64,000 nucleotides of DNA, taken from positions 12,471-76,470 of the forward strand of contig JAFGQU010000022.1 of the NCBI GenBank assembly GCA_016935525.1. Reading direction: 5' to 3'. The notes beneath the pieces are model-generated. The model did no database searches. It was given only the letters and a program-made list of their open reading frames with translations, and was not told the origin of the DNA. How positions within the stretch are numbered: the stretch's first letter is position 1; every line of letters begins with the position of its first letter. Source of the stretch: Candidatus Omnitrophota bacterium (lineage in GTDB: Bacteria; Omnitrophota; Gorgyraeia; Duberdicusellales; 4484-171). The position numbers and the translations under genes were made by a program. Positions 1 through 64,000 of the stretch are shown piece by piece.

Positions 1-320
1 CCGATATCACTCACAATGATCGCGTCAGTTTGAATCTTGATGATTGTGCCGAGGAGACTGTCGATATCCCGATATTGTTCAGGAATAATAAACGGCATGT
101 TCAAAGTGACGAAAAGTTTTTTCCGGTGAGCATGGGCCACATCAATCGATTTTTGAAGCTCGTTATAGGAGGAAAAATTCGAAGCAGTATCTCCCGCATG
201 ACAATTTATATCCTTGTATACGACCTGTTCAGGGATTATTCCGCAATAGAATTCATCAGCACCGGCATCGATAAGCGGAAGAATATCTTGGTATCTACTG
301 ACCGGAGCTAGAATATGCAT
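1..320 (-). CDS. Peptidase U32 family protein, N-terminal part (gene continues beyond window start)
   Basis: Minus-strand translation from ATG at ~318-320 gives MHILAPVSRYQDILPLIDAGADEFYCG...KKLFVTLNMP, matching U32 collagenase-like N-termini (ELLAPAG..GADAVY..VTxN). Not in the ORF track because it runs off the window. Confidence 0.5.
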   Translation of the reverse strand, partial: MHILAPVSRYQDILPLIDAGADEFYCGIIPEQVVYKDINCHAGDTASNFSSYNELQKSIDVAHAHRKKLFVTLNMPFIIPEQYRDIDSLLGTIIKIQTDAIIVSDI

Positions 321-1623
321 GGGTCTTGTCCTCTTTCCATTTTTTTAGATCTTCTTCGGTATCGATATCCCGTAGCAAAGGTAATCTGGCTGAGGCTGCT
401 TTAAGATTTTCAATACGGCTTAATGTGGCGGGTAACACATCCGGAGTACTCCAGGGTATGTTTCGGAAAAGTTCTCGATACATTTTTTTCATCCCCAAAA
501 GATAATATCCTCCATCATGAGTCGGCCCCAGTACGATTTGATGGGAATCTAATAATCGGAGTGCGTTTTCAATGATATCCCGGGAAAGGTCGGGAATATC
601 GGTCCCGACAATGACCACTTTCTCCGCCCCGTAGCTGAACACCCGGCACAATGCGTGTTCCATCCGTTGGCCAAGATCATGACCGGTCTGGCTTAGACAA
701 AGGAATCCTGATCTTGCCCAGCGGCAGGTTTTTTTTACTGTATCAGAATCAGCTACAAAAATATACCGAATGAGGCCGGTATTTGAGATGCTGCGTGCGG
801 TACGGAATGCCTTTTCTGCGATTCGTTTATACACTAACGCGGCATAACGTTTCCCTTTGGTTTTTGCCAGCCGGCTTTTCACTTTGCCCGGGACCGGATA
901 ACGCGCAAAGAGAATAATCGCGGTATGGTTTTTTTTCTTACGAGCAGTATACATTTGAGCCAATTCGTAAGGAGATTTTCCTAAAAGATAGAGACACATT
1001 ATTTTCGCATCAAAGAAATATTGCCGGACGATGCCGTTTTGGACGAATCGCCGGGCTGAAGTAACGGCGGTTTTCGGTAAAAGATGTATTTTAGTGAGGA
1101 CCCTAGCTTTTTGAAGGAATTTTACTTCTTCGAATAACGGCCAGTTCGGGTATCCGGCTATCCGGTAGAAGAATCCGCGACGGACAATAATACAGTGATC
1201 TCCGAACCGGGTGAATACCGAATCAAACCGGCTGCAGAAAGTATACCATTTAAGTATCCAGTGAGATATATCCAGAGCCAGACGAAATATCCCGATCTGC
1301 ACTCTTTGATCGGAAAAGAAATCGGATAGCGAAAAAAAAGCATCGTCCGGCAAGCGCGTGTCGGCATGGAGAAATAAGAATATATCTCCTTTTGCCCGGT
1401 CGGCCCCGGCATTGAGTTGGTATCCTCTTCCCCGGGCAGTCGTAAGTACCGTTGCTCCCAGTGATTCGGCGATTGTCAGGGTGGCATCGGTACTGCCGCC
1501 GTCGGCAACAATGATCTCGATTTCAGGATTAAGGGTGCGAAGATGATTGATACAATCGGCTATACACAGTTCTTCGTTAAGGGTAGGTATGATTACTGAG
1601 AAAGTAAACAAATGCGTTCCCAT
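295..1623 (-). CDS. Fusion protein: N-terminal GT2 family glycosyltransferase (TIGR04283-like) plus C-terminal DUF2064 / MobA-like nucleotidyltransferase-fold domain (TIGR04282-like)
   Basis: N-terminus FSVIIPTLNEE...IIVADGGSTDAT...LHADTRLP is a typical GT2 core. C-terminal half AIILFARYPVPGKVKSRLA...VGTDIPDL...GPTHDGGYYLLG matches DUF2064. Confidence 0.7.
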   Translation of the reverse strand: MGTHLFTFSVIIPTLNEELCIADCINHLRTLNPEIEIIVADGGSTDATLTIAESLGATVLTTARGRGYQLNAGADRAKGDIFLFLHADTRLPDDAFFSLSDFFSDQRVQIGIFRLALDISHWILKWYTFCSRFDSVFTRFGDHCIIVRRGFFYRIAGYPNWPLFEEVKFLQKARVLTKIHLLPKTAVTSARRFVQNGIVRQYFFDAKIMCLYLLGKSPYELAQMYTARKKKNHTAIILFARYPVPGKVKSRLAKTKGKRYAALVYKRIAEKAFRTARSISNTGLIRYIFVADSDTVKKTCRWARSGFLCLSQTGHDLGQRMEHALCRVFSYGAEKVVIVGTDIPDLSRDIIENALRLLDSHQIVLGPTHDGGYYLLGMKKMYRELFRNIPWSTPDVLPATLSRIENLKAASARLPLLRDIDTEEDLKKWKEDKTHAYSSSGQ

Positions 1624-1692
1624 TGCATATAATCGGGGCCCAATAGATAATTACCCTTGAAAATGATACGTAAAGAAATCCCGTTATGAGAA

Positions 1693-1935
1693 TTAATCCA
1701 TATGTTTTGTGGATTCCTGGATTAGAGGAAGAATCGCTTCGACTTCTTCTTTGGACATCCGGCCGAGTTTAGCGAAACGGTATTCTCCGTCGGCACTTTT
1801 ATTTTCCCGGGTAATCTGAAGTTTTTTTGTCCCTTTGTTGTAGGAATGGACTCCTACAGTAAGCCGTTCTACATCGTTTTCCCATGATTTCTGAAAGATA
1901 CATTCGTCCAGGCTTGGATTATACGGCATAAGCAC
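1693..1935 (-). CDS. Hypothetical small protein (80 aa)
   Basis: Complete ORF in an operon-like position between the GAF-ANTAR gene and the transferase fusion. No recognisable motif. Confidence 0.4.
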   Translation of the reverse strand: MLMPYNPSLDECIFQKSWENDVERLTVGVHSYNKGTKKLQITRENKSADGEYRFAKLGRMSKEEVEAILPLIQESTKHMD

Positions 1936-1973
1936 CTCCCTCTTTTAATAAAAATATGCATTGTGGTATGGTA

Positions 1974-2678
1974 TTATTTTCCGCTCTTGATCTCATCGGA
2001 CAAAATGATCGCATCGGCGATCTCTTTCATCGGCACTCGTTTATCCATACTGGACTTACGGATTAAAGCGTAGGCCGCGTTTTCGGTCAGTTTCTGTTCG
2101 CGCATAAGGATACCTTTGGCTTTTTCTACTTTCTTGCGAGTTTCCAGCTCTTCCTGAATAATCTTCGATTTCACCATCAATTCGGTATTTTCAATAGCGA
2201 CCGCAGCCTGGTTAGCCACGGCACTTAAAAGGTCGATATCACTTTTGGTAAATTTGTACACATCGGTAGTATAACAATTGATCACTCCGATTAATTTTTT
2301 CTTTACCAGCATCGGTACACTGAGCATAGATACCAGGCCTTCACGACGGGCAAGCTGTTTTTCTTTATATTGCGGATCTTTAGCTACATCAAGAATGACC
2401 ATCGGTTTTTTTTCTTTCGCGACCAGCCCGACAATCCCTTCTCCCAGCTTGATACTGCGTTCTTTAAGATAGGCCTGGCTCATCGCCTGGGTCGCCCTGA
2501 TTTTCAATTCCTGTGTTTTTTCTTCAATCAGCCATAATGCGCAGATCTTCGCCCGCATTACGTTGGCGGTAAGGGTGACGATCAGTTTCAGTACATCTTC
2601 GAGATAAAGGTCGGAAGTGATCGCTTTACTGATCTTACTTAACGTCACAATATAGTCTTTATAGCTGGTTTTTGGCAT
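1974..2678 (-). CDS. GAF domain plus ANTAR RNA-binding antiterminator-type regulator
   Basis: N-terminal GAF-like region. C-terminal ELETRKKVEKAKGILMREQKLTENAAYALIRKSSMDKRVPMKEIADAIIL is a classic ANTAR helix pair (AmiR/NasR-like). Confidence 0.75.
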   Translation of the reverse strand: MPKTSYKDYIVTLSKISKAITSDLYLEDVLKLIVTLTANVMRAKICALWLIEEKTQELKIRATQAMSQAYLKERSIKLGEGIVGLVAKEKKPMVILDVAKDPQYKEKQLARREGLVSMLSVPMLVKKKLIGVINCYTTDVYKFTKSDIDLLSAVANQAAVAIENTELMVKSKIIQEELETRKKVEKAKGILMREQKLTENAAYALIRKSSMDKRVPMKEIADAIILSDEIKSGK

Positions 2679-2808
2679 ACTATCTCATTATAACAAAAAT
2701 GATGGCACTGAGAACCCTATATCTATATATTATATATATAGGAAGCAGAAAATCAAAGGAAGAAATAACGCGGGGGAAAAGCGAAAAAACGCCTATTTTA
2801 AATGGATA

Positions 2809-3237
2809 TTATTTCTCCTGGATGATGAATTTTTCAATTTTTTCTTTTATATGGTCACGGATCTTCCGGATAGTTTTTAATTTTTCCTGATCACTTCCCG
2901 ATAGTCCCGCCGGATCTTCAAACCCCCAATGCAGCCTTTTGGCGATACCCGGAAATACCGGGCAACGCTGGGAATTGGCTCCATCGCATACGGTGATAAC
3001 GTAGTTATACCGTTTGCCTTGGGTGTAAAAATCAAACACGCTTTTGGCCTTATTTTGGGAAATATCGACCCCGATCTCTTTCATTACCTGAACGACCAAC
3101 GGATTCACTGTGCCCGGTTCGAGTCCGGCACTTTCGGCATAAAACCGGTCGCCGCCCAGTCTGTTTAAAAAGGCTTCGGCTATCTGGCTGCGTGCCGAGT
3201 TATGGATACATACAAAAAGCACTTTTTTCTTATCCAT
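2809..3237 (-). CDS. arsC: Arsenate reductase, thioredoxin-coupled LMW-PTP family (ArsC)
   Basis: CIHNSARSQ P-loop near the N-terminus and VCDGANSQRCP second Cys pair. Overall collinear with B. subtilis-type ArsC. Confidence 0.75.
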   Translation of the reverse strand: MDKKKVLFVCIHNSARSQIAEAFLNRLGGDRFYAESAGLEPGTVNPLVVQVMKEIGVDISQNKAKSVFDFYTQGKRYNYVITVCDGANSQRCPVFPGIAKRLHWGFEDPAGLSGSDQEKLKTIRKIRDHIKEKIEKFIIQEK

Positions 3238-3562
3238 ACCGAGTTCTTCTCCGTTACGAATATATGAAAAGTAACATTATTTTCGATATGCCCCTTTTAT
3301 CCCGCCGCTTAAAACCACGGCTTTCAGGCTGTGGATGGATGCGGCGAGGATTCCGCCCCAAAAGAACTCCGGGCTTTTCTCTCACCCCAACATGTTTATC
3401 CAGCGGGATCCCGCTGGATAAATTACATTTATGTGCGGGAAGCCCGGGTGGGGCTCCATTTGAAACAAGGGGGCCCGTGGCATACAGGCATAGCTTACTG
3501 TTCTCTTGTGATTTGGCCATGAAGGAACTGTTACTTTTTTGTGAACAATAACCGGTATCGTC
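3238..3562 (-). other. About 320-nt GC-rich, ORF-less 5' leader / candidate structured RNA upstream of arsC
   Basis: No credible ORF on either strand; only mutually overlapping low-complexity ORFs. GC content is higher than flanking intergenic DNA. Multiple nested helices, including a perfect 28-bp palindrome. A hairpin plus T-run sits at ~3545-3600 on the + strand. Confidence 0.3.
3395..3422. repeat. Perfect 28-bp palindrome TTTATCCAGCGGGA|TCCCGCTGGATAAA, centred on GGATCC
   Basis: Read directly: the 14-nt arm and its exact reverse complement abut with no spacer. Confidence 0.9.
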
Positions 3563-3919
3563 TCAACGGTTATTGTACCCTTGATTTTTCTTTATTTTTT
3601 CCCGGGCCTGTTTTCGTTTTTTTGCGGCTTCTTTATGCGTTTTTTTCAACTCTTTTTCTGCCCGGTGTAAAGCCCGTGCTACTTCCCGTTCCTGAAGGAT
3701 TTTAGTTTTAGCTTCACCGGACTTGCCGATGGTCGCCCACCAGTCTCCGACCCGGTTGAATACGGAATGTTCTGATGCATGTGCGTGCGCCTGGACATTT
3801 GCCTGGGTTTCTCCCTGATCCTGGGGGTAACAGGGTAACACCTGCGCACAGATAATGAAAGCGATTAACAGAGGTCTCTTCACCAAAGTCTCCTTTCGGT
3901 TGACTATAGTCCTATCCAC
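3563..3919 (-). CDS. Small secreted Lys-rich protein (signal peptide plus KE-rich C-terminus)
   Basis: Hydrophobic KRPLLIAFIICAQVL segment, then a charged KxxK-rich tail. AAAGGAGAC lies 7 nt before an internal GTG, so the likely true start is the GTG near 3878. Confidence 0.5.
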   Translation of the reverse strand: MDRTIVNRKETLVKRPLLIAFIICAQVLPCYPQDQGETQANVQAHAHASEHSVFNRVGDWWATIGKSGEAKTKILQEREVARALHRAEKELKKTHKEAAKKRKQAREKIKKNQGYNNR

Positions 3920-4002
3920 ATATTACCCGGAAAAGCAATTATATCAGAAGCAACCGGTATCAACAATAAAGGATATTATATATGGGGTACCCAAAAAGAA
4001 TA

Positions 4003-4060
4003 ACTGAAGGCGGGGTTGTCTCTCTTTACAACAACTCGTGATGAGTTGTTGTAAAGAGAA
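4003..4060 (-). terminator. Rho-independent terminator after 4072..4956
   Basis: Perfect 16-bp stem CTCTTTACAACAACTC/GAGTTGTTGTAAAGAG with a 5-nt loop, followed on the minus strand by TTATTCTTTTTGGG. Confidence 0.6.
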
Positions 4061-4071
4061 GTCGTATTCAG

Positions 4072-4956
4072 TTACTTGCGCGGCGACATGGATGTCGAAA
4101 GCGCATCGAGTTTTTCAACGACAGTAGCGATCTGTTCGAGATTACGTTCGGACTCGGTATTTATTTTTTTGAACACATCGGAAATCGAATCGATAGCTTC
4201 GATGTTCAGATCATAATTAAGGAAATTACGCGTATCGACTAATTGAGCGAGGAACGGTTCTATTTTTGTTTTTAACCGATCGACTTCTCTCATGATCTGG
4301 TCGAAGTCTCTTTGCGTTACAGTCAGCCGGCGCCGGCTGCGGTTACGGATAGAATTGTTGTTGAATGATTCTAGATTGCTTTCCCACGCTGCGAAATAGG
4401 CAGCAGCCTGTTCTTCCATGGTCCCGGATGCGTCACGTAACGCTTCGATATGAGTCTGGGTTTTCTCGATTTCCTGGATGAACTTTTTGAACTGTTTGGT
4501 CAACGGGTTATCCATCAGACGGTCCGCTTCGTTGGTTTCGGCAAGAAAATTCATGGCATTTACCACATTGTGGACCTGTTCGTCGGTTTTTGTGAGTACC
4601 GCCCGTAAACTGGCCATGCTGGCTAAGGTATCTTCTACTTTCACTTGGTCCATATAGTCCTGAACAATCGCAACGCTTTGGGGATGCGATTCTTCTTGGG
4701 CCATATCGACCATTTCCGGTTCGGCCACATCCTGAGGTTCTTCTACGAGAGGCTTCTCCACCACCGGTTGAGGTTCAACGGGTTCGGTTTCTACCGCGGG
4801 TAGCTCGATCGGTACCTCAGATACCTCCGGCACTTCAATGATCTTCGGCGGGGGCATAAAATATCCCTGATTATTGGCTGGTTGAGCGCCGGCTACAGAA
4901 ACGGTCGCGCATATCCAAATAAGTATCCCTAAGCTTCTTAATAGAGCTGTTTTCAT
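4072..4956 (-). CDS. Secreted protein: signal peptide, Pro/Glu/Val-rich linker, C-terminal ~190-aa alpha-helical domain (function unknown)
   Basis: N-terminus MKTALLRSLGILIWICATVSVAGA is signal-peptide-like. PEVSEVPIELPAVETEPVEPQPVVEKPLVEEP linker. Rest is predicted helical. Confidence 0.6.
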   Translation of the reverse strand: MKTALLRSLGILIWICATVSVAGAQPANNQGYFMPPPKIIEVPEVSEVPIELPAVETEPVEPQPVVEKPLVEEPQDVAEPEMVDMAQEESHPQSVAIVQDYMDQVKVEDTLASMASLRAVLTKTDEQVHNVVNAMNFLAETNEADRLMDNPLTKQFKKFIQEIEKTQTHIEALRDASGTMEEQAAAYFAAWESNLESFNNNSIRNRSRRRLTVTQRDFDQIMREVDRLKTKIEPFLAQLVDTRNFLNYDLNIEAIDSISDVFKKINTESERNLEQIATVVEKLDALSTSMSPRK

Positions 4957-5120
4957 TTGTCCCTCCTTGTTACCGTGCCTTTTTCTCTCGTCTTAACTAT
5001 ACTATAATTATAGGGAAGATTACAAATATATCACTTTCGTATATAACTGAATCACAGTAGCTTATAAGTCCAGCCGTCTTTAAACCGGTCAAATCGGGTT
5101 ATCGTCGAAAAGCGTAGTAA

Positions 5121-6626
5121 TTACTTGATTTTCCTGGCGCCGGGCAATATCTCTTCACGCACTTTTGGTAATTGTCCGAAAATGTTCTGGTATATCTCGT
5201 TATACCGGTCTTTGGGGCCGATAAATTCAAATACCAGCGGCATCACCTTTTTTGCCTCTCTCGCCATATCGTGAGATATGTTACGGATATCCCATTGAGC
5301 ATGATTGTCCTGGCGTAACCGTGAAATATGATAAAGTTCCCGGGCGTTTATTCGCATAAGGGCTCGGCGACAATGAGCGTTAGTAAGAATATAAGGAGCG
5401 CTCTGCGGTGCTCTTTTGGCGATGTGCTCGTAAGTCCGGTTGGTTTTCTCGACGATTTCGGTAAAATAATCCTCTTTCCCGATCGCTTTAATCGATTCCG
5501 GGACAGTAAGGCCTAACGCTGGGTCGTACCCTTGAGTGGTAAGGGTAGCCATCCGGTGGCGTTTTAACTGGCCGAAACAGGCTGCAGACAGGATGATATC
5601 AAAAGTAAGGCTTACATATTCAAATTCCCTTATCATCGAGTCATAAAATTGCAGATTCTTCCATGCCGTTTGAAATATTTTTTGTTTTGTCTCAAACGGA
5701 CAGTTCGTTATGATCCGTTGGCACTGCCGGTAAGGTAAGTTCGATACGCTATGTAAAATACTCGCGGCAACCGTATCGTCTCCGTCAGCGGTGTACTCGA
5801 TCAGGCGGACTTTTCCTTCGGTCGGTTCGACCGGGGTCTCCGTGATCAATTGTTGCGTCAGGCTTTTAAGTTCCGGATACGTTTTCTGGTCACGATCGTT
5901 TGCCTGATGAAAAATTACGATCGAAGGCGCGACCTCGGCGATCTCATCGTAGATCATTCTTCCCAGTCTCTGGACTTCTTCAAGCGGGTGGGATGCGAAC
6001 CGCCGTAACATCAGTTCAAGGTTTCGCGCGTTTACGGTAAGTCCTACCTGCGATTCCGTCGCGAGTGCCGTAACGTACCGGGCATCTTCTTTTGCCCAGC
6101 CTTCGAGGAGATTATGATTTTTAGGGTTTTCGGCCAGTTGAGGATATTTTTTAAATACGTGGTCTTTCAACAGAGAAAAGAGTTCGAAATAAGCGTTATT
6201 TTGTACTTTGACCGTATCGATAAAAAGCCGTTCGGCTCCGGTATTTTTTATGTCCTGGGGGACCACAAAATCATTATCTAACGTGATATAACGTTGAGAC
6301 TTTTCGGTGTAAGAACACAACCGGAATCTTTCCAGCTCCTCCATCGCCAATCGCGATACTCCGATGATATCCAGATTGAATACAGCGTGTTCGGCGACCG
6401 AATGGTGGCCCATTTTAAAAATGATCGAACTGTTGGATTTACGGGTCTTTTCTACCTCGTTACGGGCATCTTTACGGATCTCTTCGATAGGACGGGGATC
6501 GCGGCTGATCCGGGCGTAGGCTGCGGATATGACTTCGGGAGTGATATCTTGACGTGAGGCTGGGTTTGCCTGGAGTTCTTTTAACACAGCAGTATCGACG
6601 TTGAAACCGGCTAAATGGACTTTCAT
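5121..6626 (-). CDS. thyX: Flavin-dependent thymidylate synthase ThyX-like, tandem-domain (~500 aa) form
   Basis: N-terminal half carries a ThyX-motif-like RFRLCSYTEKSQRY (compare RHRxxSxxxxSQRY). C-terminal half carries RHRMATLTTQ. Two ThyX-like halves in one chain, as in the long ThyX forms. Confidence 0.55.
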   Translation of the reverse strand: MKVHLAGFNVDTAVLKELQANPASRQDITPEVISAAYARISRDPRPIEEIRKDARNEVEKTRKSNSSIIFKMGHHSVAEHAVFNLDIIGVSRLAMEELERFRLCSYTEKSQRYITLDNDFVVPQDIKNTGAERLFIDTVKVQNNAYFELFSLLKDHVFKKYPQLAENPKNHNLLEGWAKEDARYVTALATESQVGLTVNARNLELMLRRFASHPLEEVQRLGRMIYDEIAEVAPSIVIFHQANDRDQKTYPELKSLTQQLITETPVEPTEGKVRLIEYTADGDDTVAASILHSVSNLPYRQCQRIITNCPFETKQKIFQTAWKNLQFYDSMIREFEYVSLTFDIILSAACFGQLKRHRMATLTTQGYDPALGLTVPESIKAIGKEDYFTEIVEKTNRTYEHIAKRAPQSAPYILTNAHCRRALMRINARELYHISRLRQDNHAQWDIRNISHDMAREAKKVMPLVFEFIGPKDRYNEIYQNIFGQLPKVREEILPGARKIK

Positions 6627-6733
6627 GTTCGCTCCTTATTGTGAGTTTGATCCGACAGGTCTTATTATTATAGCAAGAAATATTTCTTTGAGAAGGACAT
6701 TATTATGGATCGGTTCGCTTAGGATCCGAGTCA

Positions 6734-8419
6734 TTATAGCTGTTTTTTCTCTATTTTTGCCCAGGTATCCCGCAAAGGGACGATCCGGTGAAACACAGGA
6801 TTTTTATCGGTAGATTCGACCGGGTCGACAAAAAAATAACCGTGCCGTTCGAATTGATAGCGAGTGCGCACATCCGCTTGTTTCAGGGAGGGTTCGAGTT
6901 TTGCTCCAGAAAGCATCTCCAGAGAATGAGGGTTAAGATGGACAGTGAAATCTTCTCCTTCGGCATGGGCTTCGGGGGCAGCTGCGGAAAACAGATGGTC
7001 ATAGATCCTGACCGGAGCGGATATCGCATGAGCCGCGCTTACCCAATGGAGAGTCGCTTTTACTTTTCGTTTATCGGGAGCGTCTCCTCCTCGCGTCGCC
7101 GGATCATAGGCGCAGTGTAATTCGACGATATTCCCTTGAGCGTCTTTTATTACTTGTTCGCATGTAATGAAATAGGCATAACGCAGGCGTACTTCTTTCC
7201 CGGGAGAAAGCCGGTAAAACTTTTTCGGCGGATCTTCGCGAAAATCGTCCTGTTCGATATAGATGATCTTACTGAACGGTACCGGCCTGGTCCCCATGGC
7301 GGGATCCTCGGGATTATTGACCGCGTTCAGCTCTTCGGTCTGTCCTTCGGGATAATTGGTGAGCACTACTTTAAGAGGGTTCAAGACCGCCATCCTTCGC
7401 GGTGCGGTTTTATTGAGTTCTTCCCGTAACGCATTTTCCAGAAGAGCGACATCGATGATACTATTGAATTTAGCGACTCCTATTTTTTCGCAGAAATTGC
7501 GGATAGATGAAGGCGTATATCCTCTACGGCGTAATCCCGAAAGAGTCGGCATCCGCGGGTCATCCCACCCGCATACGTGATTTTTTTCTACCAGTTGGAG
7601 CAGTTTCCGTTTACTCAATACCGTATAACTTAAGTTCAGGCGGGCAAATTCGATCTGTTGAGGATGGTACGCATCAAGTTCAGCGAGGATCCAGTCGTAC
7701 AAGGCCCGGTTATTTTCAAATTCCAGCGTACAGATCGAATGGGTGATCCCTTCGATCGAATCGCTCAGGCAATGGGCGAAATCATACATAGGATAGACAC
7801 ACCAGGCCTCACCGGTACGATGGTGGCGTTCATATCGGATACGATAAAGAATAGGGTCGCGCATGATCATGTGCGGTGAAGCCATATCGATCTTTGCCCT
7901 CAGGACCCGGTCTCCTTCGCCGAATTCCCCCTGACGCATCCGGGTAAACAGACCAAGATTTTCTTCAACACTGCGATTACGAAACGGGGAATCTTTTCCG
8001 GGTTCGTTCACCGTACCGCGAAACACGCGGATCTCATCAAGCGGCAGGTCGCATACGTACGCTTTGCCTCTTTTAATGAGTTCGACGGCATACGCGTAAA
8101 GTTTTTCAAAATAATCGGAAGCGTAATAAAGACGGTCTTCCCAGTCAAATCCCAGCCAGCGGACGTCCTGGGTGATGGAGTCTACATATTCCTGTTCCTC
8201 TTTCGTCGGATTGGTATCGTCAAACCGCAGGTTGCATTTTCCCTGATAATCACGGGCGATACCGAAATTGAGACATATGGATTTTGCATGACCGATATGA
8301 AGATATCCGTTGGGCTCCGGGGGGAAACGGGTATGGACTCTGCTCGCATATTTCCCGGTTTTCAGATCGTCGTCAATGATTTCCCGGATAAAATTAGTAG
8401 GTTTTTTAGAAGATTCCAT
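6734..8419 (-). CDS. glnS: Glutaminyl-tRNA synthetase
   Basis: [13 protein letters not shown]...[19 protein letters not shown] (HIGH motif), collinear with E. coli GlnRS. 561 aa. Confidence 0.9.
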
Positions 8420-8500
8420 AGGATGTATTTTAACACAATCTTTTAAAAAGTGAAGTGAGCGGGTCTCCTCGGATATTGGCTGTTACAAAAACGATTCGGC

Positions 8501-9136
8501 CTAATCCGTCAGGGGGTGACGGTACCGGTCGATCAGCCGTTCAATGGCATTTCTGATCGTGGAGAACTCTTTTGCGGCAATAAGGTCACTGCGGAAGATA
8601 CTAGTACCGAAGGCTACAGCGTCGGCTTTATACTCAAAAAATGAGCGGATATTTTTCTCGTTCACTCCGCCGCACGCGAGCAACTCGATGTCTCTGAACG
8701 GGCCTTTGATCTCCTGGAAATATCCGGGTGATACAGATTTCGCCGGGAATACTTTTACCATCGTCGCTCCGTTTTGCCAGGCATGATATATTTCCGTCGG
8801 CGTAAACGCTCCGGGGAATACGGGGATTTTTTGTTTCCGGCAATATTCGACGACTTCTTCGACAAAGACGGGAGATACGATAAAACTCGCTCCCGAGTCG
8901 ACGGCGTTCTTAAGGTTGGTGATATCCAGTACCGTACCGGCCCCGATAGTGAGTGAGTTTCCGGCAATGTTCTTCATCCGGCGAATGAGCGAGGATGCTC
9001 CTTCGGTGTCCATGGTGATCTCGATAGTCTTTAATCCGGATGAGATCACCGTTTCGGTAAGCGGTTCAATCTCTGTCTCTTTGATCCCCCGCAGGATTCC
9101 CAATATCGGCAGTTTTTTGAATTCGGCTATATCCAT
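8501..9136 (-). CDS. eda: KDPG / KHG aldolase (Eda family)
   Basis: Eda-family core recognised. ORF-track N-terminal extension (to 9196) runs into the repeat array. Likely start is MDIAEFKKLPILGILRG at ~9136. Confidence 0.75.
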   Translation of the reverse strand: MDIAEFKKLPILGILRGIKETEIEPLTETVISSGLKTIEITMDTEGASSLIRRMKNIAGNSLTIGAGTVLDITNLKNAVDSGASFIVSPVFVEEVVEYCRKQKIPVFPGAFTPTEIYHAWQNGATMVKVFPAKSVSPGYFQEIKGPFRDIELLACGGVNEKNIRSFFEYKADAVAFGTSIFRSDLIAAKEFSTIRNAIERLIDRYRHPLTD

Positions 9137-9145
9137 AAGATTAAA

Positions 9146-9300
9146 GTCACATAGACACACGTATGCCTTCGGCACGTCACAAAGACACAAGGTCACAAAG
9201 TCACAGAGTCACATGTATTCGGTTCCACGTGTGACGTGTGTCGTGCAACGTGTGACTGCCCGCGAAGCAGACGTTCGTGTGACGTGTGACTTTGTGACCT
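9146..9300. repeat. Inverted array of short direct repeats (GTCACA x~5, then TGTGAC x~5). Intercistronic, 9307..10257 stop to eda start
   Basis: Left arm gtcacatag...gtcacaaag...ggtcacaaagtcacagagtcacatg. Right arm cacgtgtgacgtgtg...cgtgtgactg...cgtgtgacgtgtgactttgtgacc. Can fold as a long bulged hairpin. Confidence 0.85.
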
Positions 9301-9306
9301 TCCTGA

Positions 9307-10257
9307 TCAGTCGGCGTCGGTATCAACAAGACTTTCGTAAAATTCACGATAGTTTTCTTTATGCTCGCTATTCCTCAGTGCCATCGCGGCCCGGGGATGT
9401 TCGTTCATCATTCCGGCGATCGCATAAGGAATGATATAGCCCCATTCGATCTTTTCGCGTAACGGAACGAATTCTTTAGAGATCAAATCGAGTATCGGGC
9501 GGATATCGAATTTAGGGTTTTTCAGGAATCCGATCAATAATTCCAGTGGACAATTGCCTGCGGCCCGGCCGATGCCGTATATCGTCGCATCAAGATAATT
9601 CGCACCGTGCATGATCGCCTCGATGGTATTACCGAACGCCAGTTGTTGATGGTTATGCCCGTGAAACCCGACTTCCCGGGTTTTCAGTATTTCTTTGAAT
9701 TTTTTTACCAGCCACTCTACCGGTTCCTGATACAGCGCTCCGAAACTGTCGACAATATATACCGCCTGGACTTTACTCTCGCTTTCGATCTGCTGTAACG
9801 CTTCATCGAGTTCCGGCCCCTGGTCACGTGAAATAGCCATGACGTTAATGGTCGTTTCATACCCTTTCTCGGCAAAATGATTTACCATAAAGATCGCCTT
9901 ATCGATATCTTTTACGTAAGAAGCGACCCGGATCATATCTACCGGGCTCTCGCTTGCAGGTTTGACATCATCGATCTCTACCCGGCCCACATCGACCATT
10001 ACCGATAGTTTCGTATGCGATTCGATCCCTTTGGTTATCTTGAGAATATCCTCGTCATCACAGAACTTCCACGGTCCGTATTCTTTCGCAGAGAACAATT
10101 CCCGCGAATTCTTATAGCCGATTTCCATATAGTCTACACCGGATTCGGAGATTGCTTTATAGACCGCGCGTACCAGTGTAGGGTCAAAATCATGGTTATT
10201 GATCAATCCGCCGTCACGGATCGTGCAATCAAGCACTTTAATTTCGGGACGATACAT
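9307..10257 (-). CDS. HMGL-like (pyruvate carboxyltransferase / DRE-TIM) aldolase-family protein
   Basis: KVLDCTIRDGG N-terminal motif and TIM-barrel-like remainder. Likely start MYRPEIKV at ~10257, preceded by AAAGGAG. The ORF-track upstream extension is probably not translated. Confidence 0.65.
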   Translation of the reverse strand: MYRPEIKVLDCTIRDGGLINNHDFDPTLVRAVYKAISESGVDYMEIGYKNSRELFSAKEYGPWKFCDDEDILKITKGIESHTKLSVMVDVGRVEIDDVKPASESPVDMIRVASYVKDIDKAIFMVNHFAEKGYETTINVMAISRDQGPELDEALQQIESESKVQAVYIVDSFGALYQEPVEWLVKKFKEILKTREVGFHGHNHQQLAFGNTIEAIMHGANYLDATIYGIGRAAGNCPLELLIGFLKNPKFDIRPILDLISKEFVPLREKIEWGYIIPYAIAGMMNEHPRAAMALRNSEHKENYREFYESLVDTDAD

Positions 10258-10265
10258 AGTATACT

Positions 10266-10345
10266 CCTTTTTAGTTTGTGTGTTCGCCCGTGCTTGGTTT
10301 CCCGCCACAGGCGGGATTCCCGTTCCCAAACACGGGGTAACGGGT
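10266..10345 (-). promoter_or_regulatory. GC-rich structured 5' leader (three-way junction) upstream of the HMGL-like gene
   Basis: Outer helix GCCCGTG/CACGGGC encloses two hairpins: CCCGCC-aca-GGCGGG, and CCCGTTCCC-aaacac-GGGGTAACGGG. About 80 nt between a sigma70-like promoter and the RBS. Confidence 0.35.
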
Positions 10346-10369
10346 ACACGGGCTCACTTAATTCATAAT

Positions 10370-10406
10370 CATAAAATTATACCTGTAAAATATGAAATTC
10401 CAAGCA
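10370..10406 (-). promoter_or_regulatory. Sigma70-like promoter (TTGGAA-16-TATAAT) for the HMGL-like / eda operon
   Basis: Minus strand reads cTTGGAAtttcatattttacaggTATAATttt, ~115 nt upstream of the ATG. Confidence 0.35.
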
Positions 10407-10424
10407 CTAATGCAGTCGATGGTC

Positions 10425-10520
10425 CATGGCCGATAGTTAATAGTCAATAGTCAATAGTCGAGAGTCGATAGCCTATGGACTACGGACTATGGACTATGGA
10501 CCACAGACTATGGTCTATGG
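10425..10520. repeat. Inverted array of direct repeats (AGTCAATA-type x~5, then TATGGACT x~6)
   Basis: tagttaatagtcaatagtcaatagtcgagagtcgatagcc, then tatggactacggactatggactatggaccacagactatggtctatggact. Reverse complement of the right unit (AGTCCATA) is one mismatch from the left unit. Confidence 0.75.
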
Positions 10521-10775
10521 ACTGAATCAAAAAGCTGAAGGAGAAAAAGGGCAAAAAGCGAAAAAGTTATCAATATCTGGCAGCCAAGGACCATTATATA
10601 AGGCAGAAAGTCTTTTTTTCGTTTATAACGTTTATAACGTACGCCTCCCCGTACCTGAGCGCTTCCAGTACGGATGGTATCGCAGACGGCTTTAGCCATA
10701 TAAAGGGCGCAAAGCAGAAGTAGCAAAAGGATTCCGAGTGTATCCATGAGGTATAGGATTTAAGGCTTTTCAGTT

Positions 10776-11138
10776 TCAGACCGAATAAAAAAGCAGTATC
10801 CCGATTGCGATCATTCCCAGAGCGAGCATACGTGAAGAAAACGGCTTATTGGGGATGATTCTCTCCGAGAAGCTTAAAATGGGTTTTCGGGCAAAGATTA
10901 TGGCTGTCCCTTTTAAGAGGCTGATAATACCGAATATAACCATTACTATCGGCAAAGCCGCGTTTTGAATGTTGAGGATAAAGATTATTCCGAAAAGAAG
11001 GGCCCCAAGCGCGCCAAAATAGAATTTTGTGCCTTGTTTCCAGAATTCCAGAATAGACCGGATAAGTTGAGGTTTTACGAGAAATAAACTGCCTTCAATC
11101 ACTAAGCTGATTGCCAAAAGCTGAATCATTATTGTCAT
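10776..11138 (-). CDS. Small integral membrane protein (about 4 TM segments), function unknown
   Basis: Strong RBS AAGGAGG 7 nt upstream. Highly hydrophobic 120-aa product. Confidence 0.55.
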   Translation of the reverse strand: MTIMIQLLAISLVIEGSLFLVKPQLIRSILEFWKQGTKFYFGALGALLFGIIFILNIQNAALPIVMVIFGIISLLKGTAIIFARKPILSFSERIIPNKPFSSRMLALGMIAIGILLFYSV

Positions 11139-11474
11139 ACCGATCCTCCTTTTTTAAGGTGAGAGACTGCATCCTGACTTTTGTTTTCTCATCGATTATT
11201 CCTGGGATATCGGTACCTTCTCATGTACTAGTATAGCAAATATTTTCTATTTTTATAAATAAATATTACCCAGCGAAGATTTTTGTCCGGAATTATTTTT
11301 ATAAATTATTGTAAATGAATAAGTTACGTACACAACTATTTGTGCATTATTAGCCAGATTCAGGGGTTTGTTTATATAAGTACTTGTAGCACAATGTCTT
11401 ACGTTTAAAATATACTTGTAATCTCTCCCAGGATTGTAGTATATTTAAAGTGGAAGGGAAAAGGGGGGATAGTT

Positions 11475-11825
11475 ATGTTGAAAATGTTAAACATTATCAC
11501 ACCGACGTATGGGCACCAGGCCAATATCACCCAGAGTTTACGCGGGGCTGATAAGTTACACGATGTATACCCTCGGATCCGGGTGAATTCTCCGCCTAAG
11601 GTGACTCATACCGCAGGGCGTACAATTAAAGAAGAATTTGAGGTGAAAGACGCTGATGTGCTGAAAGGGTATGATCCCGGTCAATATTCCGGTTATCAGG
11701 GGATCAATCTCGATTCCGGGATCAACCTGAAACCGGCAATAAACCCTGTAGGTACTAATTTTATGCCTATATACGGGTTTACCGGGCCGGGAAGTATCGG
11801 AGGCTGGCTTAATATATACGCTTAA
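11475..11825 (+). CDS. Hypothetical protein (116 aa), only confident + strand gene in the window
   Basis: RBS GGAAGGGAAAAGGGGGG before the ATG. Gly-rich C-terminus GFTGPGSIGGWLNIYA. Preceded by ~330 bp of AT-rich DNA. Confidence 0.5.
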   Translation: MLKMLNIITPTYGHQANITQSLRGADKLHDVYPRIRVNSPPKVTHTAGRTIKEEFEVKDADVLKGYDPGQYSGYQGINLDSGINLKPAINPVGTNFMPIYGFTGPGSIGGWLNIYA

Positions 11826-12011
11826 CTAAGGATCTCCTTGAGCCATATTTCCGAAAGAGGCCTGAAAGCCATTTTTATATCTCAATTCCTCTTTTTGTGA
11901 ATAATCTCCGCTTGAGTTATCCACAGCGGTTGGATCCGGAGACTCCCGGGCATACCTCTCTTATCTAAATCCCCTATTTTTAAAGTGTACATAAGCCGGT
12001 TTTTTGGGTAA

Positions 12012-12794
12012 TCAGGGGTGGTAACGTGTACAGGTCTCTTCATTGTGAATAACTTCCATTTCAGTGAGATATTTCCAATACCGTTTCGGCATGAACTGCC
12101 GCTGTAATCGTACATTTTTACGGTCTTTTATCGCAATATTCTTAAAGTATTCCTGCCATATTTTTTGATGTTCGGCTTCTTTGAAAGATAATTCAGGAAC
12201 CCTATAGTTTTTTACGTCAAAAATACGGGGATATGTAAGGTTGTGAATCGCTATCTTTTTTCTCTTAATATCATGGATAAACCATTGTTTCTGGGGCAAC
12301 CTTTGAGAAAAATGCCTTATAATAAGGGGTAATACATAATGGTCGGTCTCAATCGGAGCATACAGCCAGCCATCCTGAAGTTCCCGGAACCGTACCAATC
12401 CTCTCATCCGATGGGCTTCTACGCTTACTTTACGGGCATGATCATGGATAAACTTTACCCTCTCATCGGAAAGGAAATAATCAAGCTTTTTTTGAGTCTC
12501 AAATCCCAGCCGGACATATCGATAAATCGCCATTTCTTTATGCTGAACGGAAGACAAAAATACCCGGAATATATGGTCCAATGACCGGCGAACGAGGACC
12601 TTTTCGAGGGTATTCAAAAAATCGGCAGTTTCTGCTGGATCGGTCGTAATGGTGATGATTTTATCAAACAGGCCGGGTCGATAGGATCCTTTCGGACAGA
12701 TATTTCCCGGTTTTTCTCGTTTTTTTTCGATGACCGAAAGAGCCGTCAAGAGGCCCGTATACGTCCCGTCATAAAGATAGATCTTTCTTTCCAT
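12012..12794 (-). CDS. DUF4130-domain protein, partner of the radical-SAM DNA modification/repair protein (TIGR03915-like)
   Basis: About 260 aa, immediately downstream of and abutting the radical-SAM gene (stop/start adjacent). Composition and gene pairing fit the TIGR03915/TIGR03916 pair. Confidence 0.65.
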   Translation of the reverse strand: MERKIYLYDGTYTGLLTALSVIEKKREKPGNICPKGSYRPGLFDKIITITTDPAETADFLNTLEKVLVRRSLDHIFRVFLSSVQHKEMAIYRYVRLGFETQKKLDYFLSDERVKFIHDHARKVSVEAHRMRGLVRFRELQDGWLYAPIETDHYVLPLIIRHFSQRLPQKQWFIHDIKRKKIAIHNLTYPRIFDVKNYRVPELSFKEAEHQKIWQEYFKNIAIKDRKNVRLQRQFMPKRYWKYLTEMEVIHNEETCTRYHP

Positions 12795-14081
12795 TCAAAA
12801 TTCTCCGTGGAGCACCGAAGCGATTTCTTCCTTTTTTCCCTGTATAAAAAAATTAAGTTGTGGTGAAGAATTTTGCAGGGCGGGTCTTTTTTCAGGGGCC
12901 AGTCGTTCCCGGATATCTTCGGGAGTGAAAGGGATATCGCCATGATATTTCCCTTTTACCGTAATGAAATATTGAGCCCGTTTGAGCGATATTCTCATCT
13001 TTTTCAGGTCTTCGATCCGTAAAGATTTTACTTGCCGGGTGAGGACTATTTTATATGCCCCCTGTACCCCTATCCCCGGGACGCGTATCAGCGTCTCATA
13101 ATCAGCACGATTTATCTCTACGGGAAATTTTTCCGGATGACGTAATGCCCAACTCGCCTTGGGATCGACTTCCAGATCAAGGTGCGGAGTGTTTTTCGTA
13201 AAGAGTTCCCGTCCGTCGAACCCGTAAAACCGGATCAGCCAATCAGCCTGATAGAGGCGGTGTTCACGTAACAACGGGATAGCGGTGGTGAGTGCCGGGA
13301 GATTTTTCGTGGTGTTTACCGGTACATACGCCGAATAGTAGACCCTTTTCAAATGGATTGATTGATAGAGCCATTGACTTAACCCCATGATCTCCAGGTC
13401 CGTTTCCGGAGTAGCTCCGATGATCAATTGAGTGCTTTGGCCGGCCGGAGCATATGCCGGTACTTTTTTATGCTTTTTCCGTAACGCGATCATCGAACGT
13501 ATCGAAGTGTCGAGCCTTTTCATCGGGCCGATGATCTCGGGCATTTTTTTATCCGGGGCAAGAAGAGCGAGACTTTTTTGGGTAGGTAATTCGATGTTTA
13601 CGCTTACCCGGTCGGCGTACCGCCCGGCGATCTCCAAGAGACGCGGTGAGGTCCCGGGGATGATTTTAAGGTGGATATATCCGCCGAACTGACGGCGTCC
13701 GCGCAACTGGCGCACTATCTCGATCATCCGTTCCATCGTATAGTCGGGAGTTTTAATGACCGCCGAACTCAAAAATAATCCTTCAATATAGTTTTTTTCA
13801 TAAAAATCTACGGTAAGATCGATGAGTTCACGAGGTTCGAACGTTGCCCGCGGGATATCGTTACTACGCCGGTTTACGCAATAGGCGCAATCATAGATGC
13901 ATACGTTGGTCATCAGTATTTTTAATAATGAAATGCATCGTCCATCGGACGACCAGCTATGACAGATCCCGCCCAGGACAGTCATTCCCAGTTTATTTTT
14001 TCGTTTTGCGCCGCTGGAGGAGCAGCTGACGTCATATTTCGCGCTTTCGGCCAGAATTTTAAATTTTTCTAACGTATTCAT
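12795..14081 (-). CDS. Putative DNA modification/repair radical SAM protein (TIGR03916-like)
   Basis: MNTLEKFKILAESAKYDVSCSSSG N-terminus. CIYDCAYCVNRR radical-SAM CxxxCxxC motif. C-terminal HhH-like LIRVPGIGVQGAYKIV. The ORF-track N-terminal extension (to 14222) reads through the tandem repeats. Start set at the internal Met (~14081). Confidence 0.75.
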   Translation of the reverse strand: MNTLEKFKILAESAKYDVSCSSSGAKRKNKLGMTVLGGICHSWSSDGRCISLLKILMTNVCIYDCAYCVNRRSNDIPRATFEPRELIDLTVDFYEKNYIEGLFLSSAVIKTPDYTMERMIEIVRQLRGRRQFGGYIHLKIIPGTSPRLLEIAGRYADRVSVNIELPTQKSLALLAPDKKMPEIIGPMKRLDTSIRSMIALRKKHKKVPAYAPAGQSTQLIIGATPETDLEIMGLSQWLYQSIHLKRVYYSAYVPVNTTKNLPALTTAIPLLREHRLYQADWLIRFYGFDGRELFTKNTPHLDLEVDPKASWALRHPEKFPVEINRADYETLIRVPGIGVQGAYKIVLTRQVKSLRIEDLKKMRISLKRAQYFITVKGKYHGDIPFTPEDIRERLAPEKRPALQNSSPQLNFFIQGKKEEIASVLHGEF

Positions 14082-14138
14082 GATATATAAAATACAAAAA
14101 CCTTCGCCGTTTTTAGCGAAGGTTTTACTTGACCCAAA

Positions 14139-14305
14139 TTGCGAAACAATTTGCCCGTAGGGCCGATCCCAAAACTGAAAGTTTTGGAACAGATCGGGGT
14201 CACCCTCTTGAGGGTATTCCATGATCTGCGAAGCAATTTGCCCGTAGGGCCGATCCCAAAACTGAAAGTTTTGGAACAGATCGGGGTCACCCTCTTTTGA
14301 GGGTT
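14139..14305. repeat. Near-identical tandem direct repeat (2 x ~87 bp), each with a bulged hairpin. In the 5' leader of the radical-SAM gene
   Basis: Unit TGCGAA(A/G)CAATTTGCCCGTAGGGCCGATCCCAAAACTGAAAGTTTTGGAACAGATCGGGGTCACCCTCTT(T)GAGGGT occurs twice. Inner stem CCGATC..CCAAAACT-gaa-AGTTTTGG..GATCGG. A further hairpin CCTTCGC-cgttttta-GCGAAGG plus T-run lies at 14100-14127, ~15 nt before the ATG. Confidence 0.85.
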
Positions 14306-14417
14306 TTCTGTCCAGGATTTAATCCTTCAAACACAGGACATTTATCTAATTATATATTTAGCTTATCGCGAGATCGGAAGATTGTCAATATGGATTTGTA
14401 GTGTACATTCCCATCAC

Positions 14418-14500
14418 AAGACTAATAAAATTCCAAATTACAACTTCCAATATCCAAATGGGTCTTGTTTGTAATTTGTAAATTGGTATTTGGAATTTGG
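14418..14500. repeat. Inverted array of direct repeats (CCAAAT x3, then ATTTGG x3), immediately after gltD stop
   Basis: ttccaaattacaacttccaatatccaaatg...tttgtaatttgtaaattggtatttggaatttggag. Folds as a long hairpin followed by TTTATT on the minus strand. Possible terminator role. Confidence 0.75.
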
Positions 14501-14503
14501 AGA

Positions 14504-15952
14504 TTAGAATGTCGGCAACTCGGAATTTCCCATAAGATAGCGGTCGATATGATGTGCTGCCCGGCGGCCTTCAGAGATTGCCCAGACGATCAGGGATTGG
14601 CCGCGATGGGCATCGCCGCAGGCAAATATGCCTTTTTGCGAGGTCATAAACCTTTGGTCGGTCTGAGCGTTATTCCGGTTATCTTTTTTGATCCCGAGGT
14701 CGTCCAGTAATCCCTGTTGGGGATGTAAGAACCCTACCGCTAAAATGACCAGATCGGCATCAATATCGAATCCGCTGCCCGGTATTTCCTGCATGAGCGG
14801 ACAGGATTCGGGACTGTTCGGGTCTTTTTTAAATTCGACTTCCACACATTTGATTTTTTTGATCTCACCATTTTTTCCTACAAACTCTTTGGTGAGTACC
14901 GACCAATGACGGTTTCCTCCTTCTTCATGACTGGAAGAAGTTTTTAAAAGCATCGGATAGGCCGGCCAGGGATCGTTTTCTCTACGGCACTGAGGCGGTT
15001 GCGGAAGAAGTTCGATTTGAACCACGCAAGAAGCATCCTGACGATGGGCTGTACCCACGCAATCCGAACCGGTATCTCCTCCTCCGATCACTACTACCCG
15101 TTTACCCTGGGCGGTGATCATTTTTTCAGGAACAGTTATCCCGGCAATCCGGCGGTTATTCTGTATAAGATAATCCATCGCAAAATAGATACCGTTAAGG
15201 TCCCGGCCGGGAAGAGTGAGGTCCCGGGGAACCCGGGAACCGGTCGCGATACAGATCGCGTCAAATCTATTCCGTAACGTTTCGGGTTCGAGGTCTTTAC
15301 CGATTTCGATATTTGTCTCAAATCGGACTCCTTCTTGTTCCCATATCCGCAGCCGGCGGTCGATCACCTGTTTTTCCAGTTTAAAATCAGGGATCCCGTA
15401 GCGCAAGATGCCTCCGCATTTTTCATCTTTTTCATACACGGTTACCGTATGGCCGGCTTGATTTAGTTGTGCCGCACAACTCAATCCCGCCGGTCCCGAT
15501 CCGATTATCGCCACCTTTTTCCCGGTACGCGATTGCGGCGGGCGAGGCCGGATCAGGCCATGGGTAAACCCGTATTCAATGATCGAGAGTTCATTTTCCC
15601 GGATAGTGACCGGATCATCATTGATCCCTAATACGCAGGCATATTCACAAGGCGCCGGGCATACCCGTCCGGTAATTTCCGGAAGATTATTGGTTGTGCC
15701 TAACAGTTGTAACGCTTTTTCCCAACGCCCTGAGATCATCGCGTCGTTCCATTCCGGAATATAATTTCCGACAGGACAGGCCCAATGACAAAAAGGAGTA
15801 CCGCAATCCATACAGCGTGATGCCTGTTCGGCCGATTTCTCATCACTACGTAACAAAGACACTTCTTTATAATCTTTTATCCGTTCGCAGACCGGCCGAT
15901 ACGGTGTTTTTTCTCTTTTTGTCTTTAAAAACGCTTTTACGTCCTTCGCCAT
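14504..15952 (-). CDS. gltD: Glutamate synthase (NADPH) small subunit
   Basis: Two Cys clusters ([23 protein letters not shown]). GSGPAGL FAD/NAD folds. 482 aa. Directly downstream of gltB. Confidence 0.9.
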
Positions 15953-16061
15953 TGCTCACTCCGTTCGCTACACAGATGATCGCTGATTTTATACTGATGA
16001 GCGCAGATATTTGCATCTGTGATTATATGCTTCTCCAGTTTCTGTAGCAATCTGCGTATAA

Positions 16062-19000
16062 TCAATCCGATACTTCGGTCAATCCTAATTTCTTGTCGAC
16101 ACCTTGCATTTCCAGGATCTTTTTATATTCTAACGGCATTATCTTTACGAATTTTTCCACACAATCGTTAAAATTATCCAATACTTTTTTGGCGACGGTA
16201 CTTTGAGTATATTTATAATGATTACTCACTAAAGAATGAATAAGTTGAGTATCATCCTCATGTAGGGTCTCAAATTTTACCATGCTCAGGTTACATTTTG
16301 CCCGGAAATCCTCTTCGGTATCCCATACATAAGCGATTCCTCCGCTCATTCCCGCGGCAAAGTTTCGCCCGGTACGTCCTAAGACCACTACCCGTCCCCC
16401 GGTCATATATTCACAGCCATGGTCGCCGACTCCTTCGACTACGGCATAGAGACCGGAATTACGAATACAAAACCGTTCGCCGGCAATCCCGCGGATATAG
16501 GCTTCGCCCGATATCGCTCCGTAAAAAGAAGTGTTTCCGATAATAATATTCTCCTGGGGAATATATTCGGCGTTACGGTCGGGATAGATGATGATTTTCC
16601 CGCCGGAGGTACCTTTGCCGACATAATCATTAGCCATGCCTTCTAATTCGAACGTGATCCCTTTCGCAAGCCAGGCTGCGAAACTCTGGCCGGCAATACC
16701 CCGGAATTTGATCTGGATCGTATCTTCCAGAAGCCCTTCTTCTCCGTAAAATCTACATACCTCACCGCTTAACATCGCTCCGGTAGTACGGTCGGTATTT
16801 TTAATCGATACTTCAAATTTTACCGGTTCGGAATTATTATTTAAAGTATACCGGCATAGATCGATAAGCTTTCGGTCAAGCACGCTGTCTATTCGGTGAT
16901 CCTGAGTACGTTGACAATAAGTGCCTACATCCGGCGGTACCTGCGGTTTATAGAGTATCCGCGAGAAATCGATCCGGGTCGCTTTCCAGGGCAGGATATT
17001 GGTATCGACTTCTAAAAGGTCGGTACGGCCGATAAGCTCATCGATCGTCCGTATTCCCAGAGAAGCCATGATCTCACGCAGTTCTTCAACAACAAAGTTA
17101 AAATAATTGACGATATGTTCCGGACGGCCCTGAAATTTTTTCTGCAAAAGATCATCCTGGGTCGCTATTCCTACCGAACAATTATTTAGATGACAATGCC
17201 GTAACATGACGCATCCCATTATAATCAATGTTGCGGTACAGAATCCGAATTCTTCGGCTCCCAGAATGGCAGCGATTGCGACATCTCTTCCGGTACGTAA
17301 TTGCCCGTCGGTCTGCAGGCGTACCCGTGACCGCAGGTCGTTTAAGACTAAGGTTTGATGCGTTTCCGATACCCCCAGTTCCCAGGGTAACCCGGCATGG
17401 CGGATAGAACTGACCGGAGACGCTCCGGTCCCGCCGTCTCCGCCGGAAATAAGGATCATATCGGAATGTCCTTTCGCTACGCCGGCGGCAATAGTGCCTA
17501 CTCCGATTTCCGAGACCAGTTTTACGCTGATCCGCGCGTGCGGATTGGTGTTTTTCAGATCAAAAATAAGTTGAGCCAGGTCTTCGATCGAGTAAATATC
17601 ATGATGCGGCGGCGGTGAGATTAAAGTGACCCCTGGTGTCGTGTATCTGGTTTTCGCGATGGTAGGCGATACTTTATGACCGGGCAGTTGTCCTCCTTCG
17701 CCCGGTTTCGCTCCTTGAGCGATCTTTATCTGCAATTCGTCGGCATTCGTAAGATAGTTTGTGGTTACTCCAAACCGGCCGGACGCGACCTGTTTTATCG
17801 CGCTGCGCCGAGAATCTCCGTTAGGATGAGGGATAAACCGTGCGGGGTCTTCGCCTCCTTCACCGGTATTTGATTTTCCACCGAGCTTATTCATGGCGAT
17901 TGCCAGGGTTTCATGGGCGCCCCGGGAAATAGAACCGAAACTCATCGCTCCGGTAGCGAACCGTTTAAAAATATCTTCTTTCGGTTCGACCTCATCGATA
18001 GGGATAGTCTCAGACCTCTTGAATTTCAGCAGACTGCGTAATGTCGTCGGCTGTGCCGATTGATCGTTGATCAGGCGGGCAAATTCCCGATATTTCTGAG
18101 GATCGTTTTTACGGGTAGCGTCCTGCAGGGCGGCGATACTGTGCGGGTTCCAGAGATGGAACTCTCCGTCCCGTTTCCACTGGTAAAGCCCTCCGGTATC
18201 CAAAAGTGCGTTATACCCTGAACGTTGTGGGTAAGCATTGTGGTGTCGAAGAATCGTCTCGCGCGCGATGATCTCGAAATCCACTCCGCCGATACGGGAT
18301 ACCGTACCGGTAAAACTCCTTTCGATCACTTCATCGGCAACGCCTAAGGCTTCGAATATCTGAGCCCCGCGATAACTCTGTAACGTAGATATACCCATTT
18401 TGGAAAGGACCTTTTTGATACCTTTATCTATCGCTTGTATATAATTTTTTTTGGCCGTCGGGATATCCAGTTCCAGCTCCCCTTCTCTCTCGAGATATTC
18501 GATCGATTCAAGAGCAAGATAGGGGTTTATTGCGCCGCACCCGTAACCGAAAAGTAACGCAAAATGGTGGACTTCCCGCGGTTCGGCGCTTTCTAAGATC
18601 AACGCGATCTGAGAACGGGAGGTTTTCCGTACCAGATGGTGGTGTACGGTCCCGATAGCCAGTAGTGCCGGTATGGCCGCGTGATCCTGGTTGAATCCGC
18701 GGTCACTTAACACGATAAACGTATATCCTTCTTTAATCGCCGCCTCGGATTCCCGGCAGATCGCGTCAAGACGTTTCATGAAATTATCGGAAGAATCGGC
18801 TTTAAACAGCAACGAAACCGTTTTGGTCTTAAATCCTTTCTCTTTAATATTTTTTATGAGAACAAGGTCTTCATCGGTAAGGATCGGGTGCGGCAGGTGG
18901 ACTCGCCGGGCATGAGCTTCGGTCTCATCGAGAAGATTGCGCCGTGAGCCCATAAAACATTCCAGGCTCATCACGATCTCTTCGCGGATCGGATCGATTG

Positions 19001-20591
19001 CCGGGTTGGTCACCTGCGCAAAAAGCTGTTTAAAATAGCTATACAATAATTGCGGTTTTTTAGAAAGTACGGCAAGCGGCGTATCGTTTCCCATCGAGCC
19101 GGTAGGTTCTAATCCGGTATGGGCCATCGGTTTGATGATCATCTTTAGATCTTCGCGCGTATAGCCGAAGGCTTTAAGCGAAGTCAAAGTTTTCTGTCCG
19201 TTTGCAGGCGGGGTTTCTTTCCTGGGAAGTTCACCCAGTTCTACTAAAGTGTTTTTAAGCCACTCGGCGTACGGTTTTTGGATAGAAACCGTTTCTTTCA
19301 CTTCCTGATCGTCTATGATACGACCTTCTTCGGTATCGACAAAAAACATTTTCCCCGGTTCCAGCCGGCCGGAAGAGATGATGTCACCGGCGGGAATATC
19401 GAGTACCCCTACCTCTGATGCCATTACTACCATATTGTGTGTAGTGATGATATACCGCGAAGGGCGCAGACCGTTACGGTCCAGGACCGCTCCGATCCTG
19501 GTCCCGTCAGTAAAAGCAATACTCGCCGGGCCGTCCCAGGGTTCCATTAAACAGGACATATATTTATGGAACGACCGGACCCGTTCATCAAGAAAGGTGT
19601 TCTGTTCCCAGGCCGAAGGGATAAGCATCATCATCGCGTGAGGAAGACTTCGTCCGGCCAATACCAACAGTTCCAACACCAGATCGATAGTCGCCGAATC
19701 GCTCAGTCCTGGAATAATGATCGGTTTTAGTTTTTCGATGTCCGGGCCGAACAACGGAGATGCTAAAAGCTGTTCTTTTGCGCTCATCCAGTTGATATTT
19801 CCCCGTAATGTGTTGATCTCACCGTTATGGGCGAGAAACCTGAACGGCTGGGCAAGGTCCCAGGTAGGAAACGTATTGGTACTGTAACGGGAATGGACCA
19901 GGGCAATCGAACTTTTAAGGTCGGGATCATTAAGGTCGACAAAAAAGCTCTGTAATTGATCGGGCATCAGAAGCCCTTTATAAGAGAACGTACGGCAGGA
20001 AAGGTTGGTGATATAGAAAAACGATTTTTGAGTTATGTTCGATGCAGCGACGGTTTTTTCTACCAGACGGCGGATCACGTACAGTTTTCGTTCGAACGCA
20101 AGCTGATCGGCAAGGTCCGGGGATCTTTGGATAAAAATCTGTTCGATGGCCGGTTGGGCCTTTTTTGCTCCTTTTCCGATATCGGTATTATTCACGGGAA
20201 CCTGCCGCCAGCCCAGTAACGTCTGTCCTTCTTCGCTCACGGTTTTGGCAAAAATATCTTTTAAGAGCTTTTTTTCCCGGGTATCCGTAGGTAAAAAGAT
20301 CAATCCGGTTCCGTAATCGCCATAATCCGGTAATTTGATGCGGGCGGTATCGGCTATTTTCCGGAAAAATTCGTGAGGAGTTTGGATGAGAATTCCCGCA
20401 CCGTCACCGGTCTTAGGGTCTGATCCTACCGCGCCGCGATGAGCCAGACGGTTTAAAACCCCTATTCCCTGCTGAACGAGAGCATAGGATTTTTCCCCCT
20501 TTATGTGACAGACAAATCCGACCCCGCAGGAATCTTTTTCAAATTGTGGGTCATATAAACCTTGTTTTTGAGGGAAATGAGTATATTCCAT
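16062..20591 (-). CDS. gltB: Glutamate synthase large subunit
   Basis: 1509 aa. N-terminal class II amidotransferase CGVGF. Central and FMN domains. C-terminal GXGXG domain. Confidence 0.95.
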   Translation of the reverse strand: MEYTHFPQKQGLYDPQFEKDSCGVGFVCHIKGEKSYALVQQGIGVLNRLAHRGAVGSDPKTGDGAGILIQTPHEFFRKIADTARIKLPDYGDYGTGLIFLPTDTREKKLLKDIFAKTVSEEGQTLLGWRQVPVNNTDIGKGAKKAQPAIEQIFIQRSPDLADQLAFERKLYVIRRLVEKTVAASNITQKSFFYITNLSCRTFSYKGLLMPDQLQSFFVDLNDPDLKSSIALVHSRYSTNTFPTWDLAQPFRFLAHNGEINTLRGNINWMSAKEQLLASPLFGPDIEKLKPIIIPGLSDSATIDLVLELLVLAGRSLPHAMMMLIPSAWEQNTFLDERVRSFHKYMSCLMEPWDGPASIAFTDGTRIGAVLDRNGLRPSRYIITTHNMVVMASEVGVLDIPAGDIISSGRLEPGKMFFVDTEEGRIIDDQEVKETVSIQKPYAEWLKNTLVELGELPRKETPPANGQKTLTSLKAFGYTREDLKMIIKPMAHTGLEPTGSMGNDTPLAVLSKKPQLLYSYFKQLFAQVTNPAIDPIREEIVMSLECFMGSRRNLLDETEAHARRVHLPHPILTDEDLVLIKNIKEKGFKTKTVSLLFKADSSDNFMKRLDAICRESEAAIKEGYTFIVLSDRGFNQDHAAIPALLAIGTVHHHLVRKTSRSQIALILESAEPREVHHFALLFGYGCGAINPYLALESIEYLEREGELELDIPTAKKNYIQAIDKGIKKVLSKMGISTLQSYRGAQIFEALGVADEVIERSFTGTVSRIGGVDFEIIARETILRHHNAYPQRSGYNALLDTGGLYQWKRDGEFHLWNPHSIAALQDATRKNDPQKYREFARLINDQSAQPTTLRSLLKFKRSETIPIDEVEPKEDIFKRFATGAMSFGSISRGAHETLAIAMNKLGGKSNTGEGGEDPARFIPHPNGDSRRSAIKQVASGRFGVTTNYLTNADELQIKIAQGAKPGEGGQLPGHKVSPTIAKTRYTTPGVTLISPPPHHDIYSIEDLAQLIFDLKNTNPHARISVKLVSEIGVGTIAAGVAKGHSDMILISGGDGGTGASPVSSIRHAGLPWELGVSETHQTLVLNDLRSRVRLQTDGQLRTGRDVAIAAILGAEEFGFCTATLIIMGCVMLRHCHLNNCSVGIATQDDLLQKKFQGRPEHIVNYFNFVVEELREIMASLGIRTIDELIGRTDLLEVDTNILPWKATRIDFSRILYKPQVPPDVGTYCQRTQDHRIDSVLDRKLIDLCRYTLNNNSEPVKFEVSIKNTDRTTGAMLSGEVCRFYGEEGLLEDTIQIKFRGIAGQSFAAWLAKGITFELEGMANDYVGKGTSGGKIIIYPDRNAEYIPQENIIIGNTSFYGAISGEAYIRGIAGERFCIRNSGLYAVVEGVGDHGCEYMTGGRVVVLGRTGRNFAAGMSGGIAYVWDTEEDFRAKCNLSMVKFETLHEDDTQLIHSLVSNHYKYTQSTVAKKVLDNFNDCVEKFVKIMPLEYKKILEMQGVDKKLGLTEVSD

Positions 20592-20602
20592 AGCTCTTTC
20601 AT

Positions 20603-20875
20603 TTAACCGAGGATACCGCGATAATAATCGACGTCAATCCGGTATTTTTCTATTTTGGTATGAAGCGTGTTACGGTTGATCCCCAACATTTTAGCGGCTT
20701 TCAGTTTATTGCCGAAGGTGCGTTCCAGGACTATTTCAATCAACTTTTTTTCAATGAGAGCTACGATGTCTTTATAGATTTCCCGGTGTTTGCCTTTGAT
20801 GATCAAAGAATCCACTTCTTTTTTTAAGTCGAGATAAAGGTTTTCTTCGTGAGGATCAGGATTTAATTTTTCCAT
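20603..20875 (-). CDS. Fis-family (HTH_8) small DNA-binding protein
   Basis: C-terminus NKLKAAKMLGINRNTLHTKI matches the Fis/NtrC-type HTH. 90 aa, 11 nt upstream of gltB. Confidence 0.55.
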   Translation of the reverse strand: MEKLNPDPHEENLYLDLKKEVDSLIIKGKHREIYKDIVALIEKKLIEIVLERTFGNKLKAAKMLGINRNTLHTKIEKYRIDVDYYRGILG

Positions 20876-20994
20876 TGTATCAGGATGATTGTTTTTACCC
20901 GAACGATTTTTCGATATTTTCTGTCATAGGATGCCTTATTTTTAGGCAAAAAAGAGCAAAATTTTTTCCGTACCGGCTTTACTTTAAAAATGGA

Positions 20995-21699
20995 CTATTG
21001 AACCGGTATGTTTTTATTGATCAAACGGGCGAAATTAAGAAAAATCCGTTGCGCGGCCAGGTTATATGTATCTTCGATATCGTGAGCCCGCAGGACCATC
21101 TGAGTACAATACGAGTTGTTCCAACGGTCCCGGTGAACATATTCTTTTATCCATTCGACGATCATTTTTGGTTTGATCTCCACATGAAACTGTAACGCAT
21201 AGGCGTTTCCGATACGGAACGCCTGATCACAGATAGCCGATGTCGCCAGTAATTGGCTTCCCGGAGGGATAGTGAACGTATCGTGATGCCATTGGAACAC
21301 TTCCATATTTTCGCCTATTCCTTCGAATAAAGGATCGGTTAAGCCTTCCGGCGTGAAATCTATAGTATGCCAGCCGATTTCTTCGGATGAGGCTCGCGTC
21401 ACTATTGCTCCGGATGCTTTCGCAATCAGTTGGGCTCCCAGGCAAATTCCTAATACGGGGATTTTCTGCGTCAGGATATCTTGGATAAAACTATTCTCTT
21501 TTGCCAGAAAAGGGAATTTTTTCTCTTCATAGACGTTCATCGAGCCGCCCAGGATCACTACCGCATCGGCATCGGCTGGATCCGGTAGTGAATCCCCGGC
21601 GTAAAGACGAATAGTTTGAACCGGCAGTTTCCCTGATTGAAAGAAATCCAGAAGTAATCCCGGTCCTTCGATATCAATATGCTGTAGAAAATAGATCAT
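20995..21699 (-). CDS. Class I glutamine amidotransferase (GATase1), stand-alone
   Basis: VVILGGSMNVYEE...IPVLGICLGAQL catalytic-Cys context. HxE at the C-terminus (QFHVE). Confidence 0.75.
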   Translation of the reverse strand: MIYFLQHIDIEGPGLLLDFFQSGKLPVQTIRLYAGDSLPDPADADAVVILGGSMNVYEEKKFPFLAKENSFIQDILTQKIPVLGICLGAQLIAKASGAIVTRASSEEIGWHTIDFTPEGLTDPLFEGIGENMEVFQWHHDTFTIPPGSQLLATSAICDQAFRIGNAYALQFHVEIKPKMIVEWIKEYVHRDRWNNSYCTQMVLRAHDIEDTYNLAAQRIFLNFARLINKNIPVQ

Positions 21700-21717
21700 C
21701 GCGGTCAGAATGTTTTT

Positions 21718-23823
21718 TCACAGGACCAGTAACAGTTCCTGATATTTTGCCAATGGCCATAATTCGTCGGCGACTACCGTCTCGGCGGTATCTATCGCTT
21801 CCCGTAATGTATCCAGAGCCCGAGCTCCTTTGGTCGCGTACGCTTCGGAGATCTTTATAAGCGTAGATTCTTTTTCACAGGCGGCCATGGCTTTCTCAAG
21901 ATTGTGCGTCCCGGTAAGGATCTTAGCATACAGATCATTGAGTAATTTGATCTCAGTGTTAAACGGGGACGATTTTATGCCGGCAGTTTTTGCCGCGGCC
22001 TGCGATGGAGCGATAAGCGCGATCTGTTGAGCGATTGCCGGTAAGATCATGGTCCGGGCGATATTGACCGCTGTTTTAAATTCGATATCTTTAGTCTTAT
22101 TGTACGCTTCCAGTTTGATCTCTATTTTAGAGTGGAGCTCTTTTTCGGTCAAAATGTCGAACCGTTTAAACAGCTCAAGCGCATCTTTGTTCAGAAATAA
22201 CTTTAATGCTTCAGGAGTGTTTTTGGTGTTAGGCAACCCGCGTTTTGCAGCTTCTTTATGCCATTTCTCGTCATAATTATTTCCTTCGAACCGTACTCGT
22301 TTAGTTTCTTTAAAGACCTCTTCAAGTACCGCGATCGCTTTTTCCGCAGGACTGGTCTTTGTCTTTTTCTTTTCAATCCTATCGGCAATTTCTTCATAAC
22401 CGTAAGCCATGATCAGATTGAGCATGGTCGCGGCTTCCGAACAGTTTTGACTTGACCCTACTGCCCGGAATTCAAATTTATTTCCGGTAAAAGCCAGCGG
22501 AGAAGTCCGGTTACGGTCGGATGTATCTTTGGCTACTTTAGGAAGATTTTGTACTCCGACATAAATTTCCGAGAGTTTTTTATCGGTAATCGTCCCTAAC
22601 CCTTCGATCTGATCGAGTAACGCGTCGAGATATTCTCCTAAATATACCGAAATGATAGCCGGCGGCGCTTCGTTTGCCCCTAACCGATGATCATTACCGG
22701 CATCGGCGACCGCCGACCGCAGGAGCCCGCCATATTTATGTACTCCCAGCAATATCGCGCCCAGCGAGATAAGAAAGATGATGTTATCTTTTGGCGAACC
22801 GGAAGGATCAAAATAGTTCGCGCCGGTATTATCTCCGATCGACCAGTTAAAATGTTTTCCGGAACCATTGACTCCGGCAAGCGGTTTTTCGTGTAATAAC
22901 GCGACTATTTCGTGAGCTTCGGCGACTTTTCTCATGATATCCATAAGCTGAAGGTTATGATCAATCGAGAGGTTTACCTCTTCATACAGCGGCGCGATCT
23001 CAAACTGGTTCGGCGATACTTCGTTATGACGGGTTTTTGAGGGTATCCCGCGACGATAAAGCTCCCGGTCCATATCTTCCATGAACATGATCACTTTTTC
23101 TTTTATCGCCCCGAAATAATGGTCTTCCATCTGCTGACCTTTTGCCGGAGTCGCTCCGAAAAGCGTTCTTCCGCAAATTTGCAGATCAGGACGGGTTCCA
23201 TAAAGAGCTTGGGAAAAAAGAAAGTATTCCTGTTCGGGGCCGCCATAGACTTTGATCTGTTCGGTATGTTTGTGCCCTAGGAGACGATTGATACGTAATG
23301 CCGCTTCGTTGACCGCGTTCAGCGAACGCAGTAACGGGGTCTTGATATCGAGGACTTCCCCGGTCCAGGAAAGAAATATCGAAGGGATCACCAGAGTTTT
23401 AGTCTCTCCCGCTTCCAGAAGAAAAGCCGGAGACGTCGGGTCCCAGGCCGTATATCCTCTGGCTTCAAACGTCGAACGTATTCCTCCGGAAGGAAATGAT
23501 GACGCGTCCGGTTCTGATTGGATCAATTGTTGTGCTGAGAAACGTTCGACGATATCGCCCCCTTCACCGTAAGAAATAAAAGCATCGTGTTTTTCGGCGG
23601 TACCGCCCCGTTGCGGCTGGAACCAATGGGTGAAATGAGTCGCGCCGTTTTCGATTGCCCATTCTTTCATGGCGTGGGCGACATCACCGGCAATCGATTG
23701 GTCCAGAGGTTTTCCGCTTTCAATAGTTGCCAATAGTTTGCGGTACACATCTTTATTAAGTTTTTCCAGCATCACTTTCTTACTGAATGTCAGTTCTCCG
23801 AAGATATCACTTATCTTAGGCAT
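21718..23823 (-). CDS. glnN: Glutamine synthetase type III
   Basis: About 700 aa, GS-III-like N-terminus (THFTHWFQPQRGGTAEKHD). AAAAAGGAGGT lies 7 nt before the second ATG (MPKISD), so the start is set at ~23823 rather than 23844. Confidence 0.8.
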   Translation of the reverse strand: MPKISDIFGELTFSKKVMLEKLNKDVYRKLLATIESGKPLDQSIAGDVAHAMKEWAIENGATHFTHWFQPQRGGTAEKHDAFISYGEGGDIVERFSAQQLIQSEPDASSFPSGGIRSTFEARGYTAWDPTSPAFLLEAGETKTLVIPSIFLSWTGEVLDIKTPLLRSLNAVNEAALRINRLLGHKHTEQIKVYGGPEQEYFLFSQALYGTRPDLQICGRTLFGATPAKGQQMEDHYFGAIKEKVIMFMEDMDRELYRRGIPSKTRHNEVSPNQFEIAPLYEEVNLSIDHNLQLMDIMRKVAEAHEIVALLHEKPLAGVNGSGKHFNWSIGDNTGANYFDPSGSPKDNIIFLISLGAILLGVHKYGGLLRSAVADAGNDHRLGANEAPPAIISVYLGEYLDALLDQIEGLGTITDKKLSEIYVGVQNLPKVAKDTSDRNRTSPLAFTGNKFEFRAVGSSQNCSEAATMLNLIMAYGYEEIADRIEKKKTKTSPAEKAIAVLEEVFKETKRVRFEGNNYDEKWHKEAAKRGLPNTKNTPEALKLFLNKDALELFKRFDILTEKELHSKIEIKLEAYNKTKDIEFKTAVNIARTMILPAIAQQIALIAPSQAAAKTAGIKSSPFNTEIKLLNDLYAKILTGTHNLEKAMAACEKESTLIKISEAYATKGARALDTLREAIDTAETVVADELWPLAKYQELLLVL

Positions 23824-23945
23824 GGTAACCTCCTTTTTCTTCATCGGGTTTGACTTACATAATAAGAAACGTTCCCTAACCCTTATCGTCAGAGAACGCC
23901 TTTGTTCTTTTTCTGCCTATTTTTCGGGCACTTCGTTGTACTAAA

Positions 23946-23978
23946 TATACAAGTAATAATCTTGCCGATTTGGTAACC
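23946..23978 (-). promoter_or_regulatory. Conserved 33-nt motif (copy 1) upstream of glnN: TATACAAGTAA-N12-TTGCC-N6-GGTAACC
   Basis: About 85% identical to 28677..28709. Contains an imperfect palindrome TTGCCGATTTGGTAA. About 100 nt upstream of the glnN start. Confidence 0.35.
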
Positions 23979-23983
23979 ATTTT

Positions 23984-24325
23984 TTATCCTATCGCCGTAT
24001 TGCCGGTTTCCCCGGTGCGAATACGGATACATTGGCCTAAATCTATGACAAATATTTTACCATCTCCGATGTTTCCTGTCTTGGCCCCTTTTATGATCGC
24101 AGCAATAGTAGATTGCACAAAATCCTCGTTTACCGCGATCTCCAGGCGTATTTTCTTCAGGAGATTTACCTCGTGGATCACGCCACGATAGGTTTCAGTA
24201 TACCCTTTTTGCTGCCCGCAGCCAAGAGCATTTGTTACGGTCATTTTATAGACTTCAGCTTCATAAAGGGCTTTTTTTACATCCGGTAATTTATGCGGTT
24301 GAATCATTGCAATTATTAATTTCAT
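23984..24325 (-). CDS. glnK: P-II nitrogen regulatory protein
   Basis: Near-canonical P-II sequence. T-loop [12 protein letters not shown]. 113 aa. Immediately downstream of amt. Confidence 0.9.
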
Positions 24326-24339
24326 TTTTATCCCTCCGT

Positions 24340-25683
24340 TTAGCGGGTAGTGAATATTTGAAACCCGGAATAGGATTCCATCCCATGTTGGCTAATATCC
24401 AATCCTTTCAATTCTTCTTCACGTGATACGCGTAAACCGGTCAACTTTTTCAACAGGGTAAACACCAGCCCCATAGTAACGGCAACGAATACGGCCGTAG
24501 TAAATACTCCCAAAGCCTGTATACCGAGTTGAGTGAATCCGCCTCCGTATATCAGGCCGTTATGAGCCAATCCCATAGCTTTCTGCCCGAATATACCTAC
24601 TGCGAGAGTACCCCAGATCCCGTTCATAGCGTGAACGGGAACGGCACCGACAGGATCGTCAACTCCGATTTTATCTAAAAATATTGTTCCCAGTACGACA
24701 ATGATCCCAGCGATTGCTCCGATGATCATGGCCGCCCATGGCTCAACGAACGCACAAGGAGCGGTTATGGCTACCAGTCCGGCGAGTGCGCCATTCATCG
24801 TCATGGTCAGATCCGGTTTCCCAAATAGTTTCCAGGCAAAAAACATTCCCGCAAGCGCTCCGCTTACCGCGGAAATATTCGTGGTCATAGCTACGTGAGC
24901 AATAAGGCTCCCGTCGCCGACACGTAATGTCGAACCGGGATTAAATCCAAACCAAGCAAACCATAATATAAGCGTACCCAACGAGGCCAATGTCATCGAA
25001 TGACCTTCGATCGCATTGGCTGATCCATCTTTATTAAATTTACCGATGCGCGGGCCGAGTATGATAGTTCCCATAAGTGCGGCGGTGCCGCCTACCGTAT
25101 GGACCACGGTAGATCCCGCAAAGTCAGCGAAATTAAGTTGTGACAACCATCCTCCGCCCCAGATCCAGTGGCCGACAATGGGGTATACTGTAGCGGAAAT
25201 AAGGAAAGAATAAATAAGGTATGCTTTAAATTTCATGCGTTCGGCGATTCCCCCGGCAACGATAGTTGCGGCCGCACCGCAGAATACCGCATGAAAAAAC
25301 CAGGTAGCATAAAGAGGAAGATGCCCTTCATGTGAGGCACCGATCAACGCCCATCCCTTAAATCCCATAAACGCATTCCCCGCTCCGAACATGATCGCAT
25401 AACCAAAAATATAGAACCCCATCGATGCCATACAGAAATCTAAAAAGTTGTTCATGAGGATATTACAGGTATTCTTTGTACGAATAAGACCGGCTTCCAG
25501 CATTCCGAATCCGGCCTGCATAATGAATACCATAAATGCCGCGATCATCACCCATAGCGTATCAATACCGGCGGTGATCGTGGCGATATCGGTCTGTGCC
25601 CACAGCTTAGAAGGTAGGATAAATAAACTCAATAGGGTGAGGATCCCTAACCCTGCATATTTCATTTTTGTCGATTTCATCAT
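24340..25683 (-). CDS. amt: Ammonium transporter (Amt)
   Basis: Amt family throughout. AAGGAG lies 6 nt before the internal ATGATG, so the start is set at ~25683 (MMKSTKMKY..., signal-peptide-like). Confidence 0.9.
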
Positions 25684-25740
25684 CAACTCCTTTAGTTTAT
25701 TCATTTGATTAACCGATTGAATAAAATGAGCCAAAAAAAA

Positions 25741-25923
25741 TCAGATCGTTTTCAACTTATCGTCCAGAAAACCAGCGTACACTCTATTGATACGATTGGT
25801 TTTCAGCCAACGTTCTAGGGTGGAGATCTGGATATCGGTTTTTTTCGATAATTCATATAGCGTATACCCTCTTTCTTGCTTTAAGTTGCGTAATTTATCA
25901 ATAAGTTCTTTGTTTTCCATCAA
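25741..25923 (-). CDS. Small HTH DNA-binding protein (60 aa) embedded between glnK(2) and amt(1)
   Basis: RGYTLYELSKKTDIQISTLERWLKTNRI is an XRE-like HTH. No clear RBS. Confidence 0.4.
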   Translation of the reverse strand: MMENKELIDKLRNLKQERGYTLYELSKKTDIQISTLERWLKTNRINRVYAGFLDDKLKTI

Positions 25924-25934
25924 TGTGTCTCAAA

Positions 25935-26276
25935 TTATCCGATTGCTTTGGAACCGGTCTCTCCGGTACGGATCCGGATACACTCGCCTAAATCGATTAC
26001 AAATATCTTCCCGTCACCGATATTTCCCGTACGGGCGCCTTTGATAATGGCATCAATAGTAGGTTGAATAAAATGCTCATTGACCGCGATTTCTAAACGG
26101 ACCTTCTTTAAGAGATTTACTTCATGGATTACTCCGCGATAGGTCTCGGTAAACCCTTTCTGCTGCCCGCAGCCAAGAGCATTGGTAACCGTCATTTTAT
26201 AGACCTCGGCCTCATAAAGGGCTTTTTTTACGTCGGGGAGTTTATGCGGTTGAATCATCGCGACTATAAGTTTCAT
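25935..26276 (-). CDS. glnK: P-II nitrogen regulatory protein (second copy)
   Basis: About 90% identical to the 23984..24325 product. Confidence 0.9.
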
Positions 26277-26305
26277 CGTATCTCTCCTCTTTTTTTATCC
26301 CATTT

Positions 26306-26338
26306 CTTGTACCGGGAAGACAACTTCCCGGGTACAAG
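26306..26338 (-). other. Intercistronic stem-loop between amt(2) and glnK(2)
   Basis: CTTGTACCGGGAAG-acaa-CTTCCCGGGTACAAG, a ~14-bp stem. No U-tract follows on the minus strand, so probably not a terminator. Confidence 0.5.
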
Positions 26339-26352
26339 AGAATGGCGTTTTA

Positions 26353-27702
26353 TTATTCAGTAGTAAATATCTGGAATCCGCTGTATGATTCCATCCCGTG
26401 TTCACCGATGTCCAGTCCTTTTAATTCTTCGTCAGGAGTTACCCGTAACCCCATTATTACTTTTATGATACCGAAAAGGATCGTTGCCGTACCGAATACC
26501 CAGATAAATACGCTGGCGACACCGATCAACTGGACGATAAATTGTCCCAGTCCCCCTCCGAAAAAGAGGCCGTCGATTCCGCCATACGCGCTTTCGGCAA
26601 ATAATCCGGCAGCCAACGTTCCCCAGGCACCGCATATTCCATGTACTGAAACTGCGCCTACCGGATCATCGATATGAAGTACTTTGTCAATAAACTCTAC
26701 ACTTAACACTACCAACGTCCCGCCGATCGCACCGATGATGATCGCGCTTAACGGTGAAACATTCGCGCACGGTGCGGTAATCGCGACCAGTCCGGCTAAG
26801 GCGCCATTTAAGGCCATACTGGTATCGGGTTTACCGAACCGTATCCAGGCTACACTCATCCCCATAATAGCTCCGGCGGCGGCAGCCAGATTGGTCGTGA
26901 CTGCGATGATCGCGATACTTAAATTCGTCCCGGAAGTAGTACTGCCCGGGTTAAATCCGAACCAGCCGAACCACAGGATGAATACCCCTAACGCTGCTAA
27001 AGGAATATTATGTCCGGGAATAGCATTTGATGAACCGTCTTTATTATATTTCCCTAACCGTGGACCTAACATGATCGCACCGGCAAGTGCGGCCCATCCG
27101 CCGACGGAATGGACGACCGTCGAGCCGGCAAAATCGATCATTCCTTTTGCCGCAAGCCATCCTCCGCCCCAGATCCAGTGGCCGACTACCGGATATATAA
27201 CCGCGGTAATACACACACTGTATGCCAGGTACGCATTAAATTTTGTCCGTTCCGCCATTGCGCCCGATACGATCGTCGCAGCGGTTGCGGCAAATACGGT
27301 TTGAAATATCCAGTAAGTAAATTGCCAAAGCCCTTCGGACGTAGCCGGATTAGCGGTACTTAAAAAGAACCCGTTTTTCCCGAACAGTCCCAATACGCTT
27401 GTTCCGAACATGATTCCGAATCCTACGGCCCAGTAGGCGATTGATCCTACCGAAAAATCCATAAGGTTTTTCATCATGATGTTGGCTGCGTTTTTTGCCC
27501 GGGTAAATCCCGTCTCGACCATGGCAAATCCGGCTTGCATAAAGAATACCAGAAACGCCGCAATAAGCGTCCATACGGTATCGATCGCAATCGCATTGCT
27601 TTCGGGCGTAGCTTCAGCCCACGCCGGCCGAATAACCGCAGTTATCGCCACCAGGAGTATCGGCAGCCATTGTACAGTTTTCAATAAAATCTTTTTAATC
27701 AT
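26353..27702 (-). CDS. amt: Ammonium transporter (Amt), second copy
   Basis: Amt family. Signal-peptide-like N-terminus. RBS AAGGGAGGT before the ATG. Confidence 0.9.
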   Translation of the reverse strand: MIKKILLKTVQWLPILLVAITAVIRPAWAEATPESNAIAIDTVWTLIAAFLVFFMQAGFAMVETGFTRAKNAANIMMKNLMDFSVGSIAYWAVGFGIMFGTSVLGLFGKNGFFLSTANPATSEGLWQFTYWIFQTVFAATAATIVSGAMAERTKFNAYLAYSVCITAVIYPVVGHWIWGGGWLAAKGMIDFAGSTVVHSVGGWAALAGAIMLGPRLGKYNKDGSSNAIPGHNIPLAALGVFILWFGWFGFNPGSTTSGTNLSIAIIAVTTNLAAAAGAIMGMSVAWIRFGKPDTSMALNGALAGLVAITAPCANVSPLSAIIIGAIGGTLVVLSVEFIDKVLHIDDPVGAVSVHGICGAWGTLAAGLFAESAYGGIDGLFFGGGLGQFIVQLIGVASVFIWVFGTATILFGIIKVIMGLRVTPDEELKGLDIGEHGMESYSGFQIFTTE

Positions 27703-27723
27703 AATGTACCTCCCTTATTTAAA

Positions 27724-28521
27724 TTAAAATGCATACGCAAAACTTATCCCGGTATAAAAGCGTTCCGGTTGATTCCCGTCGTTGGCATCTTTTAGATCAT
27801 CTAAAGGTATCGAATAGTTGATCGACGGCGTCATGGTTAACGTGTCGGTCAGAGGTAACGTCAATGCAAGAGAAAGACCGATATCATACCCACTTGTTCC
27901 GGCAATAAAGAGTTTTCGGTTATATCCGAAATGAGAGCCGAAATCAAGCGATATGCCGGTATCTTCGTGAAGCAGGAGACTGTAAGCCATATCCAGCGAA
28001 AAATAACTTCCCAATCCTCCGCCATGGTTCTGGTCGCCGTAATCACGATAATAGGTAAGTGAGGTTTCTACCGGCCAGTCCAGTCCCGGTATTTTGCTCA
28101 ATCCTAATCCGACATAAAATTCACGGCTATACAGGTTTGCCGCGGGAAAATCATAGTACGTATGCCCTACCGATACGCTCAAGAGATCGTTGATCGCTTT
28201 GGTATAATCGATCACATAATCGATCTCGTCCGATTGCCCCCCCTGATTATTGTCGGTATCCCAACTGCTCCAGAAACTGAAGGTGAACCCATAGGCGCTG
28301 ATGTGTATCCCTGGCTGGATGACCGGGTCCCGGTCAAGTAAAAAACCTCTCCAGACATAATCCGAATAGAAATCAAGCGTTCCGGAAATATCAACGTCGA
28401 TATGTAACTCGTCAAGGATACCCGCGCCATACACACTTTTCCCTAAAGGAAAAAGCATGCCGGTAATAAGCAGTACCCCTAAAGTTACGTGCCGTACGGT
28501 TATTAAAAGTGATTTTACCAT
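27724..28521 (-). CDS. Outer-membrane beta-barrel (porin-like) protein, co-operonic with amt
   Basis: Signal peptide MVKSLLITVRHVTLGVLLITGMLFPLGKSVYGAG. Alternating aromatic beta-strand pattern. C-terminal ...ISFAYAF. Start set at the internal Met with RBS AAAGGGGA. The ORF-track extension is likely untranslated. Confidence 0.6.
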   Translation of the reverse strand: MVKSLLITVRHVTLGVLLITGMLFPLGKSVYGAGILDELHIDVDISGTLDFYSDYVWRGFLLDRDPVIQPGIHISAYGFTFSFWSSWDTDNNQGGQSDEIDYVIDYTKAINDLLSVSVGHTYYDFPAANLYSREFYVGLGLSKIPGLDWPVETSLTYYRDYGDQNHGGGLGSYFSLDMAYSLLLHEDTGISLDFGSHFGYNRKLFIAGTSGYDIGLSLALTLPLTDTLTMTPSINYSIPLDDLKDANDGNQPERFYTGISFAYAF

Positions 28522-28571
28522 CGTGTGTCCCCTTTCGTTAAGGCGTTTGTTTGTATATCGGACCATTTTTT

Positions 28572-28630
28572 CAAAAAAAAACGTTTCACTGCACCCCACC
28601 CGGTGTAATGAAACGTCTTTGTTTTTTTAC
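28572..28630. terminator. Bidirectional rho-independent terminator (after the sigma-factor gene, in the leader of the porin-amt operon)
   Basis: AAAAAAAAACGTTTCA...(20-nt loop)...TGAAACGTCTTTGTTTTTTT. A-run on one side and T-run on the other. A second hairpin CACAGTAAA-caatcgtta-TTTACTGTG sits at 28643-28669. Confidence 0.6.
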
Positions 28631-28676
28631 CACTTTGTATACACAGTAAACAATCGTTATTTACTGTGCGTTCAAC

Positions 28677-28709
28677 TATACAAGTAACTGATTACCCGCT
28701 TTGGTAACC
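28677..28709 (-). promoter_or_regulatory. Conserved 33-nt motif (copy 2): TATACAAGTAA-N12-TTACC-N6-GGTAACC, upstream of the porin-amt-glnK operon
   Basis: tatacaagtaactgattacccgctttggtaacc, with perfect palindrome TTACC-cgcttt-GGTAA. Matches the copy upstream of glnN. Confidence 0.35.
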
Positions 28710-28710
28710 G

Positions 28711-29244
28711 TTAACTCAATAAAAGTTCGTGAGCTATATACGCGTACTTATGTTTGATCTTTTTGCCCGTCTTTACTACCATTACATGAGAGATTCCCAG
28801 AGTTTCTCCGATTTCCCGGGTAGTAAATCCGTCTAACTGCATCATAAAGATGTTCCGTTCCCGTACAGTAAGTACAGGCGTGATCTCGCCTAACAGCAGA
28901 TGAGCGTCGATCCAATGAACGGGAAATCCGTCATTCCTGTCCGGTATTTTCTTGTTCAGCGAGTCATGCCCGGTATGTTCAGATTCGGCATCCAGGCTTA
29001 ATGAGACCTTATCCAGAGATCTATACGTTTTCCGAATATAGTTTTTCAGAAAATAATAGCAGTTTTGCAAAATATAACTGTCGGTCTTATTGTTCCAGAA
29101 CCCGGTCATGTTTTGTTCCCAAAGGTGGGTAGAAGCTTCCTGATAGAGATCCTGTTCGTCAAAATAGGTATACCGATTATTGAGTTTATGCGTGATTGCT
29201 TTTAATTTAGGATTCAGTTTGACTATTAATTCTTCGAACTTCAT
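28711..29244 (-). CDS. Sigma-70 family (ECF-like) RNA polymerase sigma factor
   Basis: C-terminal region-4 HTH LTVRERNIFMMQLDGFTTREIGETLGISHVMVVKTGKKI. N-terminal region-2-like segment. RBS AAGGAGG. Confidence 0.55.
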   Translation of the reverse strand: MKFEELIVKLNPKLKAITHKLNNRYTYFDEQDLYQEASTHLWEQNMTGFWNNKTDSYILQNCYYFLKNYIRKTYRSLDKVSLSLDAESEHTGHDSLNKKIPDRNDGFPVHWIDAHLLLGEITPVLTVRERNIFMMQLDGFTTREIGETLGISHVMVVKTGKKIKHKYAYIAHELLLS

Positions 29245-29333
29245 AGGTACCTCCTTAAAAAATAAAAACCCTCATCAAGCTGTCATCGCTTAATGAGGGC
29301 GTCGTTGCCGCTTTTGGAGTTTTCCGGGGCCGT

Positions 29334-29364
29334 AAAAAAGAAAAACCCCAAATTACTTTGGGGC
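29334..29364 (-). terminator. Rho-independent terminator after 29432..30541
   Basis: Minus strand: CCCCAAA-gtaa-TTTGGGG followed by TTTTTCTTTTTT. Confidence 0.65.
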
Positions 29365-29431
29365 ATCTTTGCCTAAACCCGTTTCTACCTACATTGTAGA
29401 AACTATTCTTGTATTAAAGATACCATTAATC

Positions 29432-30541
29432 TCAGGACATGTCAAGTATTTTTTCGGCAATCGCCAGCGCCGCCGTAAGTCCCGGCGATTCAATACCGAT
29501 AAGGTTAATAAACCCGGGAAAACCCTGGTCCGACTCTTCTTTTATCACAAAATCCCTGAAATCCTCGTGTTCAGCCTGTAATTTGGGCCTGATCCCGGCA
29601 GTATCACCGATAAGCTCCGCTATGGTCACCTCCGGCAGGAACTTCTTTATTTCCTCGTAAAACCGCTGTTTTTGGCCGATATCGACGGTATAATCGATTT
29701 CCCGGCAATAATAGGAATCCGGCCCTACCCGCAATCCTCCGGCCATATCGGGAGTAATATGGATACCCAGTGAAACACCTGTCGCCGGCGGATAAATAAG
29801 ACGAGCTATTGAATATTTTTGCGGATTACCAAGACGGAAATATTGCCCTTTACAATAGTGGATCTTGTAATGATTTCGTTCAATATCTATCCCTGCTAAA
29901 GAAGCTATGTTATCGCTGTGAAGGCCGCCGCAATTTATGATTTTTTCTGCCTGGAAAGCGAATTCTGTTCCTTGCGGCTCTTTTACAGTCACGGTATAAC
30001 CGGAAGACTCTTTCCGGATACGGACCACTTCGGTAGAAAATGAAAATACGACACCACGATCGAGCGCGGTTTGATAAAGAAACTGCATGTATGAATGAGA
30101 ATCGATGATCCCCGATTCCGGCGAAAATAACGCGGTGCGGGCATTCACATCCGGCGCATACGAGGAGATTTCTTTTCTACTAAGATACCGTAACGTGGTG
30201 ATCCCGCACTGGATGACATTTTGGAAAATATCTTCGATTTTCGCTTCTTCGGCCCGGTCGGCGGCAATGATGAGTTTACCGGTTTTCCGGTAAGGGATAC
30301 GGTTCTTTTTACACAATTGGTAAAGAAGTTCTTTACCGCGGACGCAGCAAGTAAGTTTCAGCGACCCCGGACGATAATATAACCCGGCATGGATGACCTC
30401 CGAATTACGCGAACTGGTTTCCTGACCGAAAGAAGCGTTTTCCTCAATAACCACTATAGAGGTATTTTCTTCAGCTAGTTTCGCAGCACAACTTAACCCG
30501 ATAATACCCGCTCCGATAATGACAGTATCGACTTTTTCCAT
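29432..30541 (-). CDS. lhgO: FAD-dependent oxidoreductase, L-2-hydroxyglutarate oxidase/dehydrogenase (LhgO) family
   Basis: N-terminal TVIIGAGIIGLS dinucleotide fold. SEVIHAGLYYRPGSLK and GQYFRL motifs, collinear with E. coli LhgO. Confidence 0.75.
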   Translation of the reverse strand: MEKVDTVIIGAGIIGLSCAAKLAEENTSIVVIEENASFGQETSSRNSEVIHAGLYYRPGSLKLTCCVRGKELLYQLCKKNRIPYRKTGKLIIAADRAEEAKIEDIFQNVIQCGITTLRYLSRKEISSYAPDVNARTALFSPESGIIDSHSYMQFLYQTALDRGVVFSFSTEVVRIRKESSGYTVTVKEPQGTEFAFQAEKIINCGGLHSDNIASLAGIDIERNHYKIHYCKGQYFRLGNPQKYSIARLIYPPATGVSLGIHITPDMAGGLRVGPDSYYCREIDYTVDIGQKQRFYEEIKKFLPEVTIAELIGDTAGIRPKLQAEHEDFRDFVIKEESDQGFPGFINLIGIESPGLTAALAIAEKILDMS

Positions 30542-30569
30542 GACGGTTTATTATATCAAAGCAATCGTA

Positions 30570-30610
30570 TAAAAAAACGCCTCTTCCGGTAAAAGAAGAG
30601 GCGTTTTTTG
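30570..30610 (-). terminator. Rho-independent terminator after 30632..32272 (bidirectional-capable)
   Basis: AAAAAAACGCCTCTTC-cggtaaaa-GAAGAGGCGTTTTTTG. An upstream hairpin AACCGCAC-cac-GTGCGGTT at 30611-30630. Confidence 0.65.
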
Positions 30611-30631
30611 TCAAACCGCACGTGGTGCGGT

Positions 30632-32272
30632 TTATGATTTCAATATTGTTTTGGCGATCTCGTCGTTCTTATCGGCGATAAACGTAATTCCCGTCTCTTT
30701 TGCCGTTTCCCGGTTTGCCGCATAGATATCGTCCCGAGAGATCTCTTTTAACGAGAATTTCCGTGCCCCGGCCATCAATTGTTGCAATCCGGCAGCAAGC
30801 TTATCGGCTAATGTCCAGGCAGCGATAGCTCCGCAGGGAATATTTTTCATCTCATCTTTACCGACTTTTTTCTGGACATCATAATAACCGGCAAAGATCT
30901 CATCGGGAGTCGTCCCGAATTCGGTCACACTCGACGGCAATTTATCCCAGTTCCCGTTGAGTTTCTCTCTTTTTTCGGGACTTACTACCCCTTCGATATT
31001 TGACCCTAAAAATCCCGGAATCATCAGCGACCGGCCCATACAGACCAGTTTGGTAAATGGAGCGCCTAACGCTAACGCTTTAAAGATCTGGTCTTCTCTC
31101 GCCAACCCTCCGGCAAACGCCATGTCCACGACTTTTTCTCCTTTATCGGCAAGAAGTTTTGCGTATTCATAGGCTTTAGAGTGTAACACTACCGATGGGA
31201 CTCCCCAACTTTCCATCATGTTCCAAGGGCTCATTCCCGTCCCTCCGCCGGAACCGTCGATAGTGAGCAGGTCGAGTTGAGCCTGAGTTGCGTATTTGAT
31301 CGACATGGCTAACGCTTCCATACCGTAAGAACCGGTTTTAAGCGATATGCGTTTATACCCTAATTTCCGCAGGTATTCCACCGATTTCATGAAATTTTCC
31401 CGCACGGAATCACGGGATGCGAGGCTGGTATACCCCAGGCGGCTATGCCGGGCAAAGGAACGGATCGCTTTATGATTGAACGCTTCCTGTACCTCTTTAC
31501 GGGTCGGATCAGGATCGACCACGTATCCTCTTTCTTTAAGAAACAGGGCATAATCGAGGCTGGTCACCTGGATTTCTCCGCCGATATCTTTTGCGCCCTG
31601 GCCCCATTTAAGTTCGATAATGACTTTATCTCCGTATTTCTCAATTACGTATTCGGCGACACCGTTACGGGTATCTTCGACATTAAGCTGGACGATAATC
31701 GCGCCGTAACCGTCGTGATATTTCAAAAATATGTCGATACGACGGTCGAGTTCCGGAGCTTTAATGATCTTCCCTTTTTTGATTTCTGAGGATTTATCGA
31801 CACCGACCACGTTTTCTCCGATTACAATCGGATATCCTACCAATGCCGCGCCGATTGCGAATGAATCCCAATATTTCGCGGCAATAAATGTCGATCCTAG
31901 TGCTCCGGTCATCACCGGTACCCGAAACTTGGTTTTCATCTTCGCTCCGAATTCTCCTCCAAGATGTACATTAGGGAAAATACAATCGTCTTCTGATTCG
32001 GTCAGCCCTTTGGGCAGGCCTTTTGCGCCATAATTGTATCCGTCAATACGTAAAGAATTATAAGAAACGCCTACGTGACTGGTATTAGAACTTCCGGCCG
32101 TAACGGTTCCGAAATCACGCGGGTAAAGGACTTTTCTTCCCTGTAAACTGGATAACCAGGTTTCGCATTTACCTTTACAATCGGCACGGCAAAGAGTACA
32201 AAGACCTGATTCCGCCGGATTGCCCCGGTTGATCGTCCCAAGGGCGTCATTACTTTTGGGCCATTGAATCAT
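30632..32272 (-). CDS. Glutamate synthase-related FMN-binding domain protein (archaeal-type GltB subunit-2-like, stand-alone)
   Basis: 546 aa. N-terminal Cys cluster CTLCRADCKGKCE. FMN/Fe-S glutamate-synthase central-domain pattern (GSGGGTGMSP..., LVCMGRSL). Confidence 0.7.
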   Translation of the reverse strand: MIQWPKSNDALGTINRGNPAESGLCTLCRADCKGKCETWLSSLQGRKVLYPRDFGTVTAGSSNTSHVGVSYNSLRIDGYNYGAKGLPKGLTESEDDCIFPNVHLGGEFGAKMKTKFRVPVMTGALGSTFIAAKYWDSFAIGAALVGYPIVIGENVVGVDKSSEIKKGKIIKAPELDRRIDIFLKYHDGYGAIIVQLNVEDTRNGVAEYVIEKYGDKVIIELKWGQGAKDIGGEIQVTSLDYALFLKERGYVVDPDPTRKEVQEAFNHKAIRSFARHSRLGYTSLASRDSVRENFMKSVEYLRKLGYKRISLKTGSYGMEALAMSIKYATQAQLDLLTIDGSGGGTGMSPWNMMESWGVPSVVLHSKAYEYAKLLADKGEKVVDMAFAGGLAREDQIFKALALGAPFTKLVCMGRSLMIPGFLGSNIEGVVSPEKREKLNGNWDKLPSSVTEFGTTPDEIFAGYYDVQKKVGKDEMKNIPCGAIAAWTLADKLAAGLQQLMAGARKFSLKEISRDDIYAANRETAKETGITFIADKNDEIAKTILKS

Positions 32273-32327
32273 AACAACCTCCTCTTCTTGTATGGGTAAT
32301 AATTATGCGTATTTTGCCTGTATTTCA

Positions 32328-32377
32328 GGCATCCGTAAAAAATAAAAAACGTCCTTCCTCCTGAAAGAAAGGACGTC
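32328..32377 (-). terminator. Rho-independent terminator after the gltD/nfnB-like gene and its 3' repeat array
   Basis: ACGTCCTT-cctcctgaaaga-AAGGACGT with a long A-run on the + strand (U-run on the transcript). Confidence 0.55.
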
Positions 32378-32461
32378 GTTGTCCTATTGATTTACTATAT
32401 CAATATCGTTTATGCTGTCAAGGGGATTATTAAACAGCGGATAGCGTAGAGCGATTAGCGG

Positions 32462-32600
32462 ACAGATGGAAAATCCCGATCAAATCCAAAGCGCTAAATT
32501 CAAAAAAGGTATTCGCTTTCCCCATTAGGATTTCGGATTTAGAATTTTGGATTTTTAAGCCTGTGACGTGTGACCTTATGTCTATGTGACCTATTTCTTC
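32462..32600. repeat. Composite repeat element: AAATCC x2-3, GGATTT x3, TGTGAC x3 (3' of gltD/nfnB-like gene)
   Basis: aaatcccgatcaaatccaaagcgctaaattc...ggatttcggatttagaattttggattttt, then tgtgacgtgtgaccttatgtctatgtgacc. Its reverse complement has the same module order as 36793..37052. Confidence 0.8.
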
Positions 32601-34003
32601 AGATATTCAAGGATAGCTCGAGCCGCTTTCTTTGCCATACCCATCGCTTCGATGACCGTGCCTTCGCCACCGACGATATCTCCTCCGGCATACACCCCCG
32701 GAATCGATGTCTGCATACTGTCCGGGTCGACCGTAATATCACCGTGGGTATCGGTAGATAATTCCGGAGTGACCCGTAACAGGACTTGATTGGCTTTTAG
32801 GCCTACGGCCAGAATCGCTCCTTCACAGGGTATTTCAAACTCACTGCCGGCGATGGCCAGGGGCCGACGTCTTCCTGATGAATCTGGTACACCCAATTCG
32901 CACCGTTGACAGATCGCTTTTTCAATATACCCTTGGCTCCCTTTGAATGCGACCGGTTGCGTGAGGAATTCGAACTGGATGCCTTCTTCACGGGCATGAT
33001 GGATCTCAAGCCGGCGTGCCGGCATTTCTATTTCGGTACGGCGATAAAGGATCTTTACTGACGGAGCATACCCGGCAATGGATTGTAACCGTAATGCGAC
33101 TCTTGCCGCATCCATAGCGGTATTGCCTCCGCCGATTACGACCATCTGTTTTCCTATATTTACCGGAGTCGCGTAGTGAGGGAATTTGTAGGCATTCATA
33201 AGGTTCACCCGGGTAAGGAATTCATTTGCCGAATACACATTACAGAGATTTTCACCGGGGATACCTAAAAATGTCGGAACACCGGCCCCTAATCCTAAAA
33301 AGATCGCCGAATACCCTTCATCCCACAGGTCGGGAATAGTTTTAATTTGACCGATGATGGAATCAGTGATGATCTCTACTCCCAGTTTTTTTATATACTC
33401 TATCTCTACGTCAAGTATGTCGACCGGCAGACGAAACGGCGGTATCCCGTAACACAATACCCCGCCGGCACGGTGAAGACTTTCAAATACAGTCACCTGT
33501 ACTCCCTGGCGGGCTAATTCTCCGGCACAACATAATCCGGCAGGGCCGGAACCGACTACGGCGACTTTACATCTCTTTAGATGTTCTTGTTGCCGGATGG
33601 GGACATCTATGGTGTTTTTTATTCCGTAATCTCCGAGGAACCGTTCCAAAAAATGGATATTGATCGCGTTCTTTGACGCAAACGGTTCTCCTTTTTTTGT
33701 GAGTACGCACGCCCGGCGACATTGATATTCAGCCGGGCATACCCGGCCGCAGATAGACGGGAAATTGTTTTTTTGACGGATAGTCAAATACGCCTGAGCA
33801 TACTCTTTACGGGTAATCTGGAATATGAATTTTTTAATATCGATTCCTACCGGGCACCCTTCGCTACAGGTGGGGTTTTTACATTGAAGACAACGGGCGG
33901 CTTCAGCTAAAGCTTCTTCTTCGGTGTAGAGGCCGACTACTTCGTTGAAATCTTTTATCCGTTGCTGAGGGGCAATCTCTTGTGGGTGTATAGTTTCTTT
34001 CAT
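32591..34003 (-). CDS. GltD-family NADPH-dependent oxidoreductase (NfnB / SudA / 'homotetrameric GltA'-like)
   Basis: Two [4Fe-4S]-type Cys clusters (CLQCKNPTCSEGCP, CGRVCPAEYQCRRAC). Two GxGxxG folds (VVGSGPAGL, VVIGGGNTAMD). About 470 aa. Start set at MKETIH (alternative: 34045). Confidence 0.8.
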   Translation of the reverse strand: MKETIHPQEIAPQQRIKDFNEVVGLYTEEEALAEAARCLQCKNPTCSEGCPVGIDIKKFIFQITRKEYAQAYLTIRQKNNFPSICGRVCPAEYQCRRACVLTKKGEPFASKNAINIHFLERFLGDYGIKNTIDVPIRQQEHLKRCKVAVVGSGPAGLCCAGELARQGVQVTVFESLHRAGGVLCYGIPPFRLPVDILDVEIEYIKKLGVEIITDSIIGQIKTIPDLWDEGYSAIFLGLGAGVPTFLGIPGENLCNVYSANEFLTRVNLMNAYKFPHYATPVNIGKQMVVIGGGNTAMDAARVALRLQSIAGYAPSVKILYRRTEIEMPARRLEIHHAREEGIQFEFLTQPVAFKGSQGYIEKAICQRCELGVPDSSGRRRPLAIAGSEFEIPCEGAILAVGLKANQVLLRVTPELSTDTHGDITVDPDSMQTSIPGVYAGGDIVGGEGTVIEAMGMAKKAARAILEYLKK

Positions 34004-34028
34004 ATTACTAATATAAATGTTCAATGTA

Positions 34029-34106
34029 AAATTAGCATTTAGCAATTAGCAATGTGAAATTCGGAAATTCTCTTATTTCTTCCATTGCTAAATGAAAATT
34101 GCTAAT
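34029..34106. repeat. Inverted array of direct repeats (TTAGCA x3, then TGCTAA x2-3) between the nfnA-like and nfnB-like genes
   Basis: aaattagcatttagcaattagcaatg...cattgctaaatgaaaattgctaattg. Confidence 0.75.
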
Positions 34107-34125
34107 TGATCATTGATAATTTTTC

Positions 34126-34998
34126 TTACTCTATACGCTTACCGCTATCCGCTATTCGCTGTAAATTACAGATATGTTTCTCTTTTTTTTCGTACATCTT
34201 ACTGCGCTGGAAGAGTTCGTCCCAATCGACCAAGTGGGCATCGAATTCCGGCCCGTCAATACATGCGAATTTTGTTTCTTTATCTACCGTGACCCGGCAA
34301 CATCCGCACATGCCGGTCGCATCGACCATAAGCGCGTTAAGCGAGACTATAGTCTTGAGTGAATATCTTTCGGTAATCTCGGTGACTTTTTTCATCATCG
34401 CAACCGGCCCGACCGCATAGGCTAGATGGTAAGGAGTATTGTTATGGTTTTTCTCAAGAAGACGAAGAAGGACATCGGTCACCAATCCTTTCTCTCCTGT
34501 GGAGCCGTCATCGGTCGTGGCAAAAAACTCATCGGATAGGCCTTGAAGTTCTTTTCTTAAAATAAACAGGTCTTGACTACGTGCTCCGATAATAGTAGTG
34601 ATCTGATTCCCGATGTGTTTTAAAGCCCGGGTTACCGGATATACCTCGGCAATCCCTACTCCTCCCCCGATAATGAGTATCCTCCCGAATTTCTTGATCT
34701 GGGTAGGGGTCCCTAAAGGGCCGGCAAGGCTGAATACCGTTTCCCCGATACCCAGTTCTCCCAGTTTTCCCGTAGAATATCCGGCGTGTTGAAAAATAAG
34801 AGTGATCGTCCCGGTTTCTTTATCGCTCTCCACTATGGTCAACGGGATCCGTTCGCCGGTCGCGGTGGGAATCACTACTACGAATTGTCCGGGGCGGGCT
34901 TTTTGGGCGATAAGCGGAGCAATGATACGCAATTGAGTGATTCGCAGGGGATCTTTCCGGATGAGTTCTTTTTTATCGATAATCTTCATCAGTATCAA
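34126..34998 (-). CDS. PyrK-like FAD/NAD(P)-binding, [2Fe-2S] electron-transfer subunit (NfnA / SudB-like)
   Basis: FNR-like fold. C-terminal MCGCCRV...C cluster typical of PyrK/NfnA. About 285 aa. Confidence 0.75.
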   Translation of the reverse strand: MILMKIIDKKELIRKDPLRITQLRIIAPLIAQKARPGQFVVVIPTATGERIPLTIVESDKETGTITLIFQHAGYSTGKLGELGIGETVFSLAGPLGTPTQIKKFGRILIIGGGVGIAEVYPVTRALKHIGNQITTIIGARSQDLFILRKELQGLSDEFFATTDDGSTGEKGLVTDVLLRLLEKNHNNTPYHLAYAVGPVAMMKKVTEITERYSLKTIVSLNALMVDATGMCGCCRVTVDKETKFACIDGPEFDAHLVDWDELFQRSKMYEKKEKHICNLQRIADSGKRIE

Positions 34999-35483
34999 AA
35001 CGATGTGGTGAAAAACCTATCCATACCCGACAAAATGCCTTTTGTCGTCAACGTCACAATAATACCGGCGATCATGATGCCGATAATGATTCCGCACAAT
35101 GCTTTCGCAAACCGGAATTTAAGCAGGGCGGCGACCAGGGTCCCGGTCCAGGCTCCGGTCGTAGGGAAAGGTATGGCGACAAACATGACCAGCCCGATAA
35201 ACCCGTAGGTACGGACAAAATCTGATTTTAATTCGATCCGTCGGTTCCACCAGTGGAAAAACCTTCCGGCGAGAGGTACGTTTTGCAATACATCGAACAT
35301 AACCTTATAAAAGAAAAACAGAGGGATTACCGGCAGGATATTACCGAAAATTGACAACCAGTAACTTTCCAGAGTTGAGATCCCTTGCGCTAACGCATAG
35401 GGGATAGCACCTCTCAATTCAAGAATGGGAGACGCCGCGATAAGAATAGTGATAAGTTTAGTTTCCGGGAGCATATTTACCAA
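34995..35483 (-). CDS. Small polytopic membrane protein (COG2426-like, 'small multidrug export'-type), function uncertain
   Basis: 162 aa, 4-5 hydrophobic segments. Overlaps neighbouring genes by a few nt. Confidence 0.4.
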   Translation of the reverse strand: MVNMLPETKLITILIAASPILELRGAIPYALAQGISTLESYWLSIFGNILPVIPLFFFYKVMFDVLQNVPLAGRFFHWWNRRIELKSDFVRTYGFIGLVMFVAIPFPTTGAWTGTLVAALLKFRFAKALCGIIIGIMIAGIIVTLTTKGILSGMDRFFTTSF

Positions 35484-36102
35484 TTAACGGAACAAAAATG
35501 CATCCTCCGGCCGATGTTCTCTCGGACTTTCCGGTAGGAGTCTTCTTTAAGATCGTCAGGGTCTGCTGGAATGATTCTCCTACGGGCATGATCAGGGTGC
35601 CGGGTGAGCTCAACTGTTCGATCAACGGTTGAGGGATAACGGTTGCGGCGGCGGTCACGATGATTTTATCGTAAGGGGAATGTTCCGGCCAGCCTTCGGT
35701 CCCGTCATCGACCTTTAAAGATACATTAAGTTTGAGTGTTTTTAATATCTTTTCGGCTTTTTCAGCCAACTCCGGTATACGTTCGACACTATACACGCTA
35801 CATCCGATTGCCGCTAAAATCGCGGTTTGATAACCGCTGCCGGTGCCGATTTCCAATACCTTGTCAGAAGATCCCAGGTCAAGCAATTCAGTCATAAGCG
35901 CGACGATATAAGGCTGAGATATCGTCTGGTCATATCCGATAGAAAGCGGCCGGTCAGTATAAGCGTCCGGCATAAGGATATCGGGAACAAAATATTCCCG
36001 GGGAACACTCAAAAAAGCATCTACTACTTTTTTATTTTTAATCCCTCTTGATTGGAGTTGTTCTTTTACCATTTGTTGGCGTAGGAGTGTATATCCGGAC
36101 AT
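35458..36102 (-). CDS. pcm: Protein-L-isoaspartate O-methyltransferase
   Basis: VLEIGTGSGYQTAILA SAM-binding motif. ...VPREYFVP... Collinear with Pcm. 214 aa. Confidence 0.85.
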   Translation of the reverse strand: MSGYTLLRQQMVKEQLQSRGIKNKKVVDAFLSVPREYFVPDILMPDAYTDRPLSIGYDQTISQPYIVALMTELLDLGSSDKVLEIGTGSGYQTAILAAIGCSVYSVERIPELAEKAEKILKTLKLNVSLKVDDGTEGWPEHSPYDKIIVTAAATVIPQPLIEQLSSPGTLIMPVGESFQQTLTILKKTPTGKSERTSAGGCIFVPLIGKYAPGN

Positions 36103-36104
36103 AA

Positions 36105-36773
36105 TTACTGGTTCAGTATTGCCAGGAAAAAAAAACGTAAAAAACGGATGGTGTCGATGATCGGCTTGATCTTACTGGAAGAATCTTTATGATAGATACT
36201 CTGGATAGGAATCGACTTGATCCGGATATTATTACGGACGGCTTTAATAAGAAATTCCGAATCGACTTCAAAGTTCTCCGTTTCAATAGGTATTTTTTCC
36301 AGGACTTCCCGTTTTATCAGACGAAATCCGCATTGGGTATCGGGGATATGTTGTTTGATCAAAGCCGAAATCAGCCAGGACATGAACCGGTTGGTGAGCA
36401 CGCGGTCAAACGGCATCCCTTGAGGGTTATTCATCCGGTTACCTAATACGAATTTTTCTCCCTGATGAGCTTGGTATAAAAACCCTTTTACATCGGAAGC
36501 AGCGTGTTGACGGTCGGCATCCATAGTGATCACGTAATCAAACTCTTCGTTATCAAAAAGATACTGGACGGCATTTTTTAAGGATTGGCCTTTTCCCAGA
36601 TTTTCTGAATTACGTAATACGGTTACTCCGGCGGATTGAGCGATCTGAGCCGTCTCATCGGTAGAACCGTCATCAACGACCAGAATAGATAATTCTGTCT
36701 GTTGCAGTTCTTCTAAGACCAGCCCTAAGCTATTCGCTTCGTTATAGGCAGGAATAACAGCCCATACTTTCAT
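36105..36773 (-). CDS. GT2 family glycosyltransferase (polyprenyl-phosphate sugar transferase-like)
   Basis: VIPAYNEANSL...VVDDGSTDETAQIA...DADRQH (DxD). Start set at MKVWAVIPAYNE. Confidence 0.75.
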   Translation of the reverse strand: MKVWAVIPAYNEANSLGLVLEELQQTELSILVVDDGSTDETAQIAQSAGVTVLRNSENLGKGQSLKNAVQYLFDNEEFDYVITMDADRQHAASDVKGFLYQAHQGEKFVLGNRMNNPQGMPFDRVLTNRFMSWLISALIKQHIPDTQCGFRLIKREVLEKIPIETENFEVDSEFLIKAVRNNIRIKSIPIQSIYHKDSSSKIKPIIDTIRFLRFFFLAILNQ

Positions 36774-36792
36774 AATGGATCTTTCCACATTA

Positions 36793-37052
36793 TAGGTCAC
36801 ATGTCACATAGTCCCACGACACACGTTACTTTGACTTTATTCGGATACGGTTAGATTTCAATCACCAATAACCAAGATATATCTTTTAAATCCTAAATTC
36901 TAACCCCTAAATCCTAAACAAATTCGAAATGGGGAAAATCCAAAACAATACCACTGAGACCAAAAATCAAAAATATATCAATATTTTGGGTTTGGGATGT
37001 ATGATTTAGGATTTGCTTAGAGCCTAGGATTTTGGATTTAGGATTTAAACTG
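36793..37052. repeat. Composite repeat element: GTCACA x2-3, AAATCCTAA x3-4, spacer, TTAGGATTT x4
   Basis: ggtcacatgtcacatagtc...taaatcctaaattctaacccctaaatcctaaac...ggaaaatccaaaac...gatttaggatttgcttagagcctaggattttggatttaggattt. Same modules as 32462..32600 in opposite orientation. Confidence 0.8.
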
Positions 37053-37081
37053 TGATTAGTCATTATCTGGTTATTTATTCC

Positions 37082-37924
37082 TCAGTCTGTCCAAAATTCT
37101 CCGAACATATACCATTGAGAAGGATATTTTTTTATGTAGCTTCCCAGTATTCCGGCGCATTCGTCTAACAGTTCGCTTTCAGTCTTTAATCCGTCTCCTT
37201 TCAACGGAGAGATCGCTTTTTCAAAAATCAAACGATAATGATCTCTATTTTCACGGATCATAAACGTCGGGACGATATATGACCGGCTGCGCAGGGCGAA
37301 CCGTACCGGTCCCTTCGGCAATTTGCAGGCATGGTCAAGCAGAGTTACCTTTTCTCCATTACCGAAAAAATCCCGGTCACCTACGATAGCTATTATACCG
37401 CCTTCGGCTAAATAACGAAAACAAGTTTTTACTTCGTCGGTGGAGATGATTTTTACTTTACAGAGATTCCGTTGATGATTAAAAAAACGGTTTACTCTGG
37501 GGTTTTTATGCGGCAAAGCTAATCCGGCAACCGGGTAACCCGACATGCCCATAACCGCGGCACCTAATTCGTAATTGCCCAGATGGGCGCTGTAGATAAT
37601 AATGCTTTTGCCTTCCTGACGTAACCGGTCGACGATCTCCCGGTGCTCTATCTTTACGTATCGGGTTATAAACTTCGGGTTGATCCGGGAAAAACGAAAG
37701 AAATCGACAAGATAATAGGTGAAATTTATGAATATCATGCGTACGTGTGCGGCAAGTTTCTTTTTATCATCGCCGATGACCGGTTTAAGGTTATTGCTGA
37801 TCACGACAAAATCCCGTTTCGCACATAGAAACTGTAGATTCCCTAAAAGATAGGCCAGGAGATACCCTACCCGCCGGGGAAGGATTAATGCGAGGAATCT
37901 CCCTAGAAGAAACAGAAAATACAT
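37082..37924 (-). CDS. Lipid A biosynthesis (Kdo2-lipid IVA) acyltransferase, LpxL/HtrB family
   Basis: SAHLGNYELG (H-x4-E/D acyltransferase motif). About 280 aa. Confidence 0.7.
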   Translation of the reverse strand: MYFLFLLGRFLALILPRRVGYLLAYLLGNLQFLCAKRDFVVISNNLKPVIGDDKKKLAAHVRMIFINFTYYLVDFFRFSRINPKFITRYVKIEHREIVDRLRQEGKSIIIYSAHLGNYELGAAVMGMSGYPVAGLALPHKNPRVNRFFNHQRNLCKVKIISTDEVKTCFRYLAEGGIIAIVGDRDFFGNGEKVTLLDHACKLPKGPVRFALRSRSYIVPTFMIRENRDHYRLIFEKAISPLKGDGLKTESELLDECAGILGSYIKKYPSQWYMFGEFWTD

Positions 37925-37925
37925 A

Positions 37926-39038
37926 TTATAGTTTTTTTTGATTTAAAGTAACATCGGCAATATGCAATGCCGCGTCGCTCAACGCGGTCTGTTTTGCCGA
38001 TTCTTTTAAAACCGATAATTGGCGGGGATTATTGAGCAGCATATTCACCGTAACCGGTATCTGGATGAGATTAGTGATCCGGATGATTGCCTGTCGGTTT
38101 TCAAGGTAACGGACATTACGATCTTCCTGTCCCGGAATAGGATTTACTACTAAGGTGCCGATCCCTTTGGTCAGAGCTTCCGAAATGGTTAATCCCCCGC
38201 CTTTGGTAATCAAGATATCCGAAAAATCCATCAGTTTATTTATAAAATCGACATATCCATACGCAAAGATTTTTTTGCGGAATTTTTTACGGGAAACCCA
38301 TTCATAAAGCTTCTTATTCCGGCCGCAGACGACGATCAATTGAAGCTGCCGTGGCAATTCTTCCATGAGTTTGATGATCTGTTTGATCGGGCCGATTCCT
38401 AACCCTCCGCCCATGATCATTATCGTTTTGGTATCGAATGCAAACCCGAATTCCGCGGCAATCGCTTCGCGAGGATGGTTTTGGCTGAATTGATAAGAAA
38501 TAGGGATGCCTGCCACCTTGATCTTTTCCTGAGGAACCCCTTCTTTTACTAAAATCTGCTTGGCTTCCTGACAGGCTACCGTATAGATGCTGATCTGTGG
38601 ATGGATCCAGAACCGATGAGGATAATAATCGGTTACTACCGCGATCAGGGGGATATCAAGTTTATATTTCTTTTTTATATCGCCGGCGATACGACAGGGA
38701 AATGCCTGAGTAGCCAGAATAGCCCCCGGCTGGTAATCATTTAAAAGTTTGTAAATTTTAGGGATAGCAAATATATTTACGATATTCTGGAGAGGCGAGG
38801 CGGCTTTTACGACCGTCTTACGGTCATATAATGATCCCCAGATAAACGGAGCATGTTTTATCGTGAGCATATAAAAGAAGTCGATACAACGTTCCAGACG
38901 CGGAGTAACATATCCGAACCCGTTAATGTTCTTTATATCTAAAGAAGGTTCACGAAACCGAAACGCTTCTTCAAGGTTTTCGCTTGCTTTTTTATGGCCG
39001 CCATATTGGGAAATGTGTAAAAGCAATAATCGTTTCAT
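37926..39038 (-). CDS. Diacylglycerol glycosyltransferase, UgtP / MGDG-synthase family (GT28)
   Basis: Collinear with B. subtilis UgtP: LLLHISQYGGHKKAS, IMGGGLGIGPIK, ITKGGGLTISEAL, NPIPGQEDRN. Confidence 0.8.
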   Translation of the reverse strand: MKRLLLLHISQYGGHKKASENLEEAFRFREPSLDIKNINGFGYVTPRLERCIDFFYMLTIKHAPFIWGSLYDRKTVVKAASPLQNIVNIFAIPKIYKLLNDYQPGAILATQAFPCRIAGDIKKKYKLDIPLIAVVTDYYPHRFWIHPQISIYTVACQEAKQILVKEGVPQEKIKVAGIPISYQFSQNHPREAIAAEFGFAFDTKTIMIMGGGLGIGPIKQIIKLMEELPRQLQLIVVCGRNKKLYEWVSRKKFRKKIFAYGYVDFINKLMDFSDILITKGGGLTISEALTKGIGTLVVNPIPGQEDRNVRYLENRQAIIRITNLIQIPVTVNMLLNNPRQLSVLKESAKQTALSDAALHIADVTLNQKKL

Positions 39039-39046
39039 GCTGAATC

Positions 39047-40207
39047 CTATCGAGAGAATGCTGAAATAAAAGCGTTCACAACCTGGGGATGAAACTGTAC
39101 TCCGGAATTTTTTTTAATTTCTGCGATCGCCTCATCATGGGTCAAAGCTTTACGGTACGGCCGTTCAGTAGTCATCGCGTCATAGGCATCGGCGACTGAA
39201 ATAACCGCGGCGATCATCGGGATTTTTTTACCGGATAACCCTTGAGGATATCCTTCCCCGTCATAACGTTCATGATGATACTTTACTCCCAGAATCACCT
39301 GATTGAGGTCTTTTATCGGAGAAAGGATGCCTTCTCCTACCAGCGGATGAGTTTTAATCGAAGCCCATTCGGTTTCGTTTAAACTTTCCTGTTTGTTCAG
39401 TATCTGTTCCGGCACGCCGATCTTTCCGATATCATGCAGGAGCGCGGCAATACGCAGATGAGAGGTAAATTCTTCCCAGTTCCGGATCTTTCTCATCTTA
39501 CGCAGTTGGTTGGCGATGACCATCGAATAATCGACGACTCGTTTGGTATGTCCCGAAGTATAGTGGTCTTTCGCTTCAATCGCCTCAGCCAGCGTCGATA
39601 TCGTCTGGACGAAAAGATTCTGATTTTTCTCAAGCTGTATCGTAAGGTCTTCAAACAAACTGGCATTTCGTATTGCCATCGCCACATCCGAAGAAAGGAT
39701 AGAAAGAAACGTGAGTTCGTCGGTCCCGAAAGATTTCTTATCTTTTTTCTCGCCTAACACGAATACTCCGAAAAACTCGTCACGGAAGAATATCGGGATG
39801 GCTATCCTTGCTTTATAGACCTTCAATTGTTGATGCAGTTGTTCTAAAAGCTTCTTTTCTTCGGGCGACTCCAGGATTTTTTTACTTTTCAGACGGGACT
39901 GGATCCGTTCGGTAATAAGAAACAGATTATCGTGGCCGGGAACGTGATAAGTAAGAAAATATTTGATTAAAGGCGACTCCGAAGATATCTTGATCAGTCC
40001 GGAAGGGACTTTTGTCCCTTTTTTGCCCTGACTGATCGTAAGAATATAGGATTTTTTCTGTTGGTCAAAAAGGAATATCCCGGCATGAGATACCTTCAGA
40101 CAACGTAACACGGTGCGGATGATGAGTTTGATCAAGGTGTCGGTACGATGTATCAGGATCATTCGGCGAGCCGCTTTTTCAAGCTCTTTACGATAAGTTA
40201 TTTTCAT
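39047..40207 (-). CDS. GAF-domain HD-GYP phosphodiesterase (c-di-GMP signalling)
   Basis: HD motif (LLHDIGK) and HHERYDGEGYPQGL (HD-GYP signature). N-terminal GAF-like region. Confidence 0.8.
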   Translation of the reverse strand: MKITYRKELEKAARRMILIHRTDTLIKLIIRTVLRCLKVSHAGIFLFDQQKKSYILTISQGKKGTKVPSGLIKISSESPLIKYFLTYHVPGHDNLFLITERIQSRLKSKKILESPEEKKLLEQLHQQLKVYKARIAIPIFFRDEFFGVFVLGEKKDKKSFGTDELTFLSILSSDVAMAIRNASLFEDLTIQLEKNQNLFVQTISTLAEAIEAKDHYTSGHTKRVVDYSMVIANQLRKMRKIRNWEEFTSHLRIAALLHDIGKIGVPEQILNKQESLNETEWASIKTHPLVGEGILSPIKDLNQVILGVKYHHERYDGEGYPQGLSGKKIPMIAAVISVADAYDAMTTERPYRKALTHDEAIAEIKKNSGVQFHPQVVNAFISAFSR

Positions 40208-40275
40208 GAGTTTGTATCAATCGTATTGTCAGCGGAAGGCCTCATCTCCCTTTGAGATCAGTGAGAAAAAACGTA

Positions 40276-40632
40276 TCAATTCATATATTTGCCGATCAAC
40301 GTATCCAGCGATTCCAATTCTATCGGTTTTACCAGATAATCGATCACACCGAATTTTTTTGCCCGTACAATCGATTCTTTATCGTCTTTGGCGGTAATCA
40401 TGATGACTTTTGTATCGTGGGAGGAGTTGCGGATATGTTCTAAGATATAGAAACCGTCTTCCCCGGGCATTTTTACATCCAACAATACTAACTGAGGGTT
40501 CTCGGCATCGAATATCTCCAGTGCCGATTGGGCCTCCGTGGCGGTGAACGCTTTAAATCCTTTACGTTTCAAAAAATTCTTAAAAAATTCAACTACTTCG
40601 ACTTCGTCATCGACAATCAATATTTTACTCAT
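40276..40632 (-). CDS. Single-domain response regulator (CheY-like receiver)
   Basis: ILIVDDE...LLDVKMPGEDGF...KVIMITA with conserved D/D/T/K positions. Confidence 0.85.
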   Translation of the reverse strand: MSKILIVDDEVEVVEFFKNFLKRKGFKAFTATEAQSALEIFDAENPQLVLLDVKMPGEDGFYILEHIRNSSHDTKVIMITAKDDKESIVRAKKFGVIDYLVKPIELESLDTLIGKYMN

Positions 40633-40754
40633 TGCTCCTCCTTAAGTTGCTTCATCGATCAGGTAGAACCCGGTATAATAATGAAATTTATTATACCATA
40701 AAATAATTTTTGGGGTATATTTTCCTTACTGGATAACGGCTAAACGGCTTCCGG

Positions 40755-42002
40755 TTATTCCGACTCGAGGGTAAGTTTGGTTATGATCTCGGCGATGGTA
40801 GGATGCATAAAAACGCTCTTTTTTAAGCTATCGATGGACATTCGGTTGCGTATCGCATAGGCAAAAATACTGATAAGCTCACAGGCCCCCCGGGAAAGAA
40901 GCGTGGCTCCCAAGAGGGCTCCTTTTTCATCTATAAGGATTTTAAGGTAACCTCCATCGTCATGGTATACCGATGATGACGAAAATGGGCGAAAATGGGT
41001 TTTAAGAGCGCGGTACGCTGTTCTTTCCTGTTCTAACTGCTCCTCTTGGATTCCTACCTGGGCCAGTTGAGGAATAGTAAAAACACCTTCCGGAATACCC
41101 ATAACACTGTATTTCTGGCTGTTTCCGGCAATATTTTCTACGCAGATACGGCCCTGATATTCTCCGATATAGGCATACATCTTTTCTGCGGTCACATCGC
41201 CGCAGGCGTAAATATGCGGCAGGTTTGTCTGACAGAATTCATTAGTAAGGACCCTTTGCGACTGATCACGTTGTATCCCGATAGCATCCAGGTTAAGCCC
41301 CTGAGTATGCGGCACTCTGCCTGCGGCAAGCAGGACCATATCATATTCGTTGAAATCATATTGAGCGGCATCGGCCCCGGTATGAATATCGATGCCTTCG
41401 CGGGACATGTACGTTTTTAACCTTTGAACGATTGAACTGTCAAATCCTAAAAGGATCCGTGGTTCTTTTTCTATGACGGTCACCTTCCGGGAAAGAGTAT
41501 GTAAGAGCGAGGCGAATTCCACGCCGATAGCTCCTCCGCCGACAATAAGGAATTTTCCGGGCAGGGTTTTAAACGAAAAAAGAGTTTCGGCAAAGAATAT
41601 CTTTTTATTGTCTACTCCCAGAAAATCTCTGGGATGAGAACCGGTCGCGATAATATAATATTGAGATTGGATCCTTTTTTCTCCGACGGCGATCTCCCGG
41701 TCATTTATAAACCGGGCCGAGCCCCATAAAAATTCCAGCCCTTGGGTGTGAAGGAATTGGAGCGACTTTTTTTTAATGGATCCGACCAGTTTTTCTTTTT
41801 CCTCATAAAGCCGGGCGGGATTTTTTTCGTATCCCCCGTGGTGAAGATACAGTTTGGCGGGGATGCAACCCCGGTTAAGGCAGGTCCCGCCGTATAGAGC
41901 GGGATCTACATCGATCAGGACGGTCTTTTTTTTCTTTTTCAATGCCTGCCGGGCGGCTTCGATCCCTGCGGCTCCGGCTCCGATTATTACGATATCGTAC
42001 AT
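40755..42002 (-). CDS. Class I pyridine nucleotide-disulfide oxidoreductase (dihydrolipoamide dehydrogenase family)
   Basis: IVIIGAGAAG. Redox-active GGTCLNRGCIPAK. C-terminal FMHPTIAEI dimerisation motif. 415 aa, shorter than canonical Lpd. Confidence 0.7.
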   Translation of the reverse strand: MYDIVIIGAGAAGIEAARQALKKKKKTVLIDVDPALYGGTCLNRGCIPAKLYLHHGGYEKNPARLYEEKEKLVGSIKKKSLQFLHTQGLEFLWGSARFINDREIAVGEKRIQSQYYIIATGSHPRDFLGVDNKKIFFAETLFSFKTLPGKFLIVGGGAIGVEFASLLHTLSRKVTVIEKEPRILLGFDSSIVQRLKTYMSREGIDIHTGADAAQYDFNEYDMVLLAAGRVPHTQGLNLDAIGIQRDQSQRVLTNEFCQTNLPHIYACGDVTAEKMYAYIGEYQGRICVENIAGNSQKYSVMGIPEGVFTIPQLAQVGIQEEQLEQERTAYRALKTHFRPFSSSSVYHDDGGYLKILIDEKGALLGATLLSRGACELISIFAYAIRNRMSIDSLKKSVFMHPTIAEIITKLTLESE

Positions 42003-42910
42003 TGTCTGAACGAAAGGTTATAGTCGTCGACCGTTTTCTTTATCCGGGCATCAAGAGGGATCTCAATGATCTTTTCTATTCCGTCCTTTGAAATGATACA
42101 AGGAACTCCCATAGCAATATCCGAGACTCCGTATTCTCCGTCAAGACAGACCGAAACCGGAATCAGGCTGTGGGTATCAAGAGCGATCGATGCGACAAGG
42201 TCAGCGCAGGCTAAAGACGGCGCAAAATAGGCGCTGCGGCTTTTCAATTGGTCCACTATTTCTTTTCCGCGCAGTGTTACGCGGGACGAGACTTCTTCCT
42301 GTTCTGAGGGAGTAAGAAAATCGGTTATCGGAAGGTTGTTGTATTTTGAATACTCCAGAAGTGGAAGCATATCTTTACTATGCGGGCCGATTACCAGCGA
42401 GTGGATCGAAGCCGGATCGACCGTGGTCTTCTGGTAGATCAGGTTGGTCAGACGTGCCGAGTCAAGGCCGGCTCCCATACCGATCACCCGGGTACGGTCG
42501 AACCCTAACCTTTTTTGCACGAAATATACCAGAAGGTCAAGAGGATTGGTCACGATGACGACTACGGATTCCGGCGCGTTCTTTTTTATCTCAACAGCGA
42601 TTCCTTCGACAATAGTACGATTGATCTTTAAAAGATCACTACGGGTCATTCCTTCCTGTCTCGGTTTACCGGCAGTAATGACTACGATATCCGATCCGGC
42701 GATATCGGAAATCCGGTGGCTTCCGGTGATCTGCGTCCGGAACCCTATAAATTGCCGGGTATCTTCAAGGTCATAAGCGATCCCGCAGGCGAGTCCCGGG
42801 AGAACATCCACCAGGACAAGGTCTTTAAGGTCTAGTTTATTTAAAAGATGGAAGGCAAGTGCGCTTCCTACCGAGCCGGCTCCGATAATAGAGATTTTAT
42901 TGATCATAAT
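41987..42910 (-). CDS. mdh: Malate dehydrogenase (LDH-like family)
   Basis: ISIIGAGSVG. ITAGKPRQEGMTRSDL with Arg at the substrate-specificity position (malate-type). Start set at MINKISIIG. Confidence 0.8.
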   Translation of the reverse strand: MMINKISIIGAGSVGSALAFHLLNKLDLKDLVLVDVLPGLACGIAYDLEDTRQFIGFRTQITGSHRISDIAGSDIVVITAGKPRQEGMTRSDLLKINRTIVEGIAVEIKKNAPESVVVIVTNPLDLLVYFVQKRLGFDRTRVIGMGAGLDSARLTNLIYQKTTVDPASIHSLVIGPHSKDMLPLLEYSKYNNLPITDFLTPSEQEEVSSRVTLRGKEIVDQLKSRSAYFAPSLACADLVASIALDTHSLIPVSVCLDGEYGVSDIAMGVPCIISKDGIEKIIEIPLDARIKKTVDDYNLSFRQCTIS

Positions 42911-42917
42911 CGTTATA

Positions 42918-43032
42918 TTGAAATACGATAGAAATACATAGAAATACGATGGAAATGCAATTGTATTTCGTTCCGTGAAGCGGAACATATTTCACGAACG
43001 TATGTGAGTATATTTCGCGAAGCATATTTCAA
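42918..43032. repeat. Inverted array of direct repeats (GAAATAC x4, central hairpin, GTATTTC x4) between the IDH-family gene and mdh
   Basis: gaaatacgatagaaatacatagaaatacgatggaaatgcaat - tgtatttcgttccgtgaagcggaacatatttcacgaacgtatgtgagtatatttcgcgaagcatatttcaatg. Confidence 0.85.
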
Positions 43033-44114
43033 TGAGACTTTATTTTCTTGATTATTGCATCGGCCATCTGAGACGTCCCGACTGCGGCCGGATCGTCACG
43101 GTCGGCTTTTAGATCATAGGTTACCGCTTTCCCTTCGGCAATAACCTCTTCGACCGCTTTTTCGAGGCAGCAGGCTTCACGTGTATATCCCAGATGTTTT
43201 AACATCAACACCCCCGAAAGGATCGTTGCGGTCGGATTCACCTTGTTTTTTCCGGTATATTTCGGAGCCGAGCCGTGGACCGGTTCGAACACCGCATATT
43301 CATCTCCGATATTCGCGCCCGGGGCGACCCCTAACCCCCCTACCAATCCTGCGCATAGATCGGAAATAATGTCGCCGTAGAGATTTTGTAATACCAGAAT
43401 ATCAAAATTTTGCGGACGGGTCACCAATTGCATGCATAGATTATCGACAATGATATCGCCGGCTTCAATATCGGGATATTCTTTGGCGACTTCTTTAAAT
43501 GTATGCAGCCATAATCCGTCGGTCGCTTTCATGATGTTCGCTTTATGTACACAGGTAACCTTTTTGCGGCTTTCTTTACGGGCCAATTCAAAGGCAAACC
43601 GGCTGATATGGCGAGTTGCGCTTATCGATATCGGTTTAATCGAGATGGCACTGTCTTTTCGTATCTCCTGCCCGCTTGCGGCTGAGATCTGCGATATAAG
43701 CTTATCGGTCACTTCCTCACCCTGAAAGAACTCTATGCCGGCATAAAGATCTTCGGAATTTTCCCTCAGTACGATAATATCGACGTTTTTATGAGGCGCG
43801 GCTACTCCGGCTATGGTCTTTGCCGGCCGCAGGCATACGGACAGATCTAACGCATGTCGCAAGGCTACATTTACCGAACGGAAACCGCTTCCTATCGGAG
43901 TAATGATCGGCCCTTTAATGGCTACTTTATTTTTTTTTATCGAATCGAGAGTTGCTTTAGGCAGGAGCTCTCCGCTTGCTTCCAATGCCGGTTGCCCGGC
44001 CAACGCTTCTTGCCATTCGATAGTTACTCCGGTCGCATCGATACAACGCCGTGTGGCCAGAGTCACTTCCGGCCCGATCCCGTCACCTGGGATAAGAGTC
44101 ACTTTGTGCGACAT
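43029..44114 (-). CDS. Isocitrate / 3-isopropylmalate dehydrogenase family protein (NAD-dependent beta-decarboxylating dehydrogenase)
   Basis: LIPGDGIGPEV N-terminus. FRSVNVALR. GSAPKYTGKNKVNPTATILS. 361 aa. IDH vs LeuB vs homoisocitrate DH cannot be resolved by eye. Confidence 0.75.
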   Translation of the reverse strand: MSHKVTLIPGDGIGPEVTLATRRCIDATGVTIEWQEALAGQPALEASGELLPKATLDSIKKNKVAIKGPIITPIGSGFRSVNVALRHALDLSVCLRPAKTIAGVAAPHKNVDIIVLRENSEDLYAGIEFFQGEEVTDKLISQISAASGQEIRKDSAISIKPISISATRHISRFAFELARKESRKKVTCVHKANIMKATDGLWLHTFKEVAKEYPDIEAGDIIVDNLCMQLVTRPQNFDILVLQNLYGDIISDLCAGLVGGLGVAPGANIGDEYAVFEPVHGSAPKYTGKNKVNPTATILSGVLMLKHLGYTREACCLEKAVEEVIAEGKAVTYDLKADRDDPAAVGTSQMADAIIKKIKSH

Positions 44115-44210
44115 TGCATCCTTTCCCGCGTGAATCCCTGCCCGCCCTGCCTGAGTACAGTCAGGGCGCAGGCGGTGGCGCGTTTTGATCCGTGGGATTC
44201 CGCTGCTATC

Positions 44211-44711
44211 TTACAATTTAAAATCACCGTATTTTTTTAAATAAGGGATGATCCCCCCCTGATTCACCAATTCTTTACGGAATGAATCAAATTTGACAAA
44301 TACACTCTCTTTATTTTTTGTATGGTTGTAAATAACTCCCCGGTCGCAATCAACCGTCAGTTCATCTTTTTCTGCGATCCCTTCGGTATCGGCTTCAATC
44401 AGCGGCAGGCCGATATTAAAGGCATTACGATAAAATATCCGGGCAAAACTTTTTGCTACTACACAGGCAATTCCCGCTTCTTTGATCACCCAGGGCGCCT
44501 GTTCCCGGGAAGAACCTAACCCGAAATTATTTCCGGCAATGACGATCGATTTTCCGGGAGTGATCTCTTTTGAAAACCCCGGCCGGATATCTTCAAAGAG
44601 ATATTGTGATAATTCCTTCATATCGCTGATTTTAAATTTGTAGCGCCCTGAAATGATAAAATCGGTATTGATGTCGTCGCCAAAACGAAAGGTTATGCCG
44701 TCAAATTTCAT
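44211..44711 (-). CDS. leuD: 3-isopropylmalate (or homo-)aconitase-family dehydratase, small subunit (archaeal-type LeuD)
   Basis: 166 aa. GDDINTDFIISGRY and AGNNFGLGSSREQAP motifs. Confidence 0.75.
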   Translation of the reverse strand: MKFDGITFRFGDDINTDFIISGRYKFKISDMKELSQYLFEDIRPGFSKEITPGKSIVIAGNNFGLGSSREQAPWVIKEAGIACVVAKSFARIFYRNAFNIGLPLIEADTEGIAEKDELTVDCDRGVIYNHTKNKESVFVKFDSFRKELVNQGGIIPYLKKYGDFKL

Positions 44712-45757
44712 AAGTTTTTGAAATCCAGAGGGTTACGGACTCTGGTCATCGCAGTTTCCATTGTGATTACTCCGGTCTGTACCAGTTCTTTAAGACAATG
44801 GTCCATAGTGTGCATTCCGTATTGAGCGCCCATCTGCATCAATGAAGGAATCTGCGCGATCTCTCCTTCACGGATCAAATTTCTGATACCGGGGGTGGAA
44901 ATCATCACTTCTGTCGCAAGTCTTCTTCCCTGCCCGTCAGCCCGCGGTAAAAGGTTTTGCGAGATTACCCCTTGCAGACAATCGGCAAGTTGTACGCGTA
45001 CCTGTTTTTGTTGATGCGGAGGGAATACGTCGATGATCCGTTGTACGGTCTGCGGAGCATCGGAAGTATGTATTGTCCCCAGTACCAGATGGCCGGTTTC
45101 GGCCGCCGTGATCGTCGTTGCAATCGTTTCCAGATCGCGCATTTCCCCTACCACGATCACATCGGGATCCTGGCGTAAACAACGTTTTAAAGCTTCCGGG
45201 AACGAATGGGTATCGGCGTACACTTCTCGTTGTTTTATGATACTCTTACGGTTCTCATGATAGAATTCTATAGGGTCTTCTATACATACGATCATTTCCT
45301 GTCGTTCGGAGTTGATCACATCGATCATTGCCGCCATGGTAGTGCTTTTTCCAGTTCCGGTCGGCCCGGTGAGAAGAATAAGGCCGTTACGGCGTTGAAG
45401 TAACTCGTAAGCAATCGGCGGTAGGTCTAATTGATCCATGCCGGGAATCACCTTTGGAATCCGTCTAAATGCCGCCTCTACACTGGTCCTTTGATAGTGG
45501 ACATTAACCCGGAACCGGTCAAGTCCGGACATAGTAAACGAAAAATCAAGTTCTTTGTCGCGTTCAAAAATAGCTTTTTGATCGTCAGTCAATATACTGT
45601 AGATGAGTGATTTAGTCTCATCGCCGGAGAGTGAGTCCATCGTCATCGTGTACAGGCGGCCGTCAATGCGCAAGATCGGAGGTTGGTTGACAGTGATATG
45701 AAGGTCACTGGCTTTTTTATCCATAGTGAGCTTCAGTAGTTCATTGATCGTTACCAT
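44708..45757 (-). CDS. pilT: Type IV pilus retraction ATPase PilT
   Basis: Walker A LLTGPTGTGKSTT. PilT-signature GHLVLGTIHTSDAPQTVQRIIDVFP. 349 aa. Confidence 0.85.
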   Translation of the reverse strand: MVTINELLKLTMDKKASDLHITVNQPPILRIDGRLYTMTMDSLSGDETKSLIYSILTDDQKAIFERDKELDFSFTMSGLDRFRVNVHYQRTSVEAAFRRIPKVIPGMDQLDLPPIAYELLQRRNGLILLTGPTGTGKSTTMAAMIDVINSERQEMIVCIEDPIEFYHENRKSIIKQREVYADTHSFPEALKRCLRQDPDVIVVGEMRDLETIATTITAAETGHLVLGTIHTSDAPQTVQRIIDVFPPHQQKQVRVQLADCLQGVISQNLLPRADGQGRRLATEVMISTPGIRNLIREGEIAQIPSLMQMGAQYGMHTMDHCLKELVQTGVITMETAMTRVRNPLDFKNL

Positions 45758-45772
45758 AGTAACTTTCCTCTC

Positions 45773-47026
45773 TTATTTTATATATTTTCTCGGATCGGTT
45801 ATTTTTCCGGTAAGGCTTGATGCCGCGACAGCAGCCGGAGATGCAAGATAAATAAAACTATGAGGGTTACCCATTCTTCCTTTAAAATTACGGTTAGCCG
45901 TCGATAACACTACTTCTCCGTCTGCCGGCACCCCCAGATGGGTCCCTACACACGGCCCGCATCCGGCAGGAAGGATAACCGCACCGGCATCGATCAGGGT
46001 TTTTATGAGACCTTTTTTAAGCGCAGCGAGATAAATCTTTCCCGAAGCCGGAGCGATTAACAGTTTTATTCGCGGATGCACTTTTCGTCCGGAAAGTATT
46101 TTCGCTGCGATTTCAAGATCTTCTAACCTGCCGTTGGTACAGGTTCCAATATACGCCTGATCGATTTTAGTGTCAACCAGCTCTTCTATCGGCGCTCCGT
46201 TATCGACCGTATGAGGTTTTGCGATATAAGGAGTCAATTTCGATACATTACATTCGATCACTTTTTCATAGTGACAATCTTTATCCGGGTATACCGGGAT
46301 ATATGTACGGTCTTTTATTTTTTTCAAAAACTGGAGGACCTTCTTATCGACTGGGGTAGTGCCGCATTTTGCGCCGAATTCAATCGTCATGTTTGTGATG
46401 GTGCAACGCGCGTCGATGGAAAGGGTATCAATCACCCCTCCGGTAAATTCAATCGCTTTATACGTAGCCTCGTTTGCCGTAAGGGTATGGATTATGTGCA
46501 GGATGATATCCTTACTGTAGACTCCTTTAGGCAACTTGCCGTGTACGATGATCTTGTAAGTCTCGGGCACTTTGAACCAGTTTTTACCGGTAGTAAGGGT
46601 TACCGCAAGGTCGGTCGACCCGACTCCCATTCCGATCGCCCCCAGAGTCCCGCAGGTCGATGTATGCGAATCCGCACCCAGGATAAGGGCCCCGGGTATG
46701 GCGAACCCTTCTTCGATCACCAACTGATGCGAGATCCCGCAATTCACATCAAACAGGCGGGTTTTTGTTTTTTGAGAGAAGTCCCTCATACGCGAATGGA
46801 TCCTGGCTACGCCTACATTAGGAGCTGGAGCGCTATGATCGATGAATATCGCGTATTTCTTAGGATCTTTAAGAGGTTTTTTGAACGTAGCGATGCTGTC
46901 TAAGACCAATGAAGTCGTTCCGTCCTGAGAAAAACAAAAATCAACCCGGCACACCCCGACTTCTCCCGCTCGTAAAGATTTACCGGCATGACGAGAAAAA
47001 ACTTTTTCGGCGATTGTCTGGCTCAT
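45773..47026 (-). CDS. leuC: 3-isopropylmalate (or homo-)aconitase-family dehydratase, large subunit (archaeal-type LeuC)
   Basis: 417 aa. Aconitase-family Cys ligands (GTCTNG, AGCGPCVG). ...ADSHTSTCG... Confidence 0.8.
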   Translation of the reverse strand: MSQTIAEKVFSRHAGKSLRAGEVGVCRVDFCFSQDGTTSLVLDSIATFKKPLKDPKKYAIFIDHSAPAPNVGVARIHSRMRDFSQKTKTRLFDVNCGISHQLVIEEGFAIPGALILGADSHTSTCGTLGAIGMGVGSTDLAVTLTTGKNWFKVPETYKIIVHGKLPKGVYSKDIILHIIHTLTANEATYKAIEFTGGVIDTLSIDARCTITNMTIEFGAKCGTTPVDKKVLQFLKKIKDRTYIPVYPDKDCHYEKVIECNVSKLTPYIAKPHTVDNGAPIEELVDTKIDQAYIGTCTNGRLEDLEIAAKILSGRKVHPRIKLLIAPASGKIYLAALKKGLIKTLIDAGAVILPAGCGPCVGTHLGVPADGEVVLSTANRNFKGRMGNPHSFIYLASPAAVAASSLTGKITDPRKYIK

Positions 47027-48201
47027 TATAGATTGTCCATGAATTCTTTTATGCGACGGGCGCCTTCTTTGATCTGTTCAGTACTCGTCGCAAAACTGAT
47101 ACGGATATACCCTTCAATACCGAATCCTTCCGAAGGAATAACGGCAACGGAGTGTGTATCAAGAAGCCGGGAAGCAAAATCATAAGCCGAAAGGCCGCTT
47201 TGGGAAATATCGCAGAAAAGATAAAAAGTCCCCTGGGGCTTTAACGGTGAAAGCGACGGGTGTCCGCTCAAGCTCTCAAATAACAGGTCCCGCCTTTCCT
47301 GAAAAATCTTTTTGATGTGCCCGGTCCACTCCTGTCCTTTAGCCAACGCGACACATGCTGCTTTTTGAGCGATAGAATTTGCCCCGCTGGTAGTATGGTC
47401 GATCATTTTTGACGCTTCCTGAACAAATTTGACCGGAGCGGCGATATAACCCAGTCGCCAGCCGGTCATAGAAAAACATTTGGAAAATCCGTTCACCGTG
47501 ATTGTCCGGTTATACGCTTCCTTATTAAGAGCCGCAAAACTCGTATGGGTTCTTTTATCGAAAAGTATATGTTCGTAGATCTCGTCGCTTAATACCCAAA
47601 GATTACTATCTTTAATGACATCCCAGAGGGCTTTAAGTTCAGATTCGGTATACGTCACGCCGGTGGGGTTGGAAGGATAATTTAAAATGATCAGTTTTGA
47701 TCGGGCGGTGATCGCCGCCGCAAGCTTCTTCGGATCGATCTTAAATCCGTTTTCTCTATGTGTGGGAAGAGTACGGACTTTCGCACCGGCAATCTTTGCC
47801 ATCTCCGGGTAACTTACCCAGTAGGGTTCGGGAAGGATGATCTCTGAATCTTTCTCGATCAAAGCAAAAATACCCAGGAACACAGAAAATTTAGCTCCGG
47901 TAGTCACCAGGATGTTTTCCGGAGTATAACCAAGAGAATTTTCGTTTTGAAGTTTTTCGACAATACCGGCTTTAAGCTCGGGAGCGCCGGAAGAGGGCGT
48001 ATATTTCGTAAATCCTTGGTCAAGTGCGTCTTTTGCCGCTTGTTTTATGAAATCCGGCGTATCGAAATCAGGCTCACCGGCGGCAAAGTTGATGATATCT
48101 TTACCTTCTTTTTTTAGCTTTTTCGCCAAAGCGGTGATCTTAAGCGTAGGCGACTTAGAAAGAGCCGTAACATGAGAATTAAACTGATTTAGAATCTCCA
48201 T
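47026..48201 (-). CDS. Class I pyridoxal-phosphate-dependent aminotransferase (AspC-like)
   Basis: NYPSNPTGV and FSKCFSMTGWRLGY (PLP-Lys context). 391 aa. Confidence 0.8.
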   Translation of the reverse strand: MEILNQFNSHVTALSKSPTLKITALAKKLKKEGKDIINFAAGEPDFDTPDFIKQAAKDALDQGFTKYTPSSGAPELKAGIVEKLQNENSLGYTPENILVTTGAKFSVFLGIFALIEKDSEIILPEPYWVSYPEMAKIAGAKVRTLPTHRENGFKIDPKKLAAAITARSKLIILNYPSNPTGVTYTESELKALWDVIKDSNLWVLSDEIYEHILFDKRTHTSFAALNKEAYNRTITVNGFSKCFSMTGWRLGYIAAPVKFVQEASKMIDHTTSGANSIAQKAACVALAKGQEWTGHIKKIFQERRDLLFESLSGHPSLSPLKPQGTFYLFCDISQSGLSAYDFASRLLDTHSVAVIPSEGFGIEGYIRISFATSTEQIKEGARRIKEFMDNL

Positions 48202-48231
48202 TAGGAAAAATAACGGTTTGGTTATCCCGAC

Positions 48232-48262
48232 GCGATAAAACTCCGGCTTTTAAGCCGGAGAT
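48232..48262 (-). terminator. Rho-independent terminator after rplQ
   Basis: Minus strand CTCCGGC-ttaaaa-GCCGGAG followed by TTTTAT. Upstream hairpins GATTCCGC/GCGGAATC and CCGGA/TCCGG. Confidence 0.6.
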
Positions 48263-48380
48263 AGAAACTCTGGTCGGGATTCCGCTCCTGCGGAATCATA
48301 AAGAGAACCTACGGGCTTTCCCGCACCTTATTGTTTTTATTCAGCGAGATCCCGGAATGTCCGGAATAGCCCGTGGAGCT

Positions 48381-48896
48381 TCATTTTCTATCCGAAGATT
48401 TTTTCTTGAACATCTCCTTTACTCCGTGAATGAGTCCTCCTTTAGGCTGTTTTTCTTTTGATTCGGGAGATGTCGCTTTTTCTTTTTTCTCTTCGGTTTC
48501 TTTTTGGGTCTTCTTTTTAGCCTTTTTCTCTTCTTTTTTCTCTCTTTTGGTGAATTCGATCAAAGCCAGCGATGCGCCGTCACCGGGCCGGGTAGCCAAC
48601 GGGATGATCCGGGTATATCCCCCGGCGATTTCGCTGAATCTCGGAGCGATCACATCAAAAACCTTTTTCACCAAACGATGATCGTTAAGAAGCTGATAGG
48701 CCTGACGGCGGGTATGCAGAGTATTATCTTTACCCAATCCGATGAGTTTATCGGCCCAGGCGCGTAATCCTTTTGCTTTAGCTCTGGTGGTCTTGATAGA
48801 CTCGTAGATCACCAGCGAACGCAATAGACTTCTTATGAGCGCTTTACGTTGAGCCCGGGAACGGGAAAATTTTTCGTTCTTTTTACGATGCCTCAT
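48381..48896 (-). CDS. rplQ: 50S ribosomal protein L17, with a ~45-aa Lys/Glu-rich C-terminal extension
   Basis: Conserved L17 core MRHRKKNEKFSRSRAQRKAL...GGYTRI. Tail KREKKEEKKAKKKTQKETEEKKEK... Confidence 0.9.
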   Translation of the reverse strand: MRHRKKNEKFSRSRAQRKALIRSLLRSLVIYESIKTTRAKAKGLRAWADKLIGLGKDNTLHTRRQAYQLLNDHRLVKKVFDVIAPRFSEIAGGYTRIIPLATRPGDGASLALIEFTKREKKEEKKAKKKTQKETEEKKEKATSPESKEKQPKGGLIHGVKEMFKKKSSDRK

Positions 48897-49879
48897 ACCA
48901 TTTCAAGTTTTTTGGGGTCTATTTTTGTCCCTAACGATAACCCCATGGTTTTCAATAAGTTAGTGATCTCGTTTAAAGATTTCTTCCCGAAATTCCTATA
49001 GGCGAGCATTTCCGCTTCAGCCTTGGATACCAGTTCGGAAAGACTCTTGATGTTGGCCTCTCTCAGACAGTTGGCGCTTCTTACCGATAATTCCAATTCG
49101 GAAATAGGGATCTTAAGTTTCTCATAGAACGCGATCTCCTCCGGAGTGAGTTCTTCGATCTCTTCTTCCGGTATCTCACCCAAAGTAAAGAAAAGTTCCA
49201 GATGCTTACTGAACACTTTCGAAGCATAGATCAACGCCTCTTTGGGTTCGATACTGCCGTTAGTGGTTATTTCCAGGATAAGTTTGTCGTAATCGGTCCG
49301 TTTACCGACTCGGGCGTTCTCTACTTTAAAATTGACTTTTTTTACCGGGGTAAAGATAGAATCGATAGGAATCACCCCGATAGGCATATCTTCCTGCTTA
49401 TTCATATCCGCCGGAACAAATCCGCGCCCCTTGCCTACTTCCATCTCAATGTCTATCTTTGAATTCTTTGAAGTCAATTCGGCGACATGCAGATCGGGAT
49501 TTACCACTTCGATGCTTTCATCGGTGGTAATATCTCCAGCCGTAACATTCTTTTCTCCAGTTATTTTTAAGGTGATCTTACGGGGTGATTTCGAATAGGA
49601 ACGCAACACAATATTTTTAATATTGAGGATAAGTTCGGGAAAGTCTTCTTTGACGCCGGGTATCGTAGAGAATTCATGCGATGCCCCTTCTACTTTAATA
49701 GAAGTCACTGCCGCACCCTCAATTGACGAAAGCAATGCCCGTCTTAATGAATTTCCCAGCGTAACTCCATACCCTCGTTCTAACGGTTCAGCGATAAATT
49801 TTCCGTAGAAGGGTGTATATGATTCTTCTTCGATGATGATACGCTTGGGAAATTGAAAATCGCGCCATGTAATGCCCAT
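48893..49879 (-). CDS. rpoA: DNA-directed RNA polymerase alpha subunit
   Basis: RpoA N-terminal and C-terminal domains recognisable. 328 aa. Confidence 0.95.
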   Translation of the reverse strand: MGITWRDFQFPKRIIIEEESYTPFYGKFIAEPLERGYGVTLGNSLRRALLSSIEGAAVTSIKVEGASHEFSTIPGVKEDFPELILNIKNIVLRSYSKSPRKITLKITGEKNVTAGDITTDESIEVVNPDLHVAELTSKNSKIDIEMEVGKGRGFVPADMNKQEDMPIGVIPIDSIFTPVKKVNFKVENARVGKRTDYDKLILEITTNGSIEPKEALIYASKVFSKHLELFFTLGEIPEEEIEELTPEEIAFYEKLKIPISELELSVRSANCLREANIKSLSELVSKAEAEMLAYRNFGKKSLNEITNLLKTMGLSLGTKIDPKKLEMV

Positions 49880-49904
49880 ATGACCTCCTTATGTACTTTA
49901 GGCG

Positions 49905-50543
49905 TTATTTCGAATATAATTCAACTATTAATTGTTCATTCACCGGTAAGATCAAATCTTCTTTTTCCGGTAATCGGGAAACTTTCAGTTTCAGATTTTC
50001 TTTGTCGACATCAAGCCAGGTAGGCGTGCTGCGACTTTTTGCGTTTACATCTATATTTAATTTTATCAATTTCGCATAACTTTCCGACGCTTTGAAGAAG
50101 ATCTCATCGTTTGTTTTGACATGATATGACGGAATATCTACCCGCCGACCGTTTACAAACACAAATCCATGTTTTACCATTTGCCGAGCTTCGGTACGCG
50201 AAAGAGCAAACAGCGCGCGGAAAATGACATTATCCAGGCGCCGTTCAAGCAATTCGATAAGTTTACGTCCGGTAGCACCTTTTGTTCTGGTGGCGATAGT
50301 ATAGTATATCCGGAACTGCTTTTCTAGCATCCCATACATTCTCTTTACTTTCTGTTTTTCCCGTAACTGTTGAGAATAATAAGATGCTTTCTTTTGCCTG
50401 CCGGTACCTTTTCCGTGAAATCCGGGAGCATAGGGGCGTTTAGTAAAAGGACATTTTTCGGCAATGCATTTGGGCCCTTTTAAAAACAGTTTCATCCCTT
50501 CCCGGCGGCATAACTTGCATTTTGCTTCTAAATATCGTCCCAT
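49905..50543 (-). CDS. rpsD: 30S ribosomal protein S4
   Basis: MGRYLEAKCKLCRREG...S4 domain. Start set at the internal Met with RBS GAGGT. The ORF-track extension is not used. Confidence 0.9.
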   Translation of the reverse strand: MGRYLEAKCKLCRREGMKLFLKGPKCIAEKCPFTKRPYAPGFHGKGTGRQKKASYYSQQLREKQKVKRMYGMLEKQFRIYYTIATRTKGATGRKLIELLERRLDNVIFRALFALSRTEARQMVKHGFVFVNGRRVDIPSYHVKTNDEIFFKASESYAKLIKLNIDVNAKSRSTPTWLDVDKENLKLKVSRLPEKEDLILPVNEQLIVELYSK

Positions 50544-50579
50544 TCTTTTTACCTCACATTTATTGGTTAATTCTTTCAA

Positions 50580-50612
50580 GTAACGCGTAACGCGACACGC
50601 GTAACGCGTAAA
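50580..50612. repeat. Palindrome-rich motif in the rpsD 5' leader (CGCGTAACGCG-aca-CGCGTAACGCG). Shares a 16-nt core with 60380..60415
   Basis: Minus strand ACGCGTGTCGCGTTAC here vs ACGCGTGTCACGTTAC upstream of rplV. Confidence 0.45.
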
Positions 50613-50625
50613 AACAATACATTCT

Positions 50626-51015
50626 TTATACTCGCCGTTTTTTTCTCGGCCGGCAACCGTTATGGGGTACGGGCGTCACATCCTTTACTCGCCGCACATT
50701 TAAACCCGCACTCTGTAATGAACGGATAGCTGCTTCTCTTCCCGGTCCGGGCCCTTTGACAAAGACTTCCACATCGGTAAGTCCAACATCTTTAAGCCGT
50801 CTGGCAACATTAAATGCGGCAAGCTGGGCGGCGTAAGGAGTAGATTTTTTTGTCCCCTTAAACCCGATAGACCCGCCTGATGACCAGGCCAGGGTGTTCC
50901 CTTCCATATCGGTAATAGTGATGATCACATTGTTGAACGTCGCATTGATATGGGCCTGTCCCATATTGGACTTTAAATGTATCTTCTTTTTTTTCTCTCT
51001 TCTCTTTTTAGCCAT
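50626..51015 (-). CDS. rpsK: 30S ribosomal protein S11
   Basis: Conserved S11 core. Lys-rich N-terminal extension. Confidence 0.9.
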
Positions 51016-51027
51016 TATGTACTCCTC

Positions 51028-51396
51028 TTATCGTTTTATCCCACCGACACGAGCTTTAGGCCCTTTTCGGGTCCGGGCGTTACATTTAGTCCTTTGTCCG
51101 CGGACCGGCAATCCCCGTTTATGGCGCGTGCCCCGGTAACTGCTTATTTCGATGAGCCGGCGGATATTCTGAGAAATATCCCGCCGCAATTCTCCTTCTA
51201 TTTTATAATTTGCCTGGATATAGGTAGTGATCCGGGAAACTTCTTCTTCGTTTAAGTCGGATGCCCGTTTATTCGCATCTATTTTGGTATTATCCAGGAT
51301 GAGTTTTGCATAATGCGGACCGATTCCGTAAAGATATTGTAAAGAATACAGGATCTTTTTATTTTTGGGAATATCAACACCAAAGATTCTCGGCAT
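51028..51396 (-). CDS. rpsM: 30S ribosomal protein S13
   Basis: MPRIFGVDIP...S13 signature. Confidence 0.95.
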   Translation of the reverse strand: MPRIFGVDIPKNKKILYSLQYLYGIGPHYAKLILDNTKIDANKRASDLNEEEVSRITTYIQANYKIEGELRRDISQNIRRLIEISSYRGTRHKRGLPVRGQRTKCNARTRKGPKARVGGIKR

Positions 51397-51551
51397 AGTA
51401 CCTCCTTTAATGAGACCGCAACTTATGGAATGATCATAAGTTGCATGGTCGAATTAAACCCTTGACAATTTTGCATAAAATCGTCAAGGGTGAATTCAGT
51501 CGACAGATTTATGTTCGTTCGCTTCTCTCTCTTCATAACTCTGGACTTCAT

Positions 51552-51665
51552 TCAGCCTTGTTTCTGTTTATGTTTAGGGTTTTTACAGATTATCCTTACG
51601 ATCCCTTTACGCCGGATAATCCTGCAATTTTCGCACATTTTTTTTACTGACGAACGTACTTTCAT
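51552..51665 (-). CDS. rpmJ: 50S ribosomal protein L36
   Basis: Found by manual translation; below the ORF-track size cutoff. [37 protein letters not shown] (37 aa, C-x2-C...C...H zinc ribbon). Confidence 0.8.
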
Positions 51666-51706
51666 TTTTCCAATCCTTATAAAGAGATTACGGCAATCCC
51701 TGTTTT

Positions 51707-51925
51707 CTATTTATACCTATAGGTTATTCTGCCCCGGGTCAGGTCATACGGCGATAATTCCAGTTTCACCTTATCCCCCGGTAGGATCTTAATAAAGTGC
51801 ATGCGCATTTTCCCGCTTACATGGGCAAGCACTATATGGTTATTTTCAAGCTTTACCCGAAACATCGCGTTCGGCAACGTTTCTACTATTTCTCCTTCAA
51901 CTTCTATTAACTCTTCTTTACTCAT
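51707..51925 (-). CDS. infA: Translation initiation factor IF-1
   Basis: 72 aa S1-like OB fold. ...[16 protein letters not shown]... Confidence 0.95.
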
Positions 51926-51929
51926 CGTT

Positions 51930-52679
51930 TTAAGCAGTAATAATACAGGGTCCCCGGCGCGTCACCGCGACCGTATGCTCAAAATGCACGCTTAAAGAGT
52001 TATCTTGTGTTTTTACTGTCCATCCGTCATCAAGGATCGCGACTTCAGATCCGCCGGAAGTCACCATCGGCTCGATTGCGATCACCATACCCTCTTTGAG
52101 TATTTCTCCGGTATTCTCCACACCGAAATTAGGCACCTCCGGAGGGCAATGTAATACTCTCCCGATTCCATGACCGACGAATTTTCGGATGACCGAGAAA
52201 CCGTTGGATTCTACGTAATTTTGAATCGTAGAACCGATATCGCCGATATAAGCTCCTATCCGAACTTTTTTTAAAGCCCGGGCAAGCGAATTATGTCCGA
52301 CTTTCAGCAACTTTCGGCCGATCGCCGAAACCTTCCCGGTCGGATACGTGTATGCGGTATCAACAAATAATCCTTTATATTTAATACCTAAATCAACACT
52401 CACAAAATCTCCGTCTTTGATAATGTGTTCCGGCCGCGGAATACCGTGGATGATCTCGTCGTTTATCGATACGCATAAAGATGCCGGATAATCGCAGTAC
52501 CCTTTAAATGCCGCGTCCATTCCCGGATAACGCGCGAGCATCTTATCGAAATGGATTTCGATATCTTTTGTAGATATACCCGGCCGTATAATCCGGCGTA
52601 ATTGTTTTAAAAACTGGCCGGCGACTTTGCCCGGTATCCGCATTGTGTTGATCTCTTCAGGAGAGAGAATATTATCCAT
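51930..52679 (-). CDS. map: Methionine aminopeptidase type I
   Basis: Metal ligands in the FVGHGIG / D..D..H..E..E pattern. 249 aa. Confidence 0.9.
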
Positions 52680-53307
52680 TTTTTAAAAGAGATGAGATAT
52701 CCATAAATACTTCCTGAGCGTCTTTATTGGCATCGACGACGAGCAGGTTGTCTTCCTTTTGATAATAATCCTTTAACGGGGCGCTTTCAGCTTCAAACAC
52801 TTCGATCCGTTTCTCGATCACTTCCGGATTATCATCTTTACGTTGAATCAATTTCGAACCGCACGCATCACAGACCCCTTCTACTTTAGGGGGCATATTG
52901 GTTATGTGAAAATTCGCGCCGCATTGCGGGCATATTCTCCGGCCAGAAAGGCGTTTTACAACCGTTTCGGTAGTCACGTCAAGATAGACAACTGCCGTTA
53001 TCTGGATGTGTTTCCGTTCGAATATTTTTTGTAGATTTTCTGCCTGAGCAAGATTTCGGGGATACCCGTCAAGGACAAACCCTTCATCCTTTATATTCTC
53101 TTCGATCACAGCCCCGACTACTTCATCGGGAACAAGTACACCCTGTTCCATATACTGTTTGACTTTTCTGCCCAGCTCGGAATCTTTCTTTACTTCTTCA
53201 CGTAAAATATCGCCTAAAGATATCTTGCGAATTTTAAAATTTTTGGCTAAGACGACTGCTTGGGTCCCTTTCCCCGAACCGGGAGCACCTAATAATATCA
53301 ATTTCAT
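52672..53307 (-). CDS. adk: Adenylate kinase
   Basis: GAPGSGKGTQ P-loop. Zn-lid CPQCGANF...CDACGSKL. Confidence 0.95.
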   Translation of the reverse strand: MKLILLGAPGSGKGTQAVVLAKNFKIRKISLGDILREEVKKDSELGRKVKQYMEQGVLVPDEVVGAVIEENIKDEGFVLDGYPRNLAQAENLQKIFERKHIQITAVVYLDVTTETVVKRLSGRRICPQCGANFHITNMPPKVEGVCDACGSKLIQRKDDNPEVIEKRIEVFEAESAPLKDYYQKEDNLLVVDANKDAQEVFMDISSLLKNG

Positions 53308-54662
53308 TTTCTTCCTCTCAATCTGGTTCCTGATTTGCCGAATCCTTCATACCCTTGAGCTAATATCTGTCCTTCGATCTGGCGCATAGTGTCTAAGAGA
53401 ACTCCGACCATGATCAACACGGTAGTGCCTCCGAAAAATGAAGTAATCGCATAAGAAGGAACATTGAACACTTTCATAACCATATTCGGTAACGTAGCAA
53501 TAACCGCAATATATACCGCTCCGATAAATACGATCCGGGTCGCGACAAAATCCAGATAATCAGCCGTAGGTTTACCGGGTCTGATCCCCGGTATAAATCC
53601 TCCGTATTTTTTAAGATTATTGGCAATTTCTACGGGGTTAAAGACGATTGCCGTATAAAAATACATAAAAAACATGATTAACGAGACATAAATAAGGTTA
53701 TACCAGAGCCCGTGTTCACGAAAGATTGTCTGAATGACCATAGTGAATTTATTCGTACCCGGGAAAAAAGTAGCAAGCGTTGCCGGGAACAGGATAACGC
53801 TTTGCGTAAAAATGATGGCGATGACTCCCGACATATCGAGTTTTATCGGTAAATAGGTGCTTTGCCCGCCGTAGACCCGTCGGCCGACGATACGTTTCCC
53901 GTATTGGATCGGAATACGCCGTTGAGCCTGAGTAAACAGCACGACCGCTACTACTACCGCAAGCCAGATGAGAATAAGACTTACTACCGTCACGGTACTG
54001 ATTTGCCGTTTTGCCGCATCAAGCGGAGAATAAAGGACCCACAATTGATACAAAGAACTGGGAATACGGGAGATAATACTCGTCATAATGATCAAAGAAA
54101 TCCCATTACCGATACCCCGTTCCTGGATCTGTTCACCTAACCACATGATAAATACCGTACCGCAGGTAAGAGTTAATACCGTTACCACGCGAAAGATGAG
54201 CCCCGGGTCGGGAACAATAAGGATACCGCGAAAATTATTCGGGTTTTCCAACCACAACGCGAGCATAAATCCCTGCAATAGGCAGATGACTAACGTGAGG
54301 TAACGGGTATACTGGTTGATCTTTTCGTATCCGGCTTTTCCTTCCCGCGCCAGGTTTTCCAGGGCCGGGACCACACCGGTTAAAAGCTGCATAATGATCG
54401 AAGAAGAAATGTAAGGCATGACTCCTAAGGCGAAAATACTCAATCGCTGTAATGCTCCTCCGGTAAACATATTTACGATACCTAAAAGGGTTTCTCCCTG
54501 GATTTTACGTAGTTGTTCGAAAAAAGTAGCTAAAGCCACGCTGTCTACCCCGGGGGTAGGAATAAAACATCCCAGGCGGTATACGATAAGAAGAGAAAGA
54601 GTGATAATGATTTTCTTTCGTAATTCTTCGACCCGGAATATATTTTCTAAGGTTTCAAACAT
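53304..54662 (-). CDS. secY: Preprotein translocase subunit SecY
   Basis: 452 aa polytopic. SecY signature regions. Confidence 0.95.
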   Translation of the reverse strand: MFETLENIFRVEELRKKIIITLSLLIVYRLGCFIPTPGVDSVALATFFEQLRKIQGETLLGIVNMFTGGALQRLSIFALGVMPYISSSIIMQLLTGVVPALENLAREGKAGYEKINQYTRYLTLVICLLQGFMLALWLENPNNFRGILIVPDPGLIFRVVTVLTLTCGTVFIMWLGEQIQERGIGNGISLIIMTSIISRIPSSLYQLWVLYSPLDAAKRQISTVTVVSLILIWLAVVVAVVLFTQAQRRIPIQYGKRIVGRRVYGGQSTYLPIKLDMSGVIAIIFTQSVILFPATLATFFPGTNKFTMVIQTIFREHGLWYNLIYVSLIMFFMYFYTAIVFNPVEIANNLKKYGGFIPGIRPGKPTADYLDFVATRIVFIGAVYIAVIATLPNMVMKVFNVPSYAITSFFGGTTVLIMVGVLLDTMRQIEGQILAQGYEGFGKSGTRLRGRK

Positions 54663-55099
54663 TCAACCGATCCTCCGGCATTTTTGATCAATTCTTCGGC
54701 TTTTTTAGAAAACCGATGTGCAGAAAATGTAGCTTTAGTTTTAAAATCTCCCTTGATCCGGCCAAGTATTTTAACCGGCATTTTTTCATCGGAAATCAGT
54801 TGGGCTTTTTTTAACGTCTGCGGATTAATCTGGGGGGCATCTTTCATCTTTTTCTTCACGGATTCCAGGTTCACGATCTGATATTCCATAGGGTTTACGG
54901 AAGTAAATCCCCGTTTAGGTATCTTTCTGAAAAACGGGACATTCCCTCCTATCGCTCCGACATAAAATTTGGTACCGACCCGTTGCCCGGATCCTTTATG
55001 TCCGCGTCCTGAAGTCTTTCCGTGCCCGGATCCGGTTCCCCGGCCGACCCGTTTATTTTTTTTCTTTTTACGAGCTATGCGAATCTGAGACAGGTTCAT
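54647..55099 (-). CDS. rplO: 50S ribosomal protein L15
   Basis: GRGTGSGHGKTSGRGHKG motif. Overlaps the rpsE 3' end by ~30 nt. No L30 gene between rpsE and rplO. Confidence 0.9.
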   Translation of the reverse strand: MNLSQIRIARKKKKNKRVGRGTGSGHGKTSGRGHKGSGQRVGTKFYVGAIGGNVPFFRKIPKRGFTSVNPMEYQIVNLESVKKKMKDAPQINPQTLKKAQLISDEKMPVKILGRIKGDFKTKATFSAHRFSKKAEELIKNAGGSVECLKP

Positions 55100-55571
55100 C
55101 TTTTTTTTCCTTTAACTGGTCTAATCCATTGAAGGTCGCTTTCACCACGTTTATCGGGTTACGGGACTTACGCAGGATCTTTGTCAATATGTCATTAATA
55201 CCGGCACATTCACATATCGCCCGGACCGTCGCGCCGGCGATTACGCCGGTCCCTTTTGAAGCCGGTTTAAGCATCACTCTTACCGAGCCATACATCCCTT
55301 CGGTTTCATGGGGAATCGTCCGGTCCTCGACTTTTTTTACCTCTATTAATTCTCTTCTCGCTTTTTTAATCGCTTTTTTGATAGCACTGGCTACTTCATT
55401 GGCTTTGCCCATCGCGTAGCCTACTTTATCTCGACCGTCACCTACTACTACCAGCGCAGAAAATGCAAGGTTTTTCCCTCCCTTGGTAACTTTCGTGACC
55501 CGGTTAATGGAAATAACTCTTTCAATAAACGCCGGTTGCTCTGCTGTGTGTACTTGTCTTTCGGTCTCCAT
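55068..55571 (-). CDS. rpsE: 30S ribosomal protein S5
   Basis: S5 dsRBD and C-terminal domains. Confidence 0.95.
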   Translation of the reverse strand: METERQVHTAEQPAFIERVISINRVTKVTKGGKNLAFSALVVVGDGRDKVGYAMGKANEVASAIKKAIKKARRELIEVKKVEDRTIPHETEGMYGSVRVMLKPASKGTGVIAGATVRAICECAGINDILTKILRKSRNPINVVKATFNGLDQLKEKKDEPVSDSHSS

Positions 55572-55927
55572 TAAAAAATCAAACCTCCTTCACGGGCACC
55601 TTCGGCAATAGCCTTTATTTTACCGTGATATTTATAGCCTCCTTTATCAAAACATACATTTTTTATTCCCAATTCAATGGCTTTAGCGGCTAAAAGCTTG
55701 CCGACTTCTTTTGCCCCGGCCTGGGTAGAAGAACTGACCTTTTTTTCTTTAAACGGCTTACTCAGGCTGGAAAGTCCGGCAATGACTCGTTGCGTTTCGT
55801 CGTTCACGATCTGGGTATAGATATGTTTATTACTGCGAAATACCACCAATCGCGGCCGGCTTTCAGACCCTTTAATCTTTTTCGTGAACCGATATTGTCT
55901 TCTTTTTCTGGGATTCTTTTTCATCAT
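55571..55927 (-). CDS. rplR: 50S ribosomal protein L18
   Basis: RPRLVVFRSNKHIYTQI signature. Confidence 0.95.
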   Translation of the reverse strand: MMKKNPRKRRQYRFTKKIKGSESRPRLVVFRSNKHIYTQIVNDETQRVIAGLSSLSKPFKEKKVSSSTQAGAKEVGKLLAAKAIELGIKNVCFDKGGYKYHGKIKAIAEGAREGGLIF

Positions 55928-55933
55928 ATCACC

Positions 55934-56473
55934 TTATTTGGTCATCGCTTTCCCTAATTTTTTACGGACTTCTTCACCGACATAGCGGATCCCTTTACCT
56001 TTGTACGGTTCCGGCGGATAAAGACTGCGTATTTTTGCGGCGAACTGACCTAATTGCTGTTTGTCATTTCCTTCGATGACGATTCTGGTTTGCCCTTCGA
56101 CCTTGGTCGTGAGCCCCTCCGGGACAGGCAGTTCGACCGGATGAGAGAAGCCGATACTTAAGGCAAGAGTGTTGCCTTTCATCTGGGCCTTATATCCCAT
56201 CCCGATGATCTCTAATTCACGTTTAAAGCCGGTAGTGATACCAATAACTACATTATTAAGCAACGCCCGGATGGTCCCATGAAGACTCTTGATCGGTTTC
56301 TCATCGGATAGTCTCTCTACCCATACCTGGCCGCCCTCTATTTTTGCGTTAATCCCTTTAGGTAACACAAAATCGTGCTTCCCTTTAGGACCTTCAAAAT
56401 GGATAGTCCTGTCCTTTAAGGTCGCGTTCACTTTTTCCGGTAGTGTTACTGGTTTTTTTCCTATTCTCGACAT
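55934..56473 (-). CDS. rplF: 50S ribosomal protein L6
   Basis: MSRIGKKPV...two L6 domains. Confidence 0.95.
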   Translation of the reverse strand: MSRIGKKPVTLPEKVNATLKDRTIHFEGPKGKHDFVLPKGINAKIEGGQVWVERLSDEKPIKSLHGTIRALLNNVVIGITTGFKRELEIIGMGYKAQMKGNTLALSIGFSHPVELPVPEGLTTKVEGQTRIVIEGNDKQQLGQFAAKIRSLYPPEPYKGKGIRYVGEEVRKKLGKAMTK

Positions 56474-56484
56474 ACGCTTCGCTT

Positions 56485-56572
56485 TACACAGATAATCACT
56501 GATTTAAAACAGATGATCGCTGATATTCTTTGTGGCTATCTGTGTTTTTTTATCTGTGCTCATCTGTGTTTT
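56485..56572. repeat. Inverted array of direct repeats (CAGAT(A/G)ATC(A/G)CTGAT x2, then ATCTGTG x3) in the rpsH-rplF spacer
   Basis: cacagataatcactgatttaaaacagatgatcgctgata...ctatctgtgtttttttatctgtgctcatctgtgttttt. This is a ~98-nt gap where S8 and L6 genes normally abut. Confidence 0.8.
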
Positions 56573-56967
56573 TACCATACATATCCTATAACTTCTCCGC
56601 CGACCCCCAATTCACGGGCTTTTTCGTCGGTGACTACCCCTTGAGAAGTCGATATAATAGCTACCCCGTATCCGCTTAACACTCTGGCCATAGCTTTCCG
56701 CTTATTATAGACTCTGCGGCCGGGAGTAGATACCCGTTGCAGGCTATGGATCGCGTTTTTCTTGCCTTCATAACGTAAATACACTTTTATCTGTTTGTGT
56801 TCGGGCGTATCCAATTCTTTAAAATTCTCTATAAATTTCTTTTCTTTCAGTATCTCCAGGACCCGTAACAGCATCCGGGAATGAGGAACGGCTACGTCTT
56901 CTTTACGGGCACGGATAGCATTACGTATCATTGTAAATCCATCGGCGATCATATCTGTTCTGCTCAT
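56572..56967 (-). CDS. rpsH: 30S ribosomal protein S8
   Basis: S8 signature. 131 aa. Confidence 0.95.
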   Translation of the reverse strand: MSRTDMIADGFTMIRNAIRARKEDVAVPHSRMLLRVLEILKEKKFIENFKELDTPEHKQIKVYLRYEGKKNAIHSLQRVSTPGRRVYNKRKAMARVLSGYGVAIISTSQGVVTDEKARELGVGGEVIGYVW

Positions 56968-56986
56968 AATATCCTCTCGTCTTTAA

Positions 56987-57181
56987 TTACCAGCTTGCTT
57001 TTTTTACTCCAGGAACCAATCCCTGCCAGGCAAGCTGTCTAAAACAGATCCGGCAAAGTTCAAAATCCCGGATATATCCGCGCGGCCGGCCGCAACGGCG
57101 ACAACGATTTTTTCTGCGGGTAGAAAACTTCGGTGCCTTCTGGTCACGCTTCCATTTTTCTTTCATTGCTTTTGTCGACAT
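56987..57181 (-). CDS. rpsN: 30S ribosomal protein S14 type Z (zinc-binding)
   Basis: 61-64 aa. CRRCGRPRG...CRICFR Cys4. Confidence 0.9.
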
Positions 57182-57189
57182 AACACCTC

Positions 57190-57759
57190 TTATTTCTTAA
57201 ATGGGAACCCAAAATATCGTAACAATTCACAAGCTTCCTCGTCGGTTTCGGCCGTGGTGCATATCGTGATATTCATCCCTTGAGTCCGTTCGATCCTATC
57301 GATGTCTATTTCGGGAAAGATCGACTGTTCGGTTATTCCGAAATTGTAATTCCCCTGATGGTCAAAACCGTGAGAAGAAAAACCACGGAAGTCACGAATA
57401 CGGGGGATGGCCGACACGATCAGCCGGTCAAGGAAATCATACATACGTAATCCCCGTAAGGTCACGCAACATCCGATTGCAAGACCTTTACGTAGCTTAA
57501 AATTTGAAATCGGTTTTTTTGCCCGGGTGATTTTCACTTTTTGCCCGGCGATTTTCGTAAGATCGGCGGCAGCTTTTTCTACCAGTTTTGCGTCACTGGT
57601 CGCCTGGCCGATCCCCATGTTGATCACGATCTTTTTCAATCGGGGAATCTGCATAGGATTGGCATAACCGAATTTTTCCTTCATCTGACCGACTATCGTA
57701 TCACGATAGATCTGCTTCAGACGCGGAACATATTTTTCTTTTAGATTTCCTTCTGGCAT
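57190..57759 (-). CDS. rplE: 50S ribosomal protein L5
   Basis: L5 signature. 189 aa. Confidence 0.95.
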
Positions 57760-58055
57760 CGCGAACAGACCCTCACTTTTCCTTTTTTATCGAGTAGTTT
57801 TGTATGAAACCGTACCCCTCGGTTACAATGGGAGCATAACAGCGCGATATTAGAGACCTGTATCGGTATCGGGATCTCTTTGATCCCTCCCGGATCAGCT
57901 TCTGACCGGCGGCGCATATGTTTTTTCACCAGGTTGACCCCTTCCACCAATACCGTGTTTTTCTTATAGTTCATTCTCAGGATCTTCCCGGTTTTATTTT
58001 TATCTTTTCCGGCAAGAACCATTATTTTATCGCCTTTTTTTAAGTGTAAACTCAT
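57741..58055 (-). CDS. rplX: 50S ribosomal protein L24 (KOW), with a C-terminal Cys4 (C-x2-C...C-x2-C)
   Basis: GDKIMVLAGKDKNKTGKI KOW motif. C-terminus CSHCNRG...CSRCQKEI. Confidence 0.9.
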   Translation of the reverse strand: MSLHLKKGDKIMVLAGKDKNKTGKILRMNYKKNTVLVEGVNLVKKHMRRRSEADPGGIKEIPIPIQVSNIALLCSHCNRGVRFHTKLLDKKGKVRVCSRCQKEI

Positions 58056-58057
58056 GA

Positions 58058-58423
58058 TTATATTACCTCTGGCGCCAATGAGAGAATTTTTGTAAATTTA
58101 TCCCGTAATTCCCGGGCAATCGGACCGAATACTCTTGTTGCGCGGGGATTTCCTTGTTTATCGATGATCACGCACGCATTTTTATCGAACGTGATCGCCA
58201 TGCCGTTTTTCCTCTTGATAGGAGCATGAGTGCGCACGATTACGGCCCGGACTACTTCCCCTTTTTTGACCTGGCCCCGGGGAATAGCTATTTTGACACT
58301 GGCAGTGATCACATCGCCAATATTGGCGCATTTCTTGTTTTTCTTACCGATAACGCCGATACAGGAAACCATTTTTGCTCCGCTATTATCGGCAACATCC
58401 AGTTTTGTCCGTAAATAGATCAT
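58058..58423 (-). CDS. rplN: 50S ribosomal protein L14
   Basis: [17 protein letters not shown] signature. Confidence 0.95.
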
Positions 58424-58671
58424 TGGATCTTCTCCAATAAAAGAAACCGTTTTTCTTTAGAATAAGGGCGTGATTCGATGATCCGTACTTTATCACCGAC
58501 TTTGGCGATACTTTCGGGATCATGCACTTTATATTTCTTGGTATATTTCACCTGTTTCTGGTACATCGGATGAGCCATGCGTTGTTCGATCTCGACTACA
58601 ATGGTTTTCTGCATTTTATCGGAAATGACCACGCCTTCCATGATTCGTCTTTTTGTCTTAACTTCCTTCAT
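58420..58671 (-). CDS. rpsQ: 30S ribosomal protein S17
   Basis: OB-fold S17 signature. 83 aa. Confidence 0.95.
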
Positions 58672-58864
58672 TTTTCTTCTCCTTCAATAGAGTTAAAATA
58701 CGGGCGGCATCTTTCCTGAGTTGCACAAAAAGATGCGGTTTTTCCACATGAGCGATCTTTTTCTGGAACCCAAGCTCCATAAGGCGCTTACGGGTCTCTT
58801 CAAGTTTAGTAGTCAGTTCCTGAATTGATAATTGACGTAAATCTTTTATCTTCATGAGTGTCAA
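58658..58864 (-). CDS. rpmC: 50S ribosomal protein L29
   Basis: 68 aa helical L29 pattern. Confidence 0.9.
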
Positions 58865-59268
58865 CGCCTGGTTACAAACCGGGTTTTAAAAGGGAATTTA
58901 TACGCAATATTTTTAAAGGTTTCCCGGGCATATTCCTCCGGAACCCCGCCTAATTCAAAAAGGACGACTCCCCGTCTTATCAGCGCGACCCATTTATCTA
59001 CTTCGCCTTTCCCTTTCCCCATCCTTGATTCGGTAGGATGTTTGGTGATCGCTTTATCGGGAAAAATACGGATCCAGAGTTTTCCGCCCCGGCGCAACCG
59101 TCTGGTGATGATCACCCGCGCAGTTTCGATCTGCGTATTGGAAAGATACCCGCAGGTCAGGGCTTTTATACCGTACTCACCGAAAGAAACCGAAGATCCG
59201 GCTACAGCAAGGCCTTTTCTTCTGCCTCGCTGTGGTTTACGATATTTTACTCTTTTAGGTAGTAACAT
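58861..59268 (-). CDS. rplP: 50S ribosomal protein L16
   Basis: [16 protein letters not shown] signature. Confidence 0.95.
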
Positions 59269-59278
59269 GGTTTAATCC

Positions 59279-59971
59279 TTACGAAGACTTCCCCGGACTA
59301 TTGGTTTCCTGGGGTGACTCAGGAATAAGATAATGCCCAAGATTTTTTATTCCTTTATATACCCACACTTTTACCCCGATCGTACCATATGTGGTACGGG
59401 CCACGGCAAATCCATAATCAATATCCGCACGAAAAGTCTGCAGGGGCACTTTACCGTATTTATATCTTTCGGTACGGGCGATTTCATGGCCGTCGAGCCG
59501 GCCGGATACGCTCATCTTTATTCCTTCACAACCCAGATTGATCGCCTGTTGAAGAGTCTTTTTCATTGCCCGGCGAAATCCCACCCGGCGAATAAGCTGA
59601 AAAGCGATATTTTCTGCCACCAACTGAGCCGATGTCCCCGGTTCCATAACCTCTTCGACATCGATCATAATCTCTTTTTTAGTTAATCTACCGATTTCTT
59701 CTTTTACCCGTTCTATATCCTGGCCCCGCCGGCCGATGATTACACCGGGACGAGAAGTCTTTATCCGGGCCCGGATAAGCGTAGGAGATACCCGTTCAAT
59801 AATAATACTGTCGATCGACCCGAACGAATAATTCCTTTTGATCAATTCCCGGATCTTTATGTCTTCTTCTAAAAAGTCGGCATATTCCCGTTTATTACTC
59901 GTAAACCATTTTGACTGCCAATCTTTTCCGAATCCGATCCGTACTACAAAGGGATGAACTTTTTGCCCCAT
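59279..59971 (-). CDS. rpsC: 30S ribosomal protein S3
   Basis: MGQKVHP...KH domain. 230 aa. Confidence 0.95.
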   Translation of the reverse strand: MGQKVHPFVVRIGFGKDWQSKWFTSNKREYADFLEEDIKIRELIKRNYSFGSIDSIIIERVSPTLIRARIKTSRPGVIIGRRGQDIERVKEEIGRLTKKEIMIDVEEVMEPGTSAQLVAENIAFQLIRRVGFRRAMKKTLQQAINLGCEGIKMSVSGRLDGHEIARTERYKYGKVPLQTFRADIDYGFAVARTTYGTIGVKVWVYKGIKNLGHYLIPESPQETNSPGKSS

Positions 59972-59978
59972 ACTTCTC

Positions 59979-60377
59979 CTACTTTGTTTTTTTCTTTTTA
60001 ACCGTTGTTTTTTTAGGTTTCTGTTTTGTTTTTTGTCCCAATATTTCCGCCGACCCCAGCTCCACCAGAAGGTGCGAAGTCCGGCGGCGGATCATGGTTG
60101 CCCGGCCGAAACTTGCCGCGCGATAACGAGTGATCATCGGCCCATCATTTACCCGTAAGGTGAGCAGTTTCAATTGAGCTTCGTCATACCCTTTTTGTTT
60201 GGCGTTGGCGACCGCCGATGAGAGCGTCTTATTGACGAATTTCGCCCCTTTTTTATTTAAAGAGTGCAAAATAGCCTGTGCCTCAGGAAGTGTGCGGCGT
60301 TTTACCAGATCGATCACCTGTCTTAACTTCTGCGGCGATATTCTTAAATATTTTGTGAGAGCTTTTGCTACCATCAT
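59979..60377 (-). CDS. rplV: 50S ribosomal protein L22 (Lys-rich C-terminal tail)
   Basis: L22 core. KKTTVKKKKTK tail. Confidence 0.9.
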   Translation of the reverse strand: MMVAKALTKYLRISPQKLRQVIDLVKRRTLPEAQAILHSLNKKGAKFVNKTLSSAVANAKQKGYDEAQLKLLTLRVNDGPMITRYRAASFGRATMIRRRTSHLLVELGSAEILGQKTKQKPKKTTVKKKKTK

Positions 60378-60379
60378 GC

Positions 60380-60415
60380 ATCCTGTAACGTGACACGCGT
60401 GCTGCGCAACACGTC
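60380..60415. repeat. Palindrome-rich motif in the rplV 5' leader sharing a 16-nt core with the rpsD leader motif
   Basis: cctgtaacgtgacacgcgtgctgcgcaacacgtcg. Compare with 50580..50612. Confidence 0.45.
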
Positions 60416-60422
60416 GTAATTA

Positions 60423-60710
60423 TTATTTTTTCGCTATTGCTTTCTTTGCTTTAATACCGCCATGTTGACGGAATGTCCGGGTAGGGACAAATTCTCCTAA
60501 TCTATGTCCGACCATCCCTTCAGTCACATACACCGGGACGTGTTTCCTTCCGTCATGAACGGCAAAAGTCAATCCGACAAATTCGGGAGTGATCATACTG
60601 GCTCGAGCCCAGGTTTTAATCGGTTTTCTATCTCCGGAAGTCCGCGCTTTTTCGACTTTTTTCTGTAACTTAGGATATACGTAAGGACCTTTCTTTAATG
60701 ACCTGCTCAT
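60423..60710 (-). CDS. rpsS: 30S ribosomal protein S19
   Basis: [11 protein letters not shown] signature. Confidence 0.95.
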
Positions 60711-61555
60711 TTCGATCCTTTCGTTTTTCTTCTTTTTATAATGTATTTATCACTTATACGATGAGGTTTTCTTGTCTTACCGCCTTTAGTCGGTTTTCCC
60801 CAGGGAGTGACCGGATGAGGGTTCCCCTGGCCGGCTTTTCCTTCGCCTCCGCCATGAGGATGATCTACGGGGTTCATCGCGACTCCGCGTACTTTCGGAC
60901 GACGTCCTAACCATCGTACCCGGCCGGCTTTTCCGTGAACACACGCGGCATGTTCTATATTTCCTACCTGTCCTACTGTTGCCCGGCAGGATAGCTTTAT
61001 TAACCGGATCTCTCCCGAAGGCATCCTGATCTGAGCAAACCCGCGTTCTTTAGCCATAAGCTGGGCGCTCGACCCGGCACTACGGATCAATTTGGCGCCT
61101 CGCCCGGGCTCTAACTCAAGATTATGGATTTCAGTACCCAAAGGCATATGTTCGAGTTTCATACAGTTACCCGGTTTAATGTCTATCTGGCTATCGGAGG
61201 CGCTCATCACCTGGTCTCCTACGTGTAACCCGTGAGGATGAATAATATACCGGCGTTCTTTATCGGAATATTCCACCAGGGCTATCCGGGCGCTGCGGTT
61301 GGGATCATACTCGATCGCAATAACGTTTCCTGAGGTATCGAATTTATCCCGTTTAAAATCAATATTTCGATAACGGCGTTTATGCCCGCCGCCGCGATGG
61401 CGCATCGTGACTCTTCCGTCGGTATTTCTCCCGCCGGTTCTTTTCACATGGCTGGTCAGAGATTTTTCCGGTTTACTTTTAGTGATCTCGGCAAAATCAG
61501 TAATGACCTTGTATCTCATCGTCGGCGTGATCGGTCTAAATTTCTTAAGTCCCAT
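60707..61555 (-). CDS. rplB: 50S ribosomal protein L2
   Basis: L2 signature. 282 aa. Confidence 0.95.
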
Positions 61556-61566
61556 ACGTTACCTCG

Positions 61567-61857
61567 TTATACAAACTTTATTTCTTGGCCTTCACGCAAA
61601 GTGACGACCGCTTTTTTCCAGGAAGCAGTCTTTCCTTCCTGTCCCCAACGTAACCTTTTCAGTTTACCTTTTTTATTAAGTACGTTCACTCTCGTTACTT
61701 TTACTTTATATATTTTTTCGACAGCCTTTTTTATTTCGATCTTATTGGCATCACCGGAAACCCTGAACGTATATTGCCGGTTCTGTCCGGCCATCGTCGC
61801 TTTTTCGGTGATATACGGAGATTGTATTATCGAATAAAACTCGCTCATTTCAGCCAC
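61567..61857 (-). CDS. rplW: 50S ribosomal protein L23
   Basis: 96 aa L23 signature. Confidence 0.9.
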   Translation of the reverse strand: MAEMSEFYSIIQSPYITEKATMAGQNRQYTFRVSGDANKIEIKKAVEKIYKVKVTRVNVLNKKGKLKRLRWGQEGKTASWKKAVVTLREGQEIKFV

Positions 61858-62489
61858 TTCTTTATTTTTTCTTCGATCTTCAAAAGGCTTTCTTTAGTAA
61901 ATACGATCTTCTCGCAATTGAGAGCCATGTACGTCGACAGATCATTTACCCGCGAAACGGTAAGGTTCGCGATATTACGCGAAGCGAACGCCAGGTTATC
62001 CGTAGGAGTATCGATGATAAATTTCACCTTAGTCTTTTCGACCTTTAGATTACGCAATATCTCGAAAAACCCTTTGGTCTTTTTACTATCCAGGACTATC
62101 TGGTCTATGACCATCAATTGTTCGTCGTTCAATTTAGAATTCAAAGCGCTTTTCAGCGCCATCGTCTTCATCCGTTGCGGGAACTTTTTAGTATATTTGT
62201 GCGGTTGAGGGCCAAAGGTTATCCCGCCCCCGCGCCATAATGGAGAACGGATCGACCCGACCCGGGCCCTCCCCGTTCCTTTTTGACGCCACGGTTTGAT
62301 CCCGCCGCCGGATACTTCACCGCGTCTTTTGGTTTTCGCGCATCCGGTCCGTTTATTTGCCAGATGACTGACCACCGCCTGGTTCAAAAGGTCATGATTC
62401 ACTTTCCCGTCAAACACTTTAGAATCAAGCGAATACTTTGAGATCTTTTTACCTTTTTGATTATAAATTTCTAATTCTTTCGTCTTCAT
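61845..62489 (-). CDS. rplD: 50S ribosomal protein L4
   Basis: L4 signature. 214 aa. Confidence 0.95.
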   Translation of the reverse strand: MKTKELEIYNQKGKKISKYSLDSKVFDGKVNHDLLNQAVVSHLANKRTGCAKTKRRGEVSGGGIKPWRQKGTGRARVGSIRSPLWRGGGITFGPQPHKYTKKFPQRMKTMALKSALNSKLNDEQLMVIDQIVLDSKKTKGFFEILRNLKVEKTKVKFIIDTPTDNLAFASRNIANLTVSRVNDLSTYMALNCEKIVFTKESLLKIEEKIKKWLK

Positions 62490-63109
62490 CGTTTACGCAC
62501 CGATACGACACCGCCGATACTTCCCGGAACAGCGCCTTTAATGAACAAAAGGTTATTTTCTGTATCTACTTTCACTATCTCTACCTTCCTTACGGTACGA
62601 TAGACATCACCCATGTGTCCCGGCATCTTAAGGCCTTTGATGATCCGGCCGGGAAAAGTATTTGCCCCGGCTGATCCCAGCCGGCGATGCATGGTGTGGC
62701 CATGAGTCCGCGGTTGGCCCCGCCAGCCATGGCGGCGGACACCGCCCTGAAACCCCCGGCCTTTCATTTTACCCTGGACATCGACTATTTCCGATTCCTG
62801 AAAAATGTCAATTCCGATCTCCTGAAGCGGCGCGATTTCAGCGTTCGGGTCGAAATCGACTTCACGTAATAACCGGTAAAAGGAGGTACCGAGTTTTTTG
62901 AAATATCCCTGTTGCGGTTTTTTTATCTTCTTCACCTTTTTTTCCGGCACTTTAAAACACCCGATCCGGACCTTTTCCTTTGTGGGATAGGTCACTTTCT
63001 CAAGTACACATGCTGGTTCGATCTCAAGGATGGTAACTCCGACCAGATCCCCTTCTTCGGTAAAGATCTGGGTCATCCCTAACTTTTTTCCATACAGTTC
63101 TTTTATCAT
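62486..63109 (-). CDS. rplC: 50S ribosomal protein L3
   Basis: L3 signature. 207 aa. Confidence 0.95.
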   Translation of the reverse strand: MIKELYGKKLGMTQIFTEEGDLVGVTILEIEPACVLEKVTYPTKEKVRIGCFKVPEKKVKKIKKPQQGYFKKLGTSFYRLLREVDFDPNAEIAPLQEIGIDIFQESEIVDVQGKMKGRGFQGGVRRHGWRGQPRTHGHTMHRRLGSAGANTFPGRIIKGLKMPGHMGDVYRTVRKVEIVKVDTENNLLFIKGAVPGSIGGVVSVRKR

Positions 63110-63196
63110 CTCAATATACCTATATTATTATATGCGTGAGGCGTGTAAAACCCCCTCACCCTACGTTTCATCGCTTTGATCACGCAAAACGCTTTT

Positions 63197-63505
63197 TTAA
63201 ACTTCCTGTTTTATCTCTACATTCACCCCGCTCGGTAGATTTAACTTACGTAATGCATCTATCGTCTTAGGGGTAGGACTGTCCAGGTCAATGATCCGTT
63301 TATGAACAGCCATCATAAATTGCTCTCGCGATTTTTTATCTATGTTCGTCGAACGGTTGACGGTATAGATCTTCTTTTTTGTAGGCAAAGGAATAGGGCC
63401 ATTCACTTTAGCTCCGGTTCTTAAAGCCACATCCACGATCTCACTCGTTGATTGGTCTAGAAGTCTGTGATCAAATGCTTTCAGTCGTATTCTTAGTTTG
63501 AGCAT
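63197..63505 (-). CDS. rpsJ: 30S ribosomal protein S10
   Basis: [17 protein letters not shown] signature. Confidence 0.95.
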
Positions 63506-63541
63506 GAACCTATTCCTTCTCTCTACGATTCTTGAAGCAGA

Positions 63542-64000
63542 TTATTCGGTGATTTCGGTAACCACGCCGGCTCCGACTGTCCTTCCGCCTTCACGAATAG
63601 CAAATCTTAATTCTTTTTCAATTGCGACCGGCTGGATAAGTTCGACATCTACAGTCACGTTATCCCCCGGCATTACCATCTCTACTCCCTGAGGCAGTTT
63701 CATGGTACCAGTTACATCTGTGGTACGAAAATAGAATTGCGGACGGTATCCGCCGAAAAACGGCGTATGTCTTCCGCCTTCTTCTTTTTTCAAAGCGTAG
63801 ATCTGAGCTTTGAATTTTTTATGAGGAGTGATCGTTCCGGGATGACAAGCAACCATTCCTCTTTCCACATCGTCTTTTTCAATACCACGCAGAAGTAACC
63901 CTACGTTGTCGCCGGCCTGGCCTTCATCAAGAAGTTTACGAAACATTTCTACCCCGGTCACGACCGTCTTTTTCGGTTCTTCGGCAATACCGACTAACTG
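63542..64000 (-). CDS. tuf: Elongation factor Tu, C-terminal portion (gene continues beyond window end)
   Basis: Domains 2/3 of EF-Tu (…[12 protein letters not shown]… C-terminus). ORF open to the window edge. Confidence 0.9.

Follow-up and report, generated by a model that had tools for sequence, protein, structure and literature searches.

Palindromic short-tandem-repeat arrays in intercistronic spacers of a Candidatus Omnitrophota genome: fast-evolving and probably selfish foldback DNA

Several spacers between genes of a Candidatus Omnitrophota MAG contain runs of a very short unit followed by inverted copies of the same unit, which raises the question of what these arrays are and how they came to lie inside operons. 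The sample of the source genome was 64 kb (the window). An earlier note listed eight loci in it and described them as n direct repeats followed by n inverted copies, with locus-specific motifs, each folding into a long hairpin and belonging to no described repeat class. All eight loci, and at least two that had been missed, contain 2-7 copies of a 6-7-nt core and then inverted copies, the number of which equals the forward number to within one or two; the period of the window arrays is mostly 7. The 'n then n' layout was borne out to within one copy, or two at locus 3. The features are listed below by position in the window, with no strand assigned. Unit counts are given as forward/reverse with at most one mismatch, and z is the folding Z-score against dinucleotide shuffles.

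9146..9301: locus 1, GTCACA units at period 8 followed by TGTGAC units at period 7-8, centre G+C-rich; flanked by the stop of an HMGL-like gene (9307) and a KDPG-aldolase start (~9136); 7/6 units; inverted-repeat pairs I20 and I24, Tandem Repeats Finder, z = -2.5
10425..10523: locus 2, (ATAGTCA) about 6x, then (CTATGGA) about 7x, one fixed base per unit differing between arms; 7/6 units; pair I3, Tandem Repeats Finder, z = -5.0
14428..14501: locus 3, weakest of the eight, AAATTCC/CCAAAT units, then ATTTGGA units, beginning 3 nt past the stop of a gltD-like gene (14504-15952); 2/4 units; pairs I6 and I8, Tandem Repeats Finder, z = -1.7
15971..16056: missed earlier, a degenerate CACAGAT-family member ('>><<') occupying the gltB-gltD spacer
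32435..32465: missed earlier, array of AGCGGAT-type heptamers, about four direct copies, with an inverted partner 1.7 kb off at 34131-34163
32471..32554: locus 4 foldback, AAATCC units, TGGGGAAA centre, then GGATTT units; 3/4 units; pair I15, Tandem Repeats Finder
32563..32590: locus 4 half-array, three TGTGAC units adjoining the stop codon of gene 32591-34003; inverted counterpart at 36793-36815
34029..34121: locus 5, (AATTAGC) 3x, then (TGCTAAT/ATTGATA) units, occupying the spacer that separates two oxidoreductase subunit genes; 3/3 units; pairs I2, I4, I5 and I10, Tandem Repeats Finder, z = -7.3, identical in an independent assembly (L083)
34131..34163: missed earlier, inverted AGCGGAT-type array (ATCCGCT units) within the last codons of ORF 34126-34998; Tandem Repeats Finder 34131-34160
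36793..36815: locus 6 GTCACA half-array, immediately upstream of a glycosyltransferase start (~36773)
36885..37049: locus 6 foldback, AAATCCT units and, across a ~70-nt centre that includes TGGGGAAA, TTAGGAT units; 6/7 units; pairs I1, I9 and I16, Tandem Repeats Finder, identical in L083
42918..43032: locus 7, GAAATAC cores (period 11), then (G/A)TATTTC cores (period 14-24), the outermost unit overlapped by the TGA stop of the isocitrate dehydrogenase (IDH) gene; 4/4 units; Tandem Repeats Finder, z = -3.9, identical in L083
50579..50612: missed earlier, 4.6 copies of GTAACGC heptamers in the S11-S4 spacer, self-complementary via ACGCGT motifs; Tandem Repeats Finder
56485..56572: locus 8, CACAGAT family ('>>><<<'), occupying the S8-L6 spacer from 3 nt past the S8 stop to 13 nt ahead of the L6 start; 3/3 units; pair I12, z = -3.0

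The eight loci are real, as indicated by unit counts, Tandem Repeats Finder, shuffles and the independent assembly. Tandem Repeats Finder reported period 7 in 11 of 14 arrays at the listed loci and period 8 or 11 in the remainder, and the 15 longest pairs found by an inverted-repeat search of the window include 6 of the 8 loci. A k-mer scan detected 14 loci in the window (about 9 of them not poly-A/T) compared with 0-3 in block shuffles. The density of arrays of period 7, 8, 10 or 11 is 0.19 per kb in the window and 0.052 per kb in a control set of 897 kb of loci from 80 other genomes; for arrays that also have inverted partners, the values are 0.14 and 0.028 per kb, respectively. The window arrays either overlap the upstream stop codon or begin 0-8 nt past it, and generic foldbacks begin at a median of 11 nt past it. 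A 79-aa ORF (10508-10747, minus strand) has its terminal TAG within the locus 2 array.

The motifs, which had been regarded as locus-specific, recur. The S8-L6 element belongs to a large, dispersed family of CACAGAT...ATCTGTG modules that matched at least 120 metagenome stretches and 0 viral contigs. The gltB-gltD spacer of the window contains a second copy, and a relative carries a third in its S11-S4 spacer; when window 56474-56575, window 15953-16061 and L081 3258-3372 are aligned, loop included, they show 78% column identity, and locus 8 is 82% identical to L081 3269-3355. Elements of this family are most often laid out as '>>>><<<<' or '>>><<<' with a heptamer spacing of 10 nt, and a whole-element variant (CACAAAT...ATTTGTG) is present in L131. 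Nearly every intercistronic spacer carries the CACAGAT element on some contigs. The spacers in which CACAGAT elements lie are co-directional in 58 cases, divergent in 12 and convergent in only 4. Loci 4 and 6 are two copies, in opposite orientation, of one GTCACA+AAATCC composite, and both contain the TGGGGAAA centre. AGCGGAT heptamers occur in the window and in L081, where the array lies at the 3' end of the IDH gene. The same architecture was observed in Chloroflexota, Gemmatimonadota and Verrucomicrobiota loci. One layout with many different cores, as the earlier note argued, goes beyond a single transcription-factor site.

The comparison of syntenic spacers that the earlier note proposed shows that the arrays were inserted or expanded and are not ancestral. 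In the relative L081 (IDH protein identity 85%), locus 6 is absent and the spacer at that position is 1 nt, and different arrays are present at the IDH-MDH, S11-S4, L36-S13 and aconitase-T2SSE spacers. In the more distant Omnitrophota L204 and L206 the gene order is retained and the spacers, which measure 1-30 nt, are free of arrays, and the position of locus 7 measures 1-4 nt in other Omnitrophota. L102 and L144 (88% identical) show whole-module differences within one element, and the arrays that follow the same stop codon in the two are unrelated. Since syntenic relatives have either tight spacers or other arrays at these positions, the turnover of the arrays is fast. The S8-L6 junction had been called invariant, which overstated the case: in 76 genomes its spacer has a median of 29 nt and reaches about 190-270 nt.

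The best explanation, to which a probability of about one half is assigned, is that the arrays are palindromic short-tandem-repeat elements, that is, dispersed, slippage-prone, selfish or neutral foldback DNA tolerated in harmless spacers. Each element would be non-coding DNA in which either arm is an array of a 6-7-nt core. Families would disperse to new intergenic sites by some form of mobility, and slipped-strand mispairing within each arm would gain or lose units; motifs and copy numbers would thus change rapidly, and new motif families would appear. Elements would survive only at low-harm sites, upstream of the next gene and either directly behind a stop codon or just overlapping one. The inversion of the arms would let the insert fold back in the mRNA and loop out, so that about 12-25 nt would remain between stop and start codon, which may be why the arrays are tolerated. 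A host function is probably absent. A generating process and MITE- or REP-like dispersal were both among the candidates of the earlier note, and slippage within arms together with such dispersal is the best reading. Some observations speak against it. The copy numbers of the two arms match to within one or two despite the seemingly independent evolution of the arms, which requires a restoring force (selection for pairing or a coupled mechanism) that slippage and dispersal do not supply. In addition, no target-site duplication was seen at the CACAGAT-family elements examined, and neither a transposase or RAYT recurring beside the elements nor an autonomous parent element was found. The boundaries of the window and L081 arrays are too diverged to judge target-site duplication.

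The alternative that survives best, although its probability is low, is that the arrays are binding sites, with 6-7-nt cores recognised by a sequence-specific DNA- or RNA-binding protein and the inversion reflecting binding geometry, not a hairpin. Candidate binders are a transposase with multiple subterminal sites and an abundant host protein, for instance a tandem-dimer winged-helix regulator or an OB-fold protein with a footprint of ~7 nt; a cold-shock protein on each heptamer has been raised for the TAACTGA repeats (PMC4679880). The CACAGAT and GAAATAC cores are paired at 10-11 bp spacing, and the dominant spacing of 10 nt is close to one helical turn. In each CACAGAT arm, a semi-conserved 21-nt spacer separates two heptamer pairs. 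The core is conserved, in contrast to the linkers, 21-nt spacers and flanks, which vary freely and show no complementarity above chance; the core is also kept in at least two phyla on contigs of 36-67% G+C, which fits sequence-specific recognition better than neutral drift. Against this, the dozens of different cores within the same genomes would require as many proteins, genes for a candidate protein do not recur nearby, pure tandem 7-nt arrays allow no helical phasing, and no regulon logic is apparent in arrays that are carried by ribosomal operons, gltBD, TCA-cycle genes and response regulators alike.

It is unlikely that the arrays are host-beneficial mRNA hairpins, i.e., intercistronic stems that block 3'-5' exonucleases, serve as RNase III cleavage sites or couple translation. 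Roles in transcript stability and in translational coupling have been proposed for the hupS-hupL STRR hairpins (PMC2670836), and folding is much better than in shuffles at most loci. The long hairpin of the earlier note was confirmed at loci 1, 2, 5, 7 and 8 (Z-scores of -2.5 to -7.5) and is weak at loci 3, 4 and 6 (-0.4 to -1.7). Six window loci run from the stop codon to 10-18 nt before the next start. A Shine-Dalgarno sequence is often missing from genes just downstream of arrays (present in 1/6 vs 35/61, p = 0.09), and this scarcity could indicate a translational role. A structural element under selection is nevertheless not supported, given the absence of a sense-strand preference in folding energy (10 vs 11 loci, p = 0.47) and of compensatory changes in the CACAGAT family, the only one of sufficient size for the pairing test, where variable heptamer position 2 showed 1 compensated and 51 uncompensated cases. 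Arrays are also missing from the syntenic operons of other Omnitrophota, replaced by unrelated ones in close relatives, present in divergent promoter spacers and in both orientations, and matched by no Rfam family.

Purely local generation, in which slippage and arm-to-arm template switching (quasi-palindrome correction) build an array from a short inverted repeat and nothing moves, is doubtful. It agrees with the very high motif diversity, many different cores occurring within the same kind of genome, and with the unrelated arrays at the same hot spot in close relatives. The units are homogenised within an arm, and the 7-nt array (GCAGATT)n of L144 looks derived from a CGCAGATT module. Homologous elements with their loops and spacers are, however, present at non-orthologous sites within and between genomes. 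Template switching between arms, one of the processes suggested earlier, is contradicted by fixed arm differences: the AGTCAAT units of locus 2 face the reverse complement of AGTCCAT, and in 22 of 31 foldbacks the consensus units of the arms differ, often in most units of an arm. Unit spacing is also often unequal between arms, as at locus 7, with period 11 in one arm and 14-24 in the other.

Rho-independent terminators or attenuators, another earlier suggestion, are very improbable. The arrays follow stop codons and a few, such as locus 3, have a short U-rich stretch after them, but a terminator consensus scan flagged no array, none having a G+C stem with a U tract, yet found classical G+C-stem and U-run terminators at 29300, 29364 and 32377; moreover, arrays lie inside essential operons (S8-L6, gltB-gltD), and the CACAGAT family is under-represented in convergent spacers. 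The A+T-rich spacers and the weak Z-scores at loci 3, 4 and 6 might speak for low-complexity sequence arisen by chance or for an artefact of assembly, but this reading has a negligible probability. The shuffle and cross-genome controls exclude chance, and an artefact is made unlikely by the 100% identity of window 33029-45107 (loci 5, 6 and 7) in the independent Logan assembly of SRR13394437; the same elements are also present in many independent assemblies.

Among the closest known systems are the cyanobacterial STRRs (short tandemly repeated repetitive sequences), which in their classical form comprise three main heptamers. The window arrays share with them the ~7-bp tandem units with inverted copies, the capacity to form hairpins and the intergenic or intercistronic location, but have many cores within a few kb, families with period 8 or 10-11 and linkers, and arrays that adjoin or overlap stop codons. 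STRR hairpins of ~7-bp units lie between cyanobacterial cistrons, e.g., hupS-hupL in Nostoc and Anabaena (PMC2670836). The hupS spacer of Nostoc PCC 7120 contains ttgtcag three times with ctgac repeats downstream (PMC2408588). Heptamer simple-sequence repeats (GGGAATC in Xanthomonas, GGGGAYT in Nostoc) were described by Rehm et al. 2015, and Xanthomonas has 70-75 cases per genome of two nearby convergent arrays capable of forming a stem-loop (PMC4692102). These intergenic heptamers show the same layout of n units followed by n inverted units, whereas a single G-rich, quadruplex-capable motif dominates the Xanthomonas genome and the window motifs are A+T-rich, diverse and free of G-tracts. Two control loci from Gemmatimonadota, L031 and L007, contain a G-rich version of this type. 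The architecture had therefore been described before, contrary to the earlier note.

Three other systems are less similar. REPINs and BIMEs are REP doublets mobilised by RAYT transposases (PMC3116915); they resemble the arrays as dispersed, non-coding, extragenic inverted doublets of ~80-130 nt that form families, singlet remnants and clusters. The units of the arrays are direct repeats of a 7-nt core and not individually palindromic 20-40-nt REPs, and have no GTAG or CGTC tag; neither a compensatory spacer change nor a RAYT gene was found. Bacterial MITEs include the Correia elements and the hairpin-forming MITEs of Thiomargarita (PMC4853749), and are likewise small, non-autonomous, hairpin-forming and intergenic, with many copies and presence or absence among relatives. 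The arrays differ in that neither a target-site duplication nor a parent IS element was found, and in arms that are internally repetitive and change in unit number. TAACTGA direct heptamer repeats occur in Beggiatoaceae, Cyanobacteria and Bacteroidetes (PMC4679880). They share 2-6-copy heptamers, an intergenic position near coding-sequence boundaries, stop codons in the unit and occurrence in several phyla, but are almost all direct (one inverted case) and fixed in orientation upstream of starts, whereas the window arrays are inverted pairs.

By analogy, the arrays would be the Omnitrophota counterpart of a kind of repeat already known from cyanobacteria and Xanthomonas. They look like fast-evolving repeat DNA, probably selfish, and not like a new regulatory device.

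Inverted arrays of short units, in which 6-7-nt cores stand in tandem and are followed by the same cores in inverted orientation (foldbacks), were read in the sequence at all eight loci listed in an earlier note on this DNA. A ninth locus was added. Units were counted at up to one mismatch.

Foldback arrays of the window (genes nearly all on the minus strand), with unit counts
Locus 1, 9146-9301: 7 forward and 6 reverse units
Locus 2, 10425-10523: 7 forward and 6 reverse units
Locus 3, 14428-14501: 2 forward and 4 reverse units
Locus 4, 32471-32590: 3 forward and 4 reverse units
Locus 5, 34029-34121: 3 forward and 3 reverse units
Locus 6, 36793-37049: 6 forward and 7 reverse units
Locus 7, 42918-43032, at the isocitrate dehydrogenase (IDH) stop codon: 4 forward and 4 reverse units
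Locus 8, 56485-56572, S8-L6 spacer: 3 forward and 3 reverse units
Ninth locus, added to the eight: 3 forward and 3 reverse units
Gene starts directly downstream of arrays: ~9136, 34003, 36773, 42907, 56473 and also 15952

Arrays were reported at every one of the eight loci by Tandem Repeats Finder, with a period of 7 in 11 of 14 arrays and a period of 8 or 11 in the others, and six of the eight loci were among the 15 longest pairs found in the window by an inverted-repeat search. Fourteen k-mer loci (about nine of them not poly-A/T) were observed, compared with 0-3 in block shuffles. Period-based detection replaced a first k-mer rule (two forward and two reverse 6-mers), which gave no discrimination between genomes, and a strict ungapped arm-matching rule, which detected nothing, the window included. 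Arrays of period 7, 8, 10 or 11 that have an inverted partner reach a density of 0.14 per kb in the window versus 0.028 per kb in 897 kb of controls from 80 other genomes; these controls are cross-phylum loci taken from an L6 search of genome contigs, with L6 relatives 44-54% identical and no close genome among them. The segment 33029-45107, which includes loci 5-7, is identical in an independent Logan assembly (SRR13394437).

All of the loci are intercistronic and located between co-directional genes, as had been stated in the earlier note, and arrays are present in 9 of the 35 window spacers of at least 60 nt. The best matches of the window proteins carry the name Candidatus Omnitrophota, and no exact match to the S8 protein is on record. 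Neighbouring genes are ordinary, encoding KDPG aldolase, an HMGL-like enzyme, a radical-SAM protein, gltB, a gltD-like protein, lipid A acyltransferase, a glycosyltransferase, IDH, malate dehydrogenase (MDH) and the ribosomal proteins S8, L6, S11 and S4. Arrays in the window start 0-8 nt past the upstream stop codon or overlap it; the outermost unit of locus 7 contains the TGA stop codon of IDH, and an ORF has its final codons within an AGCGGAT array (34131-34163). Six loci carry arrays that span their spacers. In six cases it stops 10-18 nt short of the next start codon, so that the spacer is filled by the array. A Shine-Dalgarno match was found in one of six genes directly downstream of arrays and in 35 of 61 genes elsewhere (Fisher's test, p = 0.09). 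An unannotated hydrophobic ORF of 79 aa is located at 10508-10747 on the minus strand, with its last five codons and TAG stop supplied by the locus 2 array, and adjoins a small membrane-protein ORF (10776-11138).

The motifs had been described as locus-specific; several of them, however, recur among loci. Locus 8, the gltB-gltD spacer (15971-16056, missed in the earlier note) and the S11-S4 spacer of the syntenic relative L081 carry CACAGAT...ATCTGTG modules with 78% column identity, loop included. Loci 4 and 6 are one composite element in opposite orientation, consisting of a GTCACA array and an AAATCC foldback with a TGGGGAAA centre; the two copies, 4.2 kb apart, flank five housekeeping genes that L081 has in the same order. 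The window contains two AGCGGAT arrays, and this type of array is also present at the IDH 3' end in L081. Within the 64-kb window GTCACA recurs three times, AAATCC two to three times and CACAGAT twice, and motif diversity is high; no GTCACA array was found at the other loci compared. A separate G+C-rich, structured dispersed repeat with the core CGGGATCCCGCTGGATAAAAAT...GGTGCGGGAAA..CCC was observed in three non-orthologous spacers (window 3238-3562, window 48202-48380 and L081 4012-4279), with no Rfam match at the gathering threshold.

A search pattern derived from three CACAGAT copies matched at least 120 metagenome stretches, with chance matches roughly estimated at about one, and had no match in viral contigs. 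Among these matches, 80 retained loci contain 109 clusters of CACAGAT and ATCTGTG heptamers, the commonest layouts being four forward and four reverse heptamers (27 clusters) and three forward and three reverse (15 clusters). Among heptamers of the same orientation a 10-nt spacing dominates (302 cases), ahead of 14 nt (39) and 28 nt (30), which indicates that an arm consists of two CACAGAT-N3-CACAGAT modules around a 7-nt or a semi-conserved 21-nt spacer. Judged by the names of near-identical neighbouring proteins, the carriers include Omnitrophota and one Chloroflexota contig, and the G+C content of carrier loci ranges from 36 to 67%. In some contigs the element is present in nearly all intercistronic spacers, with the first heptamer 0-2 nt past the stop codon. 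No match to the element sequence was found in a literature search. One contig with standard CACAGAT copies also carries CACAAAT...ATTTGTG in six of six units (L131, 4354-4424), which looks like a motif variant spread across a whole element. A short palindromic element, CCTGCCTGCC..GGCAGGCAGG, adjoins heptamer arrays in several metagenome contigs (L102 9255-9300, L127 ~1180-1200 and L150 ~3480-3500); it is present in L102 and not at the orthologous site of L144.

On the carrier contigs, 66 further arrays with inverted partners were found, giving a merged total of about 50 foldback loci together with the window and L081. Their cores are many and different (e.g., AATACGC, AAATACG, GAGCTAT, TAAGCTA and GTCGAGG). 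The same layout is present in control loci of Chloroflexota (L071, S8-L6 spacer included), Gemmatimonadota (L031, L007), Verrucomicrobiota (L015) and a deltaproteobacterium (L049). In the Chloroflexota MAG contig JAUWOY010000041.1 (L071, 384-7840), nearly all spacers of the ribosomal-protein operon contain a heptamer array, far more densely than in the window; these include direct-only arrays of GAGATTA, AGTTGGA, GAGTTTC and CTGAATA and two GAAGTTG...CAACTTC foldbacks with a common loop.

Comparison with the syntenic spacers of relatives, which the earlier note had called for, indicated that the arrays are derived. In L081, whose IDH protein is 85% identical, the site of locus 6 is a 1-nt spacer, the IDH-MDH, S11-S4 and L36-S13 spacers carry arrays different from those of the window, and a CCAAAT-type foldback is located at a spacer of 15 nt in the window. 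In two more distant Omnitrophota the gene order is kept and the spacers are 1-30 nt long, with no such arrays. Two carrier loci that are 88% identical (L102 and L144) differ by whole modules at one orthologous element and carry unrelated arrays past another shared stop codon. These comparisons imply that the arrays are lineage-specific and short-lived and recur at the same hot spots. In the aconitase-T2SSE spacer, an L081 array stands in place of GAGAGGAAAG, which is present in the window.

The earlier note did not recognise a described repeat class, yet such a class is already on record. In cyanobacteria, STRRs with units of 7 bp form intercistronic hairpins, for instance at hupS/hupL, their function being unknown (PMC2670836, PMC2408588), and Xanthomonas genomes contain 70-75 convergent pairs of GGGAATC arrays each (PMC4692102). 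Direct repeats of TAACTGA are known from Beggiatoaceae, Cyanobacteria and Bacteroidetes (PMC4679880). The window arrays resemble the STRRs and heptameric SSR hairpins in their tandem units of about 7 bp, the nearby inverted array and the intercistronic site. STRRs comprise a few heptamers at very many genome sites; in the 64 kb of the window several motifs recur, but with a high diversity of motifs. Elhai et al. in 2008 reportedly described small dispersed repeats within heptamer arrays of Nostoc.

Dispersal is shared with MITEs and REPINs. REPINs are inverted REP doublets mobilised by RAYTs (PMC3116915), and REPs are recognised by a GTAG or CGTC tag (PMC3733652). The REP unit is an imperfect palindrome of 20-40 nt with this tag, whereas the window elements have direct-repeat cores of 6-7 nt and no tag. 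Compensatory changes preserve the hairpin of the REPIN doublet, whereas in the CACAGAT family the frequent A/G variation at position 2 of the heptamer has a single compensated case versus 51 uncompensated ones. RAYT, a Y1 transposase, is encoded by a gene that is flanked by repeats in REP-RAYT systems. No recurrent protein family was found next to the elements across 512 kb of carrier contigs from incomplete genomes, but a RAYT gene is single-copy. As in MITEs, elements are present or absent at orthologous sites in relatives, and many related copies occur at non-orthologous sites, including three AATACGC copies in one carrier locus (L109). Among 24 canonical CACAGAT elements the similarity of the 3-nt flanks does not exceed chance, giving no sign of target-site duplication. 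A MITE parent would be autonomous, with ends like those of the MITE on both sides of a transposase gene; half-arrays exist, none of them around a transposase-like ORF in the loci examined. As far as these tests could be run, the window elements fail those that define REPs, RAYT association and target-site duplication.

Integron attC sites have RYYYAAC/GTTRRRY core sites bounding mobile cassettes beside an integrase; they were rejected because the core sequences differ and the arrays lie among housekeeping genes that keep a conserved order. CRISPR was rejected for lack of unique spacers and CRP-like TGTGA-N6-TCACA sites for unsuitable spacing; riboswitches and leaders were also considered and rejected.

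The arrays are best explained, with a probability of about 0.5, as dispersed, slippage-prone foldback repeats that persist past stop codons since they can be looped out. Such repeats would disperse among spacers, the arrays would change by slippage, and those past stop codons would be retained by virtue of being looped out. Arm consensus units differ in 22 of 31 foldbacks, often in most units of an arm, and in locus 2 the same base differs in every unit. Amplification or homogenisation of units therefore takes place inside each arm, or starts from a seed pair, and units are not copied from the opposite arm, which argues against quasi-palindrome correction. The foldback-repeat explanation does not account for the near equality of the arms, whose copy numbers differ by one or two units at most. 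From the earlier interpretation, the view that the arrays are not sites of a single factor stands, as does the proposal of a generating and dispersing process; the locus-specific motifs, the undescribed class, terminators and a selected structure do not.

Arrays of binding sites are a rather unlikely alternative. As far as the sequences of the CACAGAT family indicate, the core is conserved and selection on pairing is not detectable; motif diversity among the arrays is high.

Beneficial mRNA hairpins are unlikely. Each locus had been expected to fold into a hairpin, and this held for loci 1, 2, 5, 7 and 8 (z = -2.5 to -7.5 versus dinucleotide shuffles), with weak scores at loci 3, 4 and 6. Of 21 foldbacks between co-directional genes, 10 have the better fold on the sense strand and 11 on the opposite strand (p = 0.47), and the window loci likewise have no sense-strand bias. 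Complementarity of the N3 linkers, spacers and flanks of the CACAGAT family is not above that of shuffled partners. Rfam gave no match at the gathering score in the whole 64-kb window, and hence no ribosomal-protein leader, though the S10-spc-alpha operon region is included. With no strand bias, compensation or Rfam match, no selected structure was detected for the structural RNA/DNA element that had been suggested.

Intrinsic terminators lie where transcription units end and consist of a short, G+C-rich stem with a U tract after it. No array was flagged by a consensus scan, versus classical terminators found at 29300, 29364 and 32377 on the minus strand, and CACAGAT elements occur in 58 co-directional, 12 divergent and only 4 convergent spacers; the terminator or attenuator role that had been considered was rejected on both grounds. 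At 32348-32421 on the minus strand, upstream of a 546-aa gene with a Glu_synthase domain, a near-consensus sigma-70 promoter (TTGACA, 16 nt, TATAGT) is directly followed by a classical terminator hairpin and U run; this unit may be a leader, an attenuator or a small RNA.

It is quite doubtful that the heptamer foldbacks are the product of one unrecognised cross-phylum process, either a dedicated mechanism or protein that seeds arrays near stop codons and grows both arms in step, or an abundant protein that reads 7-nt cores. If this were true, the CACAGAT modules (two heptamers 10 bp apart and two modules per arm, in Omnitrophota and Chloroflexota) would represent a unit of function and not junk, and the 35-year-old STRR puzzle would also be explained. 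Purely local generation is improbable, given that related copies, loop included, recur at non-orthologous sites, even with units amplified within arms.

Inverted arrays of 7-nt units, long known from cyanobacteria and Xanthomonas but unexplained, are hereby recorded in Omnitrophota as well, and probably in several further uncultured phyla, and CACAGAT is a large, previously undescribed family that can be used for studying the origin of such arrays. If the arrays had a function, such as in mRNA processing or as platforms for protein binding, they would amount to a layer of regulation widespread among uncultured bacteria, and the evidence leans against this. Repeats of this type can be located within essential operons, directly past stop codons. 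The arrays lengthen spacers, extend or truncate the ends of ORFs, and can disrupt or mislead MAG assembly and gene calling.

What the first reader, a model, noticed from the sequence alone, without database searches (positions are those of the whole stretch)
14100..14310. Near-identical tandem 87-bp repeat with internal hairpins plus a terminator-like hairpin 15 nt before the radical-SAM start codon
Two copies of a 78-nt unit differ at only 2-3 positions. Each forms CCGATC/CCAAAACT-gaa-AGTTTTGG/GATCGG plus an ACCCTC...GAGGGT hairpin. On the transcript they are followed by CCTTCGC-uaaaaacg-GCGAAGG and U-run, then the AUG with no clear RBS.

This is the layout of an attenuator or tandem-aptamer expression platform, but the near identity of the copies suggests a recent duplication of a mobile structured element instead. 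The ORF-track 'protein' 14078..14290 is an artefact of this repeat.
Basis: seen in the sequence. Interest (0 to 1): 0.5.

Follow-up and report, generated by a model that had tools for sequence, protein, structure and literature searches.

The report
Duplicated hairpins inside conserved leader RNA
The near-identical 87-base tandem repeat is a recent duplication of a hairpin module inside the 5' leader RNA of a DNA-repair operon, and that leader belongs to an apparently undescribed family of terminator-containing regulatory leaders in Omnitrophota bacteria.

Summary
Two copies (78 and 76 nt, period 87-89) differ by one substitution and a 2-nt loop indel. Each folds into three hairpins. An intrinsic terminator follows, ending 15 nt before the true ATG (14081) of a TIGR03916 radical-SAM gene.

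The repeat is not the conserved part. Orthologous loci and a metagenome scan gave about 45 related leaders; every host named is Omnitrophota. They share:
- a sigma-70-like promoter;
- an almost invariant 28-30-nt 5' domain, GUCCUGnGUUyGAAGG..CCUGGAC (window 14310-14339, outside the finding);
- an A-rich linker;
- a terminator whose 5' arm is always (A)AACCUUC;
- then genes for DNA repair or modification (TIGR03916-like and PA0069 radical-SAM, RadC, DNA methylases, HNH) or SIMPL.

The linker is 10-14 nt in most members. It holds two unrelated hairpins in eight lineages and four in two. In the window this module is tandemly duplicated.

No Rfam 15 family matches and no paper describing it was found.

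Best reading: a conditional terminator (attenuator or riboswitch-like leader), in which GAAGG may compete for CCUUC. The repeat is a lineage-specific spacer expansion. It is not a tandem aptamer, and no dispersed copies were seen. The ligand or protein, and the pairing itself, remain unproven.

The parts
14383..14388 (-). -35 hexamer TTGACA of the leader promoter
   Evidence: Sequence. It sits at the same position as the TTGACA of L012, L014 and L015. 27 of 43 distinct family upstream regions have a perfect TTGACA.
14360..14365 (-). -10 hexamer TAAGCT: weak (3/6), 17-nt spacer, 20 nt before the 5' domain
   Evidence: It is inferred from the family-wide spacing, where the -10 ends 17-25 nt before GUCCUG. 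It is too weak to be reported by the consensus scan.
14310..14339 (-). Conserved 5' domain GUCCUGUGUUUGAAGGAUUAAAUCCUGGAC, the candidate sensor
   Evidence: It is the only match in the window and the best hit of covariance model R1. The same motif occurs in L012, L014, L015, L086, L088 and in about 45 metagenome leaders.
14227..14304 (-). Repeat unit 1 (promoter-proximal, 78 nt): hairpins 14289-14304, 14250-14286 and 14240-14250, then the tail AAAUUGCUUCGCA
14216..14226 (-). 11-nt spacer GAUCAUGGAAU between the units
14140..14215 (-). Repeat unit 2 (76 nt): hairpins 14202-14215, 14163-14199 and 14153-14163, then the tail AAAUUGUUUCGCA
14123..14130 (-). Conserved A-rich box AAGUAAAA directly before the terminator arm
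   Evidence: AAG.AAAACCUUC is invariant or nearly invariant in alignments A1 and A2.
14087..14126 (-). Intrinsic terminator AAAACCUUCGC-UAAAAACG-GCGAAGGUUUU plus U-tract UUUUUGUAUUUUAU
   Evidence: Terminator scan. The sequence is conserved in L012 and L014 while the loop varies. The stem covaries across the family.
12795..14081 (-). TIGR03916 radical-SAM gene ('putative DNA modification/repair'), true ATG at 14081
   Evidence: NCBIfam 609.6 bits. It is 100% identical to an NCBI protein from a Candidatus Omnitrophica MAG.
12012..12794 (-). TIGR03915 / DUF4130 partner gene, abutting the radical-SAM stop codon (one operon)
   Evidence: NCBIfam 241.8 bits. The same gene pair is present in all orthologous loci.
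14428..14501 (.). Inverted heptamer arrays (TTCCAAA / TTTGGAA) just after the gltD stop codon. Upstream boundary of the leader region, not part of the leader.

Best explanation
The finding covers the middle and 3' end of a roughly 260-nt 5' leader RNA, transcribed on the - strand from a promoter near 14388-14360. It precedes the TIGR03916/TIGR03915 DNA-repair operon.

The leader belongs to a family found so far only in Omnitrophota. Each member has:
- a nearly invariant 28-30-nt 5' domain (GUCCUGnGUUyGAAGG-loop-CCUGGAC);
- an A-rich linker;
- an intrinsic terminator whose 5' arm is always (A)AACCUUC;
- then the regulated gene.

By default the terminator forms and transcription stops before the gene. 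Read-through is proposed to occur when GAAGG of the 5' domain captures CCUUC, the terminator's 5' arm. That pairing would be a pseudoknot or antiterminator too weak to win alone, so it would need an unknown small ligand or protein to stabilise it. The downstream genes suggest a signal linked to DNA damage or foreign DNA.

The linker tolerates an optional module of adjacent hairpins. In this genome that module (three hairpins) was recently duplicated in tandem, which is the 87-nt repeat. The repeat is a structured spacer. At most it changes the time or distance between the sensor and the termination decision. It is not itself a sensor.

Shown: the conserved blocks, promoter, terminator, strand, gene associations, variable linker and recent duplication.
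Inferred: conditional termination, the GAAGG:CCUUC pairing, the nature of the signal and any effect of the duplication.
For: Orthologues. The rSAM orthologues L012 (73% aa), L014 (75%), L015 (60%), L086 and L088 carry the same frame upstream on the same strand. The middle differs completely.

Family size. A metagenome scan with the 5'-domain pattern gave 63 loci. 47 matches are followed by a terminator starting (A)AACCUUC/U. The hits in GC-rich contigs had no such terminator.

Promoter. 34 of 43 distinct upstream regions match the sigma-70 consensus at 9/12 or better. The -10 mostly ends 17-25 nt before GUCCUG (tool scans). In L015 the upstream gene is divergent, so this is the only available promoter.

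No second promoter. The terminator-to-start distance is usually 15-46 nt.

Internal copies. L017, L069 and L043 carry a second copy between genes without a promoter of its own. That fits a cis-acting terminator, not an sRNA gene.

Strand. The terminator is 95.8% paired, its inner pairs covary, and its U.G pairs would be C-A mismatches on the other strand.

Second constraint on the 5' arm. The U's of CCUUC never change, although their partners are A or G (UA 16/UG 9; UA 22/UG 4).

Candidate helix. YGAAGG:CCUUCR is 99.4% paired, with CG 14, UG 7, UA 4 and one mismatch at the variable pair.

Linker. It is 10-14 nt in most members. It holds exactly two adjacent hairpins in eight lineages, four in two, and seven in the window. 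The inserts share no sequence. L018 and L034 have identical upstream 70-nt regions and near-identical downstream sequence, and differ by a roughly 40-nt two-hairpin indel.

Downstream genes. TIGR03916-type and PA0069 radical-SAM, RadC, three lineages of N6/N4 DNA methylase, MTaX1-HNH, ORF6N, NYN and SIMPL. The TIGR03916/15 operon and splB are DNA-damage regulated in other phyla (PMC4951493, PMC12392091).

Repeat. The units are 75/76 identical.
Against: - There is no experimental or transcript evidence that termination is conditional.
- The search pattern fixed GUCCUG, GUUYGAAGG and CCUGGAC, so the 5' domain shows no covariation and its fold is unresolved. Two inner pairings (AGG/CCU or GUUY/GAAC) each fit only part of the variants.
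- Support for GAAGG:CCUUC rests on one variable pair. 21 of 500 shuffles reach the observed score, and three of the four U-A cases come from one clade.
- L088 lacks the Y base, and L015 has U-U there.
- Alone the antiterminator is far weaker than the terminator.
- Tolerance of 10 to 183 nt between sensor and terminator fits a protein that modifies RNA polymerase at least as well as it fits a compact pseudoknot.
- Several Omnitrophota-type rSAM loci lack the leader (L082-85, L089).
- The window's -10 hexamer is weak (3/6).
- The copy number of a 70-nt exact repeat in a short-read MAG cannot be verified without reads.
Confidence: 0.65

Rival explanations
1. Tandem aptamers: each 87-nt unit is a ligand-binding domain and the two act together on the terminator, as in tandem glycine or other tandem riboswitches.
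For: There are two structured units directly before a terminator.
Against: - The unit is absent from every other family member, including the closest orthologues. Those have unrelated hairpins or none at that position.
- There is no Rfam match at E up to 10.
- The conserved element lies elsewhere, at 14310-14339.
- Near identity of the copies indicates a recent event, not two aptamers maintained by selection.
Confidence: 0.03
2. A small mobile or dispersed structured repeat (MITE-, REP- or BIME-like) that landed twice in the leader.
For: - The copies are palindrome-rich and near identical.
- Hairpin modules in this linker are gained or lost between close strains (L018 versus L034).
- The genome is rich in short repeats.
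Against: - There is no other copy in 64 kb.
- The 19-mer core gives only chance hits, with unrelated flanks, in the GTDB species genomes.
- There are no phage or plasmid matches.
- No terminal inverted repeats or target-site duplication are evident around the units.
- The head-to-tail arrangement with an 11-nt spacer fits local duplication.
Confidence: 0.08
3. The promoter-to-terminator segment is an independent trans-acting small RNA gene. The downstream gene is expressed only by incidental read-through.
For: The segment has its own strong promoter and an efficient-looking terminator. The 5' domain is highly conserved and could hold a seed region.
Against: - It is always on the same strand as an ORF and immediately before it, with no second promoter.
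- Promoter-less copies sit between genes of an operon (L017, L069, L043).
- There are several copies per genome, before functionally related genes.
- The two roles do not exclude each other.
Confidence: 0.12
4. The conserved 28-nt block acts as DNA: an operator for a repressor bound downstream of the promoter (roadblock). The hairpin is then a constitutive leaky terminator.
For: The block is extremely conserved in sequence with no observed covariation. It contains GTCC...GGAC and a central TTCGAA. DNA-repair regulons are usually controlled by repressors.
Against: - The block lacks overall dyad symmetry, and the TTCGAA palindrome is lost in the frequent U variant.
- Its orientation and distance relative to the promoter and to CCUUC are fixed.
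- The loop accepts insertions of 3 to 40 nt, including whole hairpins in L012.
- It does not explain the invariant CCUUC arm.
Confidence: 0.07
5. The second copy is an assembly artefact: a mis-resolved 70-nt exact repeat in a short-read MAG.
For: The source is a metagenome-assembled genome. Exact repeats near the k-mer length can be mis-counted.
Against: The copies differ by a substitution and a 2-nt indel, and they have distinct flanks. That is what two real copies look like. No reads were available to test it.
Confidence: 0.05

Closest known systems
ON-type pseudoknot riboswitches with a terminator platform: fluoride (crcB) and ZTP (pfl). Also preQ1-I for the layout of hairpin, A-rich tail and 3' strand pairing to the loop. 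This comparison rests on general knowledge of these classes.
   Same: A small sensor of about 30-50 nt sits directly after the promoter. There is an A-rich connector. The proposed 3' pairing strand (CCUUC) is also the 5' arm of an intrinsic terminator, so forming the tertiary helix would prevent termination.
   Different: - No sequence or structure match to any Rfam 15 family.
- The ligand is unknown and the pseudoknot is unproven.
- The connector tolerates 30-170 nt of extra hairpins.
- The regulated genes are for DNA repair or modification and SIMPL.
radC RNA motif (RF01754) and Pedo-repair motif (RF01715), from Weinberg et al. 2010, PMC2864571
   Same: They are orphan structured 5'-UTR motifs listed as candidate cis-regulatory RNAs. 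From my own knowledge of these families, they are associated with DNA-processing genes (radC, methylases, repair). The paper's table lists them for Proteobacteria and Pedobacter.
   Different: Neither model hits the window or ten member loci, even at E up to 1-10. The phylum differs and the consensus is unrelated. Only the gene theme is shared.
LexA/SOS or DdaA control of the TIGR03916-TIGR03915 operon and splB
   Same: The same operon, and a SplB-like radical-SAM gene, belong to DNA-damage regulons in Verrucomicrobia and Moraxellaceae (PMC4951493, PMC12392091). Here they share a common upstream element with RadC.
   Different: In those phyla control is by a DNA-binding protein at the promoter. 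Here the shared element is a transcribed leader with a terminator.
Type III toxin-antitoxin loci (ToxIN-like): promoter, tandem RNA repeats, terminator, gene. This comparison rests on general knowledge.
   Same: The window shows the same linear order of tandem direct repeats, terminator and ORF.
   Different: - The downstream gene is a TIGR03916 radical-SAM enzyme, not an endoribonuclease toxin.
- There are only two units of 87 nt.
- The repeats are absent from homologous loci.
REP/BIME/MITE-type extragenic palindromic repeats
   Same: Stable hairpins lie in an intergenic region, with indel polymorphism of hairpin modules between strains.
   Different: No dispersed copies were detected. The hairpins sit at one defined position in a conserved leader.

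Membership tests
Any Rfam 15 family (riboswitches, leaders, sRNAs) | Covariance-model score at or near the family's gathering threshold | tested here: not met
   There are 0 hits at gathering thresholds in the window. The region scan at E up to 10 gives only weak, unrelated hits. Ten member loci at E up to 1 give one unrelated weak hit.
Intrinsic (Rho-independent) terminator | G+C-rich stem-loop followed directly by a U-tract on the transcribed strand | tested here: met
   The stem has 12 pairs (5 G-C) followed by UGUAUUUUAU, on the - strand at 14126-14097. The helix is 95.8% paired with covarying inner pairs across 26 sequences.
Transcription attenuator / terminator-type riboswitch leader | Promoter upstream, terminator between promoter and ORF, and no other promoter for the ORF | tested here: met
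   In the window the -10 is weak and is inferred from family spacing.
Transcription attenuator / terminator-type riboswitch leader | A mutually exclusive alternative pairing (antiterminator) supported by covariation | tested here: inconclusive
   GAAGG:CCUUC is always possible and the CCUUC arm is invariant. Only one pair varies (CG 14, UG 7, UA 4, other 1), and 21 of 500 shuffles reach the score.
Transcription attenuator / terminator-type riboswitch leader | Ligand- or factor-dependent change in termination | not testable with these tools
   This needs in vitro transcription, in-line probing or term-seq.
Tandem riboswitch (two aptamers) | Each repeated unit is a conserved aptamer found in homologous leaders | tested here: not met
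   The unit is absent from all other members. Inserts at that position share no sequence.
MITE / REP-like dispersed repeat | Multiple dispersed copies in the genome | tested here: inconclusive
   There are none in the 64-kb window. The GTDB species genomes give only chance hits. The rest of the source MAG is not available.
MITE / REP-like dispersed repeat | Terminal inverted repeats and target-site duplication | tested here: not met
   The unit ends (ACCCUC... / ...UUCGCA) are not inverted repeats of each other, and the flanks show no duplicated target.
Type III toxin-antitoxin (ToxIN-like) | The downstream gene encodes a ToxN/AbiQ-type endoribonuclease toxin | tested here: not met
   The downstream gene is TIGR03916, at 609.6 bits.
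radC RNA motif (RF01754) / Pedo-repair (RF01715) | Match to the family covariance model | tested here: not met

The most novel reading that the evidence does not exclude
The GUCCUGnGUUyGAAGG...CCUGGAC / AAAACCUUC leader is a new riboswitch class, or a new RNA target of an antitermination protein. It would switch on an Omnitrophota regulon of DNA repair and DNA modification genes (TIGR03916/15, PA0069/SplB-like, RadC, DNA methylases, HNH, SIMPL) by antitermination. That would be an RNA-level counterpart of the LexA/SOS system in a phylum with no cultured representative for genetics.
Probability: 0.3. Interest if true: 0.8.

Novelty: new member of a known kind. Interest (0 to 1): 0.6.

Why it matters
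If the leader is a conditional terminator, it defines a regulon in Omnitrophota, an uncultivated phylum for which I found no described cis-regulatory RNA. It would link a widespread but functionally unsolved radical-SAM/DUF4130 repair pair with RadC, SplB-like enzymes, DNA methylases and SIMPL proteins under one signal.

An almost invariant 28-nt sensor with a terminator is small enough for direct biochemical ligand or protein screening.

The tandem duplication offers natural variants (0, 2, 4 or 2x3 hairpins) for testing how sensor-to-terminator distance affects the termination decision.

For annotation, two spurious ORFs (14078-14290 and the 475-aa extension) should be removed.

Tried and rejected
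- **Rfam.** Searched the whole window at gathering thresholds, the region at E up to 10, and ten member loci at E up to 1. Nothing relevant.
- **Genome scan.** The hairpin 19-mer CCAAAACTGAAAGTTTTGG against 185,579 species genomes gave 11 single hits with unrelated flanks, about the chance expectation.
- **Exact-protein look-up.** Failed for the window rSAM and for its 100% twin P0001, so the rest of the MAG could not be read.
- **More family members.** Covariance model R1, run on all held loci and on the window with filters off, plus a fuzzy regex, found no further or more diverged members. The hit at 28573-28650 is an ordinary terminator.
- **Other collections.** The viral contig scan gave two GC-rich chance hits. 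Phage and plasmid BLAST gave no match.
- **Leader peptide.** AUGUCCUGA is present in some members but absent in others (L012, L027 group), so this was rejected.
- **Plus-strand sRNA.** One ending at ACCCTCTTTTGAGGGTTTTCT was rejected. Family synteny, promoter position and the U.G pairs of the terminator put the RNA on the - strand.
- **CsrA-type GGA sites and a T-loop mimic (GUUCGAA).** Considered from memory only and not testable, so not adopted.
- **Literature.** Searches on Omnitrophica/Omnitrophota with riboswitch, RNA motif or noncoding RNA found no description.

Full report
**1. Observation**

The region was read on both strands.

- The repeat finder reports two direct copies, 14140-14209 and 14227-14296, 69/70 identical, spacing 87. 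A 55-nt core occurs exactly twice, against zero expected in shuffles.
- In transcript orientation (- strand) the units are 14227-14304 (78 nt) and 14140-14215 (76 nt). They are 75/76 identical plus a 2-nt indel in the first hairpin loop, and an 11-nt spacer separates them.
- Each unit contains three hairpins: ACCCUC-loop-GAGGGU; CCGAUC[UGUU]CCAAAACU-UUC-AGUUUUGG-GAUCGG; and GCCC-UAC-GGGC.
- The region folds much better than shuffles: z = -6.8 on the - strand and -5.7 on the + strand.
- A terminator-like site, AAAACCUUCGC-UAAAAACG-GCGAAGGUUUU followed by UGUAUUUUAU, is reported on the - strand at 14126-14097.
- The ORF list gives a 475-aa ORF starting at 14222. The orthologues begin MNTL(E/K)K(F/I/L)KIL, which places the true ATG at 14081, 15 nt after the extended stem.

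**2. Genes and organism**

- On the - strand, gltB (16062-20591) and gltD (14504-15952) are followed by a 422-nt intergenic region. Then come a TIGR03916 radical-SAM gene (609.6 bits) and, abutting it, a TIGR03915/DUF4130 gene (241.8 bits).
- The radical-SAM protein is 100% identical to an NCBI protein from a Candidatus Omnitrophica MAG.
- The window has 45.6% G+C.

**3. The repeat is not the conserved element**

- No other copy of the unit exists in the window.
- The 19-mer hairpin core gives only 11 chance hits, with unrelated flanks, in one genome per 185,579 species.
- There is no phage or plasmid match and no Rfam hit.

The closest radical-SAM orthologues were fetched with their flanks. 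L012 (73% aa) and L014 (75% aa, also preceded by gltD) show, on the gene's strand:

- a TTGACA-N17-TAAAAT or TAAACT promoter;
- about 20 nt later, GUCCUGnGUUCGAAGG...CCUGGAC;
- then two hairpins unrelated to the window's unit;
- then AAGUAAAACCUUCGC-loop-GCGAAGGUUUUUGUAUUUUA, and the ATG 22-27 nt later.

The window has exactly the same frame: -35 at 14383-14388, -10 at 14360-14365, 5' domain at 14310-14339, terminator at 14097-14126. The tandem repeat fills the variable middle (alignment A2).

- L015 (60% aa; the upstream gene is divergent) has a minimal version with no middle hairpins and an 11/12 promoter match.
- L086 and L088, both from MAGs labelled Omnitrophica, also carry it.
- Five other radical-SAM loci lack it: L013, L016, L082-85, L089 and L090/91.

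**4. A family of leaders**

A metagenome scan with GTCCTGN{1,2}GTTYGAAGGN{4,34}CCTGGAC returned 63 loci.

- Hits in GC-rich contigs lie in unrelated sequence, and none has the (A)AACCUUC/U terminator.
- 47 matches in AT-rich contigs are followed by a hairpin plus U-tract whose 5' arm begins (A)AACCUUC/U.
- In 34 of 43 distinct upstream regions a sigma-70-like promoter matches at 9/12 or better, and 27 have a perfect TTGACA. The -10 usually ends 17-25 nt before GUCCUG (tool scans).
- The terminator is followed after 15-46 nt, in most cases, by a Shine-Dalgarno sequence and an ORF.
- Three contigs carry two copies. The second lies between genes and has no promoter (L017, L069, L043).
- Every host that is named is Omnitrophota: Omnitrophica MAGs, Omnitrophica WOR_2 and Candidatus Kaelpia.
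- Ten member loci give no Rfam match.
- No paper describing such a motif was found.

**5. Regulated genes**

Downstream ORFs are:

- TIGR03916 radical-SAM and a distant paralogue;
- a PA0069-family (SplB-like) radical-SAM;
- RadC;
- N6/N4 DNA methylases in three lineages;
- MTaX1-HNH endonuclease;
- ORF6N, NYN and HTH_17-receiver proteins;
- SIMPL proteins, a TPR protein and unknowns.

In Verrucomicrobia the TIGR03916/15 operon and splB belong to the LexA regulon (PMC4951493). In Moraxellaceae the pair is in the DdaA damage regulon (PMC12392091). The theme is DNA repair and modification. That the signal is DNA damage is an inference.

**6. Structure**

Alignment A1 (26 distinct short-form members) shows near-invariance of three blocks: the 5' domain, the linker nUUAAAAAAGnAAAA, and CCUUC.

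*Terminator.* It is 95.8% paired and its inner pairs covary. The two U's of CCUUC never change, although their partners are A or G (UA 16/UG 9; UA 22/UG 4). This asymmetry indicates a second constraint on the 5' arm. The U.G pairs also fix the strand.

*Candidate GAAGG:CCUUC helix.* The 5' domain contains YGAAGG, the complement of CCUUCR. This helix is 99.4% paired. The only variable pair reads CG 14, UG 7, UA 4 and one mismatch, and 21 of 500 shuffles reach the score. This is suggestive, not decisive. It would either be a pseudoknot with the GUCC/GGAC hairpin or replace the inner part of that hairpin. In both cases it sequesters the terminator's 5' arm.

*Fold of the 5' domain.* It is unresolved.
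- The search pattern fixed its sequence, so there is no covariation.
- RNAfold prefers GUCC.G.GUUY/GAAC.C.GGAC with a GAAGGGG loop.
- Loop variants instead extend an AGG/CCU helix. The window has AGGAU/AUCCU. L086 has only AAU between AGG and CCU. L012 carries a 40-nt insertion there.

*Energetics.* The antiterminator alone is much weaker than the terminator (-22 to -38 kcal/mol for whole short leaders). The default state should therefore be termination, and read-through would need a stabilising ligand or protein.

**7. The linker and the tandem repeat**

- The distance from CCUGGAC to the terminator arm is 10-14 nt in most members.
- Eight lineages have exactly two adjacent hairpins there (L012, L014, L034, L037, L056, L059, L079, L086). 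Two have four (L030, L033). The window has seven, that is 2x3 plus one formed by the tail of unit 2. All fold far better than shuffles.
- The inserts share no sequence.
- L018 and L034 have identical upstream 70-nt regions and near-identical downstream sequence. They differ by a roughly 40-nt two-hairpin indel, so such modules are gained or lost quickly.

The window's repeat is therefore a tandem duplication of this optional module. It arose after divergence from the L012 and L014 lineages and is very recent.

Each unit ends in (C/U)UUCGCA, which resembles the terminator arm CCUUCGC. This may be a trace of a duplication that once included that arm. It could also compete for the 3' arm. Neither was tested.

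**8. Verdict**

- The attenuator layout is supported by comparative evidence.
- The tandem-aptamer reading is rejected.
- The mobile-element reading finds no support, but the rest of the genome could not be searched.
- The more important result lies just outside the reported coordinates: an apparently undescribed, highly conserved leader family in Omnitrophota that precedes DNA repair and modification genes.
- The proposed mechanism is conditional termination through competition for CCUUC, and it remains to be shown.
- Alternatives kept open: a protein-dependent antitermination site, a dual sRNA role, or a DNA operator.

Noticed in passing
window 14428-14501; also 9176-9290, 10433-10523, 32525-32554, 34022-34160, 36887-37047, 50580-50611; L014 100-150: Intergenic regions are full of short tandem heptamer arrays with different units (TTTGGAA, ATAGTCA, CTATGGA, TTAGGAT, ATTGATA, GTAACGC...). 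Directly after the gltD stop codon, two arrays in inverted orientation form a 31-nt-arm hairpin. The L014 relative has a different heptamer (GGGTATC) at the same place.
   Followed up: partly
window 14227-14239 and 14140-14152: Each repeat unit ends in AAAUUG(C/U)UUCGCA. This resembles the terminator 5' arm AAAACCUUCGC and could pair with the terminator 3' arm GCGAAGG. It may be a decoy, or a trace of how the duplication arose.
   Followed up: no
window 14078-14290 (-) and 12795-14222 (-): Two mechanical ORFs run through the leader. The 70-aa ORF ends in an ATGA overlap with the radical-SAM start. The 475-aa ORF is an in-frame upstream extension of the radical-SAM gene. Neither is conserved in the orthologues.
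   Followed up: yes
L018 120-195 versus L034 745-886: Two contigs with identical upstream 70-nt regions and near-identical downstream sequence differ by a roughly 40-nt two-hairpin insertion or deletion in the middle of the A-rich linker. This is an indel polymorphism of the optional module.
   Followed up: partly
L017 (4603-4691 and 5567-5655), L069, L043: There are two leader copies per contig, about 1 to 3.2 kb apart. The second lies about 20 nt after the preceding gene's stop codon and has no promoter. In L017 and L069 it precedes a SIMPL gene.
   Followed up: partly
L079 224-259 and L070 882-965: These copies have a canonical 5' domain but no CCUUC terminator arm. In L079 the sequence reads AACCCGUAAACC... 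with a weak hairpin directly before the ATG. In L070 the sequence breaks off after GAAACC.
   Followed up: no
whole window: 40 of 41 ORFs of at least 200 aa lie on the - strand. Only 16 of 41 have a Shine-Dalgarno-like motif before the first ATG.
   Followed up: no
window 28573-28650 (-): A weak hit of the leader model (19.7 bits) is only an ordinary terminator-like hairpin (AAAGACGUUUCA...GUGAAACGUUUUUUUUU) before the gene at 27724-28566. It has no 5' domain.
   Followed up: yes

Follow-up and report, generated by a model that had tools for sequence, protein, structure and literature searches.

The 64,000-nt stretch of Candidatus Omnitrophota bacterium DNA analysed here (GCA_016935525.1 JAFGQU010000022.1:12471-76470; hereafter the window) carries a gene cluster for ammonium uptake and assimilation (Table 1). 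ORF analysis with Pfam and NCBIfam confirmed the gene order given in a preliminary description of this DNA, namely eleven genes preceded by a sigma-like gene on the minus strand: sigL, the channel gene, amt1, glnK1, hth60, amt2, glnK2, glnN, GATase1, fisL, gltB and gltD. All of them do lie on a single strand, as that description pointed out, but this is uninformative since almost all ORFs of at least 120 aa in the window are on the minus strand. The layout of the sigL locus recurs in about 80 metagenomic loci with sigL. The relatives compared in this study are all metagenomic loci from uncultivated organisms.

Table 1. Genes and control elements of the nitrogen-assimilation locus, in order of position in the window.
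Feature	Position	Strand	Evidence or remark
GAF-ANTAR protein, 234 aa, candidate antiterminator of the regulon	1974-2678	-	Pfam GAF 7e-23, ANTAR PF03861 3e-19
gltD, GOGAT small subunit	14504-15952	-	Pfam Fer4_20 + Pyr_redox_2
gltB, GOGAT large subunit	16062-20591	-	Pfam GATase_2, Glu_syn_central, Glu_synthase, GXGXG (all four)
fisL, 90-aa Fis-family protein	20603-20875	-	11 nt upstream of gltB; HTH_8 54 bits (cut-off 22)
GATase1, stand-alone class-I glutamine amidotransferase	20995-21699	-	Pfam GATase 9e-19
glnN, glutamine synthetase type III	21718-23844	-	GSIII_N 243 bits, Gln-synt_C, Gln-synt_C-ter
glnN leader	23869-23941	-	custom pattern scan; minimum-free-energy fold: 12-bp terminator, z = -3.0
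glnN leader terminator, then U tract	23869-23899	-	
glnN leader P2, AGAAC-AAAGGC-GTTCT	23893-23908	-	
glnN leader P1, GTAC-AACGAA-GTGC	23928-23941	-	
motif copy GGTTACCAAATCGGCAAGATTATTACTTGTATA	23946-23978	-	5 nt past glnK2 stop codon, before glnN; 41.6 bits
glnK2 (P-II)	23984-24325	-	Pfam P-II 2e-27
amt2	24340-25734	-	Pfam Ammonium_transp 429 bits
hth60, Xre-type HTH protein, 59/60 aa	25741-25923	-	HTH_26 25.7 bits
glnK1 (P-II)	25935-26276	-	Pfam P-II 3e-27
amt1	26353-27702	-	Pfam Ammonium_transp 446 bits
small outer-membrane beta-barrel channel, Gcw_chp/TIGR02001-like, 265 aa from ATG 28521	27724-28521	-	TIGR02001, AlphaFold2, Foldseek
channel-amt operon leader	28579-28642	-	scan; minimum-free-energy fold z = -5.9
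channel-amt leader terminator, then U tract	28579-28618	-	
channel-amt leader P2, AAAC-AAAGAC-GTTT	28611-28624	-	
channel-amt leader P1, TAC-AAAGTG-GTA	28628-28639	-	
motif copy GGTTACCAAAGCGGGTAATCAGTTACTTGTATA	28677-28709	-	begins 2 nt past sigL stop codon, before channel gene; 38.5 bits
sigL, ECF-like sigma-70-family protein, 177 aa	28711-29244	-	TIGR02937, PDB profiles, AlphaFold2, Foldseek
sigL control region	29268-29445	-	promoter + two hairpin/terminator pairs; fold z = -5.5
sigL hairpin GGC-AACGAC-GCC	29298-29309	-	with terminator 29268-29300
sigL hairpin GGC-AAAGAT-GCC	29362-29373	-	with terminator 29345-29364
sigL sigma-70-like promoter, TTGACA-17-TATCTT	29417-29445	-	
glutamate-synthase-related protein, 546 aa	30632-32272	-	Pfam Glu_synthase 3e-15
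its control region	32348-32421	-	fold z = -5.1
its terminator	32348-32377	-	
its hairpin AGGAC-AACGAC-GTCCT	32370-32385	-	
its promoter, TTGACA-N16-TATAGT	about 32394-32421	-	sigma-70-like

The two Amt proteins are 53% identical in pairwise comparison. The amt2 ORF as called is probably too long, the likely start being ATG 25683, ahead of which an AAGGAG ribosome-binding site is found. The P-II copies, said earlier to be about 90% identical, match at 102 of 113 positions (90%). Their genes are 79.5% identical in DNA sequence, and the codons differ synonymously at 46 positions and non-synonymously at 11; judged from these sequences, they are old paralogues under constraint rather than recent duplicates. 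Both proteins score 95-96 bits against Pfam P-II and exhibit a histidine at residue 51. Tyr51 of the P-II T-loop is the GlnD-type uridylylation site, so that this modification is impossible in either copy. The pairing of GS-III with GOGAT, previously presented as a merger, is not distinctive: in the Omnitrophica locus L003 the same cluster has a type-I GS in that slot. The GATase1 slot is also occupied in L001, L003, L004, L006, L100, L113 and L115. A neighbourhood comparison reveals that the glutamate-synthase-related gene often adjoins sigL in related loci.

The channel ORF was first called at 27724-28599 with a GTG start at 28599; because a terminator lies inside that ORF, the gene most likely starts at ATG 28521. 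Its product has no Pfam match and scores 36.6 bits against TIGR02001, under the cut-off of 47.15, and many of its homologues carry PF09694. The AlphaFold2 model is a confident barrel (pLDDT 91.5), of which the Foldseek matches are the small outer-membrane channels PcoB, NanC, KdgM and Tsx.

The Fis-type ORF next to gltB and the tiny HTH ORF between the two amt-glnK modules, both pointed out before, are borne out by their HTH_8 and HTH_26 matches. The fisL profile aligns with residues 29-98 of E. coli Fis (E = 3e-16), covering helices A-D, that is, the four-helix dimer core and the C-terminal HTH; it stays under the equivalog cut-offs that NCBIfam sets for Fis proper. Unlike E. coli Fis, fisL lacks anything corresponding to the N-terminal beta-hairpin arm, and its place upstream of gltB is fixed, whereas fis lies in a dusB-fis operon. 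It belongs to a narrow family, with 10 matches in 5.8 billion proteins by word-indexed search. In related loci a member stands before gltB in 8 cases of 11, the other three gltB genes being without it. The hth60 ORF call is probably too long as well, with ATG 25920 as the likely start. It represents a conserved 59-aa family with resemblance to the SinR N-terminal domain (E = 6e-4). Members occupy the same glnK-amt junction in L107, L113 and L141, and L139 has two copies there. The family is found in six related loci only, L157 also having a member, and many clusters identical in other respects, L003 among them, lack it. By this conservation of sequence and position, fisL and hth60 are genuine genes of the cluster. 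No sequence signal assigning a role to either of them was found here.

The sigL product remains under the curated cut-offs of every sigma model, with 38.2 bits against TIGR02937 (cut-off 42.9) and 23.8 bits against Sigma70_r4_2 (cut-off 25.7). PDB profiles match it to regions 2 and 4 of FliA, SigF and SigA, and Foldseek places only ECF sigma factors (probability 1.0) at the top of the matches to its AlphaFold2 model (pLDDT 84.6). No anti-sigma gene is found beside sigL, its neighbours being a DAO-family oxidoreductase gene and the channel gene. In some related loci a P-II-like gene lies immediately 3' of sigL. The promoter and terminator layout upstream of sigL is the same in related loci.

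A 33-bp bipartite sequence, GGTTACCA-N14-TTACTTGTATA, has exactly two copies in the 64 kb, with no occurrence expected by chance and no further site in the window even at 5 bits or above. At 18 bits or above, related loci exhibit 96 matches on the gene strand and one on the opposite strand, the top score in shuffled sequences being 11.4 bits. Genes downstream of these matches are amt, GS-III, glnK, the channel gene and fisL. None of the matches has sigL as its downstream gene, nor does the motif precede sigL in the window, and the autoregulation usual for ECF factors is thus missing. Of 80 loci with sigL, 62 have the motif, as compared with 3 of the 84 that lack sigL, a co-occurrence confounded by phylogeny because the loci lacking sigL come mostly from other phyla. 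From adjacency and co-occurrence, we regard the link between sigL and the motif as a candidate one.

The motif might instead be an operator for fisL, hth60 or an unseen factor, placed beside a weak housekeeping promoter, with real ANTAR attenuators downstream and the sigL targets elsewhere. The two HTH proteins are conserved DNA-binding proteins lacking an assigned site, both motif halves contain short palindromes (GGTnACC and TACnnGTA), and sigL is without the autoregulatory promoter typical of its class. We nevertheless consider an operator unlikely. The orientation of the motif is strict, its 33-bp bipartite geometry is fixed while the spacer is unconserved, and the first leader hairpin (P1) begins at a median of 10 nt downstream of the motif end. 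Separate -35/-10 elements are not visible at the motif, and canonical TTGACA/TATAAT promoters occur elsewhere in the same loci; the housekeeping consensus therefore differs from the motif. Moreover, the motif lies immediately past sigL in 57 cases (and immediately past glnK in 23), to be compared with the six related loci harboring hth60.

Downstream of each motif copy in the window come two short hairpins, both with A..G.. hexaloops. The second (P2) overlaps a strong intrinsic terminator, its 3' half being buried in terminator stems of 12-13 bp followed by U tracts, according to both scan and folds, and the terminators dominate the minimum-free-energy folds of the leaders. Covariance model R1 matches the channel-amt leader at 28609-28642 (30 bits, E = 3e-5). 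The leaders of sigL and of the glutamate-synthase-related gene exhibit a convincing P2 only, and no convincing P1. Among 91 leader segments picked solely by their position downstream of the motif, a terminator is present in 84, and in 57 it is overlapped by an A1/G4 hexaloop hairpin (0-1 in shuffles); other loop combinations number at most six each, except G/G with 27. The P1/P2 covariation score is 0.405 as compared with 0.188 after shuffling, and none of 500 shuffles reached it. ANTAR targets as defined in PMC3369931 are tandem pairs of short hairpins whose hexanucleotide loops begin with A and have G as their fourth base. By sequence and predicted fold, the leaders downstream of the motif match this antiterminator target architecture.

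Since they occur shortly past stop codons, these hairpin and U-tract elements could be read as constitutive terminators of sigL and glnK2 rather than as regulated attenuators. This reading is very improbable: the terminators sit downstream of the promoter-like motif and would therefore abort the very transcripts starting there, A1/G4 hexaloop hairpins are strongly over-represented in overlap with them, ANTAR genes are linked to these loci, and tandem copies stand upstream of sigL. ANTAR-domain genes are present in 36 related loci. For the GAF-ANTAR protein (ANTAR domain 69 bits, cut-off 27.3), 19 of 29 related loci have a homologue at most 4 kb upstream of sigL. In the window this gene is located 12 kb outside the interval of the preliminary description, which did not contain the ANTAR layer.

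That description suggested a single regulon unit with local, non-NtrC regulators, which can be taken as one co-transcribed supercluster with expression set mainly by the two embedded small HTH proteins. Gene spacing is indeed tight within sub-blocks, and the positions of fisL directly before gltB and of hth60 between glnK and amt are conserved. However, the block is interrupted by strong terminators and repeated promoter motifs (28579-28709 and 23869-23978), signals found again in other loci, hth60 is absent from many clusters of the same composition, and not every gltB has a fisL before it; such a model is therefore very improbable. The cluster holds up as a conserved functional unit that takes up and assimilates ammonium, but not as one transcription unit, at least four of these being marked each by a promoter and a leader terminator. 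The idea of local, non-NtrC regulators is also upheld, as sigL, fisL and the tiny HTH gene keep the same positions across many independent contigs; the sequence signals, however, tie better to the sigma-like protein and GAF-ANTAR than to the small HTH proteins as main regulators.

We thus favor, as the probable explanation, a two-layer control of nitrogen assimilation in this Omnitrophota bacterium, in which an ANTAR-gated regulon would have a sigma factor and promoter of its own. In the first layer, sigL would act as a divergent two-domain ECF-like sigma factor steering RNA polymerase to the 33-bp motif. Its promoters would drive the operon channel-amt1-glnK1-hth60-amt2-glnK2 and the operon glnN-GATase1, the latter probably running on into fisL-gltB-gltD; neither motif nor leader precedes fisL-gltB in the window, and their co-transcription with glnN is therefore assumed. 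In the second layer, of which the leaders bear the signature, every such transcript would by default fold into a strong intrinsic terminator. As the second A..G.. hairpin shares bases with the 5' arm of the terminator, binding of the hairpins by GAF-ANTAR would prevent the terminator from forming and allow read-through. The sigL and glutamate-synthase-related genes would be transcribed from ordinary sigma-70-type promoters followed by ANTAR-type terminators. With such terminators before both sigL and the target operons, the antiterminator would first permit sigL expression and be needed again at the targets, acting on sigL and then on sigL targets in a putative feed-forward loop. The nitrogen signal would most likely be sensed by the GAF domain, the P-II proteins, or both.

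The proteobacterial NtrBC/sigma-54 control of glnA, amtB-glnK and gltBD has the same targets, with P-II inside the regulon. In contrast, we found no -24/-12 promoter in the 64-kb window and no NtrC-type enhancer-binding protein in the cluster, where fisL resembles just the DNA-binding end of NtrC and Fis. Like group 4 (ECF) sigma factors, sigL is about 175 aa long with two helical domains matching sigma2 and sigma4, has SigH, SigL, RpoE and SigW as best structural matches, and is associated with a bipartite candidate promoter of fixed spacing. It differs from them in falling below the curated sigma HMM cut-offs, in lacking an adjacent anti-sigma factor and an autoregulatory promoter, in an expression that appears to be gated by RNA antitermination, and in a putative regulon of central nitrogen assimilation instead of envelope or stress functions. 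Nitrogen, glutamine, P-II and Omnitrophica all go unmentioned in the main text of the 2021 ECF reclassification (PMC7826278).

An ANTAR-gated nitrogen regulon as such is of a known kind. ANTAR targets are frequent before P-II, amt, GS and GOGAT genes, nitrogen ANTAR regulons were predicted in Desulfotomaculum and Pelobacter by Ramesh et al. 2012, and GAF-ANTAR proteins were at that time still without a characterised member (PMC3369931). Geobacter GnfK/GnfR is a case of ANTAR antitermination in nitrogen metabolism (PMC2995071). We found no published description of a sigma factor and dedicated promoter joined to such a regulon. The present leaders share with EutV/NasR/AmiR-type dual-hexaloop targets the two short A1/G4 hairpins, the second overlapping an intrinsic terminator, and with the nitrogen ANTAR regulons the multiple leaders per genome before the same kinds of genes, together with a genome-encoded ANTAR-domain protein. 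The known regulons are controlled by receiver-ANTAR, NIT-ANTAR or AmiC, in contrast to the candidate GAF-ANTAR regulator here, and the Geobacter leader promoters are sigma-54/GnfM-dependent, whereas the different, dedicated motif found here is linked to an ECF-like sigma gene, which is itself placed behind ANTAR-type terminators.

The window belongs to the genome of an uncultivated member of Omnitrophota (Candidatus Omnitrophica). The genes listed in the preliminary description were all found on the minus strand and in the order given there (ORF, Pfam and NCBIfam analyses). The single-strand layout was seen as well, but it means little because almost all of the 64-kb window is coded on that strand. 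The ORF of fisL, a 90-aa Fis-like gene, ends 11 nt from gltB. The two P-II proteins (products of glnK1 and glnK2) are 90% identical, and the two ammonium transporters (Amt1 and Amt2) 53%. The P-II genes show 79.5% DNA identity; since 46 of their codons differ synonymously (11 non-synonymously) and their flanks are unrelated, a recent duplication or gene conversion is ruled out as the source of the 90% identity. The channel gene product, a predicted outer-membrane beta-barrel, has no match in Pfam and belongs to an Omnitrophota family overlapping Gcw_chp/TIGR02001, on which a literature search yielded essentially nothing. AlphaFold2 models the protein confidently as a beta-barrel (pLDDT 91.5), and the model resembles the small outer-membrane channels PcoB, NanC, KdgM and Tsx. 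Rfam gave no match in the whole window at gathering thresholds and no relevant match in 20500-29500 at E-values up to 10; a tRNA scan returned no tRNAs.

Both P-II proteins exhibit a histidine instead of a tyrosine at T-loop position 51 (GVIHEV), so that classical uridylylation by GlnD at this position is impossible. In the related loci L107, L113, L139, L141, L089 and L115, the amt1-type transporter is paired with another P-II type, which has the T-loop GHGKQKG..QQWRGEKYKV with Tyr51 and is often followed by hth60, a small HTH gene. As the corresponding slot in the window is occupied by a glnK2-type P-II, a replacement of the amt1 partner seems to have taken place in this lineage. The 76-nt spacer between amt1 and glnK1 contains a 14-15-bp hairpin with no U tract, which might act in RNA processing or stability and so set the Amt:GlnK ratio. 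The 109-nt gltB-gltD spacer holds an inverted repeat (CACAGATG...CATCTGTG) and a sigma-70-like promoter match.

Other genes surround the cluster. Between a glutamate-synthase-related gene and the ECF-like sigma gene, sigL, lies a DAO-family flavoprotein gene whose best match is L-2-hydroxyglutarate oxidase, at 236 bits below the cut-off of 299. An enzyme of this type would yield 2-oxoglutarate, the substrate of GOGAT and the P-II signal. Just upstream of the cluster, a GltD-like protein (Fer4_20 + Pyr_redox_2) and a DHOD-B-type FeS/NAD-binding protein look like NfnAB or a sulfide dehydrogenase. A GAF + HD_5 (HD-GYP-like) protein is possibly a cyclic-nucleotide phosphodiesterase. A radical-SAM protein with an HHH motif and then a DUF4130 protein, encoded immediately 3' of gltD, seem unconnected with nitrogen metabolism.

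Coordinates of leader elements and further features in the window
Feature	Position	Strand	Basis
Channel-gene terminator with overlapping hairpin	28579-28624	-	scan
glnN terminator with overlapping hairpin	23869-23908	-	scan
sigL terminators with overlapping hairpins, two in tandem	29268-29309, 29345-29373	-	scan
Glutamate-synthase-related gene terminator with overlapping hairpin	32348-32385	-	scan
Channel-gene leader match	28609-28642		covariance model, 30 bits, E=3e-5
Long-linker element AAAtTAGGCAgA	~23913-23921	-	
TTGACA-17-TATCTT 5' of sigL	29417-29445		
GAF-ANTAR ORF	1974-2678		Pfam
Hairpin in amt1-glnK1 spacer	26306-26338	-	
gltB-gltD spacer	15953-16061	-	
sigma-70-like promoter match in gltB-gltD spacer	16022-16050		
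DAO-family flavoprotein gene	29432-30541	-	
GltD-like/DHOD-B-type pair	32591-34998	-	
GAF + HD_5 protein	39047-40207	-	
Radical-SAM and DUF4130 proteins	12012-14222	-	

The sigL product is 100% identical to an NCBI MAG protein and has more than 365 relatives. The metagenome scan used the sigL profile only, so the related loci were not selected for nitrogen genes. Of the 31 loci that extend 3 kb or more downstream, 24 have amt, glnK or the channel gene within 3 kb, and two more have GS. Relatives of fisL are few; on long enough contigs they occupy the same place, the order being glnK-GSIII-GATase1-fisL-gltB-gltD in L001 and amt-glnK-amt-glnK-GS(type I)-GATase1-fisL-gltB-gltD in L003 (Omnitrophica). 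Among the sigL-profile loci, fisL directly precedes gltB in 8 of 11 cases. Most of the 80 loci from a genome-collection scan with the fisL profile encode generic Fis proteins, or enhancer-binding proteins of other phyla matched at their C-terminal ends; among the matches listed, the informative loci were L004, L006, L007, L008, L018 and L019. The hth60 products form a conserved 59-aa family with 22 invariant residues. Their genes occupy the same glnK-amt junction also in L107, L113, L141 and, as two copies, L139; a member is present in L157 too. These conserved positions and families indicate that both small ORFs are real genes. As a universal component hth60 is ruled out, being missing from the L003 gap and from most loci. 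A small number of loci that carry Planctomycetia or Latescibacterota labels from metagenome bins contain sigL and fisL along with amt, glnK and the channel gene, and also have the promoter-like motif described below and an ANTAR-domain ORF.

A 33-bp element, GGTTACCAAAnCGG-N7-wTTACTTGTATA, is common to the sites just 3' of the sigL and glnK2 stop codons. It occurs at exactly these two sites in the window against none expected by chance, and no further site was found there at a threshold of 5 bits. With a weight matrix built from strict matches and a site threshold of 18 bits, the related loci exhibit 96 sites on the gene strand and a single one on the other; shuffled sequences scored 11.4 bits at best. 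Fifty-seven sites lie directly 3' of sigL and 23 directly 3' of glnK; the genes that follow are amt (27), GS-III (16) and glnK (11), and also the channel gene, GATase1 and fisL. The motif consists of two blocks, GGTTACCA and TTACTTGTATA, separated by a T-rich, unconserved spacer of fixed length. A by-product of terminator hairpins is ruled out, as a spacer stem of at least 5 bp is found at 20 of 96 sites versus 24 of 96 after shuffling. Neither motif nor leader was found before fisL-gltB or gltD in the window; in L103 and L129 both do precede fisL. A scan for sigma-54 promoters (TGGCAC-N5-TTGC, one mismatch allowed) gave one match, unrelated to the cluster.

Of 80 loci with sigL, 62 carry the motif, versus 3 of the 84 that lack sigL; this contrast is partly phylogenetic. 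The main rival to recognition by the sigma-like protein is that the motif is read by the product of fisL or hth60. The former is a genuine Fis-family protein, aligning with helices A-D of E. coli Fis (E=3e-16) and differing from it by having no counterpart of the N-terminal arm; the latter is an Xre-type HTH protein resembling the N-terminal domain of SinR. No binding site attributable to either was found in the sequences analysed. The sigL product itself scores under curated cut-offs; its family profile matches regions 2 and 4 of FliA, SigF and SigA. Its AlphaFold2 model has two helical domains (pLDDT 84.6), and its best PDB matches are all ECF sigma factors (SigH, SigL, RpoE, SigW). Recognition of the motif by the sigL product is our preferred reading. 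No anti-sigma gene adjoins sigL, and no motif copy was found 5' of sigL itself. Instead, the window exhibits TTGACA-17-TATCTT followed by two ANTAR-type terminators, and many related loci have TTGACA-N17-TAtAaT and then tandem terminators. The ordinary promoter consensus of the organism is therefore canonical and unlike the GGTTACCA motif. In many related loci sigL lies immediately 3' of a gene whose product shares one C-terminal sequence, presumably similar to that of NAD+ synthetase (NadE). A P-II-like gene with a truncated T-loop is found directly 3' of sigL in L115 (10747), L139 (10844) and L134 (1393), and a similar copy farther from sigL in L146 (6556); the window has no such gene. Its product could be a partner of the sigma factor.

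Nearly every motif is followed by a short hairpin, a second hairpin, a GC-rich stem with a U tract, a ribosome-binding site and a start codon. We collected 91 leader segments with location 3' of a motif as sole criterion. An intrinsic terminator is present in 84 of them, and in 57 it is overlapped by a hairpin whose hexaloop starts with A and has G as its fourth base (0-1 in shuffles); other combinations at these two positions occur at most six times, except G/G (27). A second A/G hexaloop hairpin lies within the first 80 nt of 74 segments. The dual hexaloop with an overlapping terminator fits the definition of an ANTAR RNA target. An alignment of 31 short-linker leaders exhibits compensatory changes in both stems, with a covariation score of 0.405 versus 0.188 shuffled (0 of 500 shuffles as high); the unbiased count in the 91 segments is the stronger argument, because the aligned sequences were selected for pairing. 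The covariance model derived from this alignment matches the channel-gene leader and under-scores long-linker leaders such as that of glnN (14.6 bits), for which the pattern scan is more informative. In the window, strong terminators with overlapping hairpins precede the channel gene, glnN, sigL and the glutamate-synthase-related gene and dominate the minimum-free-energy folds there (z from -3.0 to -5.9). Terminator-hairpin elements across all loci number 148 on the gene strand versus 15 on the other.

With an ANTAR domain as query, tblastn detected ORFs of this kind in 36 related loci. It also detected one in the window, in which Pfam identifies a GAF and an ANTAR domain; this ORF is located outside the reported interval, at a distance of 12 kb from gltD. 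With the window protein as query, 19 of 29 loci proved to have a homologue upstream of sigL, no more than 4 kb away. Up to 2012 none of the GAF-ANTAR proteins had been characterised (PMC3369931); we found no later example in the literature.

Gene content, synteny, the motif with its strandedness and positions, the architecture of the leaders and the presence of GAF-ANTAR and ECF-like proteins can be read from the sequences. In the mechanism that we infer, the sigL product would recognise the motif and the GAF-ANTAR protein would bind the leaders, the nitrogen signal entering via the GAF domain, the P-II proteins, or both. The antiterminator would first permit sigL synthesis and then be required again on every sigL-dependent transcript, forming a feed-forward loop. 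In the window genome, fisL-gltB-gltD would be co-transcribed with glnN-GATase1. We hold it possible, if somewhat short of probable, that Omnitrophota and perhaps neighbouring phyla control central nitrogen assimilation without NtrBC and sigma-54, through an undescribed ECF-like sigma family with no anti-sigma factor, a GAF-ANTAR protein gating sigma synthesis and then each sigma operon at the protein-RNA level, and P-II or P-II-like proteins possibly controlling the sigma or the ANTAR protein. The preliminary description retains its regulon with regulators not of the NtrC type, but not its single unit run by small HTH proteins.

The cluster is a compact, entirely sequence-defined system with a single sigma factor, promoter consensus, leader type and antiterminator; as it recurs about 100 times in metagenomes, its reconstruction in a heterologous host would be possible. 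Should the link between sigma factor and promoter hold, the functions of ECF-like sigma factors gain a nitrogen-assimilation regulon, RNA antitermination controls sigma synthesis in a natural case, and a phylum with no cultured members offers a first handle on its regulation. Annotation of such clusters from gene content only overlooks their actual control elements.

In the literature on Omnitrophota, ECF sigma factors, ANTAR and nitrogen, we did not find this arrangement described, nor a published combination of an ANTAR system with a dedicated ECF-like sigma factor and promoter, nor ANTAR gating of a sigma gene itself. Bioinformatic predictions of ANTAR attenuation exist for nitrogen genes of several phyla, with experiments in only few organisms. 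The ANTAR layer adds a new case to a known mechanism: ANTAR targets precede P-II, amt, GS and GOGAT genes in several phyla (Ramesh et al., PMC3369931), and Geobacter GnfR is an experimentally studied nitrogen case (PMC2995071). Long-linker leaders, for example in the window and in L096, L113, L125, L130 and L146, carry AAAtTAGGCAgA between the first and second hexaloop hairpins (P1 and P2), with the same TTAGGCA also 5' of P1. This AAAtTAGGCAgA element recalls the Geobacter GnfR site CAGGCAAnGGCGCC (PMC2995071).
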